NCBI GenBank assembly: GCA_039186435.1
Contig: JBCDAA010000001.1
Location: 2,433-66,432 of the forward strand
Source of the DNA: Myxococcota bacterium
Lineage (GTDB): Bacteria > Myxococcota_A > Polyangia > Polyangiales > Houyiibacteriaceae
Direction: 5' to 3'
Length of the DNA: 64,000 nt
Shown: positions 1 through 64,000 of the stretch, in pieces
Layout of the letters: each line of letters begins with the position of its first letter
Numbering within the stretch: the stretch's first letter is position 1
Made by a program: the position numbers and the translations under genes
Notes under the pieces: generated by a model
Seen by the model: only the letters and a program-made list of their open reading frames with translations
Database searches by the model: none
What the model was told of the DNA's origin: nothing

Positions 1-1
1 G

Positions 2-118
2 GGCACTGGAATTGGCCTCGCCCTGGTGCGCGAGCTCGTCGTCGCTCATGGCGGTGATGTCACGATCCATTCGCGCCAAGGCGGAGGCTGTACAGTCCGA
101 TTGACACTGCCGCGGTGA
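2..118 (+). CDS. C-terminal fragment of a sensor histidine kinase (HATPase_c end); 5' part lies outside the window
   Basis: Frame 2 reads GTGIGLALVRELVVAHGGDVTIHSRQGGGCTVRLTLPR*, the GxGxGL ATP-lid end typical of HATPase_c. Stop TGA 116-118 overlaps the GTG start of the next ORF (GTGA). Confidence 0.6.
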   Translation, partial: GTGIGLALVRELVVAHGGDVTIHSRQGGGCTVRLTLPR

Positions 119-525
119 TCCGAAACACCGCAGCGGTGATCCGCATGGAGGAAGCCGGGGGTCTGATCCGGATCGACGCACATGGGTCGATTAGCGTGCA
201 TGAGATGATGGCGCACTTTCGCGAGCTCGAAGCGCTCGCAACAAGAACAAGTGGGCCTGTCGCCTCCGTGATCGACGCCCGTGGTGTTCAGCTAGACTCA
301 CTCTCACGAGCGCATCGCGACTGCGCGGTAGACGCACTTGCCCGCATGAGACCCGCCATCGCTGACCGCTACGTTGCGCAGGCCTTTGTCGTTCAGTCCA
401 TCATGGGACGTGCGTTCGTCGGAATGCTCCACCTCTTCGTGCGTCCGGCCCTGAAGAGCAGGAGCTTTCGAAACCTTGATGCCGCCATTCGATGGGCGGA
501 CCAGGAGTTGGAACGAGCACGCTAA
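115..525 (+). CDS. Hypothetical protein, STAS/SpoIIAA-like fold suspected
   Basis: 136-aa ORF translationally coupled to the kinase fragment. Its C-terminal part (AQAFVVQSIMGRAFVGMLHLFVRP...FRNLDAAIRWA) resembles STAS/SEC14-like small domains. The function call is weak. Confidence 0.5.
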   Translation: MIRNTAAVIRMEEAGGLIRIDAHGSISVHEMMAHFRELEALATRTSGPVASVIDARGVQLDSLSRAHRDCAVDALARMRPAIADRYVAQAFVVQSIMGRAFVGMLHLFVRPALKSRSFRNLDAAIRWADQELERAR

Positions 526-528
526 CCC

Positions 529-1167
529 CTATTTCGTTCCGAATAGTCGGTCCCCAGCGTCGCCCAATCCAGGAAGGATGTACCCTTTTTCGTTGAGCTT
601 CTCATCGACTGCAGGCGTGTAGACCGCAACGTCAGGGTGCGCTCGATGGAAGTTCTCGAGCCCCTCCGGGGCAGCGAGCAGGCATACAAACTTGATCGAT
701 CGCGGACCCGTCTTCTTGAGTCGTTCGATCGCGGCAATCGCGCTGTTACCAGTCGCCAGCATTGGGTCGCATACGATGACGTCGCGATCATTCATCTCGC
801 GCGGCACTTTGAAGAAGTACTCGACGGCCTGAAGAGTTGAGTGGTCTCGATAGAGACCGATGTGACCCACGCGCGCAGACGGAAGAATGGCGAGCATCCC
901 ATCGCGGATTCCATCGCCCGCGCGAAGGATGGAAACGATGACCACCTTCTTTCCGTCAAGCGTTGGTGCCTGCATGGTTGCGAGGGGTGTTTCGATCTCC
1001 TCGTAGGTGACGGCCATCGATCGTGTGACCTCGTATCCAAGCAGCATGCTGATCTCGGTGAGCAGCCGCCGGAACGTCCCGGTGCTCGTCTCCTTCTTCC
1101 GCATTAGCGTCAGCTTGTGTTGGATGAGCGGGTGGGTGATGACGTGAACGTTTTCGCCGTAGTCCAT
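529..1167 (-). CDS. upp: Uracil phosphoribosyltransferase
   Basis: Full-length match by eye to Upp: [24 protein letters not shown]-binding [14 protein letters not shown]-terminal [17 protein letters not shown]. Start trimmed to ATG 1167 (MDYGENVHV); the upstream ORF extension is Arg-rich junk. Confidence 0.93.
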
Positions 1168-1204
1168 GAATTCAAACCATACCCCGTTTGTTCCGGCGGC
1201 GTCG

Positions 1205-2452
1205 TCAAGTTGGCGGATCTGTTCCCGTCGGCCGCCGGATCGTCGGAAGGTCACGAAGCGTGACGAGGCGTCTCGGTGCAGGACCCGGTTCAAAACCGCT
1301 GCCGCGTTTCGTCGTGCACGGCGCTCGTCTGATGGGCTCGTCGTCCGCGACGCTGCCAGTTAGTTCAATTCCCTCCGCACGTACAACCTCTTCGGCCTCA
1401 TCCTTGAACGCAGAGCGAACAGCACTGACGACCGAACGCGAGAGATCGAGCTCGACCTTCTTGGAGGCGAGGTCAGTTTTGACATCCGCCAACGTCTTCC
1501 CCGGAGCAAGGTAGAGGGCGTCGTGTGCCGGATCCCCAACCGGAGCATTGTGCTCGACCCGCATCTTGTAGGTCCCATAGGGAAACGTCGTTGGCTTTCC
1601 ATGACGGTGGTCATGGCGGGCGCATGCGTGCGCGCTACGAAACCTGCGTCGCTCCGCGTGTGCTCGCGCGCGGACCTGCCTCCCTGTAAGCCCCGCTGCG
1701 CCGACCTTGAACGAGGGCGTGTAGCCGTCGAGCTCGTTTGGTGACGCGGGCTCGTTGTAGGCGTGGATGCTTCGGAGTCTTGTCGCGCCAAGAACGGGCT
1801 TCCCGCGCCGCTCACGCCGAATCGCACCGATAGCGGTTCGCTGTAGCGAGCGCATGTGATGAATCAGCCGATCGATGTCGCCGCCGAACGCACCATAGAG
1901 TTCAGGGGGAGGCTCGAAGTGTAGTGCGAGTTGACGGGGGCGCTTTTTCCCGAAGTAGATCGGCGGACGTTCGACAACCAAGGCTCCTTGTTTCCACAAT
2001 CCGAAATCGAAGGTCCACCCTGGGATCTCCGAAGGCGATGCAACCAGCCCGGCTGCGACACAGTTGAGAACTCCGTACAGCACGTCGGAGGCTTGTGATG
2101 CAGCATCCAAGAGACGCATCTGGTGAGTCGACCGTTGATCCCAAATCTGCCGCGGGCGGTCGAAGCCCTGGTCGAGAAGCAGCACGTTGAGTCCCTTGCT
2201 CACGTCCTCGTGAACTCGCTGCGTGAAGTCGGGCAGGTTCTCCGACGTGGGCGTGACGTGCGTGTGGTGGTGGTTGATGACGAGCGTTGTGCTGTGGACT
2301 GCTACTTGCGTGTGCCGTTGCGCGTCAGCGAGCGCGTACAGCCACGTCTGCGTTACGAGCGGATGCCACGGCGCGAGGAAGGCTTTTCGAAGAATGGTTC
2401 TGCGGCAGAGCGAGGTCGTTGCTCCACGGACGATCGGTCGCGGCCAGGACAT
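1205..2452 (-). CDS. IS200/IS605-like HUH (Y1) transposase-domain protein (COG1943 / RAYT-like) with a long C-terminal extension
   Basis: The N-terminal ~130 aa fit the IS200-like pattern. [22 protein letters not shown] is the N-terminal box, [11 protein letters not shown] is HUH-like, and [17 protein letters not shown]...IWDQRS...[23 protein letters not shown] is the Tyr helix. Start set to ATG 2452; the upstream part of ORF 1205..2893 is low-complexity and overlaps the flavin reductase gene. Confidence 0.5.
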
Positions 2453-2570
2453 GACCACTGCAAGAGCAGTTGTCGTGCCGGTCGCTCGGGCGAGTGGATT
2501 CAACAAGTTAGGGCGGCCGAATGGCGGATTGGCGGTTTCGGATCGGCGGCCGCCGGGCCCAAGTGTGAGA

Positions 2571-2693
2571 TACTGGTGCGTGCCGCTCGAGGTGCGAGAT
2601 GCTGGTGCGTGCCGCCCGAGGTGCGGCCGTCCAGCCGGACTTCCAAGGGTGCTAAAGGGTCGACAGTCTGACGTGTGCCGTCCGAGGTGCGGT
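2571..2693. repeat. Three copies of a GTGCCG(Y)(Y)CGAGGTGCGG element (two in a 29-bp tandem, one 55 bp further on) in an intergenic spacer
   Basis: Direct reading: tactggtgcgtgccgctcgaggtgcg (2571-2596), tgctggtgcgtgccgcccgaggtgcg (2600-2625) and gtgtgccgtccgaggtgcgg (2674-2693). It lies between the transposase-like gene start and the flavin reductase stop. Confidence 0.85.
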
Positions 2694-2732
2694 TGCGCCA
2701 CCGTCGGAACGACGAACTGTCCGCGAGCCGCT

Positions 2733-3218
2733 CTAGTCCGCGTCGATACGGCGATACGAACCGTCAAAATAGAGCAGAGGCGCTTTCGAACCGTCGACGG
2801 TGCCGTGGAGCACCTCACCGATGTAGATCGTGTGGGTGCCTTCGAGATGCGCGGACCGGACGCGGCACTCCAATTGGGCGAGGGCCCCATCAATCAAGGG
2901 CACGCCGGTATTCCCTTCGGTCCACGAGACCCCGTCGAACCGTTCCGCACCTGGGACAACAGCGAAGCGTGTGCTGATCGCTTCCTGGTCCGACGACAGA
3001 ATGTTGACGGCGAACACCCCCCCCGCATCGATCACATCGCGGGTTGTCGAAGATCGATTCGCGCACACCAGAACAAGCGGGGGCTCCGCCGATACGCTCG
3101 AAAACGCCGAAACGGTCATCCCGTGAATCTCGCTACCTGCGCGCGAAGTAAGCACTGTGACTCCGCTCGCCCATCGGCGCATGACCTGCTTGAACGTTGC
3201 ATCGTCGACGAGGCTCAT
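2733..3218 (-). CDS. Flavin reductase-like FMN-binding protein (HpaC/RutF family)
   Basis: 161 aa. FKQVMRRWASGVTVLTS...HGMTVSAFSSVSAEPPLVLVC...FAVNIL...F is the typical flavin_reduct domain. The start overlaps the upstream SDR stop (ATGA). Confidence 0.85.
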   Translation of the reverse strand: MSLVDDATFKQVMRRWASGVTVLTSRAGSEIHGMTVSAFSSVSAEPPLVLVCANRSSTTRDVIDAGGVFAVNILSSDQEAISTRFAVVPGAERFDGVSWTEGNTGVPLIDGALAQLECRVRSAHLEGTHTIYIGEVLHGTVDGSKAPLLYFDGSYRRIDAD

Positions 3219-4180
3219 AGTGCTCCTGCCAGGGAAGGGGCCCGCACGACCTCAGCGAGGTCCGAGGTGCGAAGGCCGACCATCTCCATGCTGATATTCC
3301 AAAGCTCGAGTGCTGAAGACGAGTCTCGCGCGGACGGCGCAGGCACCCGTATTTGGCAGTCTGCGAGGTACTTCCCTGAGACTCCCCGGAGAGAGGGGTC
3401 GCTTGCTGCGTACACGGAAGTCGCAGCCCCCTGGCTAGCGGTCTTCAAAAACGGTTGTGCGAGCCGTGTGGCGAGCGCGAGGGCTTTGCTGTCTCGAGTC
3501 ACGTTGGTTGCGACGGATCCGGGGTGCACAGCGTTGGATGTGATGATGGTTGCGTCCAGGCGCCGTGCGAGTTCCGCGGAGAACAGAATCTGCGCGAGTT
3601 TGCTGCGCGCGTACGCTTCGAGGCCACGATAACTCCCAGTCGCCGCGAGGTCGCCAAAGTTGAGCCCAGGGCTGGTAAGCCGGATCGGGATTCCCACAAC
3701 GTTGGCCAGATAGACCGCGCGCCCCATTGGACCCGACAGCCCCGCCTGCTCGTGGAGTCGGGATGAAACGTGGACAATTCTTCGATCGCCATCCGATTCC
3801 AGCATCCGTCCGAGCAGTCGGTGCGTCAGCAGAAAAGGTGCGAGATGGTTCACTGCAAAGGTGTCTTCGAAGCCTTCTTTTGAGCTGCGGCGTTCTTGAT
3901 GCCAGACCCCCGCGTTGTTGACCAACACATGGATGGGTTCGCCGGGTCGAAGCAACTCCCCCGCAAGGTTTTCCACGGCATCAAGCGACGAGAAGTCTGC
4001 TTGAAACGACTGTACGTCGCTTTCCTTGGCGCTTTGGCGGACCGCTACCTCTGCGTCCCGGGTGCGTTCCGGGTTGCGGCCGACGAGGCGTACTCGAGCA
4101 CCTCGGACGGCAAGGGCCTTCGCCGTTTCCAGGCCAATACCGCTGCTAGCGCCGGTAATTACGCAGACTCGGCCTTTCAT
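3215..4180 (-). CDS. Short-chain dehydrogenase/reductase (classical SDR, retinol-dehydrogenase-like)
   Basis: Has MKGRVCVITGASSGIGLETAKAL (TGxxxGxG), NNAG and YxxxK (YARSKLAQ). Start trimmed to ATG 4180. Overlaps the WS/DGAT stop and the flavin reductase start by 4 nt each. Confidence 0.85.
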   Translation of the reverse strand: MKGRVCVITGASSGIGLETAKALAVRGARVRLVGRNPERTRDAEVAVRQSAKESDVQSFQADFSSLDAVENLAGELLRPGEPIHVLVNNAGVWHQERRSSKEGFEDTFAVNHLAPFLLTHRLLGRMLESDGDRRIVHVSSRLHEQAGLSGPMGRAVYLANVVGIPIRLTSPGLNFGDLAATGSYRGLEAYARSKLAQILFSAELARRLDATIITSNAVHPGSVATNVTRDSKALALATRLAQPFLKTASQGAATSVYAASDPSLRGVSGKYLADCQIRVPAPSARDSSSALELWNISMEMVGLRTSDLAEVVRAPSLAGAL

Positions 4181-5589
4181 GACTGTGAAACCTGCGATCG
4201 TTCTTCCTCGCGCACCAGGCTCGAGAGCTCCTCGTACGCGCCGGCAACCGCCTCGGCCATCCTCCACACGTCGGGGACCACCTGGGCGCACACCATGAAA
4301 CCAAAATCGACCTCGCCGCGATAGCTCATAACGGTGAGGTTCAGCCCCGCTCCATCGATGACGGGTCCCATTGGATAGGCCGATACGAGCTCCGCTCCTG
4401 CCAGGTAGGCCGTAAAGGGTGGGCCCGGCACGTTGGAGACGATAACGTTGTGGATAGGCCGGTGGTGGTCCGCAAGTTTGAACCGCGAGTAGAGGTCGCT
4501 TGCGAAATCGAAGGTGCTCGAAGGGGCGAGCTGTGCCCAATCGCGGAGCAGATGAGGCCCCCACGTCGCGTGGTTTGCTTTCGCTCCTTTAGTCGCGGCG
4601 CAAATGTACCGCAGTCGTTCTTCTGGGTCGTCGATGTGGGTTCCGAGAGGGACGAACATGGCGGAAACGTTGTTACCGCCACCTCGACCGCCGGTGGCGA
4701 TCGGGCATCCTGCGACAAGCGATTGGGAGGGGAGGTCGTCGTGATGGGCGAGGTAGCGGCGCAAAACTCCTGCGCAAATCGCGAGGATCACGTCGTTGAG
4801 CTTCGCACCTGGGACGGTCTTCTTGATGCGTTTGAGTCCCGCTAGTGGGAGACGGGAAAACGCGACGTCGCGGCGCGCACCGATCGCGTGATTCAGCCGC
4901 GTCCGAGGTGCTGTTAGCGGAATTCCGCCACTGGGACGTTGGGGATCCCGCTGGCGGTCGAGCACCTCTCCAAATGCTTTCGCCGTGCGCTTTGCGAGAT
5001 GAAACAACCGTTGCGGTTGCCGCAATCGGTGCGACGCCGCCGTTTTCAGCATTTCGAACTCGGAGGGGACCGGTTCGCGGGGCAGCTCAAGCGCCGTCGG
5101 CTCTGCGAGTTCGGGCTGAAGGCTGAGCAGATGGACCATGAGCCCGGCGCCCATCATGCCGTCCACTGCGCTGTGGTGTACTTTACACACGACGGCGAAC
5201 CGCCCGTTTTCGAGGCCCTCCACGACCCAAAGCTCCCAAAGCGGCCGGTCTCTCGGAAGCGGCGCGCTGTTGATTCGCCCGACGAGTTCGCCGAGTTGCT
5301 TCGCCGTCCCAGGTGCGGGGCAGGTCACCCGCCGCATGTGATGGATCAGATCAAAATCGGGATCCTCAAACCAGTACGGGTGATCGATCCCAAGCGGGTC
5401 GGCGACCAGTCGTCGCGTGAACGGTGGAAGCCGGCCGAGGCGACTTCGAATGAGGTCTTCGACAGCCTCGTAGCGGTACCCGCCCGGCATCGTTGACGGA
5501 TCCAGGACCGCGCAGAGAGCGACATGCATGTGCATCTCTCGGGTCTCGAGGTACAGAAACGACGCATCCAGTCCCGAAAGCTGCTCCAT
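4177..5589 (-). CDS. Wax ester synthase / diacylglycerol acyltransferase (WS/DGAT family)
   Basis: 470 aa. N-terminal LSGLDASFLYLE, catalytic HHSAVDG (HHxxxDG) and a C-terminal PLYxxG-like region (VSAYPMGPVIDGAGLNLTVMSYRG). Confidence 0.9.
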   Translation of the reverse strand: MEQLSGLDASFLYLETREMHMHVALCAVLDPSTMPGGYRYEAVEDLIRSRLGRLPPFTRRLVADPLGIDHPYWFEDPDFDLIHHMRRVTCPAPGTAKQLGELVGRINSAPLPRDRPLWELWVVEGLENGRFAVVCKVHHSAVDGMMGAGLMVHLLSLQPELAEPTALELPREPVPSEFEMLKTAASHRLRQPQRLFHLAKRTAKAFGEVLDRQRDPQRPSGGIPLTAPRTRLNHAIGARRDVAFSRLPLAGLKRIKKTVPGAKLNDVILAICAGVLRRYLAHHDDLPSQSLVAGCPIATGGRGGGNNVSAMFVPLGTHIDDPEERLRYICAATKGAKANHATWGPHLLRDWAQLAPSSTFDFASDLYSRFKLADHHRPIHNVIVSNVPGPPFTAYLAGAELVSAYPMGPVIDGAGLNLTVMSYRGEVDFGFMVCAQVVPDVWRMAEAVAGAYEELSSLVREEERSQVSQS

Positions 5590-5655
5590 CGTGGCCGGCG
5601 AAACGATAGCGCCGCCGGCGTTGACGGTCCACGAGACTGAGCCTACCGCCCCGAA

Positions 5656-6552
5656 ATGACGCGGTTTGTCTTGCTAGCCGTAGTTGTCGCCGGCTGTGGC
5701 TTCGAACGAAGGCTCGAATATGTGCCCGTTCGGAGCGAAGTGATGCGGGCCGAACTTTCGTTTTCCGTGTACACGCCGCCCGATTTTCGCGAGGACGAGG
5801 AGCTGCCGCTCGTGCTGTTTCTCCACGGTGGTGGAGACGACCCGGCTGTCTTCGACCGCTATGGATTGTCCGCACGTTTGGACGCTGCCGTTCGCGCCGG
5901 CGAAGTGCCTCGTGCCGTGATCTTCCTTCCTCAGGGGGACAACGGTTTTTGGATGAACTGGTACGACGGCACGCGCCGCTACGAGGACTGGATTGTCGAT
6001 GAGCTCATGCCGCAGGTTGCGGAGCGCTATCACACCGCGCGGTGCCCCGAGAGCTGCCACGTTATGGGAGTTTCGATGGGCGGACACGGCGCGCTTCGGT
6101 TTGCGCTGCATCGACCGGAACACTTCGCGTCCGTTAGCGCGCTGAGCGGCCCGATCTTCACGACGGAGCAGATGGCGGACTTCACCAACAACCGCCTCTT
6201 TAGCATCCTGATCCCCACCCATCGGATCTTCGGCCCCTCGGAGCCGCGTTCGCGAATCGCCGATGAAGATATTTTCCTCCGCTGGACAGCACCCGAGGAC
6301 GTTGGTGACCTCCGTATCTTCCTCGCATGGGGCACCCGGGATCGCGGGGGACTGAAGGACCTGAACGTGCGGTTCAGCGAGCACCTCGGACGTTCGGGGA
6401 TCCGTCATCACGCCGAGGAATACGAAGGGAATCACAGCTGGGTCAGCTGGACGCCTATCATCTTCCGGGCGCTTCGACATCAGGTGGCCAAACACGAGCT
6501 GGTTTCGGAAGAAGGCGTCGAGGTGACGGCATCCAGGGCCAGCGAGAGTTGA
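5656..6552 (+). CDS. Secreted/lipoprotein esterase (esterase D / putative esterase family, alpha/beta hydrolase)
   Basis: Lipobox-like signal MTRFVLLAVVVAGCG, LPLVLFLHGGGDD, and nucleophile elbow GVSMGGHGAL. Confidence 0.8.
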   Translation: MTRFVLLAVVVAGCGFERRLEYVPVRSEVMRAELSFSVYTPPDFREDEELPLVLFLHGGGDDPAVFDRYGLSARLDAAVRAGEVPRAVIFLPQGDNGFWMNWYDGTRRYEDWIVDELMPQVAERYHTARCPESCHVMGVSMGGHGALRFALHRPEHFASVSALSGPIFTTEQMADFTNNRLFSILIPTHRIFGPSEPRSRIADEDIFLRWTAPEDVGDLRIFLAWGTRDRGGLKDLNVRFSEHLGRSGIRHHAEEYEGNHSWVSWTPIIFRALRHQVAKHELVSEEGVEVTASRASES

Positions 6553-6597
6553 ATCCAAGGGTGGACGTGATAGGTCGGTGCCGTTGAGGAGGTGAGC

Positions 6598-7326
6598 ATG
6601 TCGGGCGCGCGGCCGTACGCACTGGTGACCGGGGGAAGTCGCGGAATCGGCGCTGCCATCGCGCGCGCGCTTGCGGCGGCGGGGCATCCCATCCTCCTCA
6701 ACTATCGATCCAACCACGACGCGGCGGGGCAGGTGAAAGCCTCGATCGAAAGCACCGGCGGCGAGGTTCGGCTCGTCCCCTTTGATGTCGCCGATCGCAG
6801 TGCCGCGGACGCCGCGGTTGCTCAACTCTTGGACGAGAAGCTTGAGGTTGGAGTTCTCGTCAACAATGCGGGAATCGCGCAAGACAACAGCTTTCCGACC
6901 ATGACGTGGGAGCAGTGGGAACAGGTGACGCGGGTTACCTTAGACGGCTTCTTCAACGTCACCCGTCAGCTCGTAATGCCGATGGTGCGTCGCCGCTGGG
7001 GCCGAATCATCAACGTCTCGAGCGTCAGCGGGGTGATCGGAAATCGCGGTCAAGTGAACTACTCGGCGGCGAAGGCGGGACTCATTGGCGCGACCAAGGC
7101 GCTCGCGCAAGAGGTAGCCAAGCGCCGGGTCACAGTGAATGCCGTGGCGCCAGGGCTCGTCGAGACCGAAATGATTGAGGGTGCGCCCCTCGACATCATC
7201 TTGAAGCACATCCCCATGCGCCGAATCGGGAAGCCGGAGGAAGTCGCGTCGTTGGTTGCGTATTTAGCGAGTGATCTTGCGGGGTACATCACCGGACAAG
7301 CGATTGTGATGAGCGGAGGCCTGTGA
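6598..7326 (+). CDS. fabG: 3-oxoacyl-ACP reductase (FabG-like SDR)
   Basis: ALVTGGSRGIGAAIA, NNAG, S...YSAAKAG catalytic set, PGLVETEM. GGAGG sits 6 nt upstream of ATG 6598; the ORF track starts at GTG 6592. Confidence 0.9.
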   Translation: MSGARPYALVTGGSRGIGAAIARALAAAGHPILLNYRSNHDAAGQVKASIESTGGEVRLVPFDVADRSAADAAVAQLLDEKLEVGVLVNNAGIAQDNSFPTMTWEQWEQVTRVTLDGFFNVTRQLVMPMVRRRWGRIINVSSVSGVIGNRGQVNYSAAKAGLIGATKALAQEVAKRRVTVNAVAPGLVETEMIEGAPLDIILKHIPMRRIGKPEEVASLVAYLASDLAGYITGQAIVMSGGL

Positions 7327-7402
7327 GCCCGCTTTGTCCCAGGTGCGCGCGAATCCTCCCAGGAGCTCCACTGGTCCCGCCACTCCACGGGGCGCAGCGC
7401 TT

Positions 7403-7487
7403 CGATCCGTCCGAGGTGCTCGATTCGTCCGAGGTGCTCGATTCGTCCGAGGAGCTCGATTCGTCCGAGGTGCTCGATTTCTCCGTA
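7403..7487. repeat. 18-bp tandem repeat, about 4.7 copies (CGATYCGTCCGAGGTGCT)
   Basis: Copies at 7403, 7421, 7439 (one G->A change), 7457 and a partial copy at 7475. It lies in the 236-bp gap between fabG and the next gene. The core is the dispersed GTCCGAGGTGC motif. Confidence 0.95.
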
Positions 7488-7561
7488 GGGAGAGCGGGCT
7501 CGGTTTCTGGCGATTGGACCTGCACCTCGGTCGACGACCGACGTGCCAGCCAGCGGTACGG

Positions 7562-8179
7562 ATGCGCGTCCTAGGTGCGGTTCTGAACGCGGTGCTTGTC
7601 ATCGCCTACCCAATCGGGGTCTGGCTCGCGCTCACCCGTTTCCGTCCTCGATTTGTGGGACTTCTCGTGCTCGCAGCGGTCGTTCCAATACTCGTCCTGC
7701 GTTTCTGGAAGGCCGACCGCGAGCACCTCGTCGCCGTCCTGCGGGTCCCGCTCGTCATTCTCACCGTCCTTCTGCTGGGCGTGGCGACCGACGACTCTCG
7801 CTTTCTTCTCTTCCTCCCCGTCTTTATCAACGGAGCGCTTCTCCTCACCTTCGGAAGTTCGCTTCGGCAGGACGTTTCTCTGATCGAGCGGTTTGCCCGC
7901 CTCCAAGAACCTGACCTCTCAGCGGCGAAGCAGGCGCACTGCAGGCAAGCGACCGTTGCGTGGTGCGTCTTCTTTTTCCTGAATGCGGTGACGGCAGCGG
8001 GAATGGCGCTGGTAGCGCCCATTTCGTGGTGGGCCGCCTACAACGGCGGTATCGCCTATGCGCTGATCGGCGTGATGTTTGCGGGGGAGTATGTCGTCCG
8101 AAAGTACCGATTTCGGGACTACGGTGGCGGCCTTCACGACCGCTTGCTCTCGACGCTTTTCCCGCCGGAGGGATCATGA
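7562..8179 (+). CDS. Polytopic membrane protein, unknown function (resembles the COG4648-type membrane protein of aryl-polyene-like clusters)
   Basis: 205 aa from ATG 7562, with about 5 hydrophobic helices. The stop overlaps the next start (ATGA). The upstream part of ORF 7334.. is translated repeat (VRGARF x4) and probably not coding. Confidence 0.5.
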   Translation: MRVLGAVLNAVLVIAYPIGVWLALTRFRPRFVGLLVLAAVVPILVLRFWKADREHLVAVLRVPLVILTVLLLGVATDDSRFLLFLPVFINGALLLTFGSSLRQDVSLIERFARLQEPDLSAAKQAHCRQATVAWCVFFFLNAVTAAGMALVAPISWWAAYNGGIAYALIGVMFAGEYVVRKYRFRDYGGGLHDRLLSTLFPPEGS

Positions 8180-9129
8180 CCCGGCGTTTGGACGACCGTG
8201 GCCGCACGTCCGTTGCGACCCCTCCGGATAGGACCGAGCCCTCGTGGCGGAACATGCAAGAACGAGGGACCGTCGTTGGCATCAAGACACTTGTCATTTG
8301 CGCGACGATGTTTGGACGTGCTCCCGCGCGGGCCATCCTCTACCTCGTCGCGCTCTACTACACCCTCGCCTCGTCCCAGGTGCGTCGCGCGGTCACCTCG
8401 TTTCGCGGCCGACTCGGCGTTTCGACCGGGTTTGGCGCGACCTACCGCACTGTACTTCGGTTCGCACAATGCTCGCTCGACGCACTCTTTCAGCTCCGGG
8501 GCATGACGAAGCACTTTCGAGTGGAGCGCAACGGCCACGAAATCCTGGGCGAACTTCGCGAAACCGGCACAAGTGCGATCCTCCTTGGAGCACACCTCGG
8601 TAGCATTCACGCCATGCGGAGTCAGAGTCGCGACGAAGCGCTTCCTGTTGTTCCTGTCGTGTACACAAAGAACGCGCGACGATTTAACCGCGTCCTTGAG
8701 GAGCTGGACCCGACCTCAACGACCCGGCTCATCGAGATCGGTGACGGGGACGATATGGATTTCATGCTCGCCATCCGGGAACGTGCGGAGAGCGGAGCGC
8801 TGATCGCGATTTTGGGCGATCGCACGCAACCCGGTGCCAAGACGGTCGACGTCGACTTTCTCGGAGCGAAGGCCCAGGTGCCCGCGGGTCCCTACATCCT
8901 CGCCGCGACGTTGCGCCTACCCGTGTACTTCACCGTCGGGATCTACCGGGGCGGCGCTGACTATGAGTTCTTCTGCATTCCCTTTGCGGACCGAATTGTG
9001 CTCCCGCGCGGAAAGCGCCAGGAGGCGATCGCGGAATACGCGCAAAAATACGCGGATCTGCTTACAGAGTTCTGTCGAAAGGAGCCGGATAACTGGTTCA
9101 ACTTCTTCGACTTTTGGAGCGGCCAATGA
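8176..9129 (+). CDS. Lipid A biosynthesis (LpxL/HtrB)-type lysophospholipid acyltransferase family protein
   Basis: 317 aa from ATG 8176. The overall pattern (N-terminal membrane helix, ILLGAHLGS..., LIAILGDR...VDFLGAKAQVPAGPYILA) fits the lauroyl/myristoyl acyltransferase family. 4-nt overlaps at both ends. Confidence 0.6.
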   Translation: MTRRLDDRGRTSVATPPDRTEPSWRNMQERGTVVGIKTLVICATMFGRAPARAILYLVALYYTLASSQVRRAVTSFRGRLGVSTGFGATYRTVLRFAQCSLDALFQLRGMTKHFRVERNGHEILGELRETGTSAILLGAHLGSIHAMRSQSRDEALPVVPVVYTKNARRFNRVLEELDPTSTTRLIEIGDGDDMDFMLAIRERAESGALIAILGDRTQPGAKTVDVDFLGAKAQVPAGPYILAATLRLPVYFTVGIYRGGADYEFFCIPFADRIVLPRGKRQEAIAEYAQKYADLLTEFCRKEPDNWFNFFDFWSGQ

Positions 9130-9545
9130 AGACGTTGAAGAAGGAGCGCCTCGAAGGCGTCCACGAACAGACGGTTCCGTTTCACGACTGCGACCCCCTC
9201 GGCATCGTATGGCATGGCCACTACCTGAAGTACTTCGAGATCGCGCGGGAGCGTCTCTTCGATCGCATCGGCCTTACGCTCCCGTACTTCCGCGATCACG
9301 GACTGCACCTGGTCGTGATCGAATCGCGAATTCGACACGCCTTCCCCCTGCGTACCGGCGAGCTGCTGCGCGCACGCTGTTGGTTCAAGGAAACCGAGCA
9401 GCGAATTTTGCTTGGTGGCGAAGTCACCAATCTCACTCACGATCGCCGTGCGGCGCGAGCCTGGATCACGCTCGTCAGTATGCGCGGCGAGGAAATGTTG
9501 CTGGAGACCCCTCATGAGATCCTGCGTTTGGTTCCTGGTCCTTAG
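9126..9545 (+). CDS. 4HBT/YbgC-like acyl-CoA (acyl-ACP) thioesterase
   Basis: Hotdog thioesterase signature VPFHDCDPLGIVWHGHYLKYFEIARE. ATG 9126 overlaps the upstream stop. Confidence 0.75.
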   Translation: MKTLKKERLEGVHEQTVPFHDCDPLGIVWHGHYLKYFEIARERLFDRIGLTLPYFRDHGLHLVVIESRIRHAFPLRTGELLRARCWFKETEQRILLGGEVTNLTHDRRAARAWITLVSMRGEEMLLETPHEILRLVPGP

Positions 9546-10134
9546 TGCGCTCGTGGTGCCGAAGGACGTCAATGCGCAGGCGCCCAGCCTCGATTCCCTG
9601 CTGGCGTCCTTTCGTGGCCTTTCCGGCCTGAGCGCGCGATTTCGGGAGGAGAAGCAGGTTGCGCTTTTGGCAGCCCCCCTGCGAAGCGAAGGTGAGATTC
9701 ACTTTGCGCCTCCGGGCCGGTTGCTCCGTCGCGTCACCGGCCCGACGACTTCAGCCGCGCTCATTGCGGACGGCCGACTGACGATGTCTGCTGGGGGGAG
9801 GCGCCAGCAGTTCGACCTTTCGAGACAGCCTCTTGTCGCGGGCTTCGTGGACAGCTTTCGCTATGTGCTTGCGGGGGACCGCGCTGCGCTCGAGCGCGCG
9901 TACGACATCAATTTCACGGTCCAAGACGGCACCTGGGAACTCCGTCTTCGGCCGAAGGCGTCCCCCCTTCGCGAGTTCCTTCGGGAGATGGTGATGGTGG
10001 GGCGCGGCGTCGTCGTGAGCCGTTTGAGGATGACGGAGGCGAGCGGCGACGTCACCACGACGGACTTCTTTGACGTGGACGTGGGCCGAGAGTGGTCGCC
10101 GTCCGAGGTGCGGCGCGTCTTCCGGGTTGAGTAG
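9514..10134 (+). CDS. LolA-like outer-membrane lipoprotein carrier family protein
   Basis: Signal peptide [23 protein letters not shown], then [36 protein letters not shown], typical of LolA-like proteins. Start set at ATG 9514. Confidence 0.6.
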
Positions 10135-10153
10135 TTTGCGCTATGGTCGACCC

Positions 10154-11167
10154 ATGATCGACCTTCGCTCCGACACGGTCACACGACCGACTTCCGAGAT
10201 GCGCAGCGCCATCGCGAGCGCGGAAGTTGGCGATGATGTGTACGGTGAGGATCCGAGCGTGCTAGGGCTTGAAACGTATGTTGCCGAGCTTCTGAACAAG
10301 GAGAGCGCGCTCTTCGTTCCGTCCGGTACGATGGCGAATCAAATCTGCCTCGCGCTCCACGGTCGTGCGGGTGACGAGATCCTCGTCGGGAGTGGCGCGC
10401 ATATCGCTCTTTATGAGAGTGGCGCTGCGCCCGGGTTATCCGGCCTGCAGCTGACACCGCTCGCCGGAGATGGCCGCTTCACGGCGGACGCTCTCCGCGA
10501 CGCGCTTCATCCGCCCGAAGCGTACTACTACGCGAAACAGTGCGCGGTCGCGATCGAGAACACCCACAACCACAGCGGTGGTCGGGTCTTTCCGCAAGAC
10601 GACGTTCTGGAGGTTGCGGCTCTCGCTCGAGCGAATGCCCTTGCGGTTCACCTCGATGGAGCGCGGCTCTGGAACGCGTCGGTCGCGACCGGGCTTTCGG
10701 TGGCGGAGCTTGCGGCCCCCGCGGACACCGTAAGCGTTTGCCTTTCCAAGGGGCTTGGCGCGCCCGTGGGTTCTGTCGCGCTCTTTCCGAAAGAGCGGCG
10801 CGTGGATGCCTTGCGTTTGCGACGGAGGTTCGGGGGCGCACTGCGTCAATCGGGCTTGCTTGCAGCGGCCGGTCTTCACGCGCTGCGACACCACCGCGAC
10901 GACCTTTCCCACGACCATCGCCGCGCGAAGGGGCTTGCGGAGGGACTCGCGGCTCTAGGCTACGACTGTGACGTCTCGATCGTGGACACCAACATCGTCG
11001 TGTTTCGTGTCGAGATGTCCGCGGAGCGTTTTGTCCAGCGAGCACGTGAGGCAGGCGTACTCCTTGGGGCGATTGGGCCACGATCCATTCGCGCGGTGAC
11101 CCACCGAGACCTGAGCGACGCGAATATCGAAGAGGCACTCGACGTTTTTCGCGTTGTCCGCGGATGA
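10154..11167 (+). CDS. ltaE: Low-specificity L-threonine aldolase (PLP-dependent)
   Basis: [30 protein letters not shown], and the [15 protein letters not shown]-lysine region. Confidence 0.9.
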
Positions 11168-12300
11168 AGTGGGAAGGACCGCACCTGGGACGACCGCACC
11201 TGGGACGACCGCACCTGGGACGACCGCACCTGGGACGGCCGCACCTGGGACGGCCGCACCTGGGACGGCCGCACCTGGGACGAGTCTGGGCAGCGGTTGC
11301 CATCCTCACCTTTGGCTGCCCACCCACACTATCCCGACCGGAGAGCGGTCCTCATCTGGACTACCTGGCGCAAGGCGAACGCGAAATGCGCCACGGGCGC
11401 TTCGATGCGGCAGCCACGGCGTTTTCGCAGGCCGCCAGCGAGGCCGAACGCCGCGTTGACCGTGATGAGGCCCGATATCGGCAGAGTAGGGCACTGCGCG
11501 AGGGCGAGCGATTTCACGAAGCGATTGCGATCCTTGATGAAATTGCAGCGACGCGGCCGCCCTCCCGACGAACGGCGAGAGCGATCTTCGACGCGGCGTT
11601 ACTGCACGAGCGTCTTGGGGACGAGTCGGAAGCAATCGCTGGATTCGAGCGAGTCGTTCGGCAGCACTCAGACGAGGGTCCCGCCGCGCGGGCGCTTCGC
11701 CTCTGGTTGTCCAAGCTTCCGCCGGGGAGTGCCCGCCGGCTGACCGAGGTGCTCCATCGAGACCTCCGCGATACCGACCTCGCGGACGACCTCCTCGCCG
11801 CCCGGGCGGAACTCGCACTCGAGGAGGGCGATCGCCAAGGTGCCCGAGGTGCGCTCGAGCAGCTGGTCGCCGACCACCCGTATCCTCAAGGGCATCGATG
11901 GGACGACGCTATCGAGCGACTCGCGCAGATGGATCTTGAAGACGGAGCTCCGGAACAAGCGGTGCGGCGCCTAAGCGCAATGCTTGAGCGCGCGGAGCAA
12001 ACCACCATCGTCGGGAGCTACACCCTGCCGGCGTTTCCCCGCGCTCAGCTCGAAATCGCGCGAATCTACCGCGACCATTTGGCGGACCCTGAAGCTGCCG
12101 AAGACGCCTTCGAGGAGCTTTCTCGAAGATTCCCGGACTCCACACTTCGAGACGACGCAACGGTGGAGCTTGGCGAAATGCTTCTGGGATCGGGCAGGAT
12201 CCGACGAGGGTGCGAAATGCTCCGGGATGCCGTCGCTGAGTTTGACGTGGGTTCCGCAAGGCGGCGCGCGACCGCACGAATCGCTTCGGACTGCGACTAA
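11164..12300 (+). CDS. TPR-like repeat protein, probably a lipoprotein; the N-terminus contains 7 x PHLGR encoded by a tandem repeat
   Basis: ATG 11164 overlaps the ltaE stop (ATGA). The hydrophobic stretch [12 protein letters not shown] follows the repeat, then helical TPR-like repeats. No in-frame ATG/GTG lies between the repeat and the hydrophobic segment. The alternative start is ATG 11386. Confidence 0.65.
11179..11283. repeat. 15-bp tandem repeat, 7 copies (CCGCACCTGGGACGR)
   Basis: Seven perfect or near-perfect head-to-tail copies; only the last base varies (A/G). The complement is YCGTCCCAGGTGCGG, i.e. the dispersed motif in reverse orientation. Confidence 0.95.
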
Positions 12301-12410
12301 GTCGCTCTTTGCTCAAACTGACCTCGCGCTCGCTTGTTCTGGCGACCCCCGCGGCGTTGCTCGCTTTGAAACAGAGTTCGCGCATTGCGCGCCGAGGCCT
12401 GACGAGCAAT

Positions 12411-12779
12411 CTAGAGATCGTCTTCGTCTTCGTCGGTCTCGTCCGCGAGGTCATCGAGGTCGTCGAGGCGATCATCGTCGCTTTCGTCGTCTTCCTCCAT
12501 CAGCGTCGGAAATTTGAGCTCCAGGTCGGCGTCCGAGAGCTGGCCTTCGAGAAGTTCGAAGAGCTCGTCGACGTCGTCGCCGCCCCACTCATCGAGCACC
12601 TCGGACACGAATTCATAGATATCGCCCGAGTCGATGTGCCGCTCGATCAGCTCCACCTGATCCTGCGTAAACACGTCGATCAGGTCCTCCCGGAGAGTCT
12701 CCGTGTCGCCGTCATCGATCGCATCCGTCGCGGAAAGTCGGACTTGCCGTACCGCTCGCCTACCAAGGAAGATTTCCAC
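12411..12779 (-). CDS. Highly acidic hypothetical protein
   Basis: 122 aa with a D/E-rich C-terminal tail. Third-position G/C bias favours the minus strand over the overlapping plus-strand ORF 12309..12815. Confidence 0.5.
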   Translation of the reverse strand: MEIFLGRRAVRQVRLSATDAIDDGDTETLREDLIDVFTQDQVELIERHIDSGDIYEFVSEVLDEWGGDDVDELFELLEGQLSDADLELKFPTLMEEDDESDDDRLDDLDDLADETDEDEDDL

Positions 12780-12834
12780 AAGCCACCTGCGCTATTGTTG
12801 ACCTGGAAGTCCTGAGACGGCGCGAACTATAAGA

Positions 12835-13488
12835 ATGGTGCTTGTGGTGTCAATGCAGTGGTTTCGACTCGCCCTAGGTGCGGTTTGTCTGCTCGGAATT
12901 TCGAGCAGTTCCGCGCCTGTGCGCGCAGACGCCTTCGAGCTTCCCCCGCCGCCCAGTTCCCATCCGCCGCGGATCGCTGCGGAGTTTCGCTTGGATGTGG
13001 TGTTCCCTCTTGACCAAAAGCCCATCTGCCCGAGTGGGAGTCGCTGTGTTTTTGGGGGAGGCGCGGGTCTGGGGGCGTTGGTCGAGTGGCGGTGGCCCTC
13101 TGGTCTAGGGCTCGGCCTTGGGTACGACGCGTGGTTCTTGGACGGGAACGGTGTGCACGAGCTCACGACGATGCAGAGCCTCCGAGTCGGGGTTCGTTAC
13201 CAATTCCTTCGGGATCGACAGACCCATCCATGGATTGGAGCTGCGTTCGGAGGGCTTCTCTTTGGAGACACGTTCCGCGCCGATGCAGCAGGTGGCCTCG
13301 TCGACGTTCAGCTAGGCGTTGAATTCGAGCTCTCCGCGTCCCTCGCGTTCACCATCGGAGCCACTCTTCGATGGCTCTCAACGACCTCATTTCGGACGTC
13401 GAGCGACGGGGTCGAGAGGGCGGAAGGCTTCGGGCCCGTCGGCGCGGCTGCGTTGAGCGTCGGCCTAGTGCTTCTTCCCTCCACCTGA
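12835..13488 (+). CDS. Secreted protein, possibly a small outer-membrane beta-barrel
   Basis: Signal peptide (ALGAVCLLGISSSSAPVRADA). Alternating hydrophobic/Gly-rich strands (LGLGLGYDAWF, LRVGVRYQF, VDVQLGVEFEL, AFTIGATLRWL). Confidence 0.45.
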   Translation: MVLVVSMQWFRLALGAVCLLGISSSSAPVRADAFELPPPPSSHPPRIAAEFRLDVVFPLDQKPICPSGSRCVFGGGAGLGALVEWRWPSGLGLGLGYDAWFLDGNGVHELTTMQSLRVGVRYQFLRDRQTHPWIGAAFGGLLFGDTFRADAAGGLVDVQLGVEFELSASLAFTIGATLRWLSTTSFRTSSDGVERAEGFGPVGAAALSVGLVLLPST

Positions 13489-13555
13489 ATGCGAATTCCT
13501 TGCAAGATCAACGCTTGACGTAGTCCCGTCCGACGAGGTCCACTTCGCCCTGCGG

Positions 13556-14749
13556 ATGAACTGCCCGAGCTGCGGCCATGGGAACCCGGCGGGGAGCGTG
13601 TTCTGCCAACAGTGCGGGACGCGTCTTCAGGCCCAGGCAAAGCCTAAGGTGACGTGCGGCCGCTGCGGGGGTGCGAACGAACCGCACATGCGGTTTTGTG
13701 TGCACTGCGGGAACGAGCTGAAAGCTCCAGCAGCGGCCTCGCCCGGCGTCCCGGGTGCGGGCGCCCCAGGTGCAGTCGGACCTGCGGGCGTTCCGAGTGC
13801 CGAGCAAGCCTCGGCAGGGCCAGCCGGCGTTTCCGCATCCGTCCCAGGTGCGGCCACCTCACCCGGGCCGAACGTCCCAGGTGCCGCATCGCCGCATCGG
13901 TTGGCACCGACCCCGGTCGGATCCCAGCCAAGCCCCGTTCAGGGGGGGATCGTCTGCTGGCGGTGTCGTGGCGTGGGGGATGTCGGCTCCGAGTTCTGCA
14001 AGTTTTGCGGGGCTCGCTTCGCGGACGCTCCCGCCACGCCGAAGATCACATCACCCGGCCCCCACGTCCCGTCGGTTGGGCAAGCCGCGGCGGTCGCGGG
14101 TGCCCGTTTGGTCTCGATTCTCAAGGATGGGTCGGACGGAGCCGCGTTCCCACTCCGGGAATCCTCGGATATCGGCCGGGGCGAGGGGGAGGTCGTGCTC
14201 GCCGACGATCCCTATCTCAGCGGCCGCCACGCGCGGGTCCGCCGAGAAAACGGCCAGTGGATCCTCCGGGATCTCGGAAGCGTCAATGGGGTGTACCTTC
14301 GACTTCGGGACCCCGTGGAGCTTCAGGACGGCGACAAAATCCTGATCGGACAGCAAGTCCTTCGGTTTGAGACCCTTGAGGACGCCGAAATTCCGCTTGG
14401 ACCCGCCAGTATTCAAGGAGTGCTCGCCTTTGGGACGCCCGAGGTGCCGAGGTATGCGCGTCTGGTCCAGTACACAACGGAAGGGGTAGGCCGGGACGTA
14501 CATTACCTGTATCGTGACGAAACCGTGCTGGGACGGGAGAACGGCGACGTTGTCTTTACTGACGACCCCTTCCTTTCTCGTCGACACGCGGCCATCACCG
14601 TGGACCGAGGTACTCAGCGCGTAACTTTGCGAGATTTGGGCTCCTCGAACGGGACCGCGGTTCGCCTTCGCAAAGAGTGCCTTCTTCGTGCGGGGGACCA
14701 GTTTCGGGTTGGGCGCCACCTCTTTCGCTTCGATGATGGGTCTGGATGA
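13556..14749 (+). CDS. Triple zinc-ribbon / double FHA domain protein
   Basis: Three CxxC...CxxC ribbons (CPSCG..CQQCG; CGRCG..CVHCG; CWRCR..CKFCG), a P/A/G linker, and two FHA domains (GRGEGEVVL..SGRHARV..DLGSVNGVYL; GRENGDVVF..SRRHAAI..DLGSSNGTAV). Confidence 0.85.
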   Translation: MNCPSCGHGNPAGSVFCQQCGTRLQAQAKPKVTCGRCGGANEPHMRFCVHCGNELKAPAAASPGVPGAGAPGAVGPAGVPSAEQASAGPAGVSASVPGAATSPGPNVPGAASPHRLAPTPVGSQPSPVQGGIVCWRCRGVGDVGSEFCKFCGARFADAPATPKITSPGPHVPSVGQAAAVAGARLVSILKDGSDGAAFPLRESSDIGRGEGEVVLADDPYLSGRHARVRRENGQWILRDLGSVNGVYLRLRDPVELQDGDKILIGQQVLRFETLEDAEIPLGPASIQGVLAFGTPEVPRYARLVQYTTEGVGRDVHYLYRDETVLGRENGDVVFTDDPFLSRRHAAITVDRGTQRVTLRDLGSSNGTAVRLRKECLLRAGDQFRVGRHLFRFDDGSG

Positions 14750-16806
14750 GCGACTCGGACCAAGAACCAGAAGAGACCAAGGAGGACGTCACGGCGACGA
14801 TGCCCGACGCCCCGGCGGCAAAGCTGCGCGCCGATCTCGCCAAGCTTGGGTCAAAGCCGGCGGCGACGAGCACCTCGGGCGACTCGGAAGAGGCCGACTC
14901 TGATGACGAGACCACCTCGGACGAGGACACCTCGGGCGACGGCACCTCGGACGACGGCACCTCGGACGACTCGGACGACGGCACCTCGGACGACGGCACC
15001 TCGGACGACGGCGCCTCGGACGACGGCACCTCGGACGACGGCGCCTCGGACGACGGCACCTCGGACGAGAGCACCTCGGACGAGGATGAGGACGACGGCA
15101 CCTCGGACGAGGATGACGACGGCACCTCGGACGAGCCTGACGACCCGGACGGGACGATCGCGTTTCGTTACTTCGGGATTACCGACGTTGGTCAGGTTCG
15201 AGAGCACAACGAGGACAACTTCGCGGTCGTCGACCTCGAGAGCGGAAAAGCGGTTTGGGGTGGCGAGGGCGATAGCGCGTCCCCGCCCACCGAAATCATC
15301 GCGGGCGACATTGGACCCAAGGGCATCGTCTTTGCCGTTTGTGACGGCATGGGTGGCGCCGCTGCAGGCGAAGTGGCCAGCCAGATGGCCATCGACACCA
15401 TCCGGGAGGTCATGCTCGCCTGCGACGCCCCGCGCCATCGGGACGGCTTCGCACATCGGCTGGTCTACTCCATCGAGGAAGCCGGGAGCCGAATCTTCGG
15501 CGCCGCCAAGATGGATCGCAGCCGGCGGGGGATGGGGACGACGGCCACCGTCGCGGGTCTGATCGACAAGCTTCTCTTCGTGGGCCAGGTCGGCGATAGC
15601 CGCTGCTACGTTCTTCGAAACGGCGAACTCGCGCTCGTCACCAAAGACCAGTCTCTCGTCAATCAGCTGATCGAAGCCGGGCAGCTCACGGAAGAAGAAG
15701 CCGAGGCCTTCGAGCACTCCAACATCATTCTCCAGGCCCTCGGAACAACCGAGGACGTCAGCGTCGACCTGACCTTCCTGGAACTCCGCCAGGGCGATCG
15801 CATCATGCTCTGCTCCGATGGCCTCTCCGGGCTGGTGCATGCGGAGATGATTCGCGAGGTCATGAGCGAGGGCGACGATCTCGAAGCGATCGCCGTCCGA
15901 CTGGTGGAGATGGCCAACGCGGGCGGCGGCCACGACAACATTACGTGCGTTGTTGCCGAGCTCGATGGCGATGGACTCGCGGCCCCGAGTGGCGCGCCGA
16001 AAGCCGTCTACCAGCAGTATCCGCTCCCTCCGATCGACGAGGTGGAGGACGACCTTCCGCGGCGCGAGCCGACGATCAAAACCGGCGGCCGCAAGCCTGG
16101 CGCCGACGTCAAGCACATCCAATACGACCCCGACGACCCCGAGGTGCCCCACTCGCGCTTTCCGTGGGGAATGCTCGTGGTGGCACTCCTTCTTTTGGGG
16201 ATCGTGATCGCGGTGGTGGCGTCCTCGTCGAAGCGAACCCCGCCGCCGGAGCCGACCGAGGTGCCCGAGGGTCCTCCGGTGGTGCAGCCGGTTGAGGTTT
16301 GCGTTCGCACCGACGTGGTTGGCGGCGATCTCTTCGTCGACGGCCAGAGCTACGGACCGCTTCGCGAGGGCGACAGCGTCTGCATCGAGCTTCTTCCCGG
16401 AGCGTATCGTTTCGAGGCGCGGGTCGGCGACAGCGCGGCGGCGACGACAACCTTGACCGTTCGGGAAGGGGTTCCGGCCGACGTGGAGCTGATGCTTCCC
16501 GCGGGGGCGCTTCGTGCGGGGGAGGACGCGGGCGCGGACGGTGGGGATGCATCTGCGGAGGAATCGGAGGTCGAGTCAGACCCGGCCGACGCCGAGGAGC
16601 CCGAGGACACTCCGAGCGTCATGACGACACCGCCGACGCGAATGACGGTAATGGCGCCCACGATGGAATCGGCGATGACGTCGACGATGACATCGACGAT
16701 GACGACCATGACTTCGGAAATGGCGCCTTCTCCGATGAGCGCGATGAACACGATGGCCGAGGAGACGATGGAAGCGTCGATGGCGCCTCCTGCAAACCCG
16801 TTCTAG
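14746..16806 (+). CDS. PP2C-family Ser/Thr phosphatase with an acidic repeat N-terminus, one TM helix, a PEGA-like extracytoplasmic domain and a Met/Thr/Ser-rich tail
   Basis: PP2C motifs [14 protein letters not shown] and [17 protein letters not shown]...GGHDNIT. TM helix [22 protein letters not shown]-like segment [12 protein letters not shown]...[16 protein letters not shown] overlap with the upstream gene. Confidence 0.9.
14866..15135. repeat. 15-bp tandem repeat array (GGCACCTCGGACGAC, about 13 copies with short insertions) inside the PP2C gene
   Basis: Encodes (G/A/T)TSD(D/E) repeats. The complement GTCGTCCGAGGTGCC carries the dispersed motif. Confidence 0.9.
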
Positions 16807-16815
16807 GGGCGCCGC

Positions 16816-18084
16816 GTGCGAATCCGGCTAGAGCAGACGTTTGGTGCGCACACGGGTCGGAGCTTCGCGTTCGATCAGGAGCTGGTTCGCATCGGGCGTA
16901 TGCCGGACTCAGACGTTGCTTTCGATGCACACGCGGATCTCGATGCGTCGGGCCGTCATGCGGAGCTACGGCGACAAGGTTCAGCGTGGTCGGTCGTCGA
17001 TCTCGGCAGTCGGAACGGCACCTGGGTCAATGGGCAGCGTGTGGATCAACGCGTTCTCGCTCACGGTGACGAACTCGAGTTCGGTCCCGGCGGACCGCGG
17101 CTTCGGGTGGAGCTCGTGCCGCCCTCGGTTGTTCCTCCGCCTCCGGGTGCATCGACGCGGGGGGCGACCCCTGCTGCGGTCGGGGCTGCGACGGGTCCGA
17201 TGACTCCGTTGCCGGCGGACGCTGCACCCGCCTTCGCCGTGCCGACACCTGCGATTTCTTCCAGTCATGCGTCGCTGCCCCCAGCGACGCCAACGCCGGG
17301 AGCGAAGCAATACGGTCAGCGCACCGTCAACTTCATGATTCAAGACGCGGTCCGAAAGGCGCGCGCAGGACGGGGGTTAAAAATCGCTGTCGGGGTTCTC
17401 GCGGCGCTTCTTGTCCTCGTGCTCGCCGTGTTGGGGGTGCTCGTCCTTCGCGCAGGAGGCGAACGCCGTGGACCGGATCCGGCGCATGTAACGGCGGCGA
17501 ACGCCGGCGCGCTTTTTCGCCTCGCAGAAACGAGCGGCGGCGAAACCAATACGTTCTGCACCGCCTTCGCCGTACGCCGTCAGATTCTCGCGACGACTGC
17601 ACGGTGTGTTTTGGCCATCGAGGCCCGGCGCGGTGCGGGTTCCACGATCGACGCGCGCGGCGTAGCGGGCACGACCACGGTGCAGCGGCTTTGGCGTCAC
17701 CCGAGTTTTGATCCTGCCGCCGCGGGTCCTGATGTCGGACTGGTGGAGATCGAAACGCCCGCGCCCTCTCTTGTGACGCTTGCAACGCTGGATCGCGTGA
17801 CTCGGTTGGACACCGGTGATCTCTTGCTCGGCTATGGCTACGGCGCGAGTGAAGTCGCTCGTACCGTGGAGATGCGCGTCGGCTCGGTCACGACCGATGC
17901 GCAAGGACGGCAGATCCAACACGGAAGCGCCGCGGGTGTCGGCGCTCCGGTATTCGACGCGAGCGGTGCCGTCGTCGGCGTTCACAGCACCGGACCGGGT
18001 GAGCCCGGACCTGCCGCACAGGGGGCCGGCTACGTGATCGGCGCGGACGCACTTCTTTCGCTGCTTGCGGGCCTGGCACCCTAG
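16816..18084 (+). CDS. FHA domain - TM - trypsin-like (Trypsin_2) domain protein; the catalytic triad appears degenerate
   Basis: N-terminal FHA (VRIGR..ASGRHAEL..DLGSRNGTWVNG). TM helix IAVGVLAALLVLVLAVLGVLVL. In the C-terminal chymotrypsin-fold pattern, TTARCV replaces TxAHxV and AGVGAPVFD replaces GxSGxPxxD. Confidence 0.75.
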   Translation: MRIRLEQTFGAHTGRSFAFDQELVRIGRMPDSDVAFDAHADLDASGRHAELRRQGSAWSVVDLGSRNGTWVNGQRVDQRVLAHGDELEFGPGGPRLRVELVPPSVVPPPPGASTRGATPAAVGAATGPMTPLPADAAPAFAVPTPAISSSHASLPPATPTPGAKQYGQRTVNFMIQDAVRKARAGRGLKIAVGVLAALLVLVLAVLGVLVLRAGGERRGPDPAHVTAANAGALFRLAETSGGETNTFCTAFAVRRQILATTARCVLAIEARRGAGSTIDARGVAGTTTVQRLWRHPSFDPAAAGPDVGLVEIETPAPSLVTLATLDRVTRLDTGDLLLGYGYGASEVARTVEMRVGSVTTDAQGRQIQHGSAAGVGAPVFDASGAVVGVHSTGPGEPGPAAQGAGYVIGADALLSLLAGLAP

Positions 18085-18241
18085 ATAGGCCTGGCCGGCG
18101 TTGCTTCGCGAGGGCTGGTATCGTGCAGCGCGATGCGCTCGTTGGCGACGATCGGCGGCTCTCGGCGCGGGACACGCCCCTCCTCTCAAAACCTCGAACG
18201 GGTAGCCGCATGTCGCGCGGAGTTCCGGAGACGGGCTGCTA

Positions 18242-18808
18242 GTGCGCGTGGCTGAGTGGCCCGGAGCCTCGCGCGTCTGGTGGGTGGCGTGGGCCCTCGC
18301 CGTTTCCGCGTTCGCGTGCACCAAGGACCAGTCTGCACCGGTCGTACGCGATCCCTTCATCGCGATGCAGGCGGACTTTGCTGATCTCTTGCGGTGGCCG
18401 CGCTGGGAGGTTCCCGACATCGGTTCGACCCATGGACATCAGCGCGGGTCGCCCAGCTACATCTATGTGCACGGGGAGATTCCCGTGTGGGGCGAGCCGA
18501 TGCCCATTGGCACCATCCTCGCGAAGAGCGTTCAAGTCGGCGAGCCCACCGAGTGGGAGATCCACGCGATGGTGAAACGCGGCGGTGATTTCAACGTTGA
18601 CGGGTGCGCGCAGTGGGAGTGGTTTGATCTTCGCCTCAACGAGGACCAGGTCCCGGAGATCATCTGGCGCGGCGAGGGCAATGCCGCCAACCCAGGAGGG
18701 TACGGACGCCGCCCCGACGGAACGCCCATCAGCTGCAACGAATGCCACTCGCAGGTGCCCCACACGGATTTCGCGTTCGGGCGCGCCCTCTACGGACCGA
18801 GCGACTAG
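18242..18808 (+). CDS. Lipoprotein, cytochrome P460-like (single CxxCH heme motif)
   Basis: Lipobox AVSAFAC, then PIGTILAKSV...IHAMVKRGGDFN...WEWFDL...CNECH near the C-terminus, matching the general layout of P460-family proteins. Confidence 0.55.
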   Translation: MRVAEWPGASRVWWVAWALAVSAFACTKDQSAPVVRDPFIAMQADFADLLRWPRWEVPDIGSTHGHQRGSPSYIYVHGEIPVWGEPMPIGTILAKSVQVGEPTEWEIHAMVKRGGDFNVDGCAQWEWFDLRLNEDQVPEIIWRGEGNAANPGGYGRRPDGTPISCNECHSQVPHTDFAFGRALYGPSD

Positions 18809-18939
18809 AGCTCATCTAGGACGCCGCGGTTGCTCTCGAAGTTCACGTGCGTTGCACTTCGAGGGCACTCCCCTGACTCTTCCACCCGCGATTCTTCGGG
18901 AAACGGTGCGGATCGTGTCTTGCAGTCTGCTTGGGCAGG

Positions 18940-21900
18940 ATGCTCACACCGCAAACGAATCCGAAGCTCGAGCACCATGTTCGGGTCTGCCTGCTCGCCG
19001 TACTTTTGGTCGCGCCAGTGGCTTGTCGCGACGACGCCGGCACGTCGTACGAAGCGACGACGGCTTCCCTCGATGGCGCGCCGCCACTGCCCCCGGATCC
19101 CACGACCCCAGAGGGTCAGATTCTCCCAACGCAGGAGGTGGGCACGCTTCCCGGCGCGCTGACGGTCAGCCCGAGCGGATCCCCGCAGTACGCGCTGCCG
19201 ATTCGTGTTCCGGAAGGTCGTGGGCTCGAGCCAAGGCTCTCTGTGTCGTATTCAGGAGCCGGGGCGAATGGTCTCTTCGGCGTTGGCTGGACGCTGAACG
19301 GGTTGTCTCGCATCACACCCTGCCGACGGACCACGGCGCAGGACGGTGCTTCGGGGCGCGTCGAGTTTCAGGTTGGTGATGCGTACTGTCTCGACGGCGC
19401 ACGGCTGGTCGCGATCTCAGGAATCCCGGGTGACGACGGGACCGAGTACCGCACCGAAAACGATCGCCAAGTTCAAGTCTTCTCGCACGGCACCGTCGCG
19501 GGAATGGAGTTCGGGGTGCCTGCGCGGTTTGAGGTTCGGCACCCAGCCGGAGAGATCTGGCACTACGAGCGACGCTTTCAGGGCCAGCAGGTGGACCATC
19601 GAGACATTCGTGGGTTGAGTCCAACGACTCGGGAGATCGTCTGGTCTTGGGCGCTGTCCCGCATCGACGACCGGTCCGGGAACTCCATGCACTTCGACTA
19701 TCAGGAGGTTGCAGCGACACCGTCCGCCTCACTCGCGTACGACGATCGGTACGCGCTGGAGTTTTATCCCGACCAAATCCGATATACGTCTCACGAATCT
19801 GGGCTCGAGGCGCTGCGGACGGTCCGGTTCGCGTATGACGACCGCAGCGATCCCGTCGACATGTACAGCGCCGGCGTGCACATTCGCATTGGACGCCGCA
19901 TCCGTCGCATCGACATGTTCGCCCCACGCGGGGAGAGTCGCGAACCTTCGCTCGCCTGGTACTACAAGTTCGGATACGCCCAGAGCGAGCAGAGCGGCCG
20001 CTCCTTGCTGACGTCGGTAGCGCTTTGCGATGCTGGAGACCGCTGTCTCCCCGCGACCGAGTTTTCGTGGGAGGGGGGTAGCACCGCCTACGACGAGATT
20101 GAACAGGAGCTCGAAGGCGTCTTCGACTTTCGCCAGATTCCGCGGTGGGCGTCGGGAGATTTCAACGGGGATGGCCAGTCCGATCTCCTCTATTGGGAGG
20201 GGCGTCGTGCGCACTGCTTGTTGGACCCCAGCAGCGAGCTGTCGTGGGATGGCGCTGGCGAGCCTTGTGCTTCCGTGGGGACGATCGGAGTCACCGGGGA
20301 GTGGCGGATCGCCTACAGCAACGGAACGATTTTCTCCACCACCGTTGCGACGGGACTGCGAGCGGACTTTGAAACGCGGCCGAGCCCCTACGTGCCGATC
20401 GACCATGGCAGCAGTCCGGAGGAATACAACGCGCCCACGGTTCTCGACTTCGACGGGGATGGATTCTCGGACCTCTACACCGCGCGCGCAGGAGAGATCC
20501 GCAGTCGCGGGACGGGAACCGTTCTTCAAACGCTACCGGGCCCCCGCCTCCACAGCCTGGTCAACAGCGAGCCCGACGTGCGCTTCATTGGCGACTTCAA
20601 CGGTGACGGCCGGATGGATCTGTTCACCAACCTCGACCGGCCAATGGCGAGCACCGACTGGGATGTTCTCGGCGAATACGTGAGCGGCTGGAGTGGCCCG
20701 GGCGAGTGGGACGAGTACCACTGGGCCTATCGCCTAGGTGGGGGAGCTGGCTTTGGCCCCGAGACGCCGAGCACAACGGTTCCGTACATGCTGAGACAAA
20801 CGAGCGTGGTTCCCAACGTGCAACGCGAAGTGGATAGCCGCCGTCTCGGCCTCACGATGGATGTGGACGGGGACGGTCGAATGGAGCTTCTCCTCCCCAA
20901 ACCGGAAGGGGAACTCGGCCTCGTGCCGCTTTACGAGAGTTTCGAGGTGGACGCGTCGGGCGCGGAGCGAAGCGGAGTCCCGATCAACCTTGCGTACCGC
21001 TGGTTCGAGGTGGCCGGCATGACGCGCTTTGGGCCCTTCTCGCCGGTGTACCTGGACATCAACGGAGACGGGTTGCGCGACGTGGTCGCCGTCAACGGGG
21101 TTGAGCACGCCGGCAGCGACTACCTTGCGGCGCGGATCAATACGGGCAACGGGTTTGGCCCCTGGTACTTGGCCAGCGGTCCGGGCTACCAGCCCCCCGA
21201 AGAGCAGCGAAGCGCCGTACAACGAACCCTCGAAACCTACTCCGGGTTCTTTCCGCTGAATCCGATGTCGGACACGGGGGTGCGGGTCCTCGACTTCAAC
21301 GCGGACGGCCGTGACGACCTTTTGGTGCCGACGGCATCGGGGCCGTTGCTCTACCTCTCCAACGGCCGCGGCTACGACGCTGCGCCGGCCGGGCTGATCC
21401 TCGAGCCCGCGATCTCGGAAACTGCGCACCACGAGGAGTACGGCGTTTACTCGAGCTTTGTTGGGTTCGGACACCGCTTCATGGATGTCGACGGGAACGG
21501 GCTGCCCGACCTGGTCCAGTTTGACTACGGAAGGCGCGTGCTCCGGGTGGCAAAGCGACAGGGCGCGCCTCCCGATCGATTGCGTCGGGTGAAGAACGGC
21601 TTTGGGAGGTTTGACGAGGTCTACTACACGACCCTCACCAACCGCGATGTGTACACGCCCGGCAGTGGCTGCGTGCACCCGATGCGCTGCATGCGTGGCG
21701 GCGGTGAAGTGGTCCAGACCTTGACGCAGTCCGCGCCGGAAGGAATCCGCATTCGCAACTATCGCTACGAAGATGGCCGCGTGGACGTCGAGGGGCGTGG
21801 CTTTGTTGGGTTTCACCGTCACGTGATGGAGGACACGAGTGCAGACCGTACCCTCACCCTCAGTTTTGACACCGACCGGCGGGAGCACGGCGCCTATCCG

Positions 21901-24900
21901 GTGGCGAGTCGCTGGGACCTCCGGCGCGTGGAGACGAAGCTCCCCGACGGGCGTCATCACCTGGAGCTCACGTCTCGGGCGTTCGACGTACCGTGGCGCT
22001 GGGACGATGGAGTCTTTCGCGTTGACGAGCGTCGGCGCGTGACGCGTGTGTTCGAGTTTGACGGGCCGATTCCGGAGGAACTCGAGCTCGACTCCGCGCA
22101 GCGGGTTTCCGAGGTGGACCGGACGTTCGACGACTACGGGAACCCGCGAACGGTGGAGTCCCAGACGAGCGGCTACATCGAATCGGAAGAGTCCGGCGCG
22201 CCCGTCTTTCATCACGGTCAGCGAACCTTGGTGACGACGACCTACGACATCCGTCCCGATCCGTGGTTGGTTCGGTTGCCTCTCGACCGGGTAGTGACCA
22301 GCTTCGCGGCGCCTCCGGACACCCGATCGGTGACCCGTTCCACGCGCTACGTGCACGATGCCGCGGGACGCCTCGAAGAGGAGATTGCGGAGCCTGGGAG
22401 CCCGAGGCTCGAGCTGCGCACAACCTACGGTTTCGGCGCGCACGGTGAAGTCGAAACCATCACGAGCGAGACCTCCCCGTCGGATCCTCTGACGGCGCAC
22501 TCCGTTCGAACACAGGTCGTCGAGTACGATCCGGAATACCTCTTTCCGGCGCTGCTCACGAACGCGATGGGGCACGCGACCGAAGTGACCATTCATCCCG
22601 AGTTCGGCGAGCCTCAACTCGTCCGCGACCCCAACGGCGTGGAGACTTACTTCGCCTACGACGGCCTTGGGCGGCCGCGAGGCATGCAGCACGCGAGCGG
22701 TCGGCAGAGCTGGCGCGACTATCAGCCTGGATACGCGGGCCCGATGCGGATTTGGAATCGGCAGGTCTCTGGAGAAGAGAGCGTTACGGAGCTCAACGTC
22801 ATCGGGCGTCCAATGCGCCATGAGCGCGAGTCGTTCGACGGCTCGGTCGCAGTGATCGAACGGGTCTACGATTTGCTGGGCCGCCCGACGAAGGAAAGCA
22901 ACGCCTTCATCGATCCTACCGATCGCGTGTTCACGACCACCGAGTATGACGCCCTGAATCGGGTGACGAAGGTGATCGACACGCTCGGACACGACCTTCG
23001 AAACGAGTATCGACTCGACCAGCAGACGACCGTCGATCGCAACGGCAATACCTCGTACGTCCGCTTCGATGTGGACGGCCGCATGACGGATAGCGTCGAG
23101 GTCGCGACCGATGCGGCGACGGCCGACCACGTTCGCACGACCTACGAATACGCGCCATTCGGACTCCTCGAGGCCGTGACGGACGCCGAAGGCAAGCGGG
23201 TGCTTATCGGGTACGACGCGCGAGGTCGACGCACCTCGCTCAACGATCCAGACGCGGGCAACCATCACTGGACGCTCAACGCCTACGGTGAGATGGACAC
23301 GCTCTACGATCCGGAGTCGGACATCGCCGGGGTTCCTGTGCGCTACGTGCGCGATGCGCTTGGACGGGTCGAGCGGATCACGTCGCTCGACGGAACCGAC
23401 GAGTATTTCTGGGACGATCCCATGCCGGGAGGAAGCGGCGTCCGCTGGCTTGGCGCGCGTCACGGCGCTCGGAGCGCGGACGGAACGGAGACCGAAACGC
23501 TCTTTGACACGTTCGGGCGCCTTCGAGGGTCGCGAACGCGTGTCGACGGTGGAGGTTACGCGGTCGACTACGACTACGACGCGAGCTCTCGCCTCCGGCG
23601 CGTGCATTACCCCGTGGTTGCTGGCCAGCCTCGCTTTGTGACGCGATTGGGGTACGCGGGGAACGGCGCCCTCGCGACGGTGGACCAGGAAGGGGGCGCG
23701 AACTTGTGGACCGCGATCACCCGCGACGGAGCCGGAAGGATCGAATCCGAGCGCGCCGGCAACGGGGTCGTGACAGACCGCGAGTACGATCCTGGAACCG
23801 GCCAGCTGACCCGCGTGCGAGCGTACGACGGAACCATTCCGCGATTCGGGTTCGACTACGCGTACGACAAGAACGGCAATCTCACGTCGCGCCAGGAAGT
23901 CGTGGTCAATCGCTTCGATACGTACACCTACGACTCACGCGATCGCCTGGCCTGGTGGACGCGTCGCCTCTCCGGAGGCACCGAATTCGAGACCGAGTAT
24001 GTCTACGATCGCGTTGGCGGCCTCGCGGAGCGGCACCACCGCGGAGGCGATGTCCAAACGGAGGAGTACATCGGGCGGGCTGCAACCGGGAATGCGCCGC
24101 GTTCGTACCAGCGGCTTGAGCACGGCGAGATTCGCACCGAGTTTGAGATGGACTACGACGGCAACGGGCGGCGAGTCCAAGGCCCGTGGGATGAGGTGCG
24201 GTATACCCGGCACGACCTTCCGTCTCGGGTGGAGCGAGAGGGCCGCGTCTCTCTCTTCGCCTATGACGCCGACGGTCGCCGCGTACGTGAGCTCTCGGAG
24301 GGAGTTCGAACCATTTCCGTAGGAAAGCTCTACGAACTCCGGGATACCGAAGGTACGGCAGCGCATCGCTTCTTTGTCGCGAGTGACGTGGGAACCGTCG
24401 CAAAGGTCGTGTACGACGAGGGGAGCGGGGCGAAGACGCGCCACTTCTTGCACCAAGCCAAGCTCGGTTCAGGCGTCGCGACGACGGACGACGCAGGTAA
24501 CCTGTCCGAGCGTCGCTGGTTTACACCCTTCGGGCATCTCACCGACGACGCGGGCATTCCCCACGACGAGCCCTCGGGAACGGACGCCTTGCACGTCGGA
24601 TTTACCGGGCACGATCACGACGTCCATCTAGGTCTGATCGACATGAACGGGCGCGTGTACGACCCCCTCAGCGCAACGTTCCTCACCGCGGATCCGATCG
24701 TGTCTGCGCCCTACAACGCACAAGGGTTTAATCGTTACGCGTACGTGTTGAACAACCCGCTTCGCTATGTGGACCCCACCGGGCTTTCCATCGGGTGGGA
24801 CGGAGAGATCGGAATGTATTACGCCGACGGGGACGACGCGCGGCGGCTCACGGGCCAGGATGTCGATCAGGCGTTCTTTACGCCGGAGATGTTCGCGTCG

Positions 24901-25635
24901 GTGGGGCAAGATCAGTCGGACGGTTCCGCGCAGAGCAGCGATGCGGATGACCCTCCTGGGGGCGATGACACGCCGGACGCGCCATCGTTCGAGGAGAGTC
25001 GCGAGTTCTTGAGCGACCCGATCCTTCACGAGGTTCAGGGACCGCCTCTTCCGGATGTTCTTCCGTCGCAGCAGCCCGAACAGGGCACCGAGGCGCGTCT
25101 TCGTTGGCCGGAGGAAGTTTCACGCGAGCCGACGGTGCGCGACCGAGGGCCGATGTGTTCCGCGTGCGACCCGCCGTCCCTTTTCGTTTATCCGGCGCCC
25201 CTCGCCACCCCTCGGGTCGAGCTTCAGTACCCCGACGAACTCCGTCGCTTCGAGAGCGGGGACGGGAGCCTGAATGAAGTCGTCTACGTATCGCCGGGGA
25301 TTACGGTGGATGCACATGTCGTTCAAGGCGTGGGCGGGCACGGGGGCGTTCAGGCGCACTTTGGTCTCCCGGGGAATCAACCGTGGCTCTATGGGTTCGT
25401 GGGACCTGCGCTTGGTCGTAGCCGGGGGGCGGGGGCGTCGTTCACGCTGGCGTTCGGATCCGGCTCGATGGAGGGCACGTCGGTCAACGCGATGGGCGGC
25501 TTTGGTCCCTTCTCCCTTTCGAGGTCGGAGAGCATCGGATCCGGTGGGTGGACCGTGTACGGCGTTGGCCTGTACTTATCACCGCCCGGGTCGAGCGGGG
25601 CGGTATCGGTCACCGAGTCGGTCGGCCTGCAATGA
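18940..25635 (+). CDS. Giant lipoprotein-type SpvB / FG-GAP (TcdB mid-N) / RHS-YD repeat toxin (fused TcB-TcC-like) with an uncharacterised C-terminal domain
   Basis: Lipobox LLVAPVAC and SpvB-like LSVSYSGAGANGLFGVGWTL. At least 7 FG-GAP/VCBS repeats (GDFNGDGQSDL, LDFDGDGFSDL, MDVDGDGRMELL...). More than 20 YD repeats (YDGLGRP, YDLLGRP, YDALNRV, YDARGRR...). RHS core end GRVYDPLSATFLTADP...NRYAYVLNNPLRYVDPTGL at 24769-24786. Start set to ATG 18940. Confidence 0.93.
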   Translation: MLTPQTNPKLEHHVRVCLLAVLLVAPVACRDDAGTSYEATTASLDGAPPLPPDPTTPEGQILPTQEVGTLPGALTVSPSGSPQYALPIRVPEGRGLEPRLSVSYSGAGANGLFGVGWTLNGLSRITPCRRTTAQDGASGRVEFQVGDAYCLDGARLVAISGIPGDDGTEYRTENDRQVQVFSHGTVAGMEFGVPARFEVRHPAGEIWHYERRFQGQQVDHRDIRGLSPTTREIVWSWALSRIDDRSGNSMHFDYQEVAATPSASLAYDDRYALEFYPDQIRYTSHESGLEALRTVRFAYDDRSDPVDMYSAGVHIRIGRRIRRIDMFAPRGESREPSLAWYYKFGYAQSEQSGRSLLTSVALCDAGDRCLPATEFSWEGGSTAYDEIEQELEGVFDFRQIPRWASGDFNGDGQSDLLYWEGRRAHCLLDPSSELSWDGAGEPCASVGTIGVTGEWRIAYSNGTIFSTTVATGLRADFETRPSPYVPIDHGSSPEEYNAPTVLDFDGDGFSDLYTARAGEIRSRGTGTVLQTLPGPRLHSLVNSEPDVRFIGDFNGDGRMDLFTNLDRPMASTDWDVLGEYVSGWSGPGEWDEYHWAYRLGGGAGFGPETPSTTVPYMLRQTSVVPNVQREVDSRRLGLTMDVDGDGRMELLLPKPEGELGLVPLYESFEVDASGAERSGVPINLAYRWFEVAGMTRFGPFSPVYLDINGDGLRDVVAVNGVEHAGSDYLAARINTGNGFGPWYLASGPGYQPPEEQRSAVQRTLETYSGFFPLNPMSDTGVRVLDFNADGRDDLLVPTASGPLLYLSNGRGYDAAPAGLILEPAISETAHHEEYGVYSSFVGFGHRFMDVDGNGLPDLVQFDYGRRVLRVAKRQGAPPDRLRRVKNGFGRFDEVYYTTLTNRDVYTPGSGCVHPMRCMRGGGEVVQTLTQSAPEGIRIRNYRYEDGRVDVEGRGFVGFHRHVMEDTSADRTLTLSFDTDRREHGAYPVASRWDLRRVETKLPDGRHHLELTSRAFDVPWRWDDGVFRVDERRRVTRVFEFDGPIPEELELDSAQRVSEVDRTFDDYGNPRTVESQTSGYIESEESGAPVFHHGQRTLVTTTYDIRPDPWLVRLPLDRVVTSFAAPPDTRSVTRSTRYVHDAAGRLEEEIAEPGSPRLELRTTYGFGAHGEVETITSETSPSDPLTAHSVRTQVVEYDPEYLFPALLTNAMGHATEVTIHPEFGEPQLVRDPNGVETYFAYDGLGRPRGMQHASGRQSWRDYQPGYAGPMRIWNRQVSGEESVTELNVIGRPMRHERESFDGSVAVIERVYDLLGRPTKESNAFIDPTDRVFTTTEYDALNRVTKVIDTLGHDLRNEYRLDQQTTVDRNGNTSYVRFDVDGRMTDSVEVATDAATADHVRTTYEYAPFGLLEAVTDAEGKRVLIGYDARGRRTSLNDPDAGNHHWTLNAYGEMDTLYDPESDIAGVPVRYVRDALGRVERITSLDGTDEYFWDDPMPGGSGVRWLGARHGARSADGTETETLFDTFGRLRGSRTRVDGGGYAVDYDYDASSRLRRVHYPVVAGQPRFVTRLGYAGNGALATVDQEGGANLWTAITRDGAGRIESERAGNGVVTDREYDPGTGQLTRVRAYDGTIPRFGFDYAYDKNGNLTSRQEVVVNRFDTYTYDSRDRLAWWTRRLSGGTEFETEYVYDRVGGLAERHHRGGDVQTEEYIGRAATGNAPRSYQRLEHGEIRTEFEMDYDGNGRRVQGPWDEVRYTRHDLPSRVEREGRVSLFAYDADGRRVRELSEGVRTISVGKLYELRDTEGTAAHRFFVASDVGTVAKVVYDEGSGAKTRHFLHQAKLGSGVATTDDAGNLSERRWFTPFGHLTDDAGIPHDEPSGTDALHVGFTGHDHDVHLGLIDMNGRVYDPLSATFLTADPIVSAPYNAQGFNRYAYVLNNPLRYVDPTGLSIGWDGEIGMYYADGDDARRLTGQDVDQAFFTPEMFASVGQDQSDGSAQSSDADDPPGGDDTPDAPSFEESREFLSDPILHEVQGPPLPDVLPSQQPEQGTEARLRWPEEVSREPTVRDRGPMCSACDPPSLFVYPAPLATPRVELQYPDELRRFESGDGSLNEVVYVSPGITVDAHVVQGVGGHGGVQAHFGLPGNQPWLYGFVGPALGRSRGAGASFTLAFGSGSMEGTSVNAMGGFGPFSLSRSESIGSGGWTVYGVGLYLSPPGSSGAVSVTESVGLQ

Positions 25636-25658
25636 GGTGCATTCACCGCTGTCGAGGT

Positions 25659-26846
25659 TCAAGGCTCGCAGCAGTTGACGCTCTCCACGCAGTACGCGTC
25701 CGGACCGCACTGATACGAAACGGCGTACCCGAGCGGGGTATGCGCGAGGCGGGGCATGAGTCGATTGAACCCGGCTTCGGAGATTCGGGTCGAAACGAGG
25801 TCGCGGTCCGGCTGGTAGCGAAGGATGAGGAGGTCGTTGTCGTGGTTCTGTGCGGCGACGAGATGCCCCTCGGGAAACGCGAGCGCGTCCGCTTCGCGAT
25901 TGCCAAATGCCTGAATGGGCCCGCCGATCCGTTCGCCGTCGACGAAGCTGCTCTCGGTGATCTCCCCGCCGCGGACCTCCGAGAACGCGGTCGCAACCCT
26001 GGACTGGCGGACCATGACAAGCCCGTCGTCTTGGTGAAGGAGCGCTTCCGGCTCGAGCCCGGAGCCGACAGGTTCGCGATAGACGATCTCGCCGGGGCGG
26101 TCGCCATCGATGGACCAAAGGACGAGGGACGCTGTGTTGAAGTCGCCGGTGCCAAGCGCGCGCGCGTACCCGAATTCGTCGAGCGCGGGAACAACCCGGA
26201 GCGACGCGTGGACGTCCTCGCGAAACGTGTCCCATGAGATGTTCGCGGGTAGCTCGGACGGAACCAGAGCGCCGTAGCTGCCGCGCAGGCGTCCGCCCGA
26301 CTGCGGCGAAACGAAAAGGAGAAACCCGCTCGGTACGGGGACGGGCGTGGTCCGAAAGGCGTGGAGTCCGAAGGGGCGAATCTCGACGGTGCGGGTCGGG
26401 CGGCCGCGCTCGTCGAGGCCGATCGCGACGTCGGCACCGGCGGCGATGCCTCGTTGCGCGCCGGGGTGCCACGCGACCTCGGGCCAATCGAGGTGCGGTG
26501 CAGGCGTCTCCGAGATGAGCGCTAAGTCGGGCGTGAGCGACGCGAGGGTTGACTCGTCGCCGTGATCGAATGCAACGAGGAGGGCCGACTGGGACGCCGC
26601 GATGTCGCCGAATCGAACGCGATCGCGTCGAAAGACATATCGTTCTCGGGTTGCGTCGCAGAACGCGAGGTTGCGATGGCATCCGGGCGTGACAGGAAGG
26701 GCTCCGGCATCCGGAAGTTCCGGCGCCGCGTCGACGGCGATGTACGCGTCGGGACCGGCGTCGTCGGAGTCTTCGACCGAGTGGGCGAGGTAGCATCCCT
26801 CGAGCAAGACGAGGGCGACGAGGGCGGCGCTAGCGTCGTTCATCAT
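25659..26846 (-). CDS. Hypothetical lipoprotein
   Basis: 395 aa from ATG 26846 (MMNDASAALVALVLLEGC lipobox). Beta-rich, ends in a Cys cluster (YQCGPDAYCVESVNCCEP). The stop lies 24 nt from the RHS stop, convergent. Confidence 0.55.
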   Translation of the reverse strand: MMNDASAALVALVLLEGCYLAHSVEDSDDAGPDAYIAVDAAPELPDAGALPVTPGCHRNLAFCDATRERYVFRRDRVRFGDIAASQSALLVAFDHGDESTLASLTPDLALISETPAPHLDWPEVAWHPGAQRGIAAGADVAIGLDERGRPTRTVEIRPFGLHAFRTTPVPVPSGFLLFVSPQSGGRLRGSYGALVPSELPANISWDTFREDVHASLRVVPALDEFGYARALGTGDFNTASLVLWSIDGDRPGEIVYREPVGSGLEPEALLHQDDGLVMVRQSRVATAFSEVRGGEITESSFVDGERIGGPIQAFGNREADALAFPEGHLVAAQNHDNDLLILRYQPDRDLVSTRISEAGFNRLMPRLAHTPLGYAVSYQCGPDAYCVESVNCCEP

Positions 26847-27642
26847 CTTCGAAGACCTGAACGAAGAGCGGTCCGTCTTCGTGCGCGAGAAGGATCGTGA
26901 TCGTTTCTCCTTCACGTAGAAAGAGCGGCCCGGTGTCGGGCCAGATGCACTCTCGAAGTTCACGAGTGCAGCGGCCACGGAGCACTGCGACCGAGGTGTG
27001 GGTCGGACTTGCGATGCGTACATCGCCAAGAATCCAGTAGCTCCCCTCGCGAGGCGCGACAAAGACCGCGCGCGCGTTCCAAAGACTTGCGCCGCAGAAC
27101 TCGGCGTCGGAGGTCGCGGGAAAGGGTGTTACGCGGGAAAGGTCCGTCGCCCCCAGCGTGACTTCCGGGCCGCAACGATCCTCGATGCCGCACGCTCGAT
27201 AAACCGCCGTGCAGCTTGCTTCGTTCGGGAACAAGGCCGGACAGTCAGGTCCCTCGCAACAGCCGAGGGGTGCGCACTCGCGACCCGTCCACGTGTAGCC
27301 GCTGACGATGCCGCACGCGTCGACGTGGTTTGTATCCATCGGCGAGCACGCGTCGACCCCACACGCCGCGAATGCTTCCAGGCACGCGTGTCGCGTCGCG
27401 TGGCCCGCGTCGCGGCAGTCGAAGCGGAGCTCGCAGTCGCGGCCATTCCAAAACCACTGGTGCGTAGAGTCCGCGCATCCGTAGAACTCCTGGGCTTCGC
27501 AACCGAGAGGTGCATCGACGCGTTCGCTGATGCCTTCGTCGAATTGGACGCGGCACCCCGCGTCCGTCGGCGGGGCGCCTGAGGGATCCAACATGTGCGA
27601 TCGGCCGCACGCGAGCAGAAGGAAGAAGGTAAGAAAGCGCAT
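26830..27642 (-). CDS. Cysteine-rich lipoprotein with two internal Cys-module repeats
   Basis: MRFLTFFLLLACG lipobox. About 24 Cys. Repeated module C..W.W.GR(D/E)C......C...C....F....C...(A/Y).ACG. 17-nt overlap with the downstream lipoprotein gene. Confidence 0.6.
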   Translation of the reverse strand: MRFLTFFLLLACGRSHMLDPSGAPPTDAGCRVQFDEGISERVDAPLGCEAQEFYGCADSTHQWFWNGRDCELRFDCRDAGHATRHACLEAFAACGVDACSPMDTNHVDACGIVSGYTWTGRECAPLGCCEGPDCPALFPNEASCTAVYRACGIEDRCGPEVTLGATDLSRVTPFPATSDAEFCGASLWNARAVFVAPREGSYWILGDVRIASPTHTSVAVLRGRCTRELRECIWPDTGPLFLREGETITILLAHEDGPLFVQVFEDDERR

Positions 27643-27924
27643 GACCGCGCCTTCAGCGAGAAGCGTGCCGGAGCGAGTTTCCCAACGATTTGCTGTTCTG
27701 GGTGTTCCAAGCTGCCCCACTCTTACCCACAGAGGGCACGAAGGTGCGCTCTCGGTGCAGTGCACCTCTCCGGCTCTTTGGGGCTGCGTAACCGCTCGAA
27801 AACAAGTGTTTTTTGGTGCTTGCTGGGGGGTGGATGGCGATCTCCACGCGACGGTGATAAGGCAAGGGCCGCATTTCGACGAGTGAATCTGGGGCTGTAG
27901 CCCTCGTCGAAAGCCGGAGTGAGG

Positions 27925-29439
27925 ATGAAGACCGCGTTCGCAAGTTGGCTGGTCGTTCTGACGGCGTTTTCCAGCGTCGTCAGCGCCCAGGATTCTGCCG
28001 TCATTCGTCGGCTCGTTCAAAACGCGCAGATGCCGGAGAACGCTGCTCGAACACTGCTTCGTTCGATCAACGGGGTTCTCCGGGAAGACGCGCAGCGGGG
28101 TGGGGACCGTTTCGATTCGGATCTCCGCCGCGAGGTTCACGCCGCGCTCTACGGAAACGGGCCGCCCCCGCGAGCGGAGTATTACGACCGCGTTCGCACA
28201 GTGCTGGAGGCACTCGGGTCGGGGCTCGACGAGGCGACGCTAACCGGCCTCTTTAAGGCGGGCCGAAACGCGTCCGTGATGTGCGCGCATCGCTACGGCG
28301 TCACCATGGGGGAGTGCGACGCACTTCTCGCGGCGGCAACCAACACGCCCTCGGCCTTGCCGTACCTTGCGCCCGACGATGGCCGCGAGCTGGAAGGCAC
28401 GCTTCGACGTGCGCGGGTGAATCGTCGGGTCGCCCGAGAGGTGACGCGCAAGCTGCGTACGACGATGCTCGGCGTGCCGCGGAACCTCACGCGCGACAAC
28501 CGCGGTCGAGGACTTCTTCGGCTCCTCGAGGCGTGCCCGGGCGGCGTTTCGGATCGCGAGTCCCAGGTTCGCGGATGGCACGTCGGACCCACGCCCGGTT
28601 TGGCGCAGTGCATTGCGGCGGCAACGGGCCGCTTGGGAGGCCCGCAGGCCGCGAGCCAGCTATTCGAGATGAGCCCGCGCGCTGCGGAAGCGTTCGTGCA
28701 GTGGGGCGGAGGATCCGCCGCGCCTCCTCCTCCTCCGGTGGTGAACAACCCGCCTCCCCCGCGCAACCCGCGCACCAACCCGCGCTCCCCTCGCGTCAAC
28801 CAGATGTCCGCCGCGGAGGCGCTCCGGCAGCAGGCGCGCGCGCAGTTCCGGTTGCAGAACTACTCGGCTGCGGCGTCGGCGTATCAGTCGGCTGCGCAAA
28901 TGGAGCCCGGTCACGGCGGAACGTGGGCCGGTCTCGGTGCGGCCAAGCTCGCGATGCGTGATTTCGCGGGTGCGATCGCCGCGTACCAGCAGGCGGTCGC
29001 GGCCGACGAGAGCAACGCGGCGTACTTCGTCGCGCTCGGTCGCGCGTTCGCGCAAAACAACCAGCGGGACGCCGCCGTTGCCGCTCTTCAGCAAGCGATG
29101 CGCCTCGACCAGGCGAATCAGGCGGCTCGCGATGGTCTCCGCGCGCTCGGTGGGGAGCCGCCGCCGCCGCCGCTTCCGGAAACGCCGCCGCGCGACGCGA
29201 TTCTCTCGACGATGGCGCCGCTGCGCGGTGCGATTCAGGGGTGCTCACCGAGCTTCAACGGTCGCGTGACCTTTTCGATCAAGGTGAGCGGCAACACCGG
29301 TGAGGTCATCGAAGTATCGTCGGAGGGTGCGGATGAAAACGACGCCGCGTGCATGGAGAGCGTCGTCCAGAGCGCACGCTTTCCTCGCTTCACCCGCGAC
29401 GAGCTTTCGATCGCCTATCCGTTCCAGCTCGGAACCTGA
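27925..29439 (+). CDS. Secreted TPR protein with a Pro-rich linker and a TonB-C / AgmX-PglI-like C-terminal domain
   Basis: Signal peptide MKTAFASWLVVLTAFSSVVSAQ. PPPPPVVNNPPPPRNP linker. Three TPR units (YQSAAQMEPGHGGTWAGLG..., YQQAVAADESNAAYFVALG...). C-terminal GRVTFSIKVSGNTGEVIEV...ACMESVVQSARFPRF. Confidence 0.65.
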   Translation: MKTAFASWLVVLTAFSSVVSAQDSAVIRRLVQNAQMPENAARTLLRSINGVLREDAQRGGDRFDSDLRREVHAALYGNGPPPRAEYYDRVRTVLEALGSGLDEATLTGLFKAGRNASVMCAHRYGVTMGECDALLAAATNTPSALPYLAPDDGRELEGTLRRARVNRRVAREVTRKLRTTMLGVPRNLTRDNRGRGLLRLLEACPGGVSDRESQVRGWHVGPTPGLAQCIAAATGRLGGPQAASQLFEMSPRAAEAFVQWGGGSAAPPPPPVVNNPPPPRNPRTNPRSPRVNQMSAAEALRQQARAQFRLQNYSAAASAYQSAAQMEPGHGGTWAGLGAAKLAMRDFAGAIAAYQQAVAADESNAAYFVALGRAFAQNNQRDAAVAALQQAMRLDQANQAARDGLRALGGEPPPPPLPETPPRDAILSTMAPLRGAIQGCSPSFNGRVTFSIKVSGNTGEVIEVSSEGADENDAACMESVVQSARFPRFTRDELSIAYPFQLGT

Positions 29440-29461
29440 CCAGGCTTGAACCGACCTGCGG

Positions 29462-31288
29462 TCACTCGCAGGGAGCGCCGGACGCATCCCGAAGGTCCTC
29501 GGCTGTGGCCGCAATTTCTGCAGGATCGGTAAGCGGGCTGGAGCACGCGCTCGTCGTGCACACGTGAACGATCGGTCCTTCCTGACGTGGGTAGCGACCG
29601 TTGGGTTCGAAGTGCACGATCTTGCGCGGCTCCCAAAGCGCGATCGCCGCGTCCAGAAAAGGAGTGGCCGCGGGATCGTCCGGCTCGGCGACGATGGAGA
29701 TCTCGACCGGACCGAGTGTTGCCCATTCGTAGCTGAGCGCGAGCTCTCCAAGGACCTCGATGCCGCGTTGTTCGATGCCCTCGCGGGGCGTGATCGCGCG
29801 GAGCGTTCGAAGGCCTGCATCCCGGTAGGATTCCTCTTGGGTAAGGGAGCCGAGCTGGAGGAGCAGGCGCGCCATCGTCGCGTTTTCGGTGACCGGGACG
29901 GTTCGCGGGATGAGCGAGTCGGTCTCGGAGGTGGTGGATGCATGAAAGCCGCCGCCGTCTGCCGCGAGTGCTTCGAGGGTTGCGTCCGTGATCTGCCTCG
30001 CTGCATCGGAAAAGCGTGAGTCTCCAGTGACCTGATAGAGGTCGAGGAGGGCCGTTCCCATCGCGGCTTGCGTCACCAGGTACGCGCGCTCGAGATGTTC
30101 CGGGGCCCGCATGCGGTCGTCCCCATCGGCAACTGAAGGAGCGCTCTGCCGAATCCAGCCGGCGGGCTGCATGCGGGTTTCGAGAAGGGACGTCGCCGCG
30201 CGAACCGCAACGTCACGCCACTGGCGGTCTTGCGTGGCGGCGTAGAGCGTCGCGTATGCGCTGATCGTTCGGCCGTTGAGGTCGGTGTACACGCTGCGAT
30301 CGATGGGCGGGATGCCGTGCGCGCGTCGTTCTTCGTCACCGAGCTGGTAGTACTCCTGCGCGCTCATCGAGGAGGGCAGGTTCGGCGCATCGTCTTCCTG
30401 GGTCGCGTAGAACATTCCGTCTCCCGCCATCATCCAGGTGCTGAAATAGCGATGAACGTTTTCTGCGTGCTGAAGCCAAAGGCGGTCGCCGGTGAGATGG
30501 TACGCGTGCGCGAACGCGGTCAGCGCGGAGGCGTTGTGCTTGGTTCGCTTTTCGACGATGCGACGCGTTTCAGTTCCGGCGACGAAAACACCGCCCCACA
30601 CCGGATCCATCAGCGACGCGTACGCTTCCGCCGTCCGAATTGCGTGGTCGCGTCGCGCGCTTTCCTCTCGGGCATGCGCGCGAAAGAAGCCGTGACGAAC
30701 CGGTGCACTCTCCACAAAGGTCATGCGCGCGTTCCAACCGGAGGGGTTGTTCCGTCGACTGTCGAGCGCTTCGAGCGTCGTGCGGCATCCGAGCGCTTCC
30801 CATCCGTCGTCCGGAAGCGGCTGCGTTTCGATCGGCTGACTCGCTTCGGCGAGAAGCTGCCCGCTCTGGTGTCGTTCGATGAGGGCGTCGAGGATCGGGA
30901 TGAAGTTCCGCGGGCGCTTGTTCCCGCGAATGGCGTGAACCTGCGTGCCATCGGGAGCGAGAACGATCAGTGCGGGCCAACCCCAGCGCGCGTAGCGCTC
31001 ACCGAGATCGGGACGGGCGTTCGCGTCGACGGTGATGGTGACGAAGTGCTCGTGAAGCCGCTCTCGAACATCCGGGTGCGTGTAGGTGTCCTCGTACATC
31101 CAGCGACAAGCGGTGCAGCCCTCGATGCCGACGTCGACGAGGATCATTCGGTTGGACGATCGCGCTTCGGCGAACGCTTGGCTCTCCCAGGTTCGCCAGG
31201 TGAGCGTCGGAGCGTCTGCAGTCGGGGTGTCGGAAGGCATGCTCGAGGCGCCGCAGGCACAAACGAGGAGAAGCGCGAGGGTCCGCAT
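29462..31288 (-). CDS. Thioredoxin-domain (DUF255/YyaL-like) protein with an (alpha/alpha)6 N-acylglucosamine-epimerase-like domain; lipoprotein
   Basis: MRTLALLLVCACG, then W..FAEARSSNRMILVDVGIEGCTACRWM (DUF255 thioredoxin fold), followed by a long helical barrel region. Start trimmed to ATG 31288. Confidence 0.8.
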   Translation of the reverse strand: MRTLALLLVCACGASSMPSDTPTADAPTLTWRTWESQAFAEARSSNRMILVDVGIEGCTACRWMYEDTYTHPDVRERLHEHFVTITVDANARPDLGERYARWGWPALIVLAPDGTQVHAIRGNKRPRNFIPILDALIERHQSGQLLAEASQPIETQPLPDDGWEALGCRTTLEALDSRRNNPSGWNARMTFVESAPVRHGFFRAHAREESARRDHAIRTAEAYASLMDPVWGGVFVAGTETRRIVEKRTKHNASALTAFAHAYHLTGDRLWLQHAENVHRYFSTWMMAGDGMFYATQEDDAPNLPSSMSAQEYYQLGDEERRAHGIPPIDRSVYTDLNGRTISAYATLYAATQDRQWRDVAVRAATSLLETRMQPAGWIRQSAPSVADGDDRMRAPEHLERAYLVTQAAMGTALLDLYQVTGDSRFSDAARQITDATLEALAADGGGFHASTTSETDSLIPRTVPVTENATMARLLLQLGSLTQEESYRDAGLRTLRAITPREGIEQRGIEVLGELALSYEWATLGPVEISIVAEPDDPAATPFLDAAIALWEPRKIVHFEPNGRYPRQEGPIVHVCTTSACSSPLTDPAEIAATAEDLRDASGAPCE

Positions 31289-31366
31289 GGCGCAATTGTA
31301 GTGCTTTCGGTCCCTCGGGTTACCCACATCGCGGAGCCGCGGGTTGCCGTGTAGGCTTGGTGCACG

Positions 31367-33202
31367 GTGATGCGGCAGTTCGTTTCTCTCGGAGTCTTTC
31401 CCGTTCTCGTCGGGGTGTTGCCATTCCTGCACGGTTGCGGTGCACCGGCGCAGGGGCAGGACGTGGCTTGGTACGACCCTGCACCGCTCCTCGCGAACCT
31501 GCGTGCGGACGACCGCCGCAACGTCAGCAGCTACACGCCTCACGGGCCGAATGCGGTCCCCTACTACGACCTCGACCTTTCGCTCGCGCACAACCAAACC
31601 CGCTTCGAGATGGACGAAGAGGTGTGGTTTACGAACACCACGGGGGGCGAGCTCGAAGACTTGGTGCTTCGGGTGTTCGCGAACTCGGTCGGGGACTCGC
31701 CAAGGATTCGCGTGTCGGACGTTCGCTGTGTTGCGGCGACATGCACGTCCGAAATCGATGCGCGCCACGGCGCGATCACCGTTCGTCCTGAGACCGCGAT
31801 TCCGGAAGGCGGTCGGCTTCGGGTGCGGCTGCGTTTGAACGGCGCCCTGACGCATATCGATCCCCAGCGAACCGGGATGATGGCGCAGGCCATGGAGAGC
31901 CAGGCGCAGCTCTCGTCCGGCAACCTCCATGGCGACTACGGACTTCTCGCGGAGAGCAACGGCGTAGCGTCGCTCGGGAACTTCTACGCCATGGTTGCCG
32001 CGCGCCGGGGCGGCCGTTGGGTGAAGCGCGACGAGAGCACGATGGGCGATCTCGGAAGCGGCGACATCAGCCACTTTCGCGCGCGTATTCGTTGTGCCCC
32101 GGGCTCGCGAGTGGCCGTGAGTGGTCACGTTCTTCGTGAGGAGACGGTGCTGGGGCAGCCGACGCAGCACGAGGTGCGTGCGGTCGCGGGGATGGTTCGC
32201 AACTTTGCGATCGTCGTGAGCGACCGGCTCGAGTTTGTGCAGCGCGAGGTGAACGGCGTGACCGTTCGAAGCTGGTTTGAACCGGCGGATCGTTCAGAGG
32301 GCGCGACGGTGCTCGCGTCGGCGGCCGAGGCCCTACGGATTTTTGAGCGACGTTTTGGCCCCTATCCGTACACCGACTTGGACGTCGTGGAGGCGCCTCT
32401 TGTCGGCGGCGCGGGCGGCGTGGAGTTCAGCGGGCTCGTAACCATCGCGAAGATGTTTTACCCGTCGGGGGACGGGGCGGGACTCGGGATCATCGGTGCG
32501 CTGATGAATCGGCAAGGTTCCGGTCCGGGGATGCGCGAGTCGATGCTCGAGTTCGTGGTGGCGCACGAGGTTGCCCATCAGTGGTGGCACGGTGTGGTTG
32601 GAAGCGACGCGCGGCTTCATCCCTTCGTGGACGAATCGCTCGCGCAGTTCAGTTCGGTTCGCTACATGCGGGATCGCCATGGGGCCGAGCGTGCGGAGCT
32701 GGAGTCGCGCCGGCAGGTGGCGTCGAACTACCACATGATGCGGAATCAAGGGCTGGAGGATGGTGCGGTCGATCGCCCCGTCGCGTCCTTTCAGCATCCG
32801 ATGGCGTACGCCGGGCTCGTGTACGGGAAGGGCGCGTTCGCGTATCGCGAGACGGAGCGCGTGGTCGGCGAGGCGGCGTTCTATCGCGCGCTTCGACGCT
32901 ACGTGCGGGAGAATCGTTTTGGCGTGGCGGAGCCGCGGTCCCTCTTTTCGCTTTTGGCGCGCGGTCGCCATCGGCGCGCGGTTCGGCGGATCGAGCGGCG
33001 GTGGCTCGATGGGACGCACGGCGACGAGGATCTTGGTGCAGCCGACATGGGCCGCATGATGGCGGATTGGTTCGGCGGCGGTGGTGAAGGCGGCGCGGGC
33101 GGCATGCTCGACCAGGTGATGCAGCTCCTCGGCGGGACCGGGAACGCGCCACCGAATCTCGATGCGGACGCGCTCCAGGACGCGCTTCGCAGTCTTCAGT
33201 AG
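31367..33202 (+). CDS. M1-family zinc metallopeptidase (aminopeptidase N-like), secreted/lipoprotein
   Basis: Signal FPVLVGVLPFLHGCG. HEXXH-E zinc site VAHEVAHQWWHGVVGSD...VDESLAQF. Degenerate GAMEN region (GGAGGVEFSG). Confidence 0.85.
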   Translation: MMRQFVSLGVFPVLVGVLPFLHGCGAPAQGQDVAWYDPAPLLANLRADDRRNVSSYTPHGPNAVPYYDLDLSLAHNQTRFEMDEEVWFTNTTGGELEDLVLRVFANSVGDSPRIRVSDVRCVAATCTSEIDARHGAITVRPETAIPEGGRLRVRLRLNGALTHIDPQRTGMMAQAMESQAQLSSGNLHGDYGLLAESNGVASLGNFYAMVAARRGGRWVKRDESTMGDLGSGDISHFRARIRCAPGSRVAVSGHVLREETVLGQPTQHEVRAVAGMVRNFAIVVSDRLEFVQREVNGVTVRSWFEPADRSEGATVLASAAEALRIFERRFGPYPYTDLDVVEAPLVGGAGGVEFSGLVTIAKMFYPSGDGAGLGIIGALMNRQGSGPGMRESMLEFVVAHEVAHQWWHGVVGSDARLHPFVDESLAQFSSVRYMRDRHGAERAELESRRQVASNYHMMRNQGLEDGAVDRPVASFQHPMAYAGLVYGKGAFAYRETERVVGEAAFYRALRRYVRENRFGVAEPRSLFSLLARGRHRRAVRRIERRWLDGTHGDEDLGAADMGRMMADWFGGGGEGGAGGMLDQVMQLLGGTGNAPPNLDADALQDALRSLQ

Positions 33203-33391
33203 ATGGGGCGTTTGTTGCTCAGCCTGCAGGTGATGACGTTGCTGGCGGGATGCGACCCCACCAGCCACTGCGCGCGCCACCGCGAGAGTGCCCAGTCTCG
33301 GAATGGTCTCGATGTGCGCTGTCAGCGCTGCTGCTGGGAGTACGGGCAGGATGGGCATTTCGATGCGGAAGGCGTTTGCCGGTGTCGCTGA
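33203..33391 (+). CDS. Possible small Cys-rich lipoprotein (62 aa)
   Basis: The ATG directly abuts the TAG of the peptidase gene. Lipobox MTLLAGC, then 7 further Cys including CQRCC and CRC. No homology recognised, so it may be spurious. Confidence 0.3.
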   Translation: MGRLLLSLQVMTLLAGCDPTSHCARHRESAQSRNGLDVRCQRCCWEYGQDGHFDAEGVCRCR

Positions 33392-33421
33392 GCTCCTCGC
33401 CTGCGATCGACGAAGAATTGC

Positions 33422-34075
33422 GTGGCTGACCTCCCGCCGCCGCGACGGGTGCGATGTGTCGTGCTGCCGGACGGCCGCTTACTCTGCGGATCGGAGTTTG
33501 AGCTGACGACGCTGATCGCGGAGGTGCAGAAACGACAGTCGCCGTTCGAGGTGGTGCTTTTGCTTGGGGCGATGCTGGTTGCGATCGCGATTTCGGATGG
33601 CTTCCTTGCGCTTGCCGCCATCGGTGGCGTTGCCGCGGTCATCGTTCTCCTGTGGTTTGCGGTCCGTTCGAGTCGGGCAACGGCGTCGCGGGAGCGTGCG
33701 CTCTGGTTTGGCGTGGACGGTGTTCTCTTTCCGGAGCGATTTGCTCGCCACGATCAGATCGCGTCCGCGACGGTGGACGATCGACGCGTCGTTTTTGAGA
33801 TTCGATCCTCTCGCGGAGTGCAGACGAAGACGCTGACGTTCGTGGACGCGGAGAAGGCGGAAGAGGTTTTCCGCACCTATCGCGCACGTCGGACGCACTT
33901 CGAAAGGCTCACCGCGACGGAGCCGGCGCTTGCGCGGGAGGGGTACCGACAAACTCGAGTGGAGGGAACGCGAACCGAAGTTGGCAGACTCCTGATGGGG
34001 GAGCTTTGGGCGGAGGACGCCGACGACGACGTGGTGGAAGCGATCCGGCAGCATCTCGCCGAGGGTCGCGAGTAG
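33422..34075 (+). CDS. Hypothetical membrane protein (two TM helices plus a cytoplasmic domain)
   Basis: 217 aa. Hydrophobic hairpin VVLLLGAMLVAIAISDGFLALAAIGGVAAVIVLLWFAV. Coding-like G/C third positions. Confidence 0.5.
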   Translation: MADLPPPRRVRCVVLPDGRLLCGSEFELTTLIAEVQKRQSPFEVVLLLGAMLVAIAISDGFLALAAIGGVAAVIVLLWFAVRSSRATASRERALWFGVDGVLFPERFARHDQIASATVDDRRVVFEIRSSRGVQTKTLTFVDAEKAEEVFRTYRARRTHFERLTATEPALAREGYRQTRVEGTRTEVGRLLMGELWAEDADDDVVEAIRQHLAEGRE

Positions 34076-34080
34076 GCCAA

Positions 34081-34210
34081 CCGTCCGAGGTGCGTCTCAG
34101 AACGGGTGGGTGGCCCAACCTCGGCCTTTGGTCGAATCGCGGAAAACCACGTGTCAAAACAGGTGGGTGGCCTCGACTTGGCCTGGACTCGGTCCGTCCG
34201 AGGTGCGAAC
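34081..34210. repeat. Composite intergenic repeat: two CCGTCCGAGGTGCG motif copies flanking a 57-bp-spaced imperfect direct repeat (core GGTGGGTGGCC)
   Basis: Motif at 34081-34094 and 34194-34207. Direct repeat cores at 34105-34115 and 34162-34172. It lies in the 351-bp spacer upstream of the sterol operon. Confidence 0.8.
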
Positions 34211-34426
34211 CCCGGTCGCGGGCGCCGAGGCGTAACAGAACGGAAACATTAGGATTCTTGTTCGATACCGCCGCGCCACCCCGGCTCGCACCGCCAGGGG
34301 AACGACTCGCCGGAGCCCAAGCCGGCTCGCCGGATAGTCTCCCGCGCTCGACACAGCCCCTGCTACCCACCTGCTGCGCAAAAGTGTGCGGTGTTGCCGC
34401 CGTCGCACTGTGCAGAAGGTGCACAC

Positions 34427-37400
34427 ATGAACCTTGCGAACAACTACGACGTGGTGGTGGTGGGTGCGGGACCGGCTGGAACCGGAGCCGCCGCAGGACA
34501 CGCGTGCCGCGGCGCCCGCGTTTTGCTGCTCGAGGCCAACCCCAAGGCGTCCCATCGCTTTGCCGGCGAGTGGATTCACCACACCGGCCGCGCCGTCCTC
34601 GAGCGAATGGGGCTCGCGCCCCAGGCTGCCACCGCCCACCACCCGCCGTGCCGGGGCTTCGCTGTCTTCCCCGACGACGGCTCCGAACCGATTCAGCTTC
34701 ACTACGCGGACGGCACCCTCGGGTTTTCCTCCGAGCACGGCGAGCTCGTAGAGGAGCTCCGGGCTCGTGCCGTCGCGATGGATGGCATCACCTACCTCGA
34801 GCGCGCCCGGGTCACGTCGGTCGGCGCGGACTCGGTCACCTTCAAGTACAAAGGCGGGCAGGAAACCGTTCGCGCGGGTCGCATCGTCGCCGCCGACGGC
34901 CGCTCCTCGGTCGTGCGCAGGTCTCTTCGCGCGGAAGATCAAAGCGACGTCCTCAGCCACATGGCGGGCGTAGAGCTTCACGGCACACTCCCCTTCGAGG
35001 GTTTCGGCCACGTATTGCTCGGCGGACCGGGCCCGGTTTTGCTCTACCGCATTGCCGAAAATCGTATCCGCGCATGCATCGACATTCCGGTGGGTGCCCC
35101 GGGCGCTCGCCGCGACGCGCGCTTTCTTTGGGACGCGTTCGCGCCCCGCTTTCCGGCGCAGCTTCGTGGCGCGCTTCGAGAGGCTCTCGAGTCCCGCCGC
35201 GTGTCCTGGGCCTGCAATCGCTTCATGCCGCGGACGTTTTACGGCGAGGGTCGCATCGCTCTCATCGGAGACGCGGTCGGCTTCTACCACCCGCTTACGG
35301 CAAGTGGGATCACGATCGGCCTCAAGGACGCCGAAGCGCTGGTTGCAAGCGATACGGTCGCCGAGTACGCGCGCACTCGTGAGCCCCAGAGCTACGTTCC
35401 CGAACTCCTCGCGAACGCTCTCAACCAGGTCTTCATGCGGGAAGACGAGAGCGCGGAAGCGATTCGGCGCGCCGTCTTTGAGATGTGGCGCGGTCACGCG
35501 GACGAACGCGAGCGGACGATGCGAATCCTCGCGGGCGACGAGGTTCGCGTGGACCAGTTTGGGGCAGCGTTCTTTCGTGTCGCGATCCGCGCGGTGCGCG
35601 ACGTCGCCAAGGACAACCCGCGCACGCTCCGCCGCTTTGTGGAGTGGAGTCAGTGGCCGGGCGCGACGCTTGTTCCCGACCGCATTCGTCGCCGGATTCG
35701 CCCGGCGAGCAGCACCAACCACCCGCTGAAGGGCCTCCGTTTTGCGCCGACGCCTTTCTCCTTTGCGGAGGCGGAAGCGCCGAAGCTGACGGTAACGGTG
35801 GACGTCGACCGGATGCTCTCGCGGATCGACGACGAAGACATTCGCGCCCTTCCGGCGGTGGAGGCCCGCGCCGAGGCGCTTCGCTACGCGGTTGCAGAGC
35901 GAAACGTCGACGCGATCATGGAAGCGACGGAGCGCCTGCTCTCGGTTTGCATCGACACGACCTCGGGCGCTCGGGCCGCGGCTAGCGCGCTTCGGGATCT
36001 CAAGGACGCGTTTCCGGGGCTGCTCGCGGTCGAGGTTCGCCGAACGGAGTTGGCGATCCAAACGTTTCTTCGCGGACTCCAGGCCGAACGCGGGGCGTTC
36101 GGAACCCTCCGCGAAACGGCCGAAGCAATGGAAGCGCTGGTCGCCACCGGCGTTCCGGTATTTCACGCATCCGTCCGGCGGGCGTTTCGCTCCCTCGGCG
36201 CCGCGCAGCGTCCTGACGGAAGCTGGGACGGCGATGCTGCGACGACGGCCGTGGTCGCGCGCGCGCTCCTCGCAACGCGCTGCCCTCTTTTCGAAGCAGC
36301 CGAGCACGGGCTTTCGTTCCTGAACGATGCGGTGGTGCTCGACGCGACTGCAGGTGAAGCGCTTCGTCTCTACCGTGACCTGCGCACGATGCGGGTGACG
36401 CCCGTCAAGGCGCGCGGCGACGCGACCAAGGCGTCGAACGAAGACCACGCCTACTGCAAGGAGAGCCTCCTCGCGGTCTCGCGCAGCTTTGCCCGACCGA
36501 TCGAAATGCTGCCTGGCGATCTTCGCACGGCCGTTACGTGCGGCTATCTCCTCTGCCGCATCGCCGACACGGTGGAAGACAACGCGTTCTTCTCGACGGA
36601 AGAGCGCGACGAGCGCTACGCGACCTTCCTTCGGGCGCTCGGCGGCGACGAGAACGCCATCGCAACCTTCGAGCGTCAGTTCGTGGGCATTCGCGGCAAC
36701 GAGATCGAAAACGATCTCTGCCGTCACCTCTCGGTCGTGCTTCGCGTCTTCCGCACGCTCCCCGCGGGCATGCAGACGAAGACGGTCCGCTGGGTCGCTG
36801 AGATGACCCGCGGCATGCAGATCTACAGTCACCGCGACGCGGGCGACGACGGCATCGTGGCCGTGCACACGGTCGAAGATCTCGAGCGTTACTGCTTCTA
36901 CGTCGCCGGCACCGTTGGCCACATGCTCACCGATCTCTTCGTCGAGTCCTTCGGCGAGGTTGGCACCTCGGTCGAGCACGGCCTTCGCGAGCAGGCGGAA
37001 GCCTTCGGCATCGGCCTTCAGCTCGTGAACATCCTCAAGGACGTCACCGACGACAAGGAGCGCATGGTCTCCTACGTGCCGCGCGTGTCCTGCGCGAAGC
37101 AGGGTCTGAGCCTCGACGAGCTCCTCGAGCCGCAGCGTCGCGACACGGCGCACGCGGTGGTCGCGCCGCTCTTCGACGCCGCACAGGGTCGCCTCGATCG
37201 CGCCCTCGAGTACGTGCTGCAGATCCCGAAGGAGCATCAGCCGGTGCGCCTCTTCTGTCTGCTTCCCCTTTGGATGGCGGTTCGCACGCTCGTTCACGCG
37301 CGCGGCAACGACGCGATGTTCACGACGGGCGCCGCGGTGAAGATCAGCCGCGCCGAGGTCGAGCAGCTCATCGGCGACTGCCTCGCGAGCGCCGGCAACG

Positions 37401-37480
37401 ACGACCAGCTTCGGGCTCACTACGACGCGCTCTGGCGCGCGCCCGCCCTCACGACCTCCAGCAGCCTGCAGCTGAATTAG
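34427..37480 (+). CDS. Fusion protein: N-terminal FAD-dependent squalene monooxygenase (epoxidase), ~270-aa helical linker, C-terminal squalene synthase (SQS/PSY family)
   Basis: N-terminus: VVVGAGPAG, VAADGRSSVVR, GDAVGFYHPLTASGITIG (SE-type GDAxNxRHPLTGGG). C-terminus: AVSRSFARPI, YLLCRIADTVED (DTxED), YCFYVAGTVGHMLTDLF, GIGLQLVNILKDVTDD. Single uninterrupted frame; start set to ATG 34427. Confidence 0.88.
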   Translation: MNLANNYDVVVVGAGPAGTGAAAGHACRGARVLLLEANPKASHRFAGEWIHHTGRAVLERMGLAPQAATAHHPPCRGFAVFPDDGSEPIQLHYADGTLGFSSEHGELVEELRARAVAMDGITYLERARVTSVGADSVTFKYKGGQETVRAGRIVAADGRSSVVRRSLRAEDQSDVLSHMAGVELHGTLPFEGFGHVLLGGPGPVLLYRIAENRIRACIDIPVGAPGARRDARFLWDAFAPRFPAQLRGALREALESRRVSWACNRFMPRTFYGEGRIALIGDAVGFYHPLTASGITIGLKDAEALVASDTVAEYARTREPQSYVPELLANALNQVFMREDESAEAIRRAVFEMWRGHADERERTMRILAGDEVRVDQFGAAFFRVAIRAVRDVAKDNPRTLRRFVEWSQWPGATLVPDRIRRRIRPASSTNHPLKGLRFAPTPFSFAEAEAPKLTVTVDVDRMLSRIDDEDIRALPAVEARAEALRYAVAERNVDAIMEATERLLSVCIDTTSGARAAASALRDLKDAFPGLLAVEVRRTELAIQTFLRGLQAERGAFGTLRETAEAMEALVATGVPVFHASVRRAFRSLGAAQRPDGSWDGDAATTAVVARALLATRCPLFEAAEHGLSFLNDAVVLDATAGEALRLYRDLRTMRVTPVKARGDATKASNEDHAYCKESLLAVSRSFARPIEMLPGDLRTAVTCGYLLCRIADTVEDNAFFSTEERDERYATFLRALGGDENAIATFERQFVGIRGNEIENDLCRHLSVVLRVFRTLPAGMQTKTVRWVAEMTRGMQIYSHRDAGDDGIVAVHTVEDLERYCFYVAGTVGHMLTDLFVESFGEVGTSVEHGLREQAEAFGIGLQLVNILKDVTDDKERMVSYVPRVSCAKQGLSLDELLEPQRRDTAHAVVAPLFDAAQGRLDRALEYVLQIPKEHQPVRLFCLLPLWMAVRTLVHARGNDAMFTTGAAVKISRAEVEQLIGDCLASAGNDDQLRAHYDALWRAPALTTSSSLQLN

Positions 37481-37490
37481 GACAACGACG

Positions 37491-38594
37491 ATGCCTGCTT
37501 CCGACGCCCCCATTCTTGTCACCGGCGCCGCCGGCCACCTTGGCGCCAACCTCGTTCACGAACTCGTGGGCCGCGGCGAGCGCGTTCGCGTCCTCCTTCG
37601 CGCCGAAGAAAACAACGAAGCCGTTGACGGTCTCGATGTGGAGCGCGCCTTTGGCGATCTCCGCGACGCGAGCTCCCTGAAGATCGCGGTCGATGGCTGC
37701 CGCCAGGTCTTTCACGTCGCCTCGATGGTCTCGACCCTCGACGGTGACTCGGCGCACAAGCGAACCATCTACGACACGAACGTGATGGGGACGCGGCACC
37801 TTCTGCACGCCGCGCAGCGCGCCAACGTCGATCGCTTCGTGCTGACGAGCTCCTTCAGCGCCGTTGGCTACGACCAGGATCGCACGGACCTGCCCTCCGA
37901 CGAGACGAACCAGTTCTTCCCCTTCATTCAGGCGATGCCCTACGAGCGCACCAAGGTGCTCCAGGAGCACGAGCTGCTGAAGGCGGTCGCGGAAAACGGC
38001 ATGGACGCGCTCATCGTCACGAGCTGCGCCATCGTTGGCGGCCACGACTACCTGCCGTCGCGCATGGGCCGAACGCTCTGCAAGATGGCGAACCGTGAGC
38101 AGCGCGCCTACGTCGATGGCGGTTTCGAGTTCGTCGCTGCGCGCGACATCGTTGCCGGTCATCTCCTCGCGATGGAGCGCGGCCGCAAGGGTCACAAGTA
38201 CATCGTCGCGACGCAGTTCATGACCCTCGACGATATTTTCGACATTCTCGAGGAGATTACGGGGCAGCCCCGACCCAAGTACCGCATTCCAACCAAGGCG
38301 CTCCTTCCGGTGGCCGAGGTTGTGAGTCGCGCGCTCTACGCGCTGAACCCTTCGTTCCCGCAGCTTTTGACGCCAGGCGCGATCCGCAAGCTTCGTCCGC
38401 GCCGTCACGCCGACACGAGCAAGGCGCGGCGCGAACTTGGCTTTCGCCCCTCGTCGCTCGAGGAAGCGTTTCGCGAGGCCTACGCGTTTCATTGGAAGCG
38501 CGGCGCTATCACGCACCCCGGTGCGAAGCGACCGAAGGTGGCGGCCGCGTCGAAAACGACCGTCTCCCCGACCTCCATTCCCATTCACGCGTGA
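37491..38594 (+). CDS. Extended SDR, 3-beta-hydroxysteroid dehydrogenase/NAD-dependent epimerase family (SdmB-like candidate C4-demethylation reductase/decarboxylase)
   Basis: ILVTGAAGHLGANLVHEL Rossmann motif and PYERTK (YxxxK). 10-nt gap from the upstream gene and 5-nt gap to the Rieske gene. Confidence 0.8.
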   Translation: MPASDAPILVTGAAGHLGANLVHELVGRGERVRVLLRAEENNEAVDGLDVERAFGDLRDASSLKIAVDGCRQVFHVASMVSTLDGDSAHKRTIYDTNVMGTRHLLHAAQRANVDRFVLTSSFSAVGYDQDRTDLPSDETNQFFPFIQAMPYERTKVLQEHELLKAVAENGMDALIVTSCAIVGGHDYLPSRMGRTLCKMANREQRAYVDGGFEFVAARDIVAGHLLAMERGRKGHKYIVATQFMTLDDIFDILEEITGQPRPKYRIPTKALLPVAEVVSRALYALNPSFPQLLTPGAIRKLRPRRHADTSKARRELGFRPSSLEEAFREAYAFHWKRGAITHPGAKRPKVAAASKTTVSPTSIPIHA

Positions 38595-38599
38595 ATCTG

Positions 38600-39763
38600 A
38601 TGAGCCGTATTTACACGCAAGACCCGAGTCGTCGTCCGCCGACCTTTGAGGAAGCGCGCAACACGCGCCAGAAGGTGCGCGCTGCCGGGATGCATCCCGA
38701 CTATTGGTATCCCGCTCTCTGGGAGGGGGACCTCAAGGCTGGCGAGGTTAAAGAGGTCGTCTTTTGGCGGCGTAGCATCGCGGTCTACCGCGGGGATGAC
38801 GGTCAGGTGCGAGCGGTCGAGAACCGCTGCGCGCACCGGCAGCTGAAGCTCACCGGCGGCTTCGTCGAAGGCTGCAACCTGGTTTGCCCGTACCACGGCT
38901 GGAGCCACAACGGTGAAGGCAAGGTGGTCGACATTCCGCACTCGCTCTTCGGAAAGAAGTACCCGAAGTTCAAAGTGCCCGCCGTGCCGGTCAAGATTCG
39001 CTACGGCGTCATCTGGATCTTTCCGGGCAATCCCGACAAGGCGGAGACGGTCGCGCTCCCGGAGATTCCGGAGCTGGAGGGCCGTGATCCCTGGGCGCAC
39101 ATCGCGGTCGACTACACCGTGTCCGCGCACCACTCGATGGTGATCGACAACGTTTCCGACTTTACCCACGCCTACCTTCATCGGCGCTTCAAGCCCTTCT
39201 CCGACGCCCAGCTTCTCCGCTACGAGCTCATCGGTGACACCATCGAGCTCGAGTACAACACCAAGGTGGGCCGCGGCCGCTTCAGCGGGCTCTTCGTGGA
39301 TCGCAAGAGCGTCGACACCGAGCACATGAAGCTCGCCTTCGAGTATCCGTACCAGCGCTCCAACACCGACGACCAAATCAAGCACTGGCTCTTCGTGCGG
39401 CCGATCGACGAGCGCACCACGGCGACCTTCTATATTTTCTATTTCCGAAAGTTCACGATTCCGTTCACGAGTCGTGCGATTCCAAAGCCCATCCTGAGAA
39501 CCTTCCTTCGCATCGCGAAGAAGATGACGGTGGGACCGCTGCTCCAGGAAGACGCGGACGCCGTCGACGCCGAGCAGCGCGGTTACGAAGACCATTTCGA
39601 CGCTCCGATCGCGGAGCTCAATCCGGTCGTCAAAGCGTTTCAGTCGCTGACGATTCGGAAGTGGCAGGAGTACCTGGACAGCCAGGGCAAAACCTCCCTC
39701 AAGAAGAAACCAAAGAAGACGAAAACCCCGGCCGCCACCGGTTCCACAACGGCGAACGCGTAG
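38600..39763 (+). CDS. Rieske [2Fe-2S] non-heme iron oxygenase (SdmA-like candidate sterol C4-methyl oxidase)
   Basis: Rieske CAHRQLKL...CPYHGWSH. Mononuclear iron motif DNVSDFTHAYLH. Start set to ATG 38600 (MSRIYTQ). Confidence 0.85.
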   Translation: MSRIYTQDPSRRPPTFEEARNTRQKVRAAGMHPDYWYPALWEGDLKAGEVKEVVFWRRSIAVYRGDDGQVRAVENRCAHRQLKLTGGFVEGCNLVCPYHGWSHNGEGKVVDIPHSLFGKKYPKFKVPAVPVKIRYGVIWIFPGNPDKAETVALPEIPELEGRDPWAHIAVDYTVSAHHSMVIDNVSDFTHAYLHRRFKPFSDAQLLRYELIGDTIELEYNTKVGRGRFSGLFVDRKSVDTEHMKLAFEYPYQRSNTDDQIKHWLFVRPIDERTTATFYIFYFRKFTIPFTSRAIPKPILRTFLRIAKKMTVGPLLQEDADAVDAEQRGYEDHFDAPIAELNPVVKAFQSLTIRKWQEYLDSQGKTSLKKKPKKTKTPAATGSTTANA

Positions 39764-39772
39764 GAGACAACG

Positions 39773-41056
39773 ATGGAAGAGCGCAGCTCACGGATTCCCG
39801 GTTTCTATCGCCTTGACGTGACGTCGCGGCACCACGAGCTCCAAAGCCGCTTTGGGCTGACGAGCGACGAGGTCGACATTCTCCGGGACGGCAGCCGTCT
39901 CGACGTCGGTCGCGCGGACAAGATGGTCGAAAACTGCGTCGGCGTCTTCGGACTGCCGATCGGTCTCGGTCTCAACTTCCTCGTGAACGGCCAGGACTAT
40001 GCCGTACCGATGGTGGTGGAGGAGCCGAGCGTTGTGGCCGCGGTCAGCAACATGGCGCGCACGGTGCGTCAGGTGGGCGGCTTCACAGCGGACGCGGACG
40101 ACTCGCTCATGATCGGCCAGGTGCAGATCGTGGAGACGCCGGACCCGGCCGACGCCGTGGAGCGCTTGAAGGCCGCGCGCCAGGCGATCCTCGACAAGGC
40201 CAACGCCGTGCACCCAAACATGAAGCGTCGTGGCGGCGGCGCGCGGGAGATCGAGGTTCGTCTCTTCGAGGAGCCGTACCCGATGATCGTGCTTCATCTG
40301 ATCGTCGACTGCGGCGAGGCGATGGGCGCAAACGCGATCAACGCGATGGCCGAGGGCGTCGCGGGTCTGGTGGAAGAGCTCAGCGGCGGCCGTGTGAACC
40401 TCCGCATCCTGTCGAATCTCGCCGATCGGCGCTGCGCGCGCGCACACTGCCGCATTCCAGAGCTGCTCCTCGCGGGCAACGGCTTTAGCGGCACCGAGGT
40501 CGCTGAGGGCATCGTGCAGGCGTACCGCTTTGCCGCGGTCGATCCCTACCGCGCGGCGACCCACAACAAGGGCGTCATGAACGGCATCGACGCGGTCGCG
40601 ATCGCGACCGGCAACGACTGGCGCGGCGTCGAAGCAGGAGCCCACGCTTTTGCCGCACGCGACGGGCGCTACACCTCGCTCACGCGCTGGTGGCGGGAAG
40701 ATGGTCACCTTCACGGTTCGATCGAACTTCCGATGGCCGTCGGCGTGGTCGGCGGGAGCACGAATGTGCACCCCACCATCAAGGTGATGCGAAAGATCCT
40801 CGCCATCGAAAGCGCTGCGGAGCTCGGCATGGTGATGGCGGCGGTCGGTCTTGCGCAGAACATGGGCGCCCTTCGTGCGCTCGCGACCGAAGGCATTCAG
40901 CGCGGTCACATGAGCTTGCACGCGCGGCAGATCGCGCTCGCCGCGGGCGCCGAGGGCAAGCAGGTCGAGAAGATCGCGGACCAGCTCGTCGCCATGGGCA
41001 AAGTAAAGATCGACGTCGCGCGGGACCTTCTCGAAGGTCAGCAAAAGGTCAGCTGA
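39773..41056 (+). CDS. Class II HMG-CoA reductase
   Basis: ENCVGVFGLPIGLGLNF, VEEPSVVAA, GEAMGANAINAM, THNKGVMNGIDAVAIATGNDWR. 427 aa with no membrane domain. Confidence 0.92.
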   Translation: MEERSSRIPGFYRLDVTSRHHELQSRFGLTSDEVDILRDGSRLDVGRADKMVENCVGVFGLPIGLGLNFLVNGQDYAVPMVVEEPSVVAAVSNMARTVRQVGGFTADADDSLMIGQVQIVETPDPADAVERLKAARQAILDKANAVHPNMKRRGGGAREIEVRLFEEPYPMIVLHLIVDCGEAMGANAINAMAEGVAGLVEELSGGRVNLRILSNLADRRCARAHCRIPELLLAGNGFSGTEVAEGIVQAYRFAAVDPYRAATHNKGVMNGIDAVAIATGNDWRGVEAGAHAFAARDGRYTSLTRWWREDGHLHGSIELPMAVGVVGGSTNVHPTIKVMRKILAIESAAELGMVMAAVGLAQNMGALRALATEGIQRGHMSLHARQIALAAGAEGKQVEKIADQLVAMGKVKIDVARDLLEGQQKVS

Positions 41057-43125
41057 TGCAAAGCGCCGCGGACGTGCTCGCGCGGGGGACCCGGCGCCTG
41101 GTGGACCTCCAACTCGATCCGCGTGACGGTGAGACACGCCCCGAGCGAAGCGACCTCCCCAATAAATACTGGGAAGGGGAGGACATCTGGAACTCCATGC
41201 TCGCCGCGCAGTTCGCGCTCGCGTGGCACATCATGGAGCGTCCTCTCAGCAAGGAACGCCGCGAGCGCATCCTGACCCAGTTTCGCCACGAGCAGCTTCC
41301 GGGCGGGCTCTGGGGCATGCATCGCTTTGGCGAGCCTTCGCTCTTTGTGACGACGCTGGTGTACGTCGCGAGTCGCACGCTTGGCGTGTCGGCGAACGAC
41401 CCCTTCCTCGCGCCGGCGCGCGCGTTCTTCGCCCAGGAAGACGTTCTCGAGATTCCGAGTTGGGGCAAAGCCTGGCTGGCGCTGACGAACCTCTACGAGT
41501 GGTGGGGCGTTAACGCCGTGCCGCCCGAGGCGTGGCTTTTGCCGGAGCGTTTTCCGCTGCATCCGGCGAACTACTACTGTCATACGCGCCTCATCTACAT
41601 GGGCATGGCGAGCGTCTTCGGGTTGAAACTGCAGGCGCGGCGGACGGCGCTTACCGACGAACTTCGCGATGAGCTTTACCCCGGCCGAGACTACCGGCGG
41701 CTGGATTTTGCGGGCAGCCGTCACGCGCTTCGCAAGGGCGACCTTTGGGCGGCGCCGACGCGCGCGCTCCGCACCATGTACAACGCGGTGAATGTCTTTG
41801 AGCGCTTTCACGCACCGGCCCTTCGGCGCCGCTGCCTGAAGACGCTTCGCGAGCGGATGCGCTGGGAGCTTCGCTCGAGCGACTACACGTGTCTTTCGCC
41901 GGTCAACGGTCTGCTCTTCATGCTCACGCTTTGGGCGTGGGATAAGCACGACGAAGTGCTCCAAAAGCAGGTCGCGCGCTTCGACGGCTGGATCTGGGAA
42001 GACGACGAGGAAGGGCTTCGCGTTTGCGGCGCCCGGAGCGCGACCTGGGACACGAGCTTTGTGCTTCAGGCGCTGAGTGCGGCGCGGCCTTCGCTGCCGA
42101 AAGGCGCCGCGGACGACGCGCTCGTTAGCGGTCTCGGCTGGCTGAAGACGCAGCAGATGCACGGTCCGGTGACCGGCGACAAAGACGACTACAAAAAAGC
42201 GTATCGCCTCGACCCGACCGGCGGCTTTTGTTTTGCCGGCGTATGGCACGGCTGGCCCGTGAGCGACTGCACCGCCGAAGCGCTCTGCGCGTTTCTCGAA
42301 GCGCCGCGGGATCTCTTTCAGGCCGACCGACACGCGGTCGAAGCCGGGATTCGTTTCCTGCTTCAGTGCCAGAACAAAGACGGCGGCTTCGGCAGCTACG
42401 AGTCGCGCAAAACGCACGTAAATCTCGAGTGGATGAACCCCGCCGAGATGTTCGGCGACTCGATGACGGAGCTCTCCTACTACGAGTGCACCGCATCGAA
42501 TCTCATCGCGCTCGCGGAGGTGCGAAAGCGCTACCCGAATCTGCTTCGCCGGGAGATCGACCGCGCCATCGAGCGCGCCGAAACGTACCTGCGGCAGTCG
42601 CAGAACGCGGACGGAAGCTGGAACGGCGCCTGGGGCGTCGCGTTTCTCTACGGAACGCTCTTTGGCATACGTGGTCTTCGTGCCGCGGGCGCGCTGGAGA
42701 ATGACCCGGCCATCGAGAGCGCGCGTGCCTTCGTTCGCAAGCACCAGCGCGAGGACGGAAGTTGGGGCGAGCACTGGCGGACCTGTCTGACGGATCGCTA
42801 CGAGGATCTCGGCCACGGCCACGTCGTGCAGACGGCCTGGGCACTCCTTGCGCTACTGGAGTCCGGCGAGGACGACGCGAGCGTTCTCGAGCCCGCGATG
42901 CGCTGGCTTTCGGACGCGCAGCTCCCGAATGGGGACTGGTCCGAGCAGGAGTTCGCTGGCGTGTTCTTTCGAACCGCCCTCATCGAATATCGACTTTATC
43001 GCCGGATCTTCCCGGTTTGGGCCCTGGCGCAGTACGAGGCGCTTCGCGCGACGCGTGAGAAGGCCCACCCGAAGACCGCGCCGATCGCCCCGAGCACGCT
43101 AAAGGAACACCATGTCAGGTCTTAG
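41056..43125 (+). CDS. Oxidosqualene cyclase (lanosterol/cycloartenol synthase family)
   Basis: Catalytic VSDCTAEAL (DCTAE, not the SHC DxDDTA). Several QW repeats (QNADGSWNGAWG, QREDGSWGEHW, QNKDGGFGSYE, QLPNGDWSEQE). ATG 41056 overlaps the HMGR stop (TGATG). The upstream part of ORF 40690.. is an out-of-frame overlap of HMGR. Confidence 0.92.
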   Translation: MQSAADVLARGTRRLVDLQLDPRDGETRPERSDLPNKYWEGEDIWNSMLAAQFALAWHIMERPLSKERRERILTQFRHEQLPGGLWGMHRFGEPSLFVTTLVYVASRTLGVSANDPFLAPARAFFAQEDVLEIPSWGKAWLALTNLYEWWGVNAVPPEAWLLPERFPLHPANYYCHTRLIYMGMASVFGLKLQARRTALTDELRDELYPGRDYRRLDFAGSRHALRKGDLWAAPTRALRTMYNAVNVFERFHAPALRRRCLKTLRERMRWELRSSDYTCLSPVNGLLFMLTLWAWDKHDEVLQKQVARFDGWIWEDDEEGLRVCGARSATWDTSFVLQALSAARPSLPKGAADDALVSGLGWLKTQQMHGPVTGDKDDYKKAYRLDPTGGFCFAGVWHGWPVSDCTAEALCAFLEAPRDLFQADRHAVEAGIRFLLQCQNKDGGFGSYESRKTHVNLEWMNPAEMFGDSMTELSYYECTASNLIALAEVRKRYPNLLRREIDRAIERAETYLRQSQNADGSWNGAWGVAFLYGTLFGIRGLRAAGALENDPAIESARAFVRKHQREDGSWGEHWRTCLTDRYEDLGHGHVVQTAWALLALLESGEDDASVLEPAMRWLSDAQLPNGDWSEQEFAGVFFRTALIEYRLYRRIFPVWALAQYEALRATREKAHPKTAPIAPSTLKEHHVRS

Positions 43126-44101
43126 TCGAGACGCTTTTCAGGACACCGTTCGCGAGTACCGCGGCCTTCACGACGACTCGGACGTCGAGACGCGCAAGGC
43201 GCAGTACACGACCCTGGTCAACCAGTACTACGACCTGGCGACGGACTTCTACGAGTTCGGCTGGGGCCAGCACTTTCATTTTGCGCCGCGCTTCAAGCAC
43301 GAGAAGTTTCTCGACTCGCTGCATCGCCACGAGCGTTTTCTCGCGCGCAAGCTTCGCCTCTACCCGGGTCAGGAAGTCCTCGACGTCGGCTGTGGCGTGG
43401 GCGGTCCCGCGCGTTACATCGCGAAGCACACGGGTGCATCGATCACCGGCGTGAACAACAACGCCTACCAGATCGAGCGCGGCCAGCGGCACACGCGCCG
43501 CGCAAAGCTCGCGCACCTCGTTCGCTTTCAGAAGGCGGACTTCATGGAGCTCCCCTACGAGGACGATCACTTCGACGCCATCTACACGATCGAAGCGTCC
43601 TGCCACGCGCCCGACCGCGTGAAGCTTTTCGAGGAGCTCCGCCGGGTGATGAAGCCGGGCGCGGTCTTCGGCGGCTACGAGTGGTGCCTCACGGATCGCT
43701 ACGACGCGGACAATCCCGCCCACCAGAAGATCAAAAAGGACATCGAGGTCGGCAACGGCCTCCCGGACCTTTCGCACACCTCGGTGATCGATCGCTCCCT
43801 CGAGAAAGCCGGCTTCGAGCTGATCGAGACCAAGGACCTGGCGCCGACGGGCGACCCCCAGACGCCCTGGTACCTCGCGCTCACGGGCGGCGACCTGTCG
43901 CTTTCGAGCATTCCGCGGACGCCCATCGGTCGCGAGATCACCAACGCGGTCACCGTGATCCTGGAGAAGCTTCGCCTCGCGCCGAAGGGCACCAAGCAGG
44001 TCAGCGACTTCCTCAACGAAGGCGCAGACGCGCTGGTGGCCGGCGGTGAGACCGGCACCTTCACGCCGATGTACTTCTTCCTGGTTCGCAACCCCGGCTG
44101 A
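43112..44101 (+). CDS. Sterol C24-methyltransferase (ERG6/SMT family, SAM-dependent)
   Basis: YYDLATDFYEFGWGQHFHF (SMT region I), SAM motif VLDVGCGVGGPARYIA, IEASCHAPD, and a C-terminal sterol-MT region. Overlaps the OSC 3' end by 14 nt. Confidence 0.9.
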   Translation: MSGLSRDAFQDTVREYRGLHDDSDVETRKAQYTTLVNQYYDLATDFYEFGWGQHFHFAPRFKHEKFLDSLHRHERFLARKLRLYPGQEVLDVGCGVGGPARYIAKHTGASITGVNNNAYQIERGQRHTRRAKLAHLVRFQKADFMELPYEDDHFDAIYTIEASCHAPDRVKLFEELRRVMKPGAVFGGYEWCLTDRYDADNPAHQKIKKDIEVGNGLPDLSHTSVIDRSLEKAGFELIETKDLAPTGDPQTPWYLALTGGDLSLSSIPRTPIGREITNAVTVILEKLRLAPKGTKQVSDFLNEGADALVAGGETGTFTPMYFFLVRNPG

Positions 44102-44213
44102 CGATTAGGCCGTCGCGCAGACGCCGCTTTCGGAAACGGTCGATGGGCCCATCCCCGAAGCGTTCACGGAGTTTGCTCCGAAGCGCGGCGAGGAGAGGGC
44201 CTTTCGTGTGTTG

Positions 44214-45767
44214 CTAAACGACGGACTCGACCCGCCGAATGCCCTTGCGGGAAACCACAACGCGAATACGCCGCCACGGAGCGCTCTCGTCCTTTGCGGT
44301 GCGTAGGCGATACACGATGGCGATGTTGTACACCCGCGGCGCGACGGCGGAGTAGATGTGGCGGTCGTCCGGATCCGCGAAGACGATCCGCTGCTTGGGG
44401 TCGTCTGTGTGCATGAGCCAGCGCTGAAGGTCGAGGCGAAAGACCTCGGTGATGGCGACGAAGCGATCGTCGCACTTGCCGATGCTCTCGGGATCCCAGC
44501 GGCAACGCTTTTGGTGCCAGAGAACCGCTTCGGGACGCGCATGCCGTTCAAGGTCGTGGGCGCGCGTGCTGTTTCGAACCGCCAGCACGTCCTCAGGCAG
44601 CTCCGCGCCTTTCACAAAGCTAGACCGTTCCTGAACGGTACCCACCGTCTGCTTCGACTCGGGTTCGCTCACTCGCCAGCGACGATCGGGAAGACGACGA
44701 GCCACCCAGCGGGAGAACACGCCCTGCAGAGTCGCCTTGATGCGGTCCTTGCCGGCGTAGGCGAGCATGACGATCGTCGCCCACGCCCAGAGGTCGCCGA
44801 GGCGGCGCCAGGTCGCACCGTGATAGGCCGCCATGATGATGGCGAAAGCCATCGCCAAGGATGCCGCCACCGCGTAGAGAATCTGCAGCGTAAGGCGCCC
44901 TCCCTCAGCGACGTCGCGGTGCAGATGAAGCACCGACGCACTGAAGCGCTTGAGCAAATGCCGGCGAAACTCAAGGTGTTCGACGTCTCGTTTGTCAACG
45001 GTGGCCGTACCGACGCCGTCCATCTCGCGATCGCGACGGTAGCGCGCTTCTCGAACCGCGCTTGCCGCAATGCGTGAGGCGACCTTCTGGTGGCCGGCTT
45101 CGCGCAGCTGCAGCGAGAGCGTGGCGAGCGTCGTCTCGATGAGAACGGAAAGGTCCTCGTCGATGTACTGCGCCGCGACCAGGGTGGCGTCGCTTTGGCA
45201 CTGGTCGATCGCCTCGCGAACCCGCAGAAGAAGCTGTCGGCTTTGAGACGCGAGGGAGAGCGCAGCGCTCGGCGCGGTTTCTTCGCCAAGTTCGAGGAGC
45301 TCTTGAATGTGCCGGCGCGCCGCGCTGATCGACGTGCGCACGCAGCTCGCAAAGATTCGGAGCTCGCGCAGCGCGATCGCGTCCGGGCGCGTCACCGCAA
45401 TCGGAAGACTCTTCGCCTGCTCGACGAGCTCGTCGAGAGGACGTCCGGCAACCGCAAAGCGCACGTAGCTGTGGAGGTCTTCGTAGATATGTCCCTTGCC
45501 GTACGTGTGCTTATTGACGCGCAGGCTGTCGGGAACGAAGAAGTAGGCTTCCCAGACGTAGTCGCGTTCGCCCTTCTTCGTGGGGTAGTCGATCGCGAAC
45601 TCGAGGTGCGTCCGGTCGTGGACCCGCCACTGCGGCGGGCTGTCCCCGGGGCTGAGCTCACCAAGAAGAGAAGCCCATTCCGTGGGAGGTGCGAGCGTGC
45701 TCCGCAAGGGGGCCGCCCGAAGTTGCGCCTCGGCGCGCCGCTTGGCTGTGGACGCCACGTCTGTCAC
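44214..45767 (-). CDS. Hypothetical membrane protein (helical N-domain, 2 TM helices, C-terminal domain)
   Basis: 517 aa with a GTG start. TM pair LTLQILYAVAASLAMAFAIIMAAY / LWAWATIVMLAYAG. No family recognised. Convergent with the sterol methyltransferase gene. Confidence 0.6.
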   Translation of the reverse strand: MTDVASTAKRRAEAQLRAAPLRSTLAPPTEWASLLGELSPGDSPPQWRVHDRTHLEFAIDYPTKKGERDYVWEAYFFVPDSLRVNKHTYGKGHIYEDLHSYVRFAVAGRPLDELVEQAKSLPIAVTRPDAIALRELRIFASCVRTSISAARRHIQELLELGEETAPSAALSLASQSRQLLLRVREAIDQCQSDATLVAAQYIDEDLSVLIETTLATLSLQLREAGHQKVASRIAASAVREARYRRDREMDGVGTATVDKRDVEHLEFRRHLLKRFSASVLHLHRDVAEGGRLTLQILYAVAASLAMAFAIIMAAYHGATWRRLGDLWAWATIVMLAYAGKDRIKATLQGVFSRWVARRLPDRRWRVSEPESKQTVGTVQERSSFVKGAELPEDVLAVRNSTRAHDLERHARPEAVLWHQKRCRWDPESIGKCDDRFVAITEVFRLDLQRWLMHTDDPKQRIVFADPDDRHIYSAVAPRVYNIAIVYRLRTAKDESAPWRRIRVVVSRKGIRRVESVV

Positions 45768-45823
45768 AAAGCTGACACATTGGGCGTATTAGTCAAATGA
45801 TTTCAATGGAGTGATTGTGACAG
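45761..45823. promoter_or_regulatory. 9-bp perfect inverted repeat (CTGTCACAA ... TTGTGACAG) bracketing an AT-rich patch at the 5' end of gene 44214..45767
   Basis: Arms at 45761-45769 (overlapping the GTG start) and 45815-45823. The 45-bp spacer is unusually AT-rich for this window (gtattagtcaaatgatttcaatgg). Confidence 0.35.
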
Positions 45824-45892
45824 AGGTGGGTCGTTGCTCGACGAGCGTAGCCAGCCGCTCCTGGGCCCTTTCGGCGAACCGTTTGTTGGCGT

Positions 45893-47278
45893 CTACGGCG
45901 CGACCATGTTCTCCGCGCCCGGCGTGTTCACCGCCTCACCCGATGCCGCAGCGCTCGCCTCGCCCGGGCTGGTGAACTCGTTTCGAACCCAGTCGCCTGT
46001 TGCGTCGGTATCGGTGCCGTTCGGAATGCGCGATGCGCCGCCGACGGTGGTCTCGCCTCCATCGAAGTCGGGGGTGAGGACGACCGAGCTGTAGGTGAGG
46101 TCGCCCGCTTCGCCGTCGCTGATCGATACGCTGTCGAGAACGGCGAGCCAGGGCGGATCGTCGGGGGTTCCGTCGTCGTCGGTGTCCACGTCCACGCCAC
46201 GAACACCGGTGAACCCAAGCACCAACATCGCCGTCGAGGTTCCGTTTTCGATGAAGTTGTCGGAGGTGGTCGACCAGTAGCCGTCCGCGTCCGTCGAATC
46301 GAGAGGTGCCACGACTTCGATGCGGCCCTGGCCGAGATCGTCGCCTTCGATGACGAGAAAGGTCAGCGAGGAGAGGTCCGTGTCCGGGTTCCCCAAGACC
46401 TCGATGAACTCGCTGTCGTCGCTGCCTTCGTGGTTGAAGACGAACTCGTTGATGACAGCGACGGGGGAGCTCGCTTCCGCGTTCGGTGTGCCCGGCGTAT
46501 TCAGCGCTTCGCCGTCCTGCGGCGTTCCTGGATCGAGGGCGGCGATCCCGGCGCCGTCGAAGTCGTTGCGAAGCCAGTCCGCCGGCATGTCGGTGTCGGT
46601 ACCGTCTGGGAAACGCGAGGCTCCGCCGAAGGTGATGTCGACGCCGTCGTCGTTCGGCGAGAGCACCGAAGTGCCGGCGTAGGTGAGGTCTCCGTCGCCA
46701 CCATCGTTCACACCGAGCTCGTCGAGGATCAAGGCCCAGGGCGTTCGTTCGAGGGTTCCGTCGTCATCCTCGTCGAGGTCCATCAGCGCGGCGCCGGTAA
46801 AGCCCTGCACCAGAAGATACGTTTGGGAGCCGTTCTCCAGCGTATCCATCGGCAGGAAGCCTGTCTGCCAGAAGCCTTCGGCGTCCGTGGTCCCTACCTC
46901 GAGCACGTCCTCGATCACGCCAGGCGACGCGCTCGCGGAGTCTCCGTCGCCTTCGAGGACAAGAATTGAAAGCGATGAAAGGTCGGTGTCCGCGTCCCCG
47001 AGGAGTTCGATGTACTCGGCCGTGTCCATGCCGATGTGGTTCGCGACGATCTCGTTGAAGACCACCTCGCCGACCGGGTCCGGGGGCGCGCTGTCGCGCG
47101 GAGCGTCCATCGCGGCATCCATCGCGGCGTCTTCACCGGCGTCCGTGCCCGCGTCTTCGCCCGCATCCCCACCCGTGGAGGAATCGACGCCGCTGTCCGT
47201 GCCGCTGTCGGCCGGAGCGGAGTCATCGCCACACGCCCCGAGGGACGCCATCAAGATTAAGCTGATCCAAGTTCGCAT
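45893..47278 (-). CDS. Lipoprotein with two lamin-tail-domain (LTD)-like repeats
   Basis: Lipobox LMASLGACG and an acidic linker. Two ~190-aa repeats start VVFNEIVANHIGMDTAEYIELLGDADTDLSSLSILVLEGD and AVINEFVFNHEGSDDSEFIEVLGNPDTDLSSLTFLVIEGD. Confidence 0.55.
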   Translation of the reverse strand: MRTWISLILMASLGACGDDSAPADSGTDSGVDSSTGGDAGEDAGTDAGEDAAMDAAMDAPRDSAPPDPVGEVVFNEIVANHIGMDTAEYIELLGDADTDLSSLSILVLEGDGDSASASPGVIEDVLEVGTTDAEGFWQTGFLPMDTLENGSQTYLLVQGFTGAALMDLDEDDDGTLERTPWALILDELGVNDGGDGDLTYAGTSVLSPNDDGVDITFGGASRFPDGTDTDMPADWLRNDFDGAGIAALDPGTPQDGEALNTPGTPNAEASSPVAVINEFVFNHEGSDDSEFIEVLGNPDTDLSSLTFLVIEGDDLGQGRIEVVAPLDSTDADGYWSTTSDNFIENGTSTAMLVLGFTGVRGVDVDTDDDGTPDDPPWLAVLDSVSISDGEAGDLTYSSVVLTPDFDGGETTVGGASRIPNGTDTDATGDWVRNEFTSPGEASAAASGEAVNTPGAENMVAP

Positions 47279-47338
47279 TCAGCGACCATGACACAAAATT
47301 GGCCAGCCGCTAAATCTTGGAATCGAGCGGAGCGCAGG

Positions 47339-48199
47339 TTAGGGGAGCGATGCGACGATTCGAATGGTTTGGACAACCGCCTGGCCGCGGCGCTGGAGTT
47401 CCACGCGAAGGACCGACGCGCTGCGCGAACGCGCATACGCCTCGAGGGCGCTATCCGGGGAGGTGAGATCATGGCCGTTGAGGCGCTGGATCCCGTCGCC
47501 GTTTTGAAAGCCGAGTCGACCGAGCAGGCTGCTGCGGCGAATGCCGTAGATCTTGATGGAGACGACGCGGCCGTTTTCCTGATGCGGTATGAGGCGGGCG
47601 GCCCGCAAGAGCGTCTGCTGGTTCGCGAGTACTTCGTTCAGCGCCTGCCGGGTGATCATCACTTCGTTCGCCGAGACCTGTCGTATGCCGCTGTCGACGA
47701 GAGGCGAGAGTGTGCTCGTGTTCGCTGCCGCCTGCGACGGCGGCGTTGGTGGCGGGGTCCGCGGTTGCCTCCGGACTGCTCGGGTTGGTAGGCAGGGCGC
47801 GGGTGCGTCGTTCGCCAGAGAGAACCGAAGCTGGTCGGCGGATCGCTCCAGTACGACTCCGCGCGATGCATACGCCTCGCGCGTGATCGCGATCGCTTCG
47901 TCAACCGTGATCAGGTTGGGTTCGAAAACCGAGATCGTCAGACACTCCGCGACCGCGTCGACGCTTGCGTCCAACACGATTCGTAGCTCGCTCGCGCTCC
48001 CGAGAAGGCGGGCGACTTCCGGGAGGGACGCCCTCTCTAGGGAGAATCGGATCCGGGCTTCCTGGCGCGGAGAGAGTGCAACGGATTCCGCCTCCACCAA
48101 AGCGCCGCCCGTCTCGGAGTTCACCGTTTGGGCACGCGGTTGAGGGGACGGAGAGGCGCACCCCAGGGCGGCGAAGAAGAGAGCGAAGCGCGTCATCAA
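47339..48199 (-). CDS. Lipoprotein with a C-terminal PDZ-like domain (GspC-like)
   Basis: Lipobox FAALGCASP, a Pro-rich linker, and a C-terminal region IKIYGIRRSSLLGRLGFQNGDGIQRLNGHDL resembling the PDZ of T2SS protein C. No other T2SS genes are nearby. Confidence 0.4.
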   Translation of the reverse strand: MMTRFALFFAALGCASPSPQPRAQTVNSETGGALVEAESVALSPRQEARIRFSLERASLPEVARLLGSASELRIVLDASVDAVAECLTISVFEPNLITVDEAIAITREAYASRGVVLERSADQLRFSLANDAPAPCLPTRAVRRQPRTPPPTPPSQAAANTSTLSPLVDSGIRQVSANEVMITRQALNEVLANQQTLLRAARLIPHQENGRVVSIKIYGIRRSSLLGRLGFQNGDGIQRLNGHDLTSPDSALEAYARSRSASVLRVELQRRGQAVVQTIRIVASLP

Positions 48200-48254
48200 G
48201 ACGTGGTACGCCGTTCACGGCAGGTCGATTCCCCTGAAGTCGGTCGCACACGGC

Positions 48255-48731
48255 TCATGGGTTGGGCGGAATGACCGCTCGAGCAGCGCGAGCGATGGCG
48301 TCGTAGGCCCCTGCCTCCACGAGCGCGCTTTCCTCGACCTCAACAGACTTCGACGGAAGCAAGAACACCAGAGTGCGTTCGTCGTCCTCGGTTTTCTCCC
48401 ACAATTCGCGGACGTCTTTGAAGGCGAAGGTCAGATACTCCGCGGCGCGACCGTGAATCACCGGCAAGGAGAGCTCCTGCGGCGTCAGCACAACCCGCGT
48501 CGAGAGCTTTCGCGCAGCCGCGCGTCCGAGGAGGCTGATGACGCCCCAAACGAGAAGGAGCGCGCTGACGCCGCTCGCGAGGTAGCGGGAGAGTGGGAAG
48601 GCGACCAGTTCGAGGTTGCCCACGCCGACACTGAACTCGAACATCCACGAGGCGGCGAAGCCTCCCACGCCGAAAAGGATCAGGAAGACGAACCCAAAGG
48701 GGGAGGGGAGCCTATAGGTGAACTGCTGCAC
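48255..48731 (-). CDS. Hypothetical membrane protein
   Basis: 158 aa. Two TM helices plus a small soluble domain. Minus-strand codon bias. Confidence 0.5.
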   Translation of the reverse strand: MQQFTYRLPSPFGFVFLILFGVGGFAASWMFEFSVGVGNLELVAFPLSRYLASGVSALLLVWGVISLLGRAAARKLSTRVVLTPQELSLPVIHGRAAEYLTFAFKDVRELWEKTEDDERTLVFLLPSKSVEVEESALVEAGAYDAIARAARAVIPPNP

Positions 48732-48794
48732 AATCGGCGTACGCCGTCGCGGGTTCCGAACTCCTGCTCACGAATCGGTCAGCGTACGGTTTGC

Positions 48795-49994
48795 TCACGC
48801 ACGCGAGGTATCGATGCGGATTTCGTTCTCCAGCGTGCGGTGCACCGGGCAGCGGTCCGCGATCTCCATCATGCGAGCGCGCTGCTCCTCCGTGAGGTCA
48901 CCGACGATCTCGATCGTTCGCGTAAGAACGTCGATATGCCCGGTTTTCTTGGTGCACTCCTCGCAGTCCTTGGCGTGTTCCCGGCCATGTCGGAGGGAGA
49001 CCCGAACCGCCTCGAGGGGCCACTCCTTTCGGTCGGCGTACATTCGGAGCGTCATGGACGTGCATGTGCCGAGGGCCGCCAGCAACAATTCGTAGGGGCT
49101 CGGACCGAGGTCTGCGCCGCCCATGCGCGTGGGTTCGTCGGCGATGACCTGGTGGGTCCGCGCGCGAACCTGCTGCGTGAAGCCTTCGCGTCCCTCGACG
49201 ATCACTTCCCCCTTCTCGGTGGGGGCGCCTTCCTCGGCAACGTAGCGCCCCGCCCAGGAAGCGAGAACGTCCGCCACGTATTGCGCGTCCGAGGTGCGAC
49301 CGAGGAGGTGGTCGGCGCCGTCGAGGCTCACAAAGCTCTTCGGGTGCCGCGCGGCTTCGTAGATGCGCCGGGCGTTGTCGATGCCCACGATGTTGTCCTG
49401 CGGCGAATGAAAGACGAGCAGGGCGCGCTTGAGGGCGCCGAGCTTTGCCTCGCTAGTGTGGGTGCCGAGGTCGTCGAGAAACTCTTTGCCGATGGTGATG
49501 GTTCGTCCTGCCAGAAGGACATCGGCTTGGCCGTCCGCTTCGATGTCGGCTTCCCGATCGGCGAAGAGATGCCGGACGTGCGCGGGGTCCGCGGGCGCGC
49601 CGATCGTGGATACGGCTTTGACAGAGGCGATCTGCGGTGCGGCAGCGAGCACGGCAGCGCCACCGAGGCTGTGGCCGACCAAAATGCTGGGGCCGGTGAG
49701 GGTTTCCTCGAGAAAGGACGCCGCGCGCAGGAGGTCGCTTACATTGCTTGAAAACGTGGTCCGCGCGAACTCGCCGGACGACTCGCCGAGACCGGTGAAG
49801 TCAAAGCGGAGCGTCGCGATGCCGTAGCGTGCGAGGGCCCGTGAGATGACGCGGACCGGTCGCAGATCCTTGGAACAGGTGAAGCAGTGCGCGAAGACTG
49901 CCGTTCCTCGGAGCGTGCCAGGAGGACGGTGAAGGATTCCAGAGAGCGGTCCCTGGGACCCCTTAAACTCGACCGCGGTTTCGTTCGACGGCAT
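48795..49994 (-). CDS. Bifunctional alpha/beta hydrolase - OsmC/Ohr family protein
   Basis: N-terminus: AVFAHCFTCSKD, GHSLGGAAVL (nucleophile elbow). C-terminus: GPSPYELLLAALGTCTSMTL and ADRCPVHRTL (OsmC Cys pair). Confidence 0.85.
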   Translation of the reverse strand: MPSNETAVEFKGSQGPLSGILHRPPGTLRGTAVFAHCFTCSKDLRPVRVISRALARYGIATLRFDFTGLGESSGEFARTTFSSNVSDLLRAASFLEETLTGPSILVGHSLGGAAVLAAAPQIASVKAVSTIGAPADPAHVRHLFADREADIEADGQADVLLAGRTITIGKEFLDDLGTHTSEAKLGALKRALLVFHSPQDNIVGIDNARRIYEAARHPKSFVSLDGADHLLGRTSDAQYVADVLASWAGRYVAEEGAPTEKGEVIVEGREGFTQQVRARTHQVIADEPTRMGGADLGPSPYELLLAALGTCTSMTLRMYADRKEWPLEAVRVSLRHGREHAKDCEECTKKTGHIDVLTRTIEIVGDLTEEQRARMMEIADRCPVHRTLENEIRIDTSRA

Positions 49995-50176
49995 CGCGTC
50001 CCTCGTTTCGGGTTCGTGTGATTAGAAGCAGATGTGCTGTTGAGACCGAGAGGTTCTTTGGTGCCGGTGCTGGCGAGATCCATCGCCGACCAACCACCAA
50101 GAAACGCATTGCGTCGGGGTAGCGCAGCGATCCTCCGACGTCCATTCGGGTTGTTGCGTCCTCCGTGGAACGCGCC

Positions 50177-51334
50177 ATGCTCCGGCCGATGTACCTGAAC
50201 CGCCGAACTCTGAAGCAGGTTGCACGTTCTGCCGCGAAGCATGTGAGCCCGCGGCGGGCGCTGACCTGGGCTGGTTTTGGCTCCGCCTGGGTGAGTCTTC
50301 GCACCCTCAACCGCGTAGCGCGGCGGCTCGACGATGTGCTGTACCCGGCGTGGCAGACGCAGCCGGTGCGGCAGCCGGTTTTCATCTTCGCCAACGGGCG
50401 GAGCGGAACGACCATGCTTCATCGCCTGCTGGCCCTCGATGAGGATCATTTCGCTCGCTACAAGCTGTACCAGTCGATGTTTTCGGCGGTGAGTACGCAG
50501 CGTCTCATCCAAGCGCTCGACGGGGCGCCGGTGGTCGGAAAACTCGGCCGCCGAGGTGTGGAACTGATTAACCAAACCTTCTTCTCCGGCTGGGAAGGGA
50601 TTCACGAACTCGGGATCAACAAAGAGGAGGAGGACGAGGCGACCTTCGTGCTGGCGATGGAGTCGCCGACGATCTCACTCCTCAATCCCTTTACAGAAGA
50701 CTACGCGCGAATGGGTTGGCTCGATCATGCGTCGAGCGATCAGCAGCGCGACTTCATGGACTACTACGAAGCGGTCGTGAAGAAGCACCTCTTCGCGTAC
50801 GGGCCGGGTAAACACTTCCTGACGAAGAACGTGTTTACGACCCCGCGTCTCAAGACGATTCTCGCGCGCTTTCCCGACGCGCGCTTCGTCTACCTTGTGC
50901 GCGATCCCTGTCGCGCGCTTCCGTCGTGGCTCAACATGTTCTTCGAGAAGTGGGTGACGCACTCGCCCGAGCTCGAGCATCAATCGCCGCAGGTGCGTGA
51001 ACTCGCGGAGATGTGTTTTGCGTACTACCGCTACATGCTCGATGTCCGCGCCGAGATTCCGAAGGAAAATCTCACCTTCGTGCTCTACGACGACCTCGTT
51101 CGTGAGCCGGTGCAGGTTGTTGAGCGCCTTTACGGATGGCTCGATTTCGAGATGACGGAGGCATATCGCGCGCGCTTGGCGGAGTTCGGCGCGAAGCAGC
51201 GCCGCTACAAGAGCACCCATCGATACTCCCTCGCGCAGTTTGGTCTCAGCGAGGAGTGGGTGCGCGCGCAGATTCCGGAAGTGTTTGCGACGTTCGGGGA
51301 AGACTTTCCCGGCTTCGGCCAACCCAACACCTAA
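50177..51334 (+). CDS. Sulfotransferase family protein
   Basis: 5'-PSB loop FIFANGRSGTTMLHRLL. RDP-containing 3'-PB-like region FVYLVRDPCRALPS. About 385 aa. Confidence 0.7.
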   Translation: MLRPMYLNRRTLKQVARSAAKHVSPRRALTWAGFGSAWVSLRTLNRVARRLDDVLYPAWQTQPVRQPVFIFANGRSGTTMLHRLLALDEDHFARYKLYQSMFSAVSTQRLIQALDGAPVVGKLGRRGVELINQTFFSGWEGIHELGINKEEEDEATFVLAMESPTISLLNPFTEDYARMGWLDHASSDQQRDFMDYYEAVVKKHLFAYGPGKHFLTKNVFTTPRLKTILARFPDARFVYLVRDPCRALPSWLNMFFEKWVTHSPELEHQSPQVRELAEMCFAYYRYMLDVRAEIPKENLTFVLYDDLVREPVQVVERLYGWLDFEMTEAYRARLAEFGAKQRRYKSTHRYSLAQFGLSEEWVRAQIPEVFATFGEDFPGFGQPNT

Positions 51335-51351
51335 CGCGCGCATCACGCATC

Positions 51352-51412
51352 GAGCACCGATCTCGATTTGAGCACCGATCTCGATTCGAGCACCGATCTC
51401 GATTCGAGCGCC
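51352..51412. repeat. 18-bp tandem repeat, about 3.4 copies (GAGCACCGATCTCGATTY)
   Basis: Copies at 51352, 51370, 51388 and a partial copy at 51406, in the spacer after the sulfotransferase stop. The complement matches the 7403 array unit at 13 of 18 positions by eye in one circular phase. Confidence 0.9.
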
Positions 51413-51477
51413 ACACGATTTGAAGCCGTGGTTTGCCGGTGTCGTCTGCGGTAAGAGGGTGGCGAAAGGCCGGGGAG

Positions 51478-52752
51478 ATGCGCAGCCGTACTACGTTGGT
51501 TCTGATTCTTGTTGTCGGACTCATGGCTTGCTCGGAGGAGGATGAGCAGCCAGCGGAGCCGAGTTGTTCCAGCCAGGTCGAGGAACTCGACGCGTGGCTC
51601 ATCGCCCGATCGGATCGGGAGCGAAATGCGATCCCGCCCGGCTTCAGGCTGCCGCCCTGGTTTCGTCCGGTTGTGGGTGAGGCGACGCCGGCTGAGGGAT
51701 CCGCCACCGTCATCACGATTGCGGCCGACGAAATCTTTCAAAGCGGCATGTCGGTGGCCAACGGCGCGCCCGATGTGTTCGTGGGGACGCATTTGCACGA
51801 GAGCCTTCCGGCAGGTCCTGTTCGTCTTTTGGTGGACGCTCGCGTCGAGGCGGCGGCCCTTGCGGAGTTTGCGAAACCCCTCGCGTCGCGGTCGCCAGCG
51901 CTGGTGGTGATCCCGGCGATGCCCACGCTGCCGGCGTGGCTTCAAGAGCTGAAGACGGGGCTCGACGGAGCGGAGGAAGAGGCCGCGAGGACGCTCTTTG
52001 AGGCCGCACGGCGTCGGGTGATCGGGAGCTGTGATGCGGGGCTGCACTCGACCTCGCTCGGAAATCTGATCTCTGCGGCGCTCGGCCAGACGGTCATGTC
52101 GCCCCTAACCGTCAGCGAACCCGACCTCGCCTCTTTGGTGCGGGAGTGCGGCTGTGAAGGGTCGATCGAGACGCTTCGTGAAGTGTACGACGCGGCGCTC
52201 GCGCGTAAGTACATCGATGGGCAGACCTGGGCGCTGCGCTTTCCTCGTTCGATTCCGAACGGAATGACCGTCGCCGACCTGCTCCAGGTGCCTGAGGGGG
52301 ATCGGGTCGCCCCCGACGAGGTGACGCAGGAAGAGCCGGCCGCAGAGGCAGCGGCGGAACCAACCGACGAAACGTCACCGGCAGAGTCCGCGCTCGGCGC
52401 GCTCATGGGCGACCAGGTCGGGACCAACTTTGGCTTCGGCGGCCTTGGTCTTCGTCCCAGTGGCGACGCGCGCGCGGAGTCGCTGCGCGCGGCGGTTCGC
52501 GATCGTCGACGCACTCTTCGGCAGTGCCATCGTCAGCGTGTTGCCCTGGGGGTCGAGCCGCGCGGCGCGGTGCAGCTCACGGTTCGCATTGGCCCGACCG
52601 GTGCGGTGAGCACCGCCACGGTCGCTGAAGTTGGTGCCGTGGACGCGCTGATGGAGCGCTGCATGGTCCGGACCGCCAACGAGTGGCGTTTCGACGCTGG
52701 CGAGGGGACAAGCGTGATCACCGAATCGTTCGACTTCGGAGGTGCGCAATGA
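51478..52752 (+). CDS. Lipoprotein with an AgmX/PglI-type (TonB-C-like) C-terminal domain
   Basis: MRSRTTLVLILVVGLMACS lipobox. C-terminal LRQCHRQRVALGVEPRGAVQLTVRIGPTGAVSTATV...MERCMVRTANEWRF. Confidence 0.55.
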   Translation: MRSRTTLVLILVVGLMACSEEDEQPAEPSCSSQVEELDAWLIARSDRERNAIPPGFRLPPWFRPVVGEATPAEGSATVITIAADEIFQSGMSVANGAPDVFVGTHLHESLPAGPVRLLVDARVEAAALAEFAKPLASRSPALVVIPAMPTLPAWLQELKTGLDGAEEEAARTLFEAARRRVIGSCDAGLHSTSLGNLISAALGQTVMSPLTVSEPDLASLVRECGCEGSIETLREVYDAALARKYIDGQTWALRFPRSIPNGMTVADLLQVPEGDRVAPDEVTQEEPAAEAAAEPTDETSPAESALGALMGDQVGTNFGFGGLGLRPSGDARAESLRAAVRDRRRTLRQCHRQRVALGVEPRGAVQLTVRIGPTGAVSTATVAEVGAVDALMERCMVRTANEWRFDAGEGTSVITESFDFGGAQ

Positions 52753-53741
52753 AGCGTCTGAGCTGTGTGATCTTCGTGGCCGTTCTTGGCTGTTCCGAGA
52801 GCGCGAGCCCGCGAAGCGTTTCCGCCGCGCCATCTTCGACCGGCGAGTCTCGCGTGGAGCAACCAGCTGGTTTTGCAGCGCGTCTTCAAACGCGGATCGA
52901 AGCGAACGCCCGCGCTGGGCTCTACCCAGGAGGCGCCACGGCGCCCGTGTTTCGGTTGCCTTCGGCGTCGCCCTACGCTGCGGGATGGGGGCAGACCGTG
53001 TCGCTTCGCGCGGACGGCTGGTACGTGGACGCGGAAGGGCCGTTTGGCGACGGCGCGTGGCAGTCGCACGTTCGCGCGGAGGACGCGTGGCCCAAGGTCG
53101 TCCTCGTGGTTGACGGCGAGGCATCGGCCGCGCGAGTTCTTGCGGAGGTCTCGCCGCACCTTCGCGAGTGGAGCGTGCGGGTTCACGTGACGCAGATGAA
53201 GCCGGAGTATCACCAAAACCTTGAGCAGCGCTTCGGTGCATGTCCGGCGCTACGAACGCTGATTAACGCTCCGGCGGACGTTGGCTCGGGAACCCTCGCC
53301 GCCCTCGACGAGTGCCCCTTCGATGCGAGCGGTGACTACAGCCGAGCCGCTCTCGAAGAGGCCCTGCTTCGTCTGCACACGCCGCACTTCGTTGCGTTTC
53401 CGGCGACGGGTGCCGACGGCGAGAGCTTTCACGGCTGGCTCTTTAACTACCGCTCCGCTCAGGACCTCGATTTCGAGCGTGAGTGCAGCGCGTTCGCGAC
53501 CCATGCCCCAACGCAGTGCACGCGCATGGCGGCCTGCTTTCGGGAGGGTGAGTGCGCTGCGTTTCAGGAAGCGACTCGCGAGCTGGTCGCGACTCGCTAC
53601 GACGCCAACCTCGAACGCGCGTGCGAACCGCTTGCGGGGCCGGACGCCGGAGCATGCGAAAAACTTGAGCGCTGTTTTGAGGGATCGCTCGAGGCGTGTC
53701 CTGACCTCCAGGACGCGTTCCTCGTGCTGCTCTCGCCGTAG
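52749..53741 (+). CDS. Hypothetical lipoprotein with a Cys-rich C-terminal region
   Basis: ATG overlaps the upstream stop (ATGA). MKRLSCVIFVAVLGCS lipobox. 330 aa. Confidence 0.5.
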   Translation: MKRLSCVIFVAVLGCSESASPRSVSAAPSSTGESRVEQPAGFAARLQTRIEANARAGLYPGGATAPVFRLPSASPYAAGWGQTVSLRADGWYVDAEGPFGDGAWQSHVRAEDAWPKVVLVVDGEASAARVLAEVSPHLREWSVRVHVTQMKPEYHQNLEQRFGACPALRTLINAPADVGSGTLAALDECPFDASGDYSRAALEEALLRLHTPHFVAFPATGADGESFHGWLFNYRSAQDLDFERECSAFATHAPTQCTRMAACFREGECAAFQEATRELVATRYDANLERACEPLAGPDAGACEKLERCFEGSLEACPDLQDAFLVLLSP

Positions 53742-53798
53742 GCGTTCTTTACCGAAGGCTAACGAGCGCGATCGGCAGCGCTCGCTAGGTTGGCCTTC

Positions 53799-53969
53799 AT
53801 GAAGACGAACTGGCTAATGGTCGCGACGATCGCGGTCGCATCCTGGACAACGACGGCTGCCGCGAGCGACGAAGCGCCCAAGTCGGAGCAGGACGAGGAG
53901 CCACCGCCGGTCGGCAACTCGAAGTGGCCTTCCTATCCCGCGGGCCCGTTCGAGCCGGTCGGCGAGTGA
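53799..53969 (+). CDS. Possible small secreted peptide (56 aa; below the ORF-track cutoff)
   Basis: ATG 53799. Reads MKTNWLMVATIAVASWTTTAAASDEAPKSEQDEEPPPVGNSKWPSYPAGPFEPVGE*. Signal-peptide-like N-terminus. Stop TGA 53967-53969 overlaps GTG 53966 of the next gene (GTGA). Confidence 0.3.
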   Translation: MKTNWLMVATIAVASWTTTAAASDEAPKSEQDEEPPPVGNSKWPSYPAGPFEPVGE

Positions 53970-54757
53970 CCGGCTTTTCGCTTCAGTGGTTTGGAGGCAG
54001 CGCGGAACGACGCTTTCGCCGGGACCGAAAGCCAGTGGAGATCGACTTTGCGTTGCTGGATCCTGCGGATCACCCACCGGAGATCGTGCGGGCTGCGCGC
54101 GCCGCTTGGACCTACGGCGCCTACCAGGAGTACTGCACCGGGGCGGCGTTTGCGGCGATTCAGGGAGCGCTCCTTCAAGCGGGAGCGCCCATCGACCTCA
54201 TCGCGGTGGCAGCAGGATTTGTGGAGGACGAGATGCTTCACGCGGAGTTGAACGCGCGCGTTGCGCTGGCGCTCGGCGGTGGGATTTCGCCGCCGGTGGA
54301 TCTTGCAAAGGTGACGCCCCGCACGTCGGGGGGTCCGCTCGAGGCCGCCCTCTCGCTCGTGGTTCAAACCTGCTGCGTGGGCGAAGCCTTTAGCGTTCCA
54401 ATCCTTGCGGGGACGGCGCGAGCAGCCACGCATCCCGTGGTTCGGGCGGTGCTCAAACGGATCGCAAAGGACGAAGCCGCCCACGCCTCGTTTGGGGGGT
54501 GGGTTCTCGATTGGGCCACGCCTCTTCTGGATGACAGCCTTCGAAGGCACCTCGGAGAGGTCGCGAGTGCCGCCCTTCGTCGCTTTGAGCGTCAGCGGAG
54601 CGAGCTGCCCCTCGATCGCGACCACCCGTCGATCGCTGCGCTGGGCTGGCTGAGCGCGAGTGCTTGGGACCAGACGGCGGAGCGCGCGATTTCAGAGCTT
54701 GTCGTCGCTCCGCTGGAAGCGCGAGGAATTCCGGTCGAAACGGCGGGAATTCCGTAG
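53966..54757 (+). CDS. Ferritin-like / diiron-carboxylate four-helix-bundle protein
   Basis: Two ExxH motifs (EDEMLHAE, KDEAAHAS) plus additional Glu helices (YQEYCTGAAF, CVGEAFSV). The start is uncertain: GTG 53966 or upstream 53924. Confidence 0.6.
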   Translation: MTGFSLQWFGGSAERRFRRDRKPVEIDFALLDPADHPPEIVRAARAAWTYGAYQEYCTGAAFAAIQGALLQAGAPIDLIAVAAGFVEDEMLHAELNARVALALGGGISPPVDLAKVTPRTSGGPLEAALSLVVQTCCVGEAFSVPILAGTARAATHPVVRAVLKRIAKDEAAHASFGGWVLDWATPLLDDSLRRHLGEVASAALRRFERQRSELPLDRDHPSIAALGWLSASAWDQTAERAISELVVAPLEARGIPVETAGIP

Positions 54758-54784
54758 GGATCCCGACGGTACATTGGGACGGCC

Positions 54785-56857
54785 GTGTCTCGCCTTCCTT
54801 CCGAACCCCATCGCGCTAACGTACCCGCCGTGGAGACGGGTCGGGACCCTCTGATCGGGCGGCGCCTCGGGGTGTACGAGGTGGAGCGGCGGCTGAGCAC
54901 CGGCGGCTTCGGTGCGGTGTATGCCGCGCGCCATATTCGGACCGGTCGAAAGTACGCCCTCAAAGTGTTGCGACCCGATCGCGCCATCGTGTCCCCGGAC
55001 GCGCGGACGCGTTTTCGGCGCGAAGCGGATGCCCTCGGTGCGCTTGGGCACGCAGGCATCGTTGCGATCCACGACTACGCACGCGAGGACGGGATCGACT
55101 ACCTCGTCATGGATCTTCTCGACGGAGAGGATCTCGCGGCGCGGATCGAACGACGCGGACGCCTCCCGATGGAGGAAGCATTCACGCTCGTCGCCGGGAT
55201 GGTGGATGCCCTCGACGCAGCGCATCGCGCGAAGATCGTCCACCGTGATCTGAAGCCGGCGAATATATTTCTTGCGCACACGCCCGGTGAGGGTGAACGA
55301 CCCGTTCTTCTCGACTTTGGGCTTGCGAAGGACACCAGCGGAAACGCGCAGAGTCTCACGGCCTCGGGCGAGACGCTGGGAACGCCGGCGTACATGGCGC
55401 CCGAGCAGGCGTCGGCGTCGCATGTCGACGAGCGAACCGACGTGTACGCGCTCGGGGCGGTCGTCTACGAAATGCTCGCTGGGGTCGCGCCTTTCGAGGG
55501 CAATGCGACCTCGGTGCTTCTGCAGGTGATGACGACGCCTCCGCGGCCTTTGCGCGAGCTCGTCGACGTTCCGGATCACGTGGCGGCCGCGGTGCATCGC
55601 GCGCTCGAAAAGGATCCGGGGGACCGCTTTCCGAGCGTACTGGCGTTTCGCGATGCCCTCTTTCGCCGCGGGGTTGAGGTGCCGCCGACCCGGCCGATGC
55701 CGGCGCCGGTGATCGAGAGTGGCGCGCCGCAGAGCGCGGTTGGTGCGCGGAGCACGGGGTCTTCGTTTCGCCGGGGGCTGCCAGTGGGGCTTGCGCTCGG
55801 CGCGGTGGCGGTCGTCGCGGGTGTGCTCTGGGTGACGACTTCGCCGGAACCGGAGCCCGTGGCGATGAATGCGGCGGCGCCGACTCTCGTCGACGGAGAG
55901 AACGTGGAGACTTCCGAGACAGAGACCTCGGTCGAAAGCGCCGAGACGGAGTCCGCAGAGACGGAGTCCGCGGAGACGGAGTCCGCCGAGTCCCTGGAGA
56001 GCGCGGAAACCGAAAGCGCCGAGACTGAAGCCGTCGCGGAACCGACCGTTGAGACGATGCGCACGGCGAGGCCAACGATGCGGCGCCGGGTCGCCATGAC
56101 GTCCATGGTCGGCGCGCCTCCCCCGGAGCCGGTGGACGTTGCAAGCGCGCGACCGCAACCGACGCGCGTCGAAGCGCCGAGCGAGCGTTCCACGCCTCCG
56201 AGCGATAGCGAGGGCGACGCGACCCGACGCGCCGAACTCCGCCAGCTTCGGGGACTCCTCGCGACGGTTAACCAGATGCGCCAAGGCCTTCAGGTGCTTC
56301 AGCGAGGTCAGGAGCCTTCCTTTTGTCGCGGCCAACGTCGACGTGCCGCCGGTGGCTCCCAGCTCGTTGTGAGCGAGGGCCAGCGGCTCGATCGGCTGAG
56401 GCGGCGGGCGTGCGAACCCTTCGAGGCTGCGCGGGAGCCGGATTCCGAGGTGCGCGGACTCTATCGCCGCTTTCCCGACACCCTTGACCGTTCGCAGCGA
56501 ATGGCGCGCGAGAACTCCTCGACGAATCAGCCTCGGGCGATCGCAGAGCAGATCGACGCGGCGATCGATCGTGCGCGAACGGCGTTTGGTGGCGTCGAAG
56601 AAGGGCGGCGTCCCTTCCCGTGCGACAACCCGGTGTGGTCGGAGCTTCGACGCCTGAGTACTTCCGAGAACAACTGGGCGGGGACGGCCGCGCGACGCGT
56701 TACCCAGGCGCAGTCGCGTATCTGCCAGCGGCTCGGGCTCGGCCGAACGCGGCTTTCCGGCGTGGCGCGCACCGCGGATACCGATCTTGATGACGTGGAG
56801 GGCAGCGTCCGAGCGGCGATTCGACCCCTCGAAGCGTATCTAGGAGAACAGGGATGA
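54785..56857 (+). CDS. Hanks-type Ser/Thr protein kinase with a TM helix, acidic repeat linker and extracytoplasmic C-terminal domain
   Basis: GGFGAVYAA...YALKVL (VAIK-type Lys), HRDLKPANIFL, DFGLAKD, GTPAYMAPEQ. TM helix GLALGAVAVVAGVLWV. Confidence 0.92.
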   Translation: MSRLPSEPHRANVPAVETGRDPLIGRRLGVYEVERRLSTGGFGAVYAARHIRTGRKYALKVLRPDRAIVSPDARTRFRREADALGALGHAGIVAIHDYAREDGIDYLVMDLLDGEDLAARIERRGRLPMEEAFTLVAGMVDALDAAHRAKIVHRDLKPANIFLAHTPGEGERPVLLDFGLAKDTSGNAQSLTASGETLGTPAYMAPEQASASHVDERTDVYALGAVVYEMLAGVAPFEGNATSVLLQVMTTPPRPLRELVDVPDHVAAAVHRALEKDPGDRFPSVLAFRDALFRRGVEVPPTRPMPAPVIESGAPQSAVGARSTGSSFRRGLPVGLALGAVAVVAGVLWVTTSPEPEPVAMNAAAPTLVDGENVETSETETSVESAETESAETESAETESAESLESAETESAETEAVAEPTVETMRTARPTMRRRVAMTSMVGAPPPEPVDVASARPQPTRVEAPSERSTPPSDSEGDATRRAELRQLRGLLATVNQMRQGLQVLQRGQEPSFCRGQRRRAAGGSQLVVSEGQRLDRLRRRACEPFEAAREPDSEVRGLYRRFPDTLDRSQRMARENSSTNQPRAIAEQIDAAIDRARTAFGGVEEGRRPFPCDNPVWSELRRLSTSENNWAGTAARRVTQAQSRICQRLGLGRTRLSGVARTADTDLDDVEGSVRAAIRPLEAYLGEQG
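55940..55993. repeat. 15-bp tandem repeat (GCNGAGACGGAGTCC, 3.6 copies) inside the kinase gene
   Basis: Copies at 55940, 55955, 55970 and a partial copy at 55985. Encodes AETES repeats. The core sequence differs from the GTCCGAGGTGC family. Confidence 0.8.
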
Positions 56858-58011
56858 ACGGTCGATTCTGCGTCGCGCTTCTCGTGGCGGCGCACACGCT
56901 TCCGGTGGCGCGCTCGGAGGCACAAGAGGTGACCTGCACCGTCGAGCAGCGCGCGTGCGATCAGGAAGACGCGGCGTTCACCCGGCAGATGCGGCGCCTA
57001 AGTGAAGCTCACGCGGACGTACGTCCCGCGTTTGAATCCCTTCGACTCCGACGTCTCGCTGCGTGCCACGACTACAATGTTTGTGGGGCGACCGGGATCG
57101 AGCTTCAACGGATTCGCCTTTGGAGTGAGGGGGAGCTCGAGGCGTTTCGCTCCGTGGCGGCGAACCCTGCGAGCCGAACGGTTTGGGCGCGCGGCCTTGG
57201 AAGTCGTTTCGCCTTTGTCGTGGCGGCAGGCGTGCAGACCTCGCAGGTGACGCCTCCGCGGCCGGTCGCGACGCCTCAGGTACGCCAGGCGATTTCGCAG
57301 ATGGAAAACGACATCGAAAGTCTGGAGGGACTTCAGCCGATTTTGCCCCGCATTCGCGATGGGCTGACGTCGCGGCGGGGGCGTCTTCCCTCCGCGTGCT
57401 CGGAGGAGATACGCAACGACCTTCGTGCTGTGGTTCGCCTTGGCGGAACGGCGGCGAGCGAAGCTCGTGGACTCCGTGGCGACCTCGACCGTTACTGCCG
57501 ACGCTTTGAGCTTCACCTCCAGCCGGACGAAGCCCACCAGAACCGAATGCGTCGTTTTGTGACGACCCTGACGCGCATCGACGGCTACATCGCGGACATC
57601 CGGCGGTGTGCGGATCCTGGGCCCTATACGGGCCGCTGCCGAAACGCGTATGGCGATCAGACCTCGAACCTCATTCGGGAGCTCCGTCAGGCGGATCGGA
57701 TCATGCGCGACGTGCGCCGCGCCGTGGGCAACATTCCGGAGACGACCTTTCCCTGCAACCACCGAATCTGGCGGCGCGTGGAGGAGAGCGAGTGGCTCCA
57801 CAGCACGCTCCGGGCGCAGATTCCCGGGCTGTCGCGCAGCGCAAAACGGCTCTGTGAGGCGATCGGGATCGACGACGAAGAAGTGAACGAGCAGAAGACG
57901 CGAATTCTCAACACCGTGGAACAACGGACGGCGCGCACGCGAGACATGCTGCGTTCGCGTCGGGAGTCTGTGGCGTCGATGCGTCGCAACTTCGGCCTCG
58001 AAGACGAATGA
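56854..58011 (+). CDS. Secreted hypothetical protein, helical with conserved Cys pairs
   Basis: ATGA overlap with the kinase stop. Signal peptide MNGRFCVALLVAAHTLPVARSEA. The C-terminal segment resembles the kinase ectodomain (FPC...W...C..(I/L)G(I/L)). Confidence 0.55.
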   Translation: MNGRFCVALLVAAHTLPVARSEAQEVTCTVEQRACDQEDAAFTRQMRRLSEAHADVRPAFESLRLRRLAACHDYNVCGATGIELQRIRLWSEGELEAFRSVAANPASRTVWARGLGSRFAFVVAAGVQTSQVTPPRPVATPQVRQAISQMENDIESLEGLQPILPRIRDGLTSRRGRLPSACSEEIRNDLRAVVRLGGTAASEARGLRGDLDRYCRRFELHLQPDEAHQNRMRRFVTTLTRIDGYIADIRRCADPGPYTGRCRNAYGDQTSNLIRELRQADRIMRDVRRAVGNIPETTFPCNHRIWRRVEESEWLHSTLRAQIPGLSRSAKRLCEAIGIDDEEVNEQKTRILNTVEQRTARTRDMLRSRRESVASMRRNFGLEDE

Positions 58012-58370
58012 ACGCGGTCTTCAATCACAGTCAGGTCTTTGCGGTCCCTGCCGCCGAGCTCTTCGACGCCATGGTCTCACGCTTCGCGGAATGGTGGGGC
58101 GAGGAAGCGTCGCTCGATCCGAGCGTGGGTGGCCGTGTGTTGAGCCAGGTGGATGGAGAGCGGGAAGAGGGCGTCGTCAAGAAGTTCGAAGCGCCGATGA
58201 AGCTCTCGATCGAGCTCGGCGAGACGCTGGCGATGATGATCCTGCAAGAGTCCCCCGAGGGAACGACGCTTCAGCTTTTGCACACCCGCTTTGCATCGGG
58301 CGACGACCGCGATCGCTACGCCCCGAACTGGGAAGCGCGGCTTGCGCGCCTTGCGACGCTCGTTGCGTAG
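58008..58370 (+). CDS. SRPBCC / AHSA1-like small protein
   Basis: 120 aa. ATGA overlap with the upstream gene. Pattern F.AP..ELFDA......WWG...., typical of Aha1/SRPBCC-domain proteins. Confidence 0.6.
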   Translation: MNAVFNHSQVFAVPAAELFDAMVSRFAEWWGEEASLDPSVGGRVLSQVDGEREEGVVKKFEAPMKLSIELGETLAMMILQESPEGTTLQLLHTRFASGDDRDRYAPNWEARLARLATLVA

Positions 58371-58387
58371 CGCGCGCGTAGCCGTGA

Positions 58388-60079
58388 TCAGCCGTCGGTG
58401 ATGCACCCCGTGGAGGCGGAGCTCACCAGCTTCGTGTACTTCGCGAGACGTCCGCGTGTTGTCTTGGGTGCGGGCGCGGTCCACTTCGCCCGCCGCGCGT
58501 TGAGTTCGTCGCGATCGACGTGAAGGTCGAGGGTGCGTTTCTCCGCGTCGATTTCGATGCGGTCTCCGTCTTGCACGAGCGCCAAGGGACCGCCCGCGGC
58601 GGCTTCGGGAGTGATGTGGCCAACGATGAACCCGTGCGAGCCGCCACTGAAGCGACCGTCGGTGATCAGGGCCACGTCGCTCCCGAGTCCGGCGCCCATG
58701 ATGGTGGCCGTCGGAGCGAGCATTTCCGGCATTCCCGGACCGCCCTTCGGACCTTCGTTTCGAATCACGACCACGTGGCCCGCCCGAACGGCGCCCTCTT
58801 TGACGGCCTCGAGCATGGCTTCCTCGCCGTCGAAGACGATGGCGCTGCCCTCGAAACGGAGACCTTCCTTGCCGGTGATTTTTGCGACGGCGCCTTCGGG
58901 GGCGAGGCTTCCCTGGAGGACGGTGAGGTGGCCGGTGTCTTTGATCGGCGTGGCGACGGGCCGAATCACGTCCTGTCCATCGGCGAGTCCCGGAAGCGCC
59001 GCGAGGTTTTCGGCGAGGGTTCGCCCGGTGATGGTCCGCTGCGCCCCGTCGAGAAACCCTTCGCGCAGGAGCAGCTTCATCACCGCGGGCGTTCCGCCGA
59101 CGCGGTGGAGGTCTTCCATCACGTAGCGGCCGCTGGGTTTGAGGTCGGCAAGGAGCGGCACCTTGCTGCTGATGCGCTGAAAGTCGCTGAGTTCAAGCGG
59201 CAGGTCGAACGCATGCGCGATTGCGAGAAGATGAAGCACCGCGTTGGTGGATCCGCCGAGCGCGACGACGACGGTGATCGCGTTTTCGAGACTCTCTGCG
59301 GTGACGATGTCGCGGGGGCGCAGGTTGGAGGCGAGGAGGCTCTTCGCGACCCGCGCGGCCTCCTTAAGCTCCCCGTCTTTGCGAGGATCTTCCGCAGGGA
59401 TCGACGACGAATAGGGGAGGGTGAGACCGAGCGCCTCGATCGCGCAGGCCATCGTGTTGGCGGTGTACATCCCTCCGCAGGCCCCCGGGCCGGGGCAGGC
59501 GTTTTCGACGATGTCCTGCCGCGTCTCCTCGTCGATGCGGCCGGCGATGGCCTCGCCGTAGCTCTGAAACGCGCTGACGATGTCGAGTTTGTGTTTCGTG
59601 CCCGCCGCGTCGGTACGGATTCCAGCGCGAATGGTTCCGCCGTAAATCATGAGGCTCGGGCGGTTGAGGCGGCCCATCGCCATCACGCAACCGGGCATGT
59701 TTTTGTCGCAGCCGGCGATGGCGATCATCGCGTCGTAGTGCTGCGCGCCCATGACCGTTTCGATGGAATCGGCGATGAGGTCCCGGGACGGTAGCGAGTA
59801 GCTCATCCCGGAGGTGCCCATCGAGATCCCGTCGGAGACGCCCACGGTGTGAAAGCGAAAGGCGACAAGATCTTGTTCGCGGGTGGCGCCCTGCACCACT
59901 CCTGCGAAGTCCCCGAGGTGCATATTGCACGGGTTGCCGTCCCACCAGACGCTCGCGATCCCAACCTGAGCCTTGTCGAGATCGTCCTTGGAAAGGCCCG
60001 CCGCGTGGAGCATCGCTTGGGCCGCGCCGTGAGAGGCGTCCTGCGTGATCGTTCGGCTGTGTCGGTTGAGCTTCGCCAT
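58388..60079 (-). CDS. ilvD: Dihydroxy-acid dehydratase
   Basis: 563 aa. [45 protein letters not shown]. Full-length IlvD/Edd family. Confidence 0.95.
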
Positions 60080-60124
60080 CGCGTGACTATGCGCTGACGT
60101 GTCGCTGTCGGCTAGCGGTCGGCC

Positions 60125-61408
60125 TCAGCAGCCGGAGCCAGCGACCATTCGGGCGTCCCGGTTGTTCCATCCCACCGCGCTTCGCGCCGGATGGAGCCAA
60201 CCAAGAATGCGACCTGCGAGAGACCCCTCCCGAGCCGGGAAGGTCCCCGACCGAAGGTCGAATACAGCGCGTCCTGCGTCGCGAAACAACACCACGAGGT
60301 TCTCGGTGGCATCCAAGGGTGCGATGGTGCAGTCGAGGGTGATCCGCGTATCGGGCAGCTCGAAGTCCTGTACGGCTCCGGAGACACGGACATGTCGGAT
60401 CGGACCATCCATGCAGAAGAGGAACGCGGAGCCCGCCTCGGTGATTTGAAAGCTCGGCCGTGCGCAGTCGCGGACCACGGTGTTGGTACCGGTCGAGCGA
60501 ATCTGCTCGAAGGTCGCGATGGAGCTCATGGGCGTGGAGTCACCACGCGCGAGCCAAACGTCCCCGTTTCCAGGGAGCCCGGCGATCCACGCGGGGGCTT
60601 CGACCTCGCGGACCAGCGACGAAAGCGGTCTGCCTTCCAGGGAACATCGGCCCGCGTGCAAGACCCGCTGTCCTGCAACCGACGCAAAGTCTGTGAGGCC
60701 GCAGGGGACGCTCCCGTCGCTCGCCTGGGGTGCACCGAGGGCAAGGAGGCGGTCGAGCTCGGGGCCGACGCGGTTTCCCTCCGCATCGACGAGGCCGCGC
60801 CGGAGATCGCGCACCGTCGTTGAGAAGAGTCCCGCCGCGGTCTCTCGGACCCTCGAGCGATCGCTCAACACGACGGCTCGTTCCGCGCCTACCAACACTG
60901 AAGTGACGTCGAAGAGTCCATCTTCGGCGGGGGTCAAACAGGCAACGACGACCTGTTCCCCGCTCCGTGACCATTCAAACTCCGAGAACCTTCCGTCGCA
61001 CCGAAATCCTGCGGTCGCTTCTGCGCGCGACAGCACTTCGAAGCGTTCATTGGTGTCGATGTCGAAGGCGAAGACTTCGTCCAGGGTTTGCGTACGCTCG
61101 CCGAAGTCCTCGTAGGCGACCACGATCAAACGACGCCTCTCCAGATGGCCGGTCGCGAAGACGCGTGCGCTGTCGGAGATGTCGAAGCGCAGGAGCACGC
61201 GCGAGGCACCGAGGAGGTCGCTTGCGAAAATTGTCGCTTCGTCGCCGTCCTGGTCGACGAGGAGAAGCTCGGCCGCGGACGGTGTTTCACCTGAGTCTGG
61301 GATGGCGCCGTCGACTCTGTCGCCCGCGCCTCCATCCACGGCGTCGCGCTGCTGGCTTTTGGGGCATCCTGCGAGAGCCAACGCAAGAAGAATGGCGCAC
61401 CGTTTCAT
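60125..61408 (-). CDS. Hypothetical lipoprotein
   Basis: MKRCAILLALALAGC lipobox (start set to ATG 61408). Beta-rich; no family recognised. Confidence 0.55.
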   Translation of the reverse strand: MKRCAILLALALAGCPKSQQRDAVDGGAGDRVDGAIPDSGETPSAAELLLVDQDGDEATIFASDLLGASRVLLRFDISDSARVFATGHLERRRLIVVAYEDFGERTQTLDEVFAFDIDTNERFEVLSRAEATAGFRCDGRFSEFEWSRSGEQVVVACLTPAEDGLFDVTSVLVGAERAVVLSDRSRVRETAAGLFSTTVRDLRRGLVDAEGNRVGPELDRLLALGAPQASDGSVPCGLTDFASVAGQRVLHAGRCSLEGRPLSSLVREVEAPAWIAGLPGNGDVWLARGDSTPMSSIATFEQIRSTGTNTVVRDCARPSFQITEAGSAFLFCMDGPIRHVRVSGAVQDFELPDTRITLDCTIAPLDATENLVVLFRDAGRAVFDLRSGTFPAREGSLAGRILGWLHPARSAVGWNNRDARMVAGSGC

Positions 61409-61465
61409 CGGTCTCCGCTCCATCGATCGACGCGGGAACGTCCCCGCCTCAAGCGGTTTGCAGGT

Positions 61466-62251
61466 TCAGAACGGGTTCGCGGGAACCGGGCCTTCCGGTT
61501 CGACGGCGGGCTCGGGTGCCGGCGCCGTTGCGGCTGGACGCGCTGCACGACGAACGGGCGCGAGCTCCGCGGTCACGGCGTGGCGACGGTCGTCGCCGAA
61601 CTCCGCGGCGTTGAGGGTCGCGCGAAACGTTCGAAAGCCGCGCTGGCTGACCACCACTTCGACGTCTTCCGCGAGCTCCGCACCGAGGTCGATTTCGGCA
61701 GCGTTCTCCGGCGTCTCGCCGTTGACGGTCACGGTCGCGCCCTCCGGCGCTTCCACCGCGAGCTGGTACGCGGCGGCTTCGAGCGTGAGAGCCAACGGTT
61801 CGGCGCCCGTGACGGGGGTGAAGGTGTGCGCCAGCGTGACGAAGCCGTCCATTTCGAGGTGGAGCTCGGCCTCTTCGTCGGCCGTAAGCTCAACGTCACA
61901 CGGCGTGGTGCAGAGCGTTTCGTCCCCACGCTTCACCGCGGCGCCCTCGGGCGTGCTGTGAACGGCGACGGTCACCTTTACTTCCTCTGCCGCGGGAGGT
62001 GCCGCTTCGGCTTCCGCCTCGTGATTGGCCGCCGCAGAAAGGGCGGGCATCGCTACGAGCGCGAACGCCGCGATGATCACGCCGGCGATCGGAAGGAAAA
62101 AAGACCGCGGCTCCGGGGGAGCGGGAGGTCGCTGAGGGAGCTTTGCCTTGGCCACGATGCCTGAGATGCCGCCGGGGAGTGACACGACCGTGACGCCGAA
62201 GTGCCGATTCGCTGCCGGCTGACCTCCTCCCTCGATGACTCGCAGCTCCAT
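61466..62251 (-). CDS. Single-pass membrane protein with two PEGA domains
   Basis: Start set to ATG 62251 (MELRVIEGGG). TM helix FFLPIAGVIIAAFALVAMPAL. Literal PEGA motifs (HSTPEGAAVKRGD; VEAPEGATVTVNG). C-terminus ...PVPANPF. Confidence 0.65.
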   Translation of the reverse strand: MELRVIEGGGQPAANRHFGVTVVSLPGGISGIVAKAKLPQRPPAPPEPRSFFLPIAGVIIAAFALVAMPALSAAANHEAEAEAAPPAAEEVKVTVAVHSTPEGAAVKRGDETLCTTPCDVELTADEEAELHLEMDGFVTLAHTFTPVTGAEPLALTLEAAAYQLAVEAPEGATVTVNGETPENAAEIDLGAELAEDVEVVVSQRGFRTFRATLNAAEFGDDRRHAVTAELAPVRRAARPAATAPAPEPAVEPEGPVPANPF

Positions 62252-62426
62252 GTTACTTGTCTGTAACATTCGAGTTGCGCGGCTGTCACGCAACTGGCTG
62301 GAAAAATTCAAGCTCGAATGTCGATTTTGTTCGGTTTTCGTTGAAGCCCGGTCCGGTTGCTCCCAGTTCTCTGAACGAGTACAACTTTCAATAACTTTTG
62401 AAAGTAGTGCCGCTACCGGAGGAGCT
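62250..62426. promoter_or_regulatory. AT-rich divergent promoter region with short palindromes
   Basis: 7-bp inverted repeat ATGTTAC-N6-GTAACAT (62250-62269) overlapping the start of the minus-strand gene. Stem GTTGCG-N9-CGCAAC (62274-62294). ACTTT-TG-AAAGT near 62392-62403. GGAGG-like site just upstream of ATG 62427. Confidence 0.35.
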
Positions 62427-63476
62427 ATGTCCCTGATCGAAGCCGTTCGACACGGCGGATCCGACGTCCTTTCCTCGCTTCGCAACGTCTGTGACGATCG
62501 CGGACTGGACGCCCTGTCGAGGCGCCTCGCGGAACTGGGGGAGCTGCTCCAGGCCGACATGCGCGCGGTTGCCGACGGAATGAAAACGGTCCCGCGGGGA
62601 GACGCGCGCGTTCAAAAGGCGGCCCATCACCTGCTCGATCGCGGCGGCAAGAGGCTTCGTCCGATGTGCGTCGCGCTCGCGTCGCGAGTCGGCTCGGGCT
62701 TCGACGATGCCACCCAGGAGCTCGCGGTCTCCGTGGAGCTCGTCCACGCGGCCACCCTCCTTCACGACGACGTGGTCGATGTTGGGGACACGCGCCGAGG
62801 CGCGGCGGCGGCACGCATGGTCTACGGAAACGCCGCGTCGATCTTTGCCGGGGACTGGCTTCTCGTGGAAGCGCTTCGGCGAGTGCGGCGCGTGCGCGTG
62901 GCCGACACCCTCGACCGACTTCTCGACGTGATCGACGAGATGATCTTTGCGGAGTCTCTCCAGCTCGAAAACCGTGGGCGCGCGGACACCTCCATCGAAG
63001 ACTACTTTCGCGTCATCGACGGGAAGACGGCTGCGCTCTTTCGCTGGGCCTGCTTTGCCGGCGGTCGCGGCGGCGGGCTCGACGACGACGCGTGCCGGCG
63101 CCTCGAAGCCTACGGCGGTCATCTCGGTGTTGCCTTTCAGCTGGTGGACGACCTGCTCGACTACACGGGCACGCAGACCGGCAAGGATCTCTTTACGGAT
63201 CTGCGTGAAGGAAAGCTCACCCATCCGCTTCTTCTCGCGCGCGATCGCAACCCCCAAGTCCGCGCGATGCTCGAGGAGCTCGCGGCCTCGACCGCCCCCT
63301 CACCAACGCTTCATCGACGGCTCGTCGAAGCGGTGCAGCCGGTGCTGAAGGAAACACGCGACCTCGCGATTCGGGAAGCGGCGACGGCCCTCGCCGAAAT
63401 CGAAGAGCTGCCCGCCGGCAAGGGACGCGACGGACTGCGAACGGTCGCCCTCGCCACGGTGGAGCGCGAACGATGA
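62427..63476 (+). CDS. Trans-polyprenyl diphosphate synthase (chain length not assignable by eye)
   Basis: FARM LLHDDVVD and SARM LVDDLLDY. Small residues (A,T) at positions -5/-4 before the FARM argue against a short-chain FPP synthase. Start set to ATG 62427. Confidence 0.9.
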   Translation: MSLIEAVRHGGSDVLSSLRNVCDDRGLDALSRRLAELGELLQADMRAVADGMKTVPRGDARVQKAAHHLLDRGGKRLRPMCVALASRVGSGFDDATQELAVSVELVHAATLLHDDVVDVGDTRRGAAAARMVYGNAASIFAGDWLLVEALRRVRRVRVADTLDRLLDVIDEMIFAESLQLENRGRADTSIEDYFRVIDGKTAALFRWACFAGGRGGGLDDDACRRLEAYGGHLGVAFQLVDDLLDYTGTQTGKDLFTDLREGKLTHPLLLARDRNPQVRAMLEELAASTAPSPTLHRRLVEAVQPVLKETRDLAIREAATALAEIEELPAGKGRDGLRTVALATVERER

Positions 63477-64000
63477 CCAGCCGCATCCCCGGGTTTTATC
63501 GGGAGCGTCTGGAAGATCGACTGGAAACGCTCCTCGCTCAGCACGACTTCGACGTCGAAGTCCGCGCACACCTTCGCGGAGGCGGAGGACTTCCGCTGAC
63601 GATCGCAGACCGGCTCACCGAGAATGTGATCGCCTGCCACGGACTTCCACTTTCGGTCGCGCTGAACTTTCGCGTCAACCACCAGGATGTCTTCGTGCCG
63701 ATGGCGGTCGAGGAACCCTCGGTCGTCGCGGCGGCTTCGAACGCAGCCCGTCTCGCACGGCTCACCGGTGGGTTCGTCGGCGAGGCGAGCGAAGCGGTGA
63801 TGACCGCCCAGGTGCAGCTCGACGAGGTTCCCGATCCGCAGGGGGCCACCGGACGCATCGAAGCGCATCGCAGTGAGCTCATCACCCTCGCCAATCGCAC
63901 CATTCCCGGCATGGTCGCTCGCGGTGGCGGCGTACGGGACCTTGAGGTCCGTGACCTCGGCGATGGGATTGTGGTCGTTCACTTCTACGTCGCCGTCGGC
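63473..64000 (+). CDS. Second class II HMG-CoA reductase paralog (N-terminal 176 aa; runs off the window end)
   Basis: ATG 63473 overlaps the polyprenyl synthase stop (ATGA). Frame reads MTSRIPGFYRERLEDRLE...TENVIACHGLPLSVALNFRVNHQDVFVPMAVEEPSVVAAASN...ARGGGVRDLEV, collinear with the copy at 39773. Absent from the ORF track because it has no stop in the window. Confidence 0.85.
   Translation, partial: MTSRIPGFYRERLEDRLETLLAQHDFDVEVRAHLRGGGGLPLTIADRLTENVIACHGLPLSVALNFRVNHQDVFVPMAVEEPSVVAAASNAARLARLTGGFVGEASEAVMTAQVQLDEVPDPQGATGRIEAHRSELITLANRTIPGMVARGGGVRDLEVRDLGDGIVVVHFYVAVG

Follow-up and report, generated by a model that had tools for sequence, protein, structure and literature searches.

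Within the 64-kb stretch of DNA analysed here (the window), sequence comparison identifies the over-represented motif GTCC[G/C]AGGTGC as the conserved core of repeats that bracket genes of the orfX family. The gene orfX itself (1205..2452, minus strand; 415 aa) encodes a member of an unannotated transposase family of HUH/Y1 type (RAYT/IS200-like), extended C-terminally by ~270 aa. We consider it rather probable that the motif is the recognition core of short repeats accompanying these unannotated Myxococcota HUH/Y1 single-strand DNA transposases, which resemble RAYT and IS200/IS605 enzymes. As inverted arrays with the same core bracket orfX homologues, the motif would be a REP-like satellite of the orfX family. 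The lack of a hairpin, the many copies within genes and the presence of several gene copies in relatives set it apart from a classical REP.

Tandem arrays included, the window holds 36 exact matches to the motif, against a chance expectation of 0.15 and a maximum of 2 in dinucleotide shuffles, so that the excess proposed in an earlier note is real. The full word is a 13-mer, c-GTCC-S-AGGTGC-k (that is, c-GTCC-[G/C]-AGGTGC-[G/T]), sharply bounded by flanks of zero information, with C preceding the core (position −1) in 13 of 17 single copies. It is asymmetric and, as had been stated, not palindromic. DNA folding of ten representative repeat units returned z-scores of −1.4 to +1.0, with no significant hairpin and no conserved stem. 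The coordinates given in the earlier note for exact copies, 12 on the plus strand and two on the minus, are all correct; three further single copies, at 2947, 4098 and 4805 on the minus strand, had been overlooked. Of its six supposed one-mismatch relatives, 2614, 7568, 14437 and 56443 are indeed such, whereas 2585 and 12871 carry two mismatches.

The motif does not pervade the window, nor is it dispersed over 2571-56458 as previously described. Thirty-three of the 36 exact copies fall within 2.6–15.2 kb, giving, at window scale only, a density of 2.6/kb at 2.5–15.2 kb versus 0.06/kb in the other 51 kb. Four more copies lie just left of the window; the zone runs at least 1.4 kb past its edge, reaches both sides of orfX and spans at least 16.5 kb (~16 kb) in all. 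Within it, exact copies are enriched 43-fold and one-mismatch copies 7-fold, while the two- and three-mismatch classes stay at background. The motif-poor part nevertheless has 3 exact copies where 0.1 would be expected: two isolated cores at 34083 and 34196 (34083..34206, plus) in the spacer upstream of a squalene epoxidase/synthase gene, and one at 49287..49297 (plus), antisense in a hydrolase/OsmC gene and encoding T-S-D.

Two forms occur in the zone. In the first, the core is repeated in tandem clusters that are inserted in spacers, or in linker or N-terminal coding segments free of constraint, and every cluster has a local linker of its own. The spacer upstream of orfX (2563..2690, plus) has a 29-nt repeat of 2.2 copies (2563-2625), with near-cores at 2585 (two mismatches) and 2614 (one mismatch), followed by an exact core at 2680. 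In relatives, the canonical upstream end runs the other way. Between fabG and an IspA-like membrane gene, a cluster at 7327..7561 (plus) has an exact core at 7336 and a degenerate unit GAATCCTCCCAGGAGCTC. It includes an 18-nt array of 4.3 copies (7402-7479; unit GATTCGTCCGAGGTGCTC), followed by an inverted near-copy at 7522. This array unit resembles GATCCGTCCCAGGTGCTCGAAAG, found at the family locus L211. As the same spacer measures 0–28 nt in relatives, 7327-7561 is an inserted repeat cluster of REP/BIME type. Where the threonine aldolase gene adjoins the TPR-lipoprotein gene lies a 15-nt array of 7.1 copies (GGYC plus core; 11177..11283, minus), which would encode (HLGRP)7 in the signal-peptide n-region if the ATG at 11164 were used. 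Two cores at 13841 and 13874 (13841..13884, plus), both encoding V-P-G-A, occupy a Pro/Ala/Gly-rich linker of a zinc-ribbon/FHA protein, with near-copies at 13748 and 13763. A further array, 15 nt repeated 15.8 times (CGTC plus core; 14913..15134, minus), encodes DGTSD repeats in the acidic N-terminal region of a PP2C phosphatase, with near-copies beside it from 14870. The three tandem arrays of the earlier note are borne out, at 7402-7479, 11177-11283 and 14913-15134.

The second form is the solitary exact 13-mer within a conserved gene. Twelve of ~20 loci are intragenic, and 12 single copies are read in five of the six possible frames. Sense copies are found on the minus strand in the flavin reductase gene (2947..2957; V-P-G-A, where orthologues have T-E-A-A or A-P-A-D, gap-free), an SDR gene (4098..4108; V-R-G-A, gap-free against L202) and the WS/DGAT gene (4805..4815; V-P-G-A, orthologues x-E-G-A, gap-free), and on the plus strand in a lipid A-type acyltransferase gene (8373..8383; S-Q-V-R) and a LolA-like gene (10101..10111; S-E-V-R). 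Antisense copies lie on the plus strand in an SDR gene (3260..3270; T-S-D, orthologue R-D-E-D, gap-free) and twice in the WS/DGAT gene, at 4901..4911, where an invariant A-P-R-T is written in the rare codons GCA CCT, and at 5306..5316, within a conserved A-P-G-T. On the minus strand they lie in an esterase gene (6381..6391; H-L-G-R) and in the ORF at 12309-12815 (12596..12606; H-L-G-H). The frames and peptides assigned in the earlier note are right; over all copies the peptides are V-[PR]-G-A, S-[EQ]-V-R, A-P-[RG]-T, T-S-D and H-L-G-R.

Comparison with orthologues, proposed in the earlier note as a way of telling inserted from conserved copies, was carried out here. All nine testable intragenic copies align to an orthologue with no gap at the motif, and the differences are both synonymous and nonsynonymous; the sole indel in these alignments is a gap of one codon that directly follows the 4098 motif in the L206 orthologue. 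These copies were therefore made by substitutions and not by insertion. Furthermore, 13 peptide sites in zone genes could encode the motif synonymously, and 12 of them do so, exactly, where codon usage predicts 0.24. The motif-encoding sites use rare codons. Neither codon usage nor a single peptide repeat is a sufficient explanation, as had been argued. At the sequence level, then, the intragenic copies arose by codon rewriting. Candidate routes to this are short-patch conversion stimulated by nicks, selection of the copies as binding sites, and import of DNA from a donor rich in the motif.

The start of orfX at 2452 follows the gene prediction for Logan contig L201. Its protein matches NCBIfam NF047646 (REP_Tyr_transpos) with an E-value of 2e-5, below the curated cut-off; this is the only family match, present in 14 of 19 orfX-family members, and Pfam Y1_Tnp gives no match. 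H61 and H63 (NHHH) and Y126 are invariant. The AlphaFold model (pLDDT 82.7, pTM 0.81) has as its best Foldseek match in the PDB 4ER8 (E 3e-4, target TM 0.68), the E. coli RAYT (REP-associated transposase) bound to REP, followed by the ISDra2, IS608 and IS200 TnpA proteins. The modelled structure thus identifies an HUH/Y1 transposase fold. Homologues are confined almost wholly to Myxococcota, with 2–3 paralogues per genome in relatives that are 81–99.5% identical, and many copies sit at contig ends or on 1.5–3 kb contigs. In the closest relative (L202/L203) orfX is missing between upp and the flavin reductase gene; compared with that relative, orfX is an insertion.

Around the family genes the core follows an orientation rule. 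Across 27 orfX-family loci, upstream cores number 47 on the gene strand versus 1 on the other, and downstream cores 0 versus 32, establishing the association of motif and family. At L211 (54% identity), GATCCGTCCCAGGTGCTCGAAAG occurs at least 5 times upstream of the family gene, L227 carries the identical core GTCCCAGGTGC, and L209, L219, L221 and L235 have variant cores in 10–23 upstream units and 4–6 inverted downstream units. Core density near family genes is ~15 times that of control loci, and far regions are at control level. In relatives, the gene and the two cores next to it, one upstream and one, inverted, downstream, make up a unit of ~1.7 kb; the segment common to paralogues stops at these inner cores, and further arrays of 4–23 core-bearing units lie outside the ends. 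In the window, orfX is the one family member, and it differs in that its upstream copies are inverted and no downstream copies or end are present; its ends are non-canonical, and it is probably immobile. Core-bearing clusters without an orfX gene also occur in other MAG contigs (L147, L293 and L374), and the motif is absent from relatives L202-L208, L379 and L380. At the 26 other family loci the core barely extends beyond ~2 kb from the gene, so proximity to the gene alone does not make a halo.

A mechanism can be proposed in which the core is bound or nicked by the orfX protein. Nicking of cognate sites would lead to slippage and hence tandem arrays, while near-cognate sites, once nicked, would be repaired by copying a short patch from a cognate copy close by, generating exact cores; purifying selection would then leave only the tolerated copies. 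The same local damage and repair could account for the lowered GC3 of the zone. Against this, known Y1 transposases and RAYTs recognise hairpins, whereas the repeats here form none, and we know of no mechanism by which a Y1 transposase converts an 11–13-nt patch without flanking homology. Alternatively, the motif may be locally restricted because the zone is a compositional domain or imported DNA.

That last reading is possible, if doubtful: of a GC3-poor, motif-rich segment (at least −1.4 to ~+17 kb) and a GC3-rich remainder, one would have been imported by recombination, and the motif should then be frequent genome-wide in whichever lineage gave rise to the motif-rich DNA. This reading concerns the place where the motif accumulated rather than its nature, and can hold alongside its identity as a transposase core. 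GC3 is 0.66–0.76 in genes at 0.5–18 kb and in a kinase gene beyond the left edge of the window, versus 0.76–0.86 at 18–64 kb, and the relatives' orthologues of zone genes show no such depression relative to their neighbours. On the right, low GC3 and the motif zone end at roughly the same place, and the motif-poor part holds often horizontally moved cargo, an RHS/Tc toxin and a sterol cluster. Yet that part also holds the housekeeping gene ilvD, as well as its three exact copies; the gene order of the zone (HK-STAS-upp-flavin reductase-SDR...fabG-IspA-acyltransferase-LolA) is the ancestral synteny of the family; and the matches listed include no donor or sister genome that carries the motif. 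We regard as unlikely, too, that the copies are selected binding sites of a regional DNA-binding protein, possibly a domesticated orfX protein, in which arrays would act as high-avidity and intragenic singles as low-avidity sites, with possible roles in chromosome organisation, silencing, or control of lipid/envelope and FHA/PP2C genes. Such sites would suit a sharp, asymmetric 13-mer on both strands, arrays in spacers upstream of genes (7402, 11177 and 34083/34196), a fairly regular spacing of ~1 kb across 6–15 kb, and the retention of copies in genes despite rare codons and amino-acid changes. Real sets of binding sites are usually degenerate, however, and here exact and one-mismatch copies stand at 2:1 with the two- and three-mismatch classes at background. 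Moreover, relatives with the same gene cluster have no such sites, the same core forms transposon ends elsewhere, and to our knowledge there is no comparable regional system with a non-palindromic 13-mer.

The earlier note had offered DNA uptake sequences, Chi, KOPS and REP without choosing among them; REP proves the closest, and the others are unsupported. We give very little credence to a DUS/USS-like sequence accumulating by biased uptake and recombination in natural transformation. The length of 11–13 nt, the dominance of exact copies and the local density of ~1 per 0.75 kb would all fit, as would copies that lie on both strands and in many frames and arose through substitutions where the sequence tolerates them. 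Against it, copies are 40-fold sparser outside the one zone, and DUS do not form tandem arrays such as those here, which have three different periods. Inverted-pair terminators were not observed, and in other genomes the same core makes up both the inverted ends and the satellite arrays of a transposase gene family. Genome-wide enrichment was found in no genome among the matches listed. The motif is over-represented and occurs in genes and spacers alike, yet a polar chromosome signal of Chi or KOPS type is scarcely credible: the motif exceeds known Chi and KOPS words in length, forms tandem arrays, is confined to one zone and has mixed orientation (13 plus and 7 minus loci) under a GC skew uniformly positive over the zone. 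A parS-type centromere cluster (palindromic 16-bp sites near parAB) was rejected because the motif is asymmetric; no ParA/ParB family member occurs among the window ORFs scanned.

Among known systems, Neisseria DUS and Pasteurellaceae USS likewise comprise exact 10–13-mers substituted into coding DNA in several frames at tolerant positions, but they are genome-wide and roughly even (~1/kb), unarrayed and unlinked to transposase ends, whereas density here is uneven at window scale. CGTC-tagged REPs share the initial C-G-T-C; they have 8–9-bp stems, 4–5-nt loops and a CCA tail, and their intragenic copies are insertions, none of which applies here (PMC3733652). Intragenic REPs of this class have been reported, with no dedicated transposase found (Di Nocera et al. 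2013, PMC3733652). With IS200/IS605 elements (IS608, ISDra2), the orfX family shares the Y1 HUH catalytic fold, multiple copies and short specific sequences for target or end recognition. Those elements have asymmetric subterminal-hairpin ends without inverted repeats; the 1.7-kb unit ends in inverted, non-hairpin cores, with satellite arrays and no tnpB.

The REPtron of REP/BIME and RAYT (TnpA_REP) has in common with our system lineage-specific short repeats inverted around a Y1 HUH transposase-like gene (PMC3479197, PMC5581495, PMC3116915), a repeat sequence that varies with the protein, clusters inserted in spacers, and 4ER8 as the nearest solved fold. The orfX family supplies a TnpA_REP-type Y1 HUH protein (NF047646, below the curated cut-off), and inverted flanking repeats are present in relatives, the window's orfX being non-canonical. 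The REPtron's stem-loop with unpaired GTAG/CGTC head is replaced by direct tandem units in one-sided arrays, with a CGTC-like start but no GTAG head, stem, loop or tail; most loci in the window are intragenic and made by substitution, not extragenic; and the gene is not single-copy and vertically inherited but multicopy in relatives, with a 1.7-kb unit duplicated in an IS-like manner. The orfX protein also has its ~270-aa C-terminal domain and escapes Pfam Y1_Tnp. Large C-terminal domains are shared with certain TnpA_Y1 subclasses, which, unlike the orfX family, are reported without repeat association, and the Y-motif 'Y-x-H-L-N-C/P' resembles that of TnpA_Y1 class 2 (PMC6006769). Neither Myxococcota nor Deltaproteobacteria is named in the main text of that classification (Quentin et al. 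2018, PMC6006769). It does describe, in class 3 and subclass 2.6, 'atypical secondary structures' and IS/REPtron intermediates, for example in Solibacter usitatus, and by description these share with the orfX family repeats without GT[AG]G, weak folding and several related copies per genome (PMC6006769).

The 11-mer GTCC[G/C]AGGTGC occurs 36 times over both strands of the window, against a mean of 0.15 and a maximum of 2 copies in dinucleotide-preserving shuffles, a real and highly significant excess. All motif coordinates listed in the earlier note proved to be exact matches, and further solitary copies were found at 2947(-), 4098(-) and 4805(-). Tandem Repeats Finder bore out the claim that three arrays are built on the motif, placing them at 7402-7479 (18 nt x 4.3), 11177-11283 (15 nt x 7.1) and 14913-15134 (15 nt x 15.8). 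A repeat at 2563-2625 (29 nt x 2.2) holds near-copies. The position matrix built from 17 solitary copies describes a 13-mer, c-GTCC-S-AGGTGC-k, with sharp boundaries; the preceding base is C in 13 of the 17, the following base is G or T in 16, and there is zero information beyond the 13-mer.

The motif is not dispersed across the window, as had been thought. Instead, 33 of the 36 copies lie within 2.6-15.2 kb, and this zone carries 2.6 exact copies per kb vs 0.06 elsewhere in the window. One-mismatch copies follow the same pattern (1.26 vs 0.18 per kb), while the two- and three-mismatch classes in the zone are at background level. Contig L378, from the Logan assembly of run SRR22824305, extends 1.57 kb past the left edge of the window and adds four further exact copies in a histidine-kinase gene, so the zone spans at least 16.5 kb. 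An assembly artefact is ruled out, because the independent Logan assembly of SRR22824305 reproduces positions 1548-7425 at 99.93% identity with all 10 copies there, none of its 4 SNPs falling within the motif. The arrays do disrupt short-read assemblies in such genomes; the Logan contigs stop at 7425, within an array. In the kinase linker on L378 (120-290, about 1.4 kb left of the window) lie two adjacent 18-nt tandem duplications, one with the motif (VRGAPS/VRGAGR) and one without (ARPTGR/ARPTEP), which suggests high slippage generally in unconstrained coding segments of the zone. Outside the zone, two tandem arrays are unrelated to the motif: 51350-51409 (18 nt x 3.3, TCGAGCACCGATCTCGAT) and 55939-55990 (15 nt x 3.5, CGCCGAGACGGAGTC).

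The window is Myxococcota chromosome, and its closest relatives are MAGs named Sandaracinus, Sandaracinaceae or Polyangiales. The zone is made up of ordinary genes, running from the histidine kinase through a STAS-like protein, upp, orfX, flavin reductase, SDR, WS/DGAT, esterase, fabG, an IspA-like membrane protein, acyltransferase, LolA-like protein, threonine aldolase, TPR lipoprotein, outer-membrane protein and zinc-ribbon/FHA protein to PP2C. Megablast of 1-16 kb against phage and plasmid collections gave no match, and a phage or plasmid origin was rejected. The window holds no known RNA families, and PADLOC gave no match, so a reading as defence-system proteins was rejected. Outside the zone lie genes for an RHS/Tc-type toxin and a sterol-type cluster, as well as ilvD and others. 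The toxin-like protein (18877-25635; 2252 aa, SpvB/TcdB/FG-GAP/RHS) directly follows the FHA/PP2C/FHA-trypsin genes, and its gene lies near the end of both the motif zone and the low-GC3 segment described below. The sterol-type biosynthesis cluster (34253-44101) includes a fused squalene epoxidase and squalene/phytoene synthase (1075 aa), a 3-beta-HSD-like epimerase, HMG-CoA reductase and a sterol C-methyltransferase; exact motif copies at 34083 and 34196 lie in the spacer immediately upstream. Relatives with 66-72% WS/DGAT identity keep the gene neighbourhood and have 0 motif copies and no comparable over-represented word. The motif is likewise absent from the loci of the closest relative in genome_contigs by threonine aldolase (58% identity).

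How the copies came to lie inside conserved genes was approached by alignment. Solitary copies inside genes are read in five of the six possible frames, so an explanation by a peptide repeat is rejected. In an alignment of 12 WS/DGAT sequences, three copies fall, gap-free, on aligned and partly invariant residues (TAPRT; CPAPG[T/G]; xEGAKLN, which becomes VPGAKLN). A codon-level comparison of nine motif sites in six genes with three orthologous loci was gap-free in every orthologue at 8 of the 9 sites; at the remaining site, 4098, the orthologue in the motif-free relative L206 has a one-codon gap just past the motif, while that of L202 aligns gap-free. An origin by insertion of MITE or REP type is rejected because of these gap-free alignments. 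The exact word in the window combines synonymous and nonsynonymous differences from the orthologues, as in the change from TTC GAG GGC GCC to GTC CCA GGT GCG. On the alignments, the solitary intragenic copies are shown to have arisen by directed substitution. At the orthologous position of the kinase-gene copy (L378 835), the 65%-GC relative L379 carries CTCCGAGGTGC at 4887, which matches at 10 of 11 bases and codes for the same S-E-V-L; it exemplifies an ancestral, near-cognate site whose counterpart in the window's lineage is exact.

The motif also imposes rare codons: CCA (5%), GCA (8%), CGA and CCT (12%) and GGT (15%), as shares among synonymous codons in non-zone genes. That codon usage cannot explain the motif, as the earlier note had argued, was decisively upheld by a codon-aware test. 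The zone genes contain 13 peptide sites able to encode the motif synonymously; 12 carry it exactly, against an expectation of 0.24 from codon usage, and the thirteenth matches at 10 of 11 bases. The non-zone genes, with twice the coding length, have four compatible peptides, one of which is occupied. Zone genes have therefore been bent toward a DNA word in codon choice and amino-acid sequence alike.

A candidate for the protein behind the word is orfX (1205-2452, minus strand; 415 aa), which has no Pfam match and a weak but specific match to the NCBIfam REP-associated tyrosine transposase (E 2e-5). Its 99 full-length relatives, of about 430 aa, lie in the majority on contigs of 1.5-3 kb, and some bear the JGI label ‘putative transposase’. 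The family alignment keeps the HUH motif N-H-H-H, with H61 and H63 invariant, and the tyrosine Y126 within a helix. Fourteen of 19 members match the NCBIfam model and nothing else, while Pfam matches none of the 19. The AlphaFold model of orfX (pLDDT 82.7, pTM 0.81) has as its best PDB match 4ER8, the E. coli RAYT with bound REP hairpin, followed by the ISDra2, IS608 and IS200 transposases. At E <= 1e-3 a profile search retrieved about 2,500 representative clusters, and at E <= 1e-30 there were 302. Members in genome_contigs come almost exclusively from Myxococcota MAGs, where genomes carry 2-3 paralogues that are 81-99.5% identical.

The same core recurs around these genes. The closest homologue of orfX (L211, 54% identity) has at least 5 upstream copies of GATCCGTCCCAGGTGCTCGAAAGTCTGTCGAG, and locus L227 carries exactly GTCCCAGGTGC on either side of its gene. 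Loci L209, L219, L221 and L235 have 10-23 units upstream and 4-6 downstream, with the cores GTCCGGGGTGC, GTCCGTGGTGC, GTCCCAGGTG[G/C] and CCCAGGTAC. Over 27 loci, upstream copies lie on the gene strand in 47 cases vs 1 and downstream copies in 0 vs 32, a nearly absolute orientation rule. Core density is about 15x that of control loci up to about 2 kb from family genes and at control level further away. Comparison of paralogues shows a duplicated unit of about 1.7 kb, whose ends are the innermost upstream and downstream cores. From this shared core and its placement, the motif is shown to be the cognate core of the orfX transposase family, itself a divergent RAYT/IS200-superfamily branch, whose repeats lack hairpins and stand in arrays of strict orientation. 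At L219, L257, L235, L236, L239, L231 and L232 the high-copy word differs between loci (for example AGGGAACCGTCCGTGGTGCGGCAAATGCTG x 23, CCCAGGTACTCGAAAGTCTG x 16 and ACCCTTCGGGG x 12), which suggests that protein and repeat co-vary. At several loci the core is followed by the tail TCGAAAGTCTG upstream of the gene and by TCGCAC(T/G)(C/G)AG downstream of it.

Core-bearing clusters are also present where no orfX gene is nearby. Among the matches listed from scans for motif pairs and the 19-mer GATCSGTCCSAGGTGSTCG, most were unrelated singletons such as coding low-complexity repeats, and the informative ones were the MAG contigs L082, L147, L293 and L374, which bear such clusters. L147 (1-3420; JBFWYI010000198.1, Sandaracinaceae MAG) encodes an RHS C-terminal toxin and immunity module with 169-nt inverted repeats on either side. 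These repeats encode C-terminal fragments of the orfX family (..VRHRF..LRDRRRGRP..DPPA) and are adjoined by core-bearing repeats. The contig ends overlap by 123 nt, which fits repeated RHS modules; a small circular plasmid with iterons is ruled out, and elements of this type may shuffle RHS toxin cassettes. In the window, the 18-nt array starts with cttcGATCCGTCCGAGGTGCTCGA and sits in a spacer of 235 nt; because this spacer is just 0-28 nt in relatives, the array is an inserted repeat cluster of the orfX family.

The window's own orfX is itself an insertion in this lineage, since upp directly adjoins the flavin reductase gene in the closest relative. It breaks the orientation rule of its 27 relatives: the cores at 2585, 2614 and 2680 in the upstream spacer (2453-2732) are antisense to the gene, and only 37 nt (1168-1204) separate its stop from upp, the downstream end being absent. 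It is probably an immobilised copy.

The clusters are shown to have been inserted or amplified in unconstrained DNA. Mechanistically, an orfX-family protein would recognise, and probably nick, the core. The linkers of the three arrays differ (TCGATTC, GGYC and CGTC), which points to a resident core being amplified locally with its own flank, for instance by nick-provoked slippage, rather than to a fixed element being inserted. For the solitary copies we favour nick-stimulated short-patch templated repair at near-cognate sites, after which purifying selection would act on them. In its full form, which might be called ‘motif homing’ and which we consider unlikely, a Y1 HUH transposase or its nicks would convert near-cognate sites around its gene into exact cores by such repair. 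In neighbouring housekeeping genes this would alter codons and even the encoded residues; it would also seed tandem arrays where sites are unconstrained, and leave a local AT-biased mutational footprint as lowered GC3. Simple cis spread from orfX is weakened by the near absence of a halo at other family loci, by a zone that lies on either side of the gene, and by its non-canonical ends, inverted upstream and missing downstream. GC3 is 0.66-0.76 in zone genes (window 1-18084) and 0.66 in the kinase gene to the left, vs 0.76-0.86 at 18877-64000; orthologues of zone genes in the motif-free relatives L202 and L204 show no dip relative to their neighbours. The lowered GC3 is compatible with local AT-biased damage and repair, and a separate evolutionary history of the segment fits equally well.

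Most interesting is that, over one zone of at least 16.5 kb, the core has been written into conserved genes by substitution and to near saturation. Such placement of a short mobile-element word, by substitution and at nearly every compatible peptide site, is a signature so far linked mainly with uptake sequences. If the transposase is the cause, this would be a new route for selfish DNA to shape coding and protein sequence, and it is directly testable with one protein and one 13-mer. If ‘motif homing’ were true, mobile-element sequence would spread by substitution, with no need for insertion. The core also offers a function-linked handle, as cognate DNA, for a large unannotated protein family, whose non-hairpin repeats challenge the assumption that Y1 transposases require hairpin substrates.

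REP/RAYT systems are defined by a Y1 transposase that is usually single-copy, by REP/REPIN stem-loops that flank it and have a GTAG head, and by high-copy, extragenic dispersal (PMC5581495, PMC3733652, PMC3479197, PMC6006769). The orfX family resembles them in protein fold and flanking arrangement. It differs in that the core units fold no better than shuffled sequence (z-scores -1.4 to +1.0), which rules out a hairpin or REP-like structure, that relatives carry the gene in several IS-like copies, and that the majority of the window's motif loci are intragenic. Compared by description, the nearest cases are the ‘atypical’ TnpA_Y1 class 3 and subclass 2.6, described as intermediate forms that link IS and REPtron (PMC6006769). 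The motif shares its C-G-T-C start with CGTC-tagged REPs, which have no known transposase (PMC3733652), but its units lack their stem, loop and tail. The choice between DUS, Chi, KOPS and REP, which had been left open, can now be narrowed. Chi and KOPS are excluded because the motif's orientation is mixed (13 plus vs 7 minus loci under positive GC skew) and because it is confined to one region. DUS/USS share the substitution signature but lack regional restriction, arrays and a role as transposon ends. REP comes closest: the motif's excess is explained in kind, as that of a REP-like satellite belonging to a divergent transposase family of RAYT/IS200 type.

Follow-up and report, generated by a model that had tools for sequence, protein, structure and literature searches.

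A predicted six-gene sterol operon with a three-domain fusion protein and its own HMG-CoA reductase in an uncultured Polyangia-type myxobacterium

A compact run of six genes within a 64-kb window (the whole stretch of DNA analyzed here) raises the question of whether they make up a single route to a sterol, how far that route would extend, and which of its components are new. With a probability of roughly 85%, we read the locus, from protein families and structure models, as one operon that belongs to an uncultured myxobacterium of Polyangia type, is probably translationally coupled, and would lead from farnesyl diphosphate to a C4-demethylated, C24-alkylated sterol. The family names given to all six products in a first-pass annotation agree with Pfam and NCBIfam profile searches. 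Four scores lie under the strict NCBIfam equivalog or subfamily cut-offs (SdmA, 398/600; SdmB, 307/600; oxidosqualene cyclase, OSC, 643/851; squalene synthase, 123/287); the proteins are relatives, not close orthologues, of characterized enzymes.

Layout, recurrence, and precedent

The six open reading frames (ORFs) occupy the + strand from 34427 to 44101, and neighbors overlap or are spaced by at most 10 nt, an arrangement proposed earlier whose coordinates are borne out by the ORFs and by reading each junction. On the + strand, gene 1 (the fusion) ends with TAG at 37478–37480, and a 10-nt spacer leads to the sdmB ATG at 37491; sdmB ends with TGA at 38592–38594, 5 nt ahead of the sdmA ATG at 38600, while an alternative in-frame sdmA start, GTG at 38591, would create a GTGA stop/start overlap with sdmB. 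The sdmA stop (39761–39763) is separated from the HMG-CoA reductase ATG (39773) by a 9-nt spacer containing AGGAG. The reductase TGA and the OSC ATG have A 41056 in common (TGATG), and the sterol methyltransferase (SMT) gene begins with an ATG at 43112, still 14 nt within the OSC gene, which ends with the stop at 43123–43125. Across the six ORFs, GC3 is 0.74–0.86 versus a GC2 of 0.41–0.51, the pattern of real genes. Judged from gene spacing only, the locus is probably one transcript with translational coupling. No sigma-70-like promoter was found in 33300–45000, which covers the leader and all gene junctions, and terminator-like matches in that range were no commoner than in shuffled sequence.

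The operon arrangement is more than chance, because identical gene order with similarly tight spacing recurs in 13 fetched loci from about nine lineages, with OSC identities of 56–73%. These loci come from Polyangia/Sandaracinus-type MAGs, with marine Tara contigs as well as a complete Polyangiales chromosome of 9 Mb among them. Composition differs between sister operons: sdmA is missing from some and the methyltransferase from some, and in some a CYP51 gene separates the reductase from the cyclase. The host is bacterial, as GC content is even across the region (65% for the sequence) and the upstream genes, encoding a TPR protein and an M1 peptidase, are syntenic with contig L078.

Brown et al. 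(2023) described clusters with SMT, sdmAB, OSC, and SMO together in bacterial MAGs (PMC10070321), Kelly et al. (2022) reported clusters in which ERG24 and CYP51 accompany lanosterol synthase and, in some cases, SMT (PMC9531527), and public MAGs already contain this very operon (e.g., GCA_002703625.1). The lack of precedent implied at first was therefore overstated: since bacterial SMT and sdmAB clusters were published in 2022–2023, the kind of operon is already known, and the locus is new as a variant only. We found no published description of the fusion protein or of the siting of a reductase inside the operon.

The fusion protein and the C4 and side-chain enzymes

Gene 1 (34427–37480, + strand) encodes a 1017-aa protein comprising a squalene monooxygenase, a cyclase-like domain, and a squalene synthase. 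It had been described as a squalene synthase fused to a squalene monooxygenase; both identities stand by Pfam and PDB comparison, the middle domain had been missed, and the order is corrected here to an N-terminal monooxygenase and a C-terminal synthase. Pfam places FAD_binding_3 at aa 7–306, SE at aa 154–398, and SQS_PSY at aa 683–976, and the AlphaFold2 model of the protein has a mean pLDDT of 89.6 and a pTM of 0.68. The fusion family counts 322 proteins at E ≤ 1e-30; among the 120 listed, 120/120 carry both domains, lengths range from 808 to 1317 aa, and every source name is that of a member of the Myxococcota, with one protein from cultured Cystobacter fuscus.

The squalene monooxygenase (epoxidase) domain (34427–35626, + strand; aa 1 to ~400) scores 104.6 bits with Pfam SE, versus a cut-off of 20.1, and its translation contains a GAGPAG Rossmann motif and the motif GDAVGFYHPLTASG. 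The best solved fold for the N-terminal model is human SQLE (6C6N; E 5.6e-21, target-normalized TM-score 0.80). At the opposite end, the synthase domain (36473–37480, + strand; aa ~683–1017) scores 152.8 bits with SQS_PSY; among NCBIfam models it matches TIGR01559 squalene synthase best (123 bits, under the cut-off of 287), and its best PDB sequence matches are the squalene synthases 7WGH and 1EZF (E 1e-21 to 8e-19). Dehydrosqualene synthase CrtM is a weaker PDB match (3e-9). The domain has the two Asp-rich motifs DTVED and DVTDD, whose residues are invariant or nearly so in the family alignment. The fusion protein would form squalene and could pass it straight to its own epoxidase domain.

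Between the two lies a folded stretch of ~270 aa, which includes the middle domain (35792–36466, + strand; aa ~456–680). By profile and model comparisons, this domain is an alpha/alpha-repeat module akin to triterpene cyclases but truncated, non-catalytic, and without the catalytic acid. In hhalign, the middle-domain family profile matched the OSC profile with 98.6% probability (E 5.8e-16, OSC aa 482–621), rising to 99.8% for the 400-aa variants (E 3.9e-28, OSC aa 410–678), and the DCTAE catalytic acid of OSC falls outside both alignments. Modeled alone, the domain is all-helical (pLDDT 89.0, pTM 0.81), and its best PDB folds are human OSC 1W6J/1W6K (E 2e-4, query-normalized TM-score 0.59), with squalene-hopene cyclases also found. 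Among the matches listed in an exhaustive search with the middle-domain profile, those covering most of the profile are of fusion length (~1030–1200 aa), except P0257 (657 aa), and the remainder cover a short repeat only.

Genes 2 and 3 are predicted to be a bacterial SdmB/SdmA pair. Gene 2 (37491–38594, + strand) encodes an SdmB-like NAD(P)-dependent short-chain dehydrogenase of the 3-beta-hydroxysteroid dehydrogenase/decarboxylase type: the first NCBIfam match is NF052578 SdmB (306.6 bits, cut-off 600), followed by HpnA (242.5 bits), Pfam returns 3Beta_HSD and Epimerase, and the translation has GAAGHLG and YERTK motifs. Gene 3 (38600–39763, + strand) encodes an SdmA-like Rieske non-haem iron oxygenase (C4-methyl sterol monooxygenase), with NF052579 first at 397.8 bits (cut-off 600) and a runner-up family at 32 bits; Pfam returns Rieske and VanA_C, and the translation carries the CAH...CPYH cluster ligands and the iron motif DNVSDFTHAYLH. 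Compared with Calothrix NIES-4105, identity is 52% to the SdmB region and 58% to SdmA, and Calothrix SdmAB carry out C4 demethylation of lanosterol (PMC10202945). By analogy, SdmA and SdmB would strip one or both C4 methyl groups. In the closest relatives, whose fusion proteins are 70–72% identical, sdmA is entirely missing, which means that some lineages either do without C4 demethylation or encode it elsewhere.

Gene 6 (43112–44101, + strand) encodes a sterol C24-methyltransferase of the ERG6/SMT family, predicted to be a true sterol side-chain methyltransferase. It scores 85.2 bits with Pfam Sterol_MT_C (cut-off 21.7), its translation contains FYEFGWGQHFHF, VLDVGCGVGGP, and YEFGWG, and its relatives bear the JGI name ‘sterol 24-C-methyltransferase’; identity is 63% to Sandaracinus sp. 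MAQ14715.1 and 43% to soybean SMT. The Sterol_MT_C score and the YEFGWG motif uphold the original ERG6-type assignment over a cyclopropane-fatty-acid or ubiquinone methyltransferase. Bacterial SMTs from comparable MAG clusters were shown in vitro to methylate the side chain of sterols (PMC10070321), and the gene 6 enzyme would put at least one carbon on C24 of a delta-24 side chain.

Reach of the pathway and the C14 methyl group

The route was initially called self-contained, a description that does not hold: the operon is without HMG-CoA synthase, the mevalonate kinases and decarboxylase, isopentenyl diphosphate isomerase, and farnesyl diphosphate synthase, and it contains no electron donor (reductase/ferredoxin partner) for the monooxygenase or the SdmA Rieske oxygenase. 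The remaining mevalonate pathway, farnesyl diphosphate synthase, and electron donors must be supplied from other parts of the genome. The 64-kb window holds no CYP51 homologue in any frame (best tblastn E 0.26), which bears out the earlier statement on this point, and no C14 reductase. C14 demethylation would hinge on genes outside the window.

The chances are evenly balanced that a longer ‘regular sterol’ pathway is built around this operon, with CYP51, a C14 reductase, and perhaps more encoded elsewhere and a 4,14-demethylated 24-alkyl sterol as product. A CYP51-type P450 gene lies between the reductase and the cyclase in sister operons L010 and L012, and downstream of the reductase in the rearranged cluster L071, so the lineage did have CYP51. 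Dispersed sterol genes are known from Enhygromyxa salina (PMC10202945), and Brown et al. found C14 demethylation homologues elsewhere in the genome of a marine Sandaracinus MAG (PMC10070321). The CYP51-free window weighs against this reading, as does, weakly, the outcome of two collection scans, the first confined to two peptide patterns and the second to the matches listed, in which no contig from operon-type genomes came up, the complete chromosome OZ245758.1 included.

The first-pass annotation suggested another outcome, which we rate as a lesser possibility: C14 demethylation was lost, and the six genes are the entire modification pathway, yielding 14-alpha-methyl, 24-alkylated sterols that are partly or fully C4-demethylated. 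In this operon type the reductase gene runs up to or into the cyclase gene at the point where L010 and L012 hold CYP51, and the CYP51-free window fits a loss; no CYP51 was recovered from operon-type genomes in the two limited scans or in a protein search with a CYP51 query, and SdmAB accept lanosterol in E. coli with the 14-methyl group still on (PMC10202945). However, the absence of CYP51 applies to 64 kb only, the collection scans are incomplete, and the protein search would overlook a divergent Sandaracinaceae-type CYP51, 42–44% identical to the query.

The cyclase, the two reductases, and the leader

Gene 5 (41056–43125, + strand) is a predicted oxidosqualene cyclase, not a hopene cyclase, and a candidate lanosterol synthase. 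It scores 643 bits with the oxidosqualene cyclase model TIGR03463, under the NCBIfam cut-off of 851, versus 254 bits for hopene cyclase, and its PDB matches are likewise stronger to human lanosterol synthase 1W6K (E 6e-119) than to squalene-hopene cyclase (4e-52). Together with the VSDCTAE motif, these scores confirm the earlier reading of a DCTAE-bearing oxidosqualene cyclase. At the positions that correspond to human 381/449/453 it has A/H/V, a triad found in 81/82 related cyclases, including that of Calothrix NIES-4105, which yielded lanosterol in E. coli (PMC10202945). Because its product-determining residues match those of the tested Calothrix enzyme, gene 5 would turn oxidosqualene into lanosterol. 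It is very unlikely that the product is instead a non-sterol triterpenoid, of arborane type or another oxidosqualene-derived skeleton, on which the SdmAB-like and SMT-like enzymes then act: arborane triterpenols are known products of some bacterial OSC homologues (Banta et al. 2017, as cited in PMC12324236), and Ala at position 381 is neither the canonical Thr of lanosterol synthase nor the Tyr of cycloartenol synthase, but the same triad occurs in the lanosterol-making Calothrix enzyme, V at 453 is the lanosterol-type residue (PMC10152446), and the cyclase gene clusters with sterol-specific SdmAB and an SMT bearing a sterol-specific C-terminal domain.

Gene 4 (39773–41056, + strand) encodes an intact, operon-specific paralogue of class II HMG-CoA reductase, one of two copies in the window. 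It scores 399.5 bits with TIGR00532 (cut-off 260), matches 6DIO and 1QAX at E ~1e-127 to 1e-130, and keeps the catalytic motifs VEEPSVVAA, THNKG, GNDWR, and RGHMSLH. The other copy, absent from the earlier annotation, lies ~19 kb downstream, outside the operon (62235–64000, + strand), where the stop of a long-chain polyprenyl diphosphate synthase gene (62235–63476) overlaps the start of a reductase gene running from 63473 to the window end at 64000. Pfam (polyprenyl_synt, 190 bits; HMG-CoA_red, 106 bits) and NCBIfam (hepta/hexa/octaprenyl-type synthases; TIGR00532) identify this pair. Gene 4 is 44–46% identical to that paralogue versus 56–82% to the OSC-adjacent reductases of relatives, with which it groups, and, because a second paralogue coupled to a polyprenyl synthase exists, it is best seen as an extra, dedicated copy. 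We consider it highly improbable that the cluster is not one functional unit, with genes transcribed separately or the reductase a catabolic, NAD-dependent, mevalonate-degrading bystander, since the ‘degradative’ label of the best NCBIfam model for its family and its nearest solved structures, the Pseudomonas mevalonii and Burkholderia-type enzymes, are opposed by a reductase lying directly upstream of the cyclase (0–165 nt, or overlapping) in >25 loci, by its membership of a separate group that accompanies sterol clusters, by the TGATG overlap, and by isoprenoid synthesis in myxobacteria running via the mevalonate pathway (PMC8237579). Whenever the operon is on, its extra reductase would boost the flux through mevalonate.

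Upstream of gene 1 lies a repeat-rich intergenic leader of ~350 nt (34076–34426, + strand), the presumed promoter/regulatory region. A regulatory role for the leader 10-mer is a guess only, because no copy of it turned up ahead of the operon in 14 related loci. The leader has CCGTCCGAGGTGCG in two exact copies (34081 and 34194), GGTGGGTGGC in an inverted copy (34362–34373), and a 35-nt direct repeat (34093–34127 and 34150–34184) whose units are 77% identical.

Layout of the operon and its leader

Six plus-strand open reading frames (ORFs) between 34427 and 44101 encode, in order, a fusion protein, SdmB, SdmA, a class II HMG-CoA reductase, an oxidosqualene cyclase (OSC), and a sterol methyltransferase (SMT). 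The layout described in the first-pass annotation, with its ORFs, coordinates, and spacing, was borne out by reading the sequence, and Pfam and NCBIfam agree with all six product families named there. The six ORFs have a strong third-position GC bias (GC3 0.74–0.86 versus GC2 0.41–0.51), and the G+C content is ~65% across the whole window. Eukaryotic contamination was ruled out by the operon structure, the uniform 65% GC, and the bacterial flanking genes (LolA-like, FHA/PP2C, and RHS toxin).

Read directly on the plus strand, the genes of the operon follow each other closely. A 10-nt gap separates the fusion gene from sdmB. Between sdmB and sdmA the gap is 5 nt, but should sdmA begin at the in-frame GTG at 38591, the two would overlap by GTGA. 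The reductase gene follows sdmA after a 9-nt spacer that contains AGGAG. Its stop codon shares the A at 41056 with the cyclase start (TGATG), and the last overlap places the methyltransferase ATG (43112) 14 nt inside the cyclase gene. These gaps of 0–10 nt and overlaps, together with the conservation of the spacing, suggest one polycistronic transcript and translational coupling. Within 33300–45000, no sigma-70-type promoter was found, and terminator-like sites occur at background frequency only.

The leader (34081–34373) contains a 35-nt direct repeat (34093–34127 and 34150–34184) that includes GGTGGGTGGC, and an inverted copy of this 10-mer lies 65 nt ahead of the operon start codon. Its candidacy as a conserved operator was ruled out by its absence 5' of the operon in 14 relatives. 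Separately, a 14-nt motif, CCGTCC[G/C]AGGTGCG, is scattered over the window, with 14 matches at up to one mismatch versus 0.17 expected by chance (positions 2612, 2678, 4097, 4804, 5304, 7407, 10099, 11225–11268, 13839, 34081, 34194, and 49285). Its copies are partly tandem, in 15-nt or 18-nt units, and two exact copies lie ahead of the sterol genes, within the operon leader.

The encoded enzymes and their predicted activities

All activities given below are predictions from homology. The first gene encodes a protein of 1017 aa with FAD_binding_3 and SE domains at aa 7–398 and an SQS_PSY domain at aa 683–976 in Pfam. Its squalene monooxygenase (SMO, or SQMO) part scores 104.6 bits against PF08491 (SE; cut-off 20.1), and the AlphaFold2 model of the full-length protein (mean pLDDT 89.6) has human SQLE (6C6N) as its top fold match in the PDB (E = 5.6e-21, target-normalised TM-score 0.80). 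The squalene synthase (SQS) part, in which both Asp-rich motifs are kept, scores 152.8 bits against PF00494. It reaches 123 bits with TIGR01559, below the cut-off of 287, versus 63 bits for HpnD and 52 bits for HpnC, and matches squalene synthases in the PDB with E = 1e-21 versus 3e-9 for CrtM.

A folded, all-helical middle domain of ~270 aa, with pLDDT mostly >90, separates the monooxygenase from the synthase and had been overlooked in the first-pass annotation. Pfam returns only a faint SQHop_cyclase_C match (E = 0.068). Comparing a profile of the domain from 26 family members with a profile of 77 OSCs gave a probability of 98.6% (E = 5.8e-16) over cyclase aa 482–621; for a 400-aa version, the form found in most members of the fusion family, the probability was 99.8% (E = 3.9e-28) over aa 410–678. 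The catalytic DCTAE lies outside both alignments. Modelled separately (pLDDT 89.0, pTM 0.81), the domain has human OSC and squalene–hopene cyclases (SHCs) as its best PDB folds (E = 2e-4, query-normalised TM-score ~0.6). When 1.8 billion representatives were searched exhaustively with the profile, nearly all listed matches to the full domain came from fusion-length proteins, the one exception among the matches listed being P0257, a protein of 657 aa; elsewhere, the profile matched a short cyclase-type repeat only. By its homology to cyclases, in profile and in fold, and with DCTAE outside the alignments, the middle domain is a truncated, non-catalytic relic of a cyclase, which may scaffold the fusion, anchor it in the membrane, or make contact with the operon cyclase. 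Two small ‘squalene–hopene cyclases’ in the PDB, 8PAK and 8PAJ (from Cystobacter fuscus and Archangium), were considered as instances of this domain and rejected because they have no sequence match to the C. fuscus fusion at E ≤ 1e-5; the likeness is at the fold level only.

The fusion family comprises 322 proteins at E ≤ 1e-30. Both the SMO and SQS domains are present in each of the 120 fusion matches listed (808–1317 aa), and the source names given among the matches listed are all Myxococcota, including the cultured C. fuscus. Cyclase-like proteins of unknown role found with SQMO in Myxococcota were reported by Santana-Molina et al. in 2020 (PMC7306690) and by Hoshino and Gaucher in 2021 (PMC8237579). 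These SHC-like or OSC-like proteins, beside the myxobacterial SQMO, are divergent and lack catalytic residues, which fits the middle domain described here; they are, however, products of separate neighbor genes, whereas the domain in the window is shortened and sits in-frame between monooxygenase and synthase. No description of a natural SQMO–SQS fusion was found in the literature searched, where absence is not proof. A natural fusion of monooxygenase, cyclase-like domain, and squalene synthase is useful for questions of substrate channelling and for engineering.

The criterion for an OSC is a catalytic Asp in V/I-x-D-C-T-A-E, in place of which SHCs have DxDD. The operon cyclase carries VSDCTAE at aa 402–408, aligned to V453–E459 of the human enzyme. 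It scores 643 bits against TIGR03463, below the cut-off of 851, versus 254 bits for the hopene cyclase model TIGR01507, and matches human lanosterol synthase with E = 6e-119 versus 4e-52 for SHC. The cyclase is OSC-type, not a hopene cyclase, and the methyltransferase carries Sterol_MT_C; both assignments hold at the two points where the first-pass annotation had seen its own reading as vulnerable.

At human positions 381/449/453, the residues T/C-or-Q/V go with lanosterol and Y/H/I with cycloartenol; the operon cyclase has A/H/V, which differs from the canonical eukaryotic pattern. V453 is the residue used for calling lanosterol versus cycloartenol production (PMC10152446). The A/H/V triad is found in 81 of the 82 related cyclases compared, including that of Calothrix sp. 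NIES-4105, which makes lanosterol in E. coli (PMC10202945). Since the triad is common to both enzymes, lanosterol is the best prediction for the cyclase product, by homology at ~50% identity.

The operon reductase scores 399.5 bits against TIGR00532 (cut-off 260) and aligns over its full length to 6DIO and 1QAX, keeping EEPS, THNKG, GNDW, and RGHM, which we take to provide the catalytic Glu, Lys, Asp, and His in the roles they have in the P. mevalonii enzyme. It is the operon context that points to the biosynthetic direction, from HMG-CoA to mevalonate. A second class II HMG-CoA reductase, 44–46% identical to the operon copy, is encoded on the plus strand at 63473–64000, truncated where the window ends; the gene for a long-chain polyprenyl diphosphate synthase (62235–63476, plus strand) precedes it with a 4-nt stop/start overlap. 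The genome thus has two HMG-CoA reductase paralogues within 23 kb. Identity to the cyclase-adjacent reductases of relatives is 56–82% for the operon copy versus 40–48% for the second copy, which argues that the former is a distinct paralogue travelling with sterol clusters; its expression along with the operon may increase mevalonate flux. These loci show that sterol clusters have repeatedly taken up a second HMG-CoA reductase; no description of such a reductase inside a bacterial sterol cluster was found in the literature searched, although absence there does not amount to proof. The operon had been presented as a self-contained route, a claim that does not survive: it has no genes for the remaining mevalonate enzymes, for farnesyl diphosphate synthase, or for redox partners of the monooxygenase and SdmA.

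For sdmB, the best NCBIfam match is the SdmB model (307 bits), and for sdmA it is NF052579 (397.8 bits; next family, 32 bits), in both cases below the equivalog cut-off of 600 bits that defines Methylococcus-type SdmA/SdmB orthologues. SdmA matches Rieske (73.8 bits) and VanA_C (41 bits) in Pfam and has the motifs CxH...CxxH and DxxxDxxHxxxH; the cofactor and metal motifs of SdmB and SdmA are intact. Judged by these scores, SdmA and SdmB are homologues rather than strict equivalogs, and their function may differ. SdmA/SdmB function differs among Methylococcus, Calothrix, and E. salina (PMC10202945).

The methyltransferase scores 85.2 bits against PF08498 (Sterol_MT_C; cut-off 21.7) and 78.6 bits against Methyltransf_11. 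Substrate region I, whose pattern in ERG6 and plant SMTs is Y-E-[YFW]-G-W-G, is present in the translation as FYEFGWGQHFHF (YEFGWG). Relatives are labelled sterol 24-C-methyltransferase (JGI), a plant SMT is 43% identical, and methyl transfer to C24 is the predicted activity. In one study (PMC10070321), bacterial SMTs from metagenomes as well as metagenome-assembled genomes (MAGs), several of them in sterol clusters, produce 24-methyl, 24-ethyl, or 24-isopropyl sterols in vitro. The Sandaracinus SMT found in our searches (P0158/MAQ14715.1) was considered as the enzyme from the cluster assayed in that study and rejected because its contig has one SMT, in the same six-gene operon, and the paper describes two adjacent SMTs.

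Operon variants and published sterol clusters

The closest cyclases, 70–73% identical, are found in MAGs of Polyangiales/Polyangiaceae, including a complete 9.07-Mb chromosome (L001; L-numbers denote loci or contigs of relatives carrying related cyclases). The exact order of fusion, sdmB, sdmA, reductase, cyclase, and methyltransferase recurs in 13 of 86 cyclase-anchored loci, representing about nine lineages (L001, L003–L006, L008/L082/L083, L009, L080, and L141–L143), all packed with gaps of at most 25 nt or overlaps, except for a 160-nt gap between sdmB and sdmA in L141. One lineage with the operon is a marine ‘Sandaracinus sp.’ MAG (GCA_002703625.1), whose methyltransferase occurs in 41 index blocks, including Tara Oceans samples. 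The most constant feature is a reductase gene directly 5' of the cyclase gene, seen in more than 25 loci.

Variation among relatives is modular, with sdmA, sdmA plus sdmB, or the methyltransferase absent, or a CYP51-type P450 inserted. The sdmB/sdmA pair is kept in most related loci and is absent from L002 and L077–L079, the closest relatives, with fusion proteins 70–72% identical, which lack sdmA. L013 and L061 have neither sdmA nor sdmB, and L007 and L017 are without the methyltransferase. A CYP51-type P450 lies between reductase and cyclase in L010 and L012, and in a rearranged cluster in L071. Differing in the presence of sdmA, CYP51, or the methyltransferase, these variants form a natural series from which the assembly and trimming of the pathway might be read, and a compact architecture present in about nine lineages could be cloned whole into E. 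coli, which may reveal the products of uncultured myxobacteria.

The first-pass annotation knew of no described case with precursor supply, cyclisation, C4 demethylation, and C24 methylation in one translationally coupled operon; the lack of precedent that this implies was overstated, as clusters with cyclisation, SdmAB, and SMT are already published (PMC10070321). In that work, Brown et al. (Nat Commun, 2023) describe SMT-containing sterol clusters of uncultured bacteria, both sponge symbionts and a marine Sandaracinus MAG. Like the window operon, these clusters, from MAGs that include Myxococcota, bring together OSC, squalene monooxygenase, sdmA/sdmB, and an ERG6-type methyltransferase, and their methyltransferases were found to alkylate C24 in vitro. 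However, the clusters compared from Supplementary Data 1 carry CYP51 (ERG11) and ERG24, both missing from the window; the text and supplements searched mention no HMG-CoA reductase, whereas a reductase lies directly 5' of the cyclase here; and the monooxygenase in the window operon is fused to squalene synthase. In at least two Brown clusters, from the A. aerophoba metagenome and a T. swinhoei MAG, monooxygenase and cyclase share one gene ID. The sponge-symbiont ERG1 and ERG7 homologues are listed under one gene ID in Supplementary Data 1 (PMC10070321), and the two domains abut in loci such as L026 and L029; because of the shared ID and the abutting domains, a different fusion, of monooxygenase and cyclase, may exist in the L026–L065 cluster type.

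Calothrix sp. NIES-4105 has a 21-kb sterol cluster whose SdmAB took off the two methyl groups at C4 (Lee et al. 2023, Nat Commun, PMC10202945). It shares SMO, OSC, and SdmAB with the window, its OSC being ~50% identical with the same A/H/V triad, but the cluster belongs to a cyanobacterium, takes up 21 kb, and also has CYP51 and a C8 isomerase. Missing from it are this type of SMT (a 32% match only), the HMG-CoA reductase, and the SMO–SQS fusion. Kelly et al. (Microbiome, 2022, PMC9531527) reported clusters of ERG24, CYP51, and lanosterol synthase (LSS), with or without SMT, in ten phyla. These sponge-associated, operon-like clusters resemble the window in being bacterial and are often flanked by SMT or squalene synthase, but their core is ERG24-CYP51-LSS, of which the window lacks the first two, and their methyltransferase gene mostly runs on the opposite strand instead of the same strand as in the window. 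Enhygromyxa salina is a myxobacterium with the mevalonate pathway and C4 demethylation of the SdmA/SdmB type, but its genes are dispersed, it needs an extra SdmC, and its product is cholesterol, alkylation at C24 not being reported (PMC10202945; PMC12004948).

The window operon is of the same kind as the published clusters, with a different gene content and an unusually compact form. Three differences, the lack of CYP51/ERG24, the fusion of SMO, cyclase-like domain, and SQS, and the reductase within the operon, go unmentioned in the papers searched. The view of Myxococcota as the main bacterial sterol producers is unchanged by this locus. Bacterial sterol synthesis and side-chain methylation affect the assignment of sterane biomarkers to eukaryotes, a point made by Brown et al. 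(PMC10070321).

C14 demethylation and the genomic surroundings

No P450 heme motif was found in window ORFs of at least 250 aa, and a six-frame search of the window with the CYP51 of L012 gave no CYP51 (best E = 0.26). ERG24, ERG4, and other sterol-modifying families were likewise missing from Pfam searches of selected gene-like ORFs across the window. Beyond the window, a collection scan with a three-sequence CYP51 alignment and just two peptide patterns returned 57 loci, none of them from genomes with the exact six-gene order. A scan with a seven-sequence alignment named no such genome among the at least 600 matches listed, from which the query's own contig was absent too. A CYP51 protein search named no match from a genome of this operon type, and a divergent CYP51 would escape that query. 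A 14-methyl end product is a live, if unproven, possibility.

We put at roughly one in four the joint probability that sterol synthesis in a widespread clade of uncultured Polyangia, in part marine-planktonic, has been cut down to one portable six-gene module with the following properties: (i) a degenerate cyclase-like scaffold would join SQS and SMO, channelling farnesyl diphosphate to oxidosqualene; (ii) a dedicated second HMG-CoA reductase would tie precursor flux to operon expression; and (iii) the loss of CYP51 would lead to 14-alpha-methyl, 24-alkylated ‘protosterol-like’ lipids as products. If true, sterol skeletons with an alkylated side chain and the 14-methyl group still in place would have a source in free-living bacteria, with a bearing on the interpretation of alkylated steranes and protosteroids in the rock record.

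The surroundings of the operon include several other genes; no RNA genes were found in the window by Rfam and tRNA scans. Convergent with the methyltransferase gene is a minus-strand gene (44214–45767) for a 517-aa protein with two hydrophobic helices, unmatched in Pfam and NCBIfam. Homologues are found in the corresponding place after the operon in L002, L006, L007, L008, and L017, and in L078 and L082 the operon is followed by unannotated minus-strand genes of comparable size. Next to it, also on the minus strand (45893–47278), is a gene for a 461-aa Asp/Gly-rich protein with a lipoprotein-like N-terminus (…SLGAC), an internal duplication of ~190 aa, and no Pfam match. A sulfotransferase gene (Sulfotransfer_3, E = 2e-27; 50165–51334, plus strand) lies 6 kb 3' of the operon, and homologues occur near the operon, at ~3–9 kb, in at least three or four relatives (L007, L011, L017, and L077); this recurrence may be inherited synteny only, and a tie to sterol sulfation is pure speculation. 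On the other side, 30 kb 5' of the operon, a minus-strand gene (4177–5589) encodes a wax-ester synthase/diacylglycerol acyltransferase (TIGR02946, 459 bits), a family that can esterify alcohols; a tie to steryl esters would be conjectural. The plus-strand gene at 18931–25635 encodes a 2234-aa protein resembling toxin-complex proteins, with SpvB, TcdB_toxin_midN, FG-GAP, and RHS-repeat domains. Finally, long ORFs on opposite strands overlap between 29462 and 33358, namely a DsbH/thioredoxin-like ORF (29462–32170, minus strand), an M1-peptidase-like ORF (31367–33202, plus strand), and an unannotated ORF (32333–33358, minus strand); in the related contig L078, only TPR and M1 peptidase genes lie ahead of the operon.

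Follow-up and report, generated by a model that had tools for sequence, protein, structure and literature searches.

A single reading frame within the analysed DNA (the window, a stretch of 64,000 nucleotides from a Myxococcota bacterium) most probably encodes a three-domain sterol enzyme of a bacterial, myxobacterial type, in which a squalene epoxidase (SE), a relic cyclase domain and a squalene synthase (SQS) are joined and which would feed the oxidosqualene cyclase (OSC) of the same operon. The first-pass annotation had proposed a natural fusion of the two enzymes in one polypeptide, with SE at the N-terminus and SQS at the C-terminus; the Pfam matches to both families within one intact frame of 1017 aa bear this out.

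The SQS domain would convert two molecules of farnesyl diphosphate (FPP) via presqualene diphosphate to squalene, with NAD(P)H for the reduction, and the SE domain would turn squalene into (3S)-2,3-oxidosqualene in a flavin-dependent reaction. The lanosterol-type OSC encoded four genes downstream could then cyclise this product, and the sterol would be modified by a short-chain dehydrogenase (SDR) and a Rieske oxygenase, both candidates for C-4 demethylation, and by a C-24 sterol methyltransferase (SMT). Precursors may be supplied by the HMG-CoA reductase (HMGR) of the operon. The middle domain, a folded and very probably non-catalytic relic of the C-terminal QW-repeat half of a triterpene cyclase, is proposed as a rigid spacer or scaffold which holds both catalytic domains together. 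The coordinates of all features are listed in Table 1.

Table 1. Positions of the fusion gene, its domains and the other operon genes in the window.
Feature	Position	Strand	Evidence or remark
SE-middle-SQS fusion ORF, complete	34427..37480	+	ATG start, TAG stop, 1017 aa, uninterrupted
SE (FAD monooxygenase) domain, residues 1 to ~430	34427..35716	+	Pfam SE, human SQLE match
Middle domain, truncated terpene-cyclase-like alpha/alpha-toroid relic, residues ~431-671	35717..36439	+	Homology, AF2, Foldseek
Middle-domain core, residues 470-668	35834-36430	+	
QW-type repeat QAERGAF	36080-36100	+	Middle domain
Invariant Arg-Arg pair R584, R585	within 36173-36196	+	Middle domain, shared by long and short forms
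QW-type repeat QRPDGSW	36206-36226	+	Middle domain
SQS domain, residues ~672-1017	36440..37477	+	Pfam SQS_PSY, TIGR01559, alignments to fungal and human SQS
SDR / 3beta-HSD-family gene, NAD(P)-dependent	37491..38594	+	Pfam Epimerase 2e-33, 3Beta_HSD 6e-23
Rieske [2Fe-2S] oxygenase, SdmA-like candidate	38600..39763	+	Pfam Rieske 1e-20, VanA_C 7e-10; ATG 38600
HMG-CoA reductase (mevalonate pathway)	39773..41056	+	Pfam HMG-CoA_red 1e-106
Oxidosqualene cyclase (OSC), 689 aa	41056..43125	+	Pfam SQHop_cyclase_N and _C
Sterol C-24 methyltransferase (ERG6/SMT family)	43112..44101	+	Pfam Sterol_MT_C 3e-24, Methyltransf_11 6e-22

The sterol operon and its closest relatives

The fusion is the first gene of a six-gene operon, whose members are separated by at most 10 nt or overlap. 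The SDR gene, a candidate for SdmB- or ERG26-like C-4 demethylation, starts 10 nt past the fusion stop, the ATG of the OSC gene overlaps the HMGR stop codon, and the SMT gene overlaps the 3' end of the OSC gene by 14 nt. The OSC carries the catalytic motif VSDCTAE with DCTAE at residue 404, and the valine two residues before the aspartate is the lanosterol-synthase signature (the V/I-453 rule, which Wei et al. 2016 cite). Because DCTAE and not DxDD is present, the operon cyclase needs oxidosqualene. The sole SE and the sole SQS found in the window are those of the fusion. Clusters of the SMT-containing bacterial sterol type were described by Brown et al. 2023 (PMC10070321). The sterol operon with its OSC is the most informative context of the fusion and was missing from the first-pass annotation.

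The same operon occurs in uncultured Myxococcota (loci L001, L002 and L082-L084). The SDR gene is syntenic in all of them, whereas the Rieske gene is present in L001 and L002 and missing in L082-L084. The relatives P0002-P0004 (70-72% identity) share the architecture with a short middle domain and comprise 1017-1020 aa. As in the window, TPR and M1-peptidase genes are located upstream of these operons, and abhydrolase-OsmC and sulfotransferase genes downstream. Since the identity is about 62-72%, the window belongs to a different species or genus.

Distribution of the fusion and published systems

The protein search revealed 322 relatives. Among the matches listed, 120 of 120 contain both SE and SQS_PSY (Pfam), and all named relatives are Myxococcota, including cultured Cystobacter (RefSeq, UniProt). 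The fusion is spread across a wide range of this phylum, with identities down to 40-45%, and is neither rare nor new to the databases: it is a large, widespread and uncharacterised family of the Myxococcota. The status as a single ORF was confirmed for L001-L006, L009, L010, L013 and L014, two of which (L006 and L013) are direct fusions that have no middle domain. Adjacent unfused SE and SQS genes, in this order and about 20 nt apart, are found in L007, L008, L011, L012, L022 and L023. In L005, L009, L010 and L014 an SE-OSC fusion gene lies immediately upstream of a long SE-middle-SQS gene; with this second SE next to it, the SQS-linked SE of these organisms might be redundant or serve another purpose.

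The fusion of Cystobacter fuscus DSM 2262, D187_003106 (EPX59202.1, WP_002623688.1, UniProt S9PAC1), has an ortholog in C. ferrugineus (WP_071900401.1) and shows the same order of SE, cyclase-like middle and SQS in one ORF as the window. It belongs to the 90% cluster of P0092, for which the best local alignment has 39% identity over 61% of the query. With 1163 aa it is longer than the protein of the window (1017 aa): its middle domain exceeds that of the window by about 110 aa, contains three QW-type repeats and passes the gathering score of SQHop_cyclase_C. The gene is located directly upstream of an OSC gene; the locus consists of fusion, OSC and MMPL genes, but lacks the SDR, Rieske, HMGR and SMT genes of the window operon. 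In Wei et al. 2016 D187_003106 is listed as the SE of this C. fuscus strain, in which squalene and cycloartenol are produced, and this may be taken as in vivo support by proxy for the fusion in the window.

For Stigmatella aurantiaca a conserved neighbourhood of ERG1, SQS and ERG7, three consecutive enzymes, was noted by Desmond and Gribaldo 2009 (PMC2817430). The order SE, SQS, OSC is the same as here, but neighbouring genes are described, with no mention of a fusion or a middle domain. Brown et al. 2023 (PMC10070321) also mention fused SMO/OSC (squalene monooxygenase-oxidosqualene cyclase) proteins, which occur in bacterial sterol clusters with sdmAB and SMT. These combine an N-terminal SE with a partner containing cyclase QW repeats, and the middle of the window protein aligns to the C-terminal part of a cyclase. 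In these proteins, however, the cyclase is complete and catalytic and SQS is absent, while in the window a C-terminal cyclase fragment without DCTAE is followed by SQS. In the searchable literature SE-OSC fusions are noted, but no paper was found on the SE-SQS fusion as such. Nor was a biochemical characterisation found there for any family member, in agreement with the earlier remark that no characterised fusion of the two enzymes was known.

The middle domain and the origin of the fusion

The region between both enzymes had been described as a helical linker with one terpene-cyclase-like QRPDGSW element. The element and the all-helical character stand, but the region is no linker; it is a folded, truncated toroid domain corresponding to the C-terminal part of OSC/SHC proteins. 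Structure prediction gave a confident all-helical AF2 model (pLDDT 86, pTM 0.73; 86-97 across the core), with human OSC and the SHCs of C. fuscus and A. acidocaldarius as top Foldseek matches. Among PDB sequences the QW region of the SHC 2sqc was matched (2.5e-5), and the profile of the domain matches thousands of cyclases. With the operon OSC, hhalign gave a probability of 97.4% (E 1.2e-11, OSC residues 483-669) for the domain of the window and 98.6% (E 7.6e-16, OSC residues 422-672) for the long form. The domain of the window has no significant Pfam match. The gathering score of PF13243 is passed by the long-form proteins P0092, P0033, P0045 and P0031; P0076 and P0069 fall short.

Neither DCTAE nor DxDD was found upon inspection of the middle segment, and two complete alpha/alpha barrels are absent, as only about 200-250 residues align with a cyclase. 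The aligned OSC region starts at residue 422 or 483, past DCTAE. Because the homology falls downstream of this motif, the middle domain, although cyclase-derived, is very probably non-catalytic and no cyclase itself. It comprises about 240 aa in the clade of the window versus about 400 aa in Cystobacter/Polyangiales, the loss being put at about 110 aa, and within the clade it shows 39% identity versus 64-71% for the catalytic domains. Some family members, about 805-837 aa in size, and the unfused gene pairs lack it, so that the chemistry does not depend on it. Besides the role as a spacer, it could possibly be a membrane-, lipid- or partner-binding module.

Alternatively, the middle domain may be a relic that has no function in itself, a decaying remnant of an ancestral SE-OSC or SE-OSC-SQS gene arrangement which persists as a passive spacer. 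The fusion would then be a neutral or weakly advantageous loss of the stop codon between neighbouring SE and SQS genes, by which 1:1 co-expression is ensured. We regard this as possible but somewhat doubtful. It is consistent with the coexistence of unfused pairs, fusions without the middle and long as well as short middle forms, with the SE-OSC genes directly upstream of long fusion genes, and with the middle profile being collinear with the C-terminal 230 aa of the SE-OSC fusion P0232 (E 3e-29). The much faster evolution of the middle domain in comparison to the catalytic domains, as well as the shortening in the clade of the window, point in the same direction. However, the domain still folds confidently, and some of its residues are invariant even between deeply diverged members, an indication of some constraint. 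In addition, the SQS-linked SEs lie outside the clade of OSC-fused SEs in a simple NJ tree built from SE domains, and there is thus no support for a recent tandem duplication.

Channelling of squalene, as suggested in the first-pass annotation, is plausible, but a dedicated channelling machine in which the middle domain takes an active part appears unlikely. In such a machine squalene would go from SQS to SE and never enter the membrane, the middle domain would contribute to a hydrophobic tunnel or dock the OSC, and FPP would be converted to lanosterol in one complex. The two enzymes catalyse consecutive steps with a very hydrophobic intermediate between them, the fusion has been kept across the Myxococcota at identities as low as 40-45%, and squalene-like substrates are bound by the protein from which the middle domain descends. 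Invariant residues including the Arg-Arg pair are kept in its long and short forms. The full-length AlphaFold2 model of the fusion (mean pLDDT 88.8, pTM 0.67) is compact and contains no long low-confidence linker; the pTM by itself does not prove a fixed geometry between the domains. Since SE-OSC fusions occur in the same lineages, there is a general tendency toward physical linkage of these steps. On the other hand, the catalytic region of the cyclase is missing from the aligned part. Proteins of the family that lack the middle domain are common, as are SE and SQS genes that adjoin but are unfused, so that the middle domain, and even the fusion, can be dispensed with. As both enzymes normally act in the membrane, into which squalene partitions, a tunnel is not needed. 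A self-contained "oxidosqualene factory", in which a repurposed cyclase pseudo-enzyme domain binds squalene and hands it over from SQS to SE or docks the OSC, is an improbable variant of the scheme. If it were true, a sterol metabolon would have been assembled in myxobacteria through domain fusion, and the relic would record an ancestral SE-OSC(-SQS) gene, with a bearing on the assembly of the sterol pathway which eukaryotes came to inherit later.

The catalytic domains and the integrity of the frame

The reading as a three-domain enzyme of sterol synthesis depends on the identity of both catalytic domains. In the N-terminal domain the Pfam family SE (PF08491) was found at residues 154-398 (E 6e-30, 104.6 bits versus a gathering score of 20.1) and FAD_binding_3 at residues 7-306 (E 8e-21, far over its gathering score). 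The best structural relative is human SQLE (PDB 6c6n, 1.1e-28 over residues 5-355), of which the cofactor and catalytic motifs are kept. The FAD motifs GxGxxG (GAGPAG, 13-18), DG (ADGRSS, 156-161) and GD (GDAVGFYHPLTASG, 281-294) are invariant in an alignment of 37 family members. The C-terminal helices of the domain end with a conserved EWxQWPxATLVP (406-417), in which W410, P411, A413 and P417 are conserved (alignment A1). In contrast to SQLE, Tyr195 is replaced by Phe; this position is Phe in 28 of the 29 bacterial SEs compared, OSC-fused SEs included, and Trp in one. As Phe is common to bacterial SEs, it is no sign of decay. The domain is thus a putative squalene monooxygenase, for which the DCTAE motif of the operon OSC and the C. 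fuscus ortholog suggest 2,3-oxidosqualene as the product.

The Pfam family SQS_PSY (PF00494) covers residues 683-976 of the C-terminal domain (E 2e-44, far over the gathering score). The motifs SRSF (685-688), DTVED (first Asp-rich motif, 714-718), YCFYVAG (822-828), DVTDD (second Asp-rich motif, 872-876), FC..P (943-947) and VKIxR (971-975) were identified. SRSF, both Asp-rich motifs, the Tyr of YCxYVAG, the Phe of FCxxP and VKIxR are invariant in the 37 family members. Y822, F943, DTVED and DVTDD align residue by residue with human and fungal SQS, and the VKIxR segment aligns to human AVKIRK. We take these residues to be the counterparts of Y171, F288, D80/D84 and D219/D223 of the human enzyme, known from rat and human mutagenesis. 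The Asp-rich motifs of SQS bind Mg2+ and diphosphate, and the conserved Tyr and Phe are needed for the two half-reactions.

Another head-to-head prenyltransferase at the C-terminus (HpnD- or HpnC-like, a dehydrosqualene or a phytoene synthase), or an N-terminal flavoenzyme with a different substrate, is very improbable. The best NCBIfam match of the C-terminal domain, TIGR01559, reaches 123.5 bits, far short of its trusted equivalog cut-off of 286.75 bits, and HpnD (63), HpnC (52) and CrtB (46) are also significant, though weaker. The assignment as a true one-step SQS therefore rests on the ranking of matches and on the conservation of motifs. Among PDB entries, SQS structures (2.6e-22 fungal, 4e-19 human, ranging to 4e-14) match far better than phytoene synthase (1.8e-10), CrtM (about 1e-8 to 5e-10; CrtM and dehydrosqualene synthases together 4.7e-10 to 2.9e-7) or HpnC (8e-4). 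The best relatives are human FDFT1 (1ezf) and fungal 7wgh, with the catalytic motifs kept, and the alignment to human SQS covers the catalytic core in full and takes in the segments FCxxP and VKIxR. No genes for HpnC, HpnD or HpnE were found in the window, the operon OSC requires oxidosqualene, and Hoshino & Gaucher 2021 report the SQS route for myxobacteria. For the SE domain the matches are specific, with 1e-28 for SQLE versus 1e-7 for the next flavoenzyme. The C-terminal domain is hence assigned as a eukaryote-type SQS, as had been suggested, with predicted conversion of FPP to squalene, and not as a phytoene or dehydrosqualene synthase. Eukaryotic SQS and SQLE are separate, ER-anchored proteins with TM segments, while the protein of the window joins both and has no predicted TM helix (Kyte-Doolittle 19-residue mean, maximum 1.42).

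A search for the same architecture in related genomes recovered the fusion frame in many Myxococcota assemblies, and although two proteins (529 and 650 aa) are annotated at this locus in one C. fuscus assembly and unfused pairs exist in other lineages, a frameshift or a sequencing or assembly artefact that fuses two genes is excluded for practical purposes, since the continuous frame with its conserved and confidently folded middle domain recurs in dozens of assemblies of independent origin (NCBI MAGs, ENA, JGI, Logan SRA) including several complete Cystobacter genomes. All motifs quoted in the first-pass annotation were found in the translation, starting at residues 10 (VVVGAGPAG), 156 (ADGRSS), 281 (GDAVGFYHPLTASGITIG), 594 (QRPDGSW), 685 (SRSFARPI), 707 (YLLCRIADTVED), 822 (YCFYVAGTVG) and 863 (GLQLVNILKDVTDD). 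A GAAGG, which resembles a ribosome binding site, is located about 8 nt 5' of the ATG, and the GC3 of the fusion gene (0.81) is in the range of real genes of the window, which has a GC content of 65%.

The fusion gene and its sterol operon

One uninterrupted reading frame in the window joins an N-terminal squalene epoxidase (SE), a middle domain and a C-terminal squalene synthase (SQS). A Shine-Dalgarno-like element (GAAGG) lies about 8 nt 5' of its ATG, and its third-position GC of 0.81 matches that of other real genes in the window (65% GC). Pfam assigns residues 154-398 to squalene epoxidase (PF08491, E 6e-30), residues 7-306 to FAD_binding_3 and residues 683-976 to SQS_PSY (PF00494, E 2e-44), each far above the gathering score, and places no family on residues ~400-680. 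The first-pass annotation had proposed one intact SE-SQS frame, which is borne out, and all eight motifs it quoted were found in their places.

The fusion opens a compact operon of six genes on the same strand, which overlap or are separated by gaps of at most 10 nt. The cyclase of this operon carries VSDCTAE, the catalytic motif of oxidosqualene cyclases (OSCs), with DCTAE at 404, and the operon therefore needs 2,3-oxidosqualene. By a rule that Wei et al. (2016) cite, a Val two residues ahead of the Asp in this motif is the mark of lanosterol synthases. Within the 64-kb window the fusion is both the only detectable SE and the only detectable SQS. It is quite probably a bifunctional enzyme which converts FPP via squalene to oxidosqualene and feeds the lanosterol-type OSC of the operon. 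The C-terminal domain would form squalene from FPP, the N-terminal domain would epoxidize the squalene made by its partner, and the resulting oxidosqualene would be the substrate of the OSC. Clusters of OSC, sdmAB-like and sterol methyltransferase (SMT) genes are described from uncultured bacteria, one of them a marine Sandaracinus MAG (Brown et al. 2023, PMC10070321), and the operon of the window is likewise of this SMT-containing type.

Features of the window (window coordinates) and tandem gene pairs in four loci from related genomes (coordinates of the respective locus)
Feature	Position	Strand	Remark
SE-mid-SQS fusion ORF	34427-37480	+	1017 codons, ATG start, TAG stop
VDVD	35798-35809		residues 458-461 of the fusion
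LRRA segment	36173-36196		R584-R585 at 36176-36181
SDR / 3beta-HSD family gene	37491-38594	+
Rieske oxygenase gene (SdmA-like)	38600-39763	+
HMG-CoA reductase (HMGR) gene	39773-41056	+
Triterpene cyclase (OSC) gene	41056-43125	+	ATG overlaps HMGR stop codon
Sterol methyltransferase gene	43112-44101	+	Sterol_MT_C domain
Flavin reductase	2733-3218	-
WS/DGAT-type wax-ester synthase/acyltransferase	4177-5589	-
2234-aa ORF	18931-25635	+	SpvB, TcdB middle/N, FG-GAP, RHS repeats
ORF	33422-34075	+	no Pfam match
ORF	33479-34054	-	no Pfam match
Non-coding stretch	34076-34426		350 nt, directly 5' of fusion
Alpha/beta-hydrolase-OsmC fusion	48795-49994	-
Sulfotransferase	50165-51334	+
L005, SE-OSC	5109-8861
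L005, SE-mid-SQS	9683-13450
L009, SE-OSC	3669-7160
L009, SE-mid-SQS	about 7200-10786
L010, SE-OSC	6725-10801
L010, SE-mid-SQS	10808-14158
L014, SE-OSC	6378-9851
L014, SE-mid-SQS	9911-13384

The ~1 kb between an M1-peptidase gene and the fusion holds two ORFs of ambiguous strand and the non-coding stretch, which presumably contains the promoter of the operon. A scan of 33000-45000 for promoter and terminator consensus sequences, sigma-70 included, gave no match above shuffled expectation. The sulfotransferase and alpha/beta-hydrolase-OsmC genes 5-6 kb downstream of the operon are syntenic in the related locus L082, and it is conceivable that the sulfotransferase takes part in sterol sulfation. 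About 30 kb upstream and unlinked to the operon are a wax-ester synthase/acyltransferase and a flavin reductase, a family which could conceivably serve as electron donor of flavin monooxygenases. The 2234-aa ORF is, as judged from its domains, a Tc/RHS-type toxin-like protein unrelated to the sterol operon.

A middle domain derived from a triterpene cyclase

The segment between the two enzymes had been annotated at first pass as a helical linker of about 270 aa. It is a folded domain, for which AlphaFold2 predicts a confident all-helical fold; pLDDT values > 90 over most of the segment together with significant homology to cyclases rule out a disordered or coiled linker. The model, which covers residues 395-690 and draws on an alignment of 19 sequences, has nine core helices (pLDDT 86, pTM 0.73). 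Its best Foldseek matches in the PDB are human OSC (E 1.1e-3) and the squalene-hopene cyclases of Cystobacter fuscus and A. acidocaldarius, as well as alpha/alpha toroids of the C3d type, all with marginal scores (TM about 0.45-0.5), as is expected for a partial toroid.

On the sequence level, residues ~401-683 match locally the QW-repeat region of the Alicyclobacillus squalene-hopene cyclase (2.5e-5). A profile of the middle domain aligns to residues 483-669 of the operon's own OSC (97.4% probability, E 1.2e-11). In longer relatives (~1130-1160 aa) the middle segment comprises ~400 aa, and its profile covers OSC residues 422-672 of 689 (98.6%, E 7.6e-16), a region immediately following the catalytic DCTAE. 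Four of these long segments (P0092, P0033, P0045 and P0031) pass the gathering score of SQHop_cyclase_C, and those of P0076 and P0069 lie below it. The clade of the window protein is ~110 aa shorter in this segment and has two of the three Q-x-x-DG-x-[WF] repeats, QAERGAF (552-558) and QRPDGSW (594-600); the first is missing. When the middle-domain profile was run as an HMM in an exhaustive search, it retrieved 14,551 representative proteins (E <= 1e-3). In most of the proteins listed the profile matches 4-9 times over, and many of these proteins measure 550-700 aa; two of them were checked and are bona fide cyclases. Single collinear matches are mostly members of the SE-SQS fusion family; another such match covers the 230 C-terminal residues of an SE-OSC fusion (P0232, 3e-29). 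Since several independent comparisons of sequences, profiles and structure models agree, the middle domain is cyclase-derived.

The domain is very probably not catalytic, because it has no catalytic acid and only half of the fold; an active cyclase is ruled out for a partial toroid that aligns downstream of the catalytic motif. A VDVD segment just ahead of the cyclase-like core is conserved in the short-middle clade only and not in the long forms, and it is not the DxDD motif of cyclases. With an identity of 39% within the clade, compared to 64% for the SE and 71% for the SQS domain, the middle domain evolves faster than the catalytic domains. It still has invariant positions, among them most notably two adjacent arginines, R584-R585, which are conserved in short and long forms and to which nothing corresponds in the OSC segment aligned with it. 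The middle domain may be a passive relic or spacer left from an SE-OSC-type ancestor, a reading to which we give appreciable but somewhat less than even weight; alternatively it is functional, and is then a candidate scaffold or a site of lipid or partner binding.

The full-length model (pLDDT 88.8, pTM 0.67) has no long stretch of low confidence, which suggests a compact three-domain protein. The first-pass annotation had suggested that squalene is channelled between the two enzymes. The order of the domains would be the ancestral gene order SE to SQS, which persists in related lineages as unfused neighbours, and that the fusion provides channelling seems to us rather unlikely. The protein is a natural test system for this question.

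Identity of the two catalytic domains

We judge the chance that the C-terminal domain is not an SQS or the N-terminal one not an SE to be very small. In a search of all PDB sequences with the N-terminal 430 residues, human squalene monooxygenase (6c6n) ranked first with 1.1e-28, the second-best flavoenzyme reaching only ~1e-7. All three flavin fingerprints (GxGxxG, DG and GD) are invariant among 37 aligned members of the fusion family. The position of Tyr195 in human SQLE is occupied by Phe in the fusion, as in 28 of the 29 bacterial SEs compared including those fused to OSCs (Trp in one SE-OSC), and inactivation of the SE by this exchange is thereby ruled out. As Phe is also present in SEs fused to functional-looking cyclases, it is no sign of decay.

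The C-terminal 354 residues are most similar to SQS structures in the PDB, namely those from a fungus (7wgh, E 2.6e-22), human (1ezf, E 4e-19) and a trypanosome (E 4e-14). Phytoene synthase (E 1.8e-10), CrtM and dehydrosqualene synthases (E 4.7e-10 to 2.9e-7) and HpnC (E 8e-4) follow. TIGR01559 (squalene synthase) is the top NCBIfam model (1.1e-35); its score of 123.5 bits is below the equivalog cut-off of 286.75, and the domain is for this reason not formally a member of that equivalog. Residue-level alignment of fusion and human SQS shows the conserved segments SRSF, DTVED/DTLED, YCFYVAG/YCHYVAG, NILKDVTDD/NIIRDYLED, FCLLP/FCAIP and AVKISR/AVKIRK, and all six are invariant across the 37 aligned family members. 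As known from SQS mutagenesis, these segments contain the Tyr and Phe on which the first and the second half-reaction depend, as well as both Asp-rich metal/diphosphate sites. A phytoene, dehydrosqualene or HpnCD-type synthase is ruled out by the ranking of the matches and the motif alignment. While eukaryotic SE and SQS possess a membrane anchor, none is predicted for the fusion, in which no 19-residue stretch reaches transmembrane-like hydrophobicity (maximum 1.42). Such a soluble-looking protein with a predicted route from FPP to oxidosqualene could help to engineer bacterial sterols or triterpenoids.

Distribution, architectures and earlier records

Among 8000 candidates scored in a search of 5.8 billion proteins, 322 relatives of the fusion were found at E <= 1e-10. 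PF08491 and PF00494 are both present in 120/120 relatives among the matches listed, and the named ones among these are all Myxococcota (Polyangiales, Sandaracinaceae, Kofleriaceae, Myxococcaceae, Cystobacter). The architecture is widespread in this phylum, and an artefact of assembly or a frameshift, ruled out by the identical frame in many independent assemblies, has practically no chance of explaining it. Outside Myxococcota no fusion was confirmed; the one candidate, L033 from Gemmatimonadota, consists of two separate ORFs.

The closest relatives (70-72% identity) are from uncultured organisms, and their contigs contain the operon of the window, minus the Rieske gene, with a TPR protein and the M1 peptidase upstream and abhydrolase-OsmC and sulfotransferase downstream. 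The best match among species-representative genomes is a 'Deltaproteobacteria' MAG (L001, 62% identity) with identical gene order. The window, L001 and L002 have this Rieske gene. In the closest relatives L082, L083 and L084 (70-71% identity) it is missing from an operon that agrees in all else and that retains the SDR (SdmB-like) gene, which suggests that the capacity for C-4 demethylation was gained or lost in individual lineages.

Architectures were defined by checking the reading frames in the fetched loci. Single SE-mid-SQS ORFs occur in L001-L005, L009, L010 and L014, SE-SQS ORFs without middle domain (805-837 aa) in L006 and L013, and adjacent but unfused SE and SQS genes in L007, L008, L011, L012, L022 and L023. 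SE-OSC fusions of ~1110-1170 aa were found in L005, L009, L010, L014, L019, L020, L024-L027 and L065. In L005, L009, L010 and L014, which belong to MAGs of Polyangiales and Sandaracinaceae, the SE-OSC gene is located directly upstream of a long SE-mid-SQS gene. Such a pair comprises two SE paralogs, each joined to a different pathway neighbour. In a simple neighbour-joining distance tree of SE domains without bootstraps, OSC-fused and SQS-linked SEs fall into different clades, and this crude tree lends no support to an origin of SE-mid-SQS from the neighbouring SE-OSC gene by recent tandem duplication. The series SE-OSC, SE-relic-SQS, SE-SQS and SE|SQS may serve as an evolutionary marker for reconstructing how sterol gene clusters were assembled. 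Of all bacteria, Myxococcota have the sterol pathway most like that of eukaryotes, and it has been proposed that early eukaryotes received their sterol-synthesis genes from this phylum (Hoshino & Gaucher 2021). Many Myxococcota have both steps that commit FPP to sterols on one polypeptide, with a fossil of the next enzyme in between.

Each of the two enzymes is already known, and so are this type of operon and fusions of SE with OSC; 'fused SMO/OSC homologs' are mentioned by Brown et al. (2023, PMC10070321), and the gene order ERG1-SQS-ERG7 is reported for Stigmatella (Desmond & Gribaldo 2009, PMC2817430). The Cystobacter cluster represented by P0092 includes EPX59202.1 (D187_003106, WP_002623688.1, UniProt S9PAC1, 1163 aa), named 'hypothetical protein', 'Squalene monooxygenase' or 'squalene/phytoene synthase family protein' depending on the source. 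Wei et al. (2016) list D187_003106 as squalene epoxidase and D187_003104 as cycloartenol synthase of C. fuscus DSM 2262, and show that this strain produces squalene and cycloartenol. In another C. fuscus genome the OSC directly follows the fusion. The SE-SQS fusion has been in public databases for years, from cultured sterol-producing myxobacteria and under partial names, and is less of a surprise than was assumed at first pass. In the open-access literature we found no description or test of it as a fusion, and the cyclase-relic nature of the middle domain seems to have gone unremarked. The window protein, at <=72% identity in the databases searched, is a new member of the short-middle-domain subfamily, one more representative of the family in an SMT-containing operon. 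Its annotation is sound and useful, and it is a good experimental target for channelling and pathway evolution. Each name in use for the family ('squalene/phytoene synthase family protein', 'Squalene monooxygenase', 'FAD-binding protein', 'hypothetical protein') covers the protein only in part, and surveys counting SE and SQS homologs separately may miss that both are one gene.

In one C. fuscus assembly the fusion is annotated as two proteins (MFY0575675.1, 529 aa, followed in the record by MFY0575674.1, 650 aa), probably due to a frameshift. The cluster representatives P0159 and P0230 are mid-SQS proteins of 657-696 aa without SE domain. Gene fission or truncated gene calls thus occur in the fusion family.
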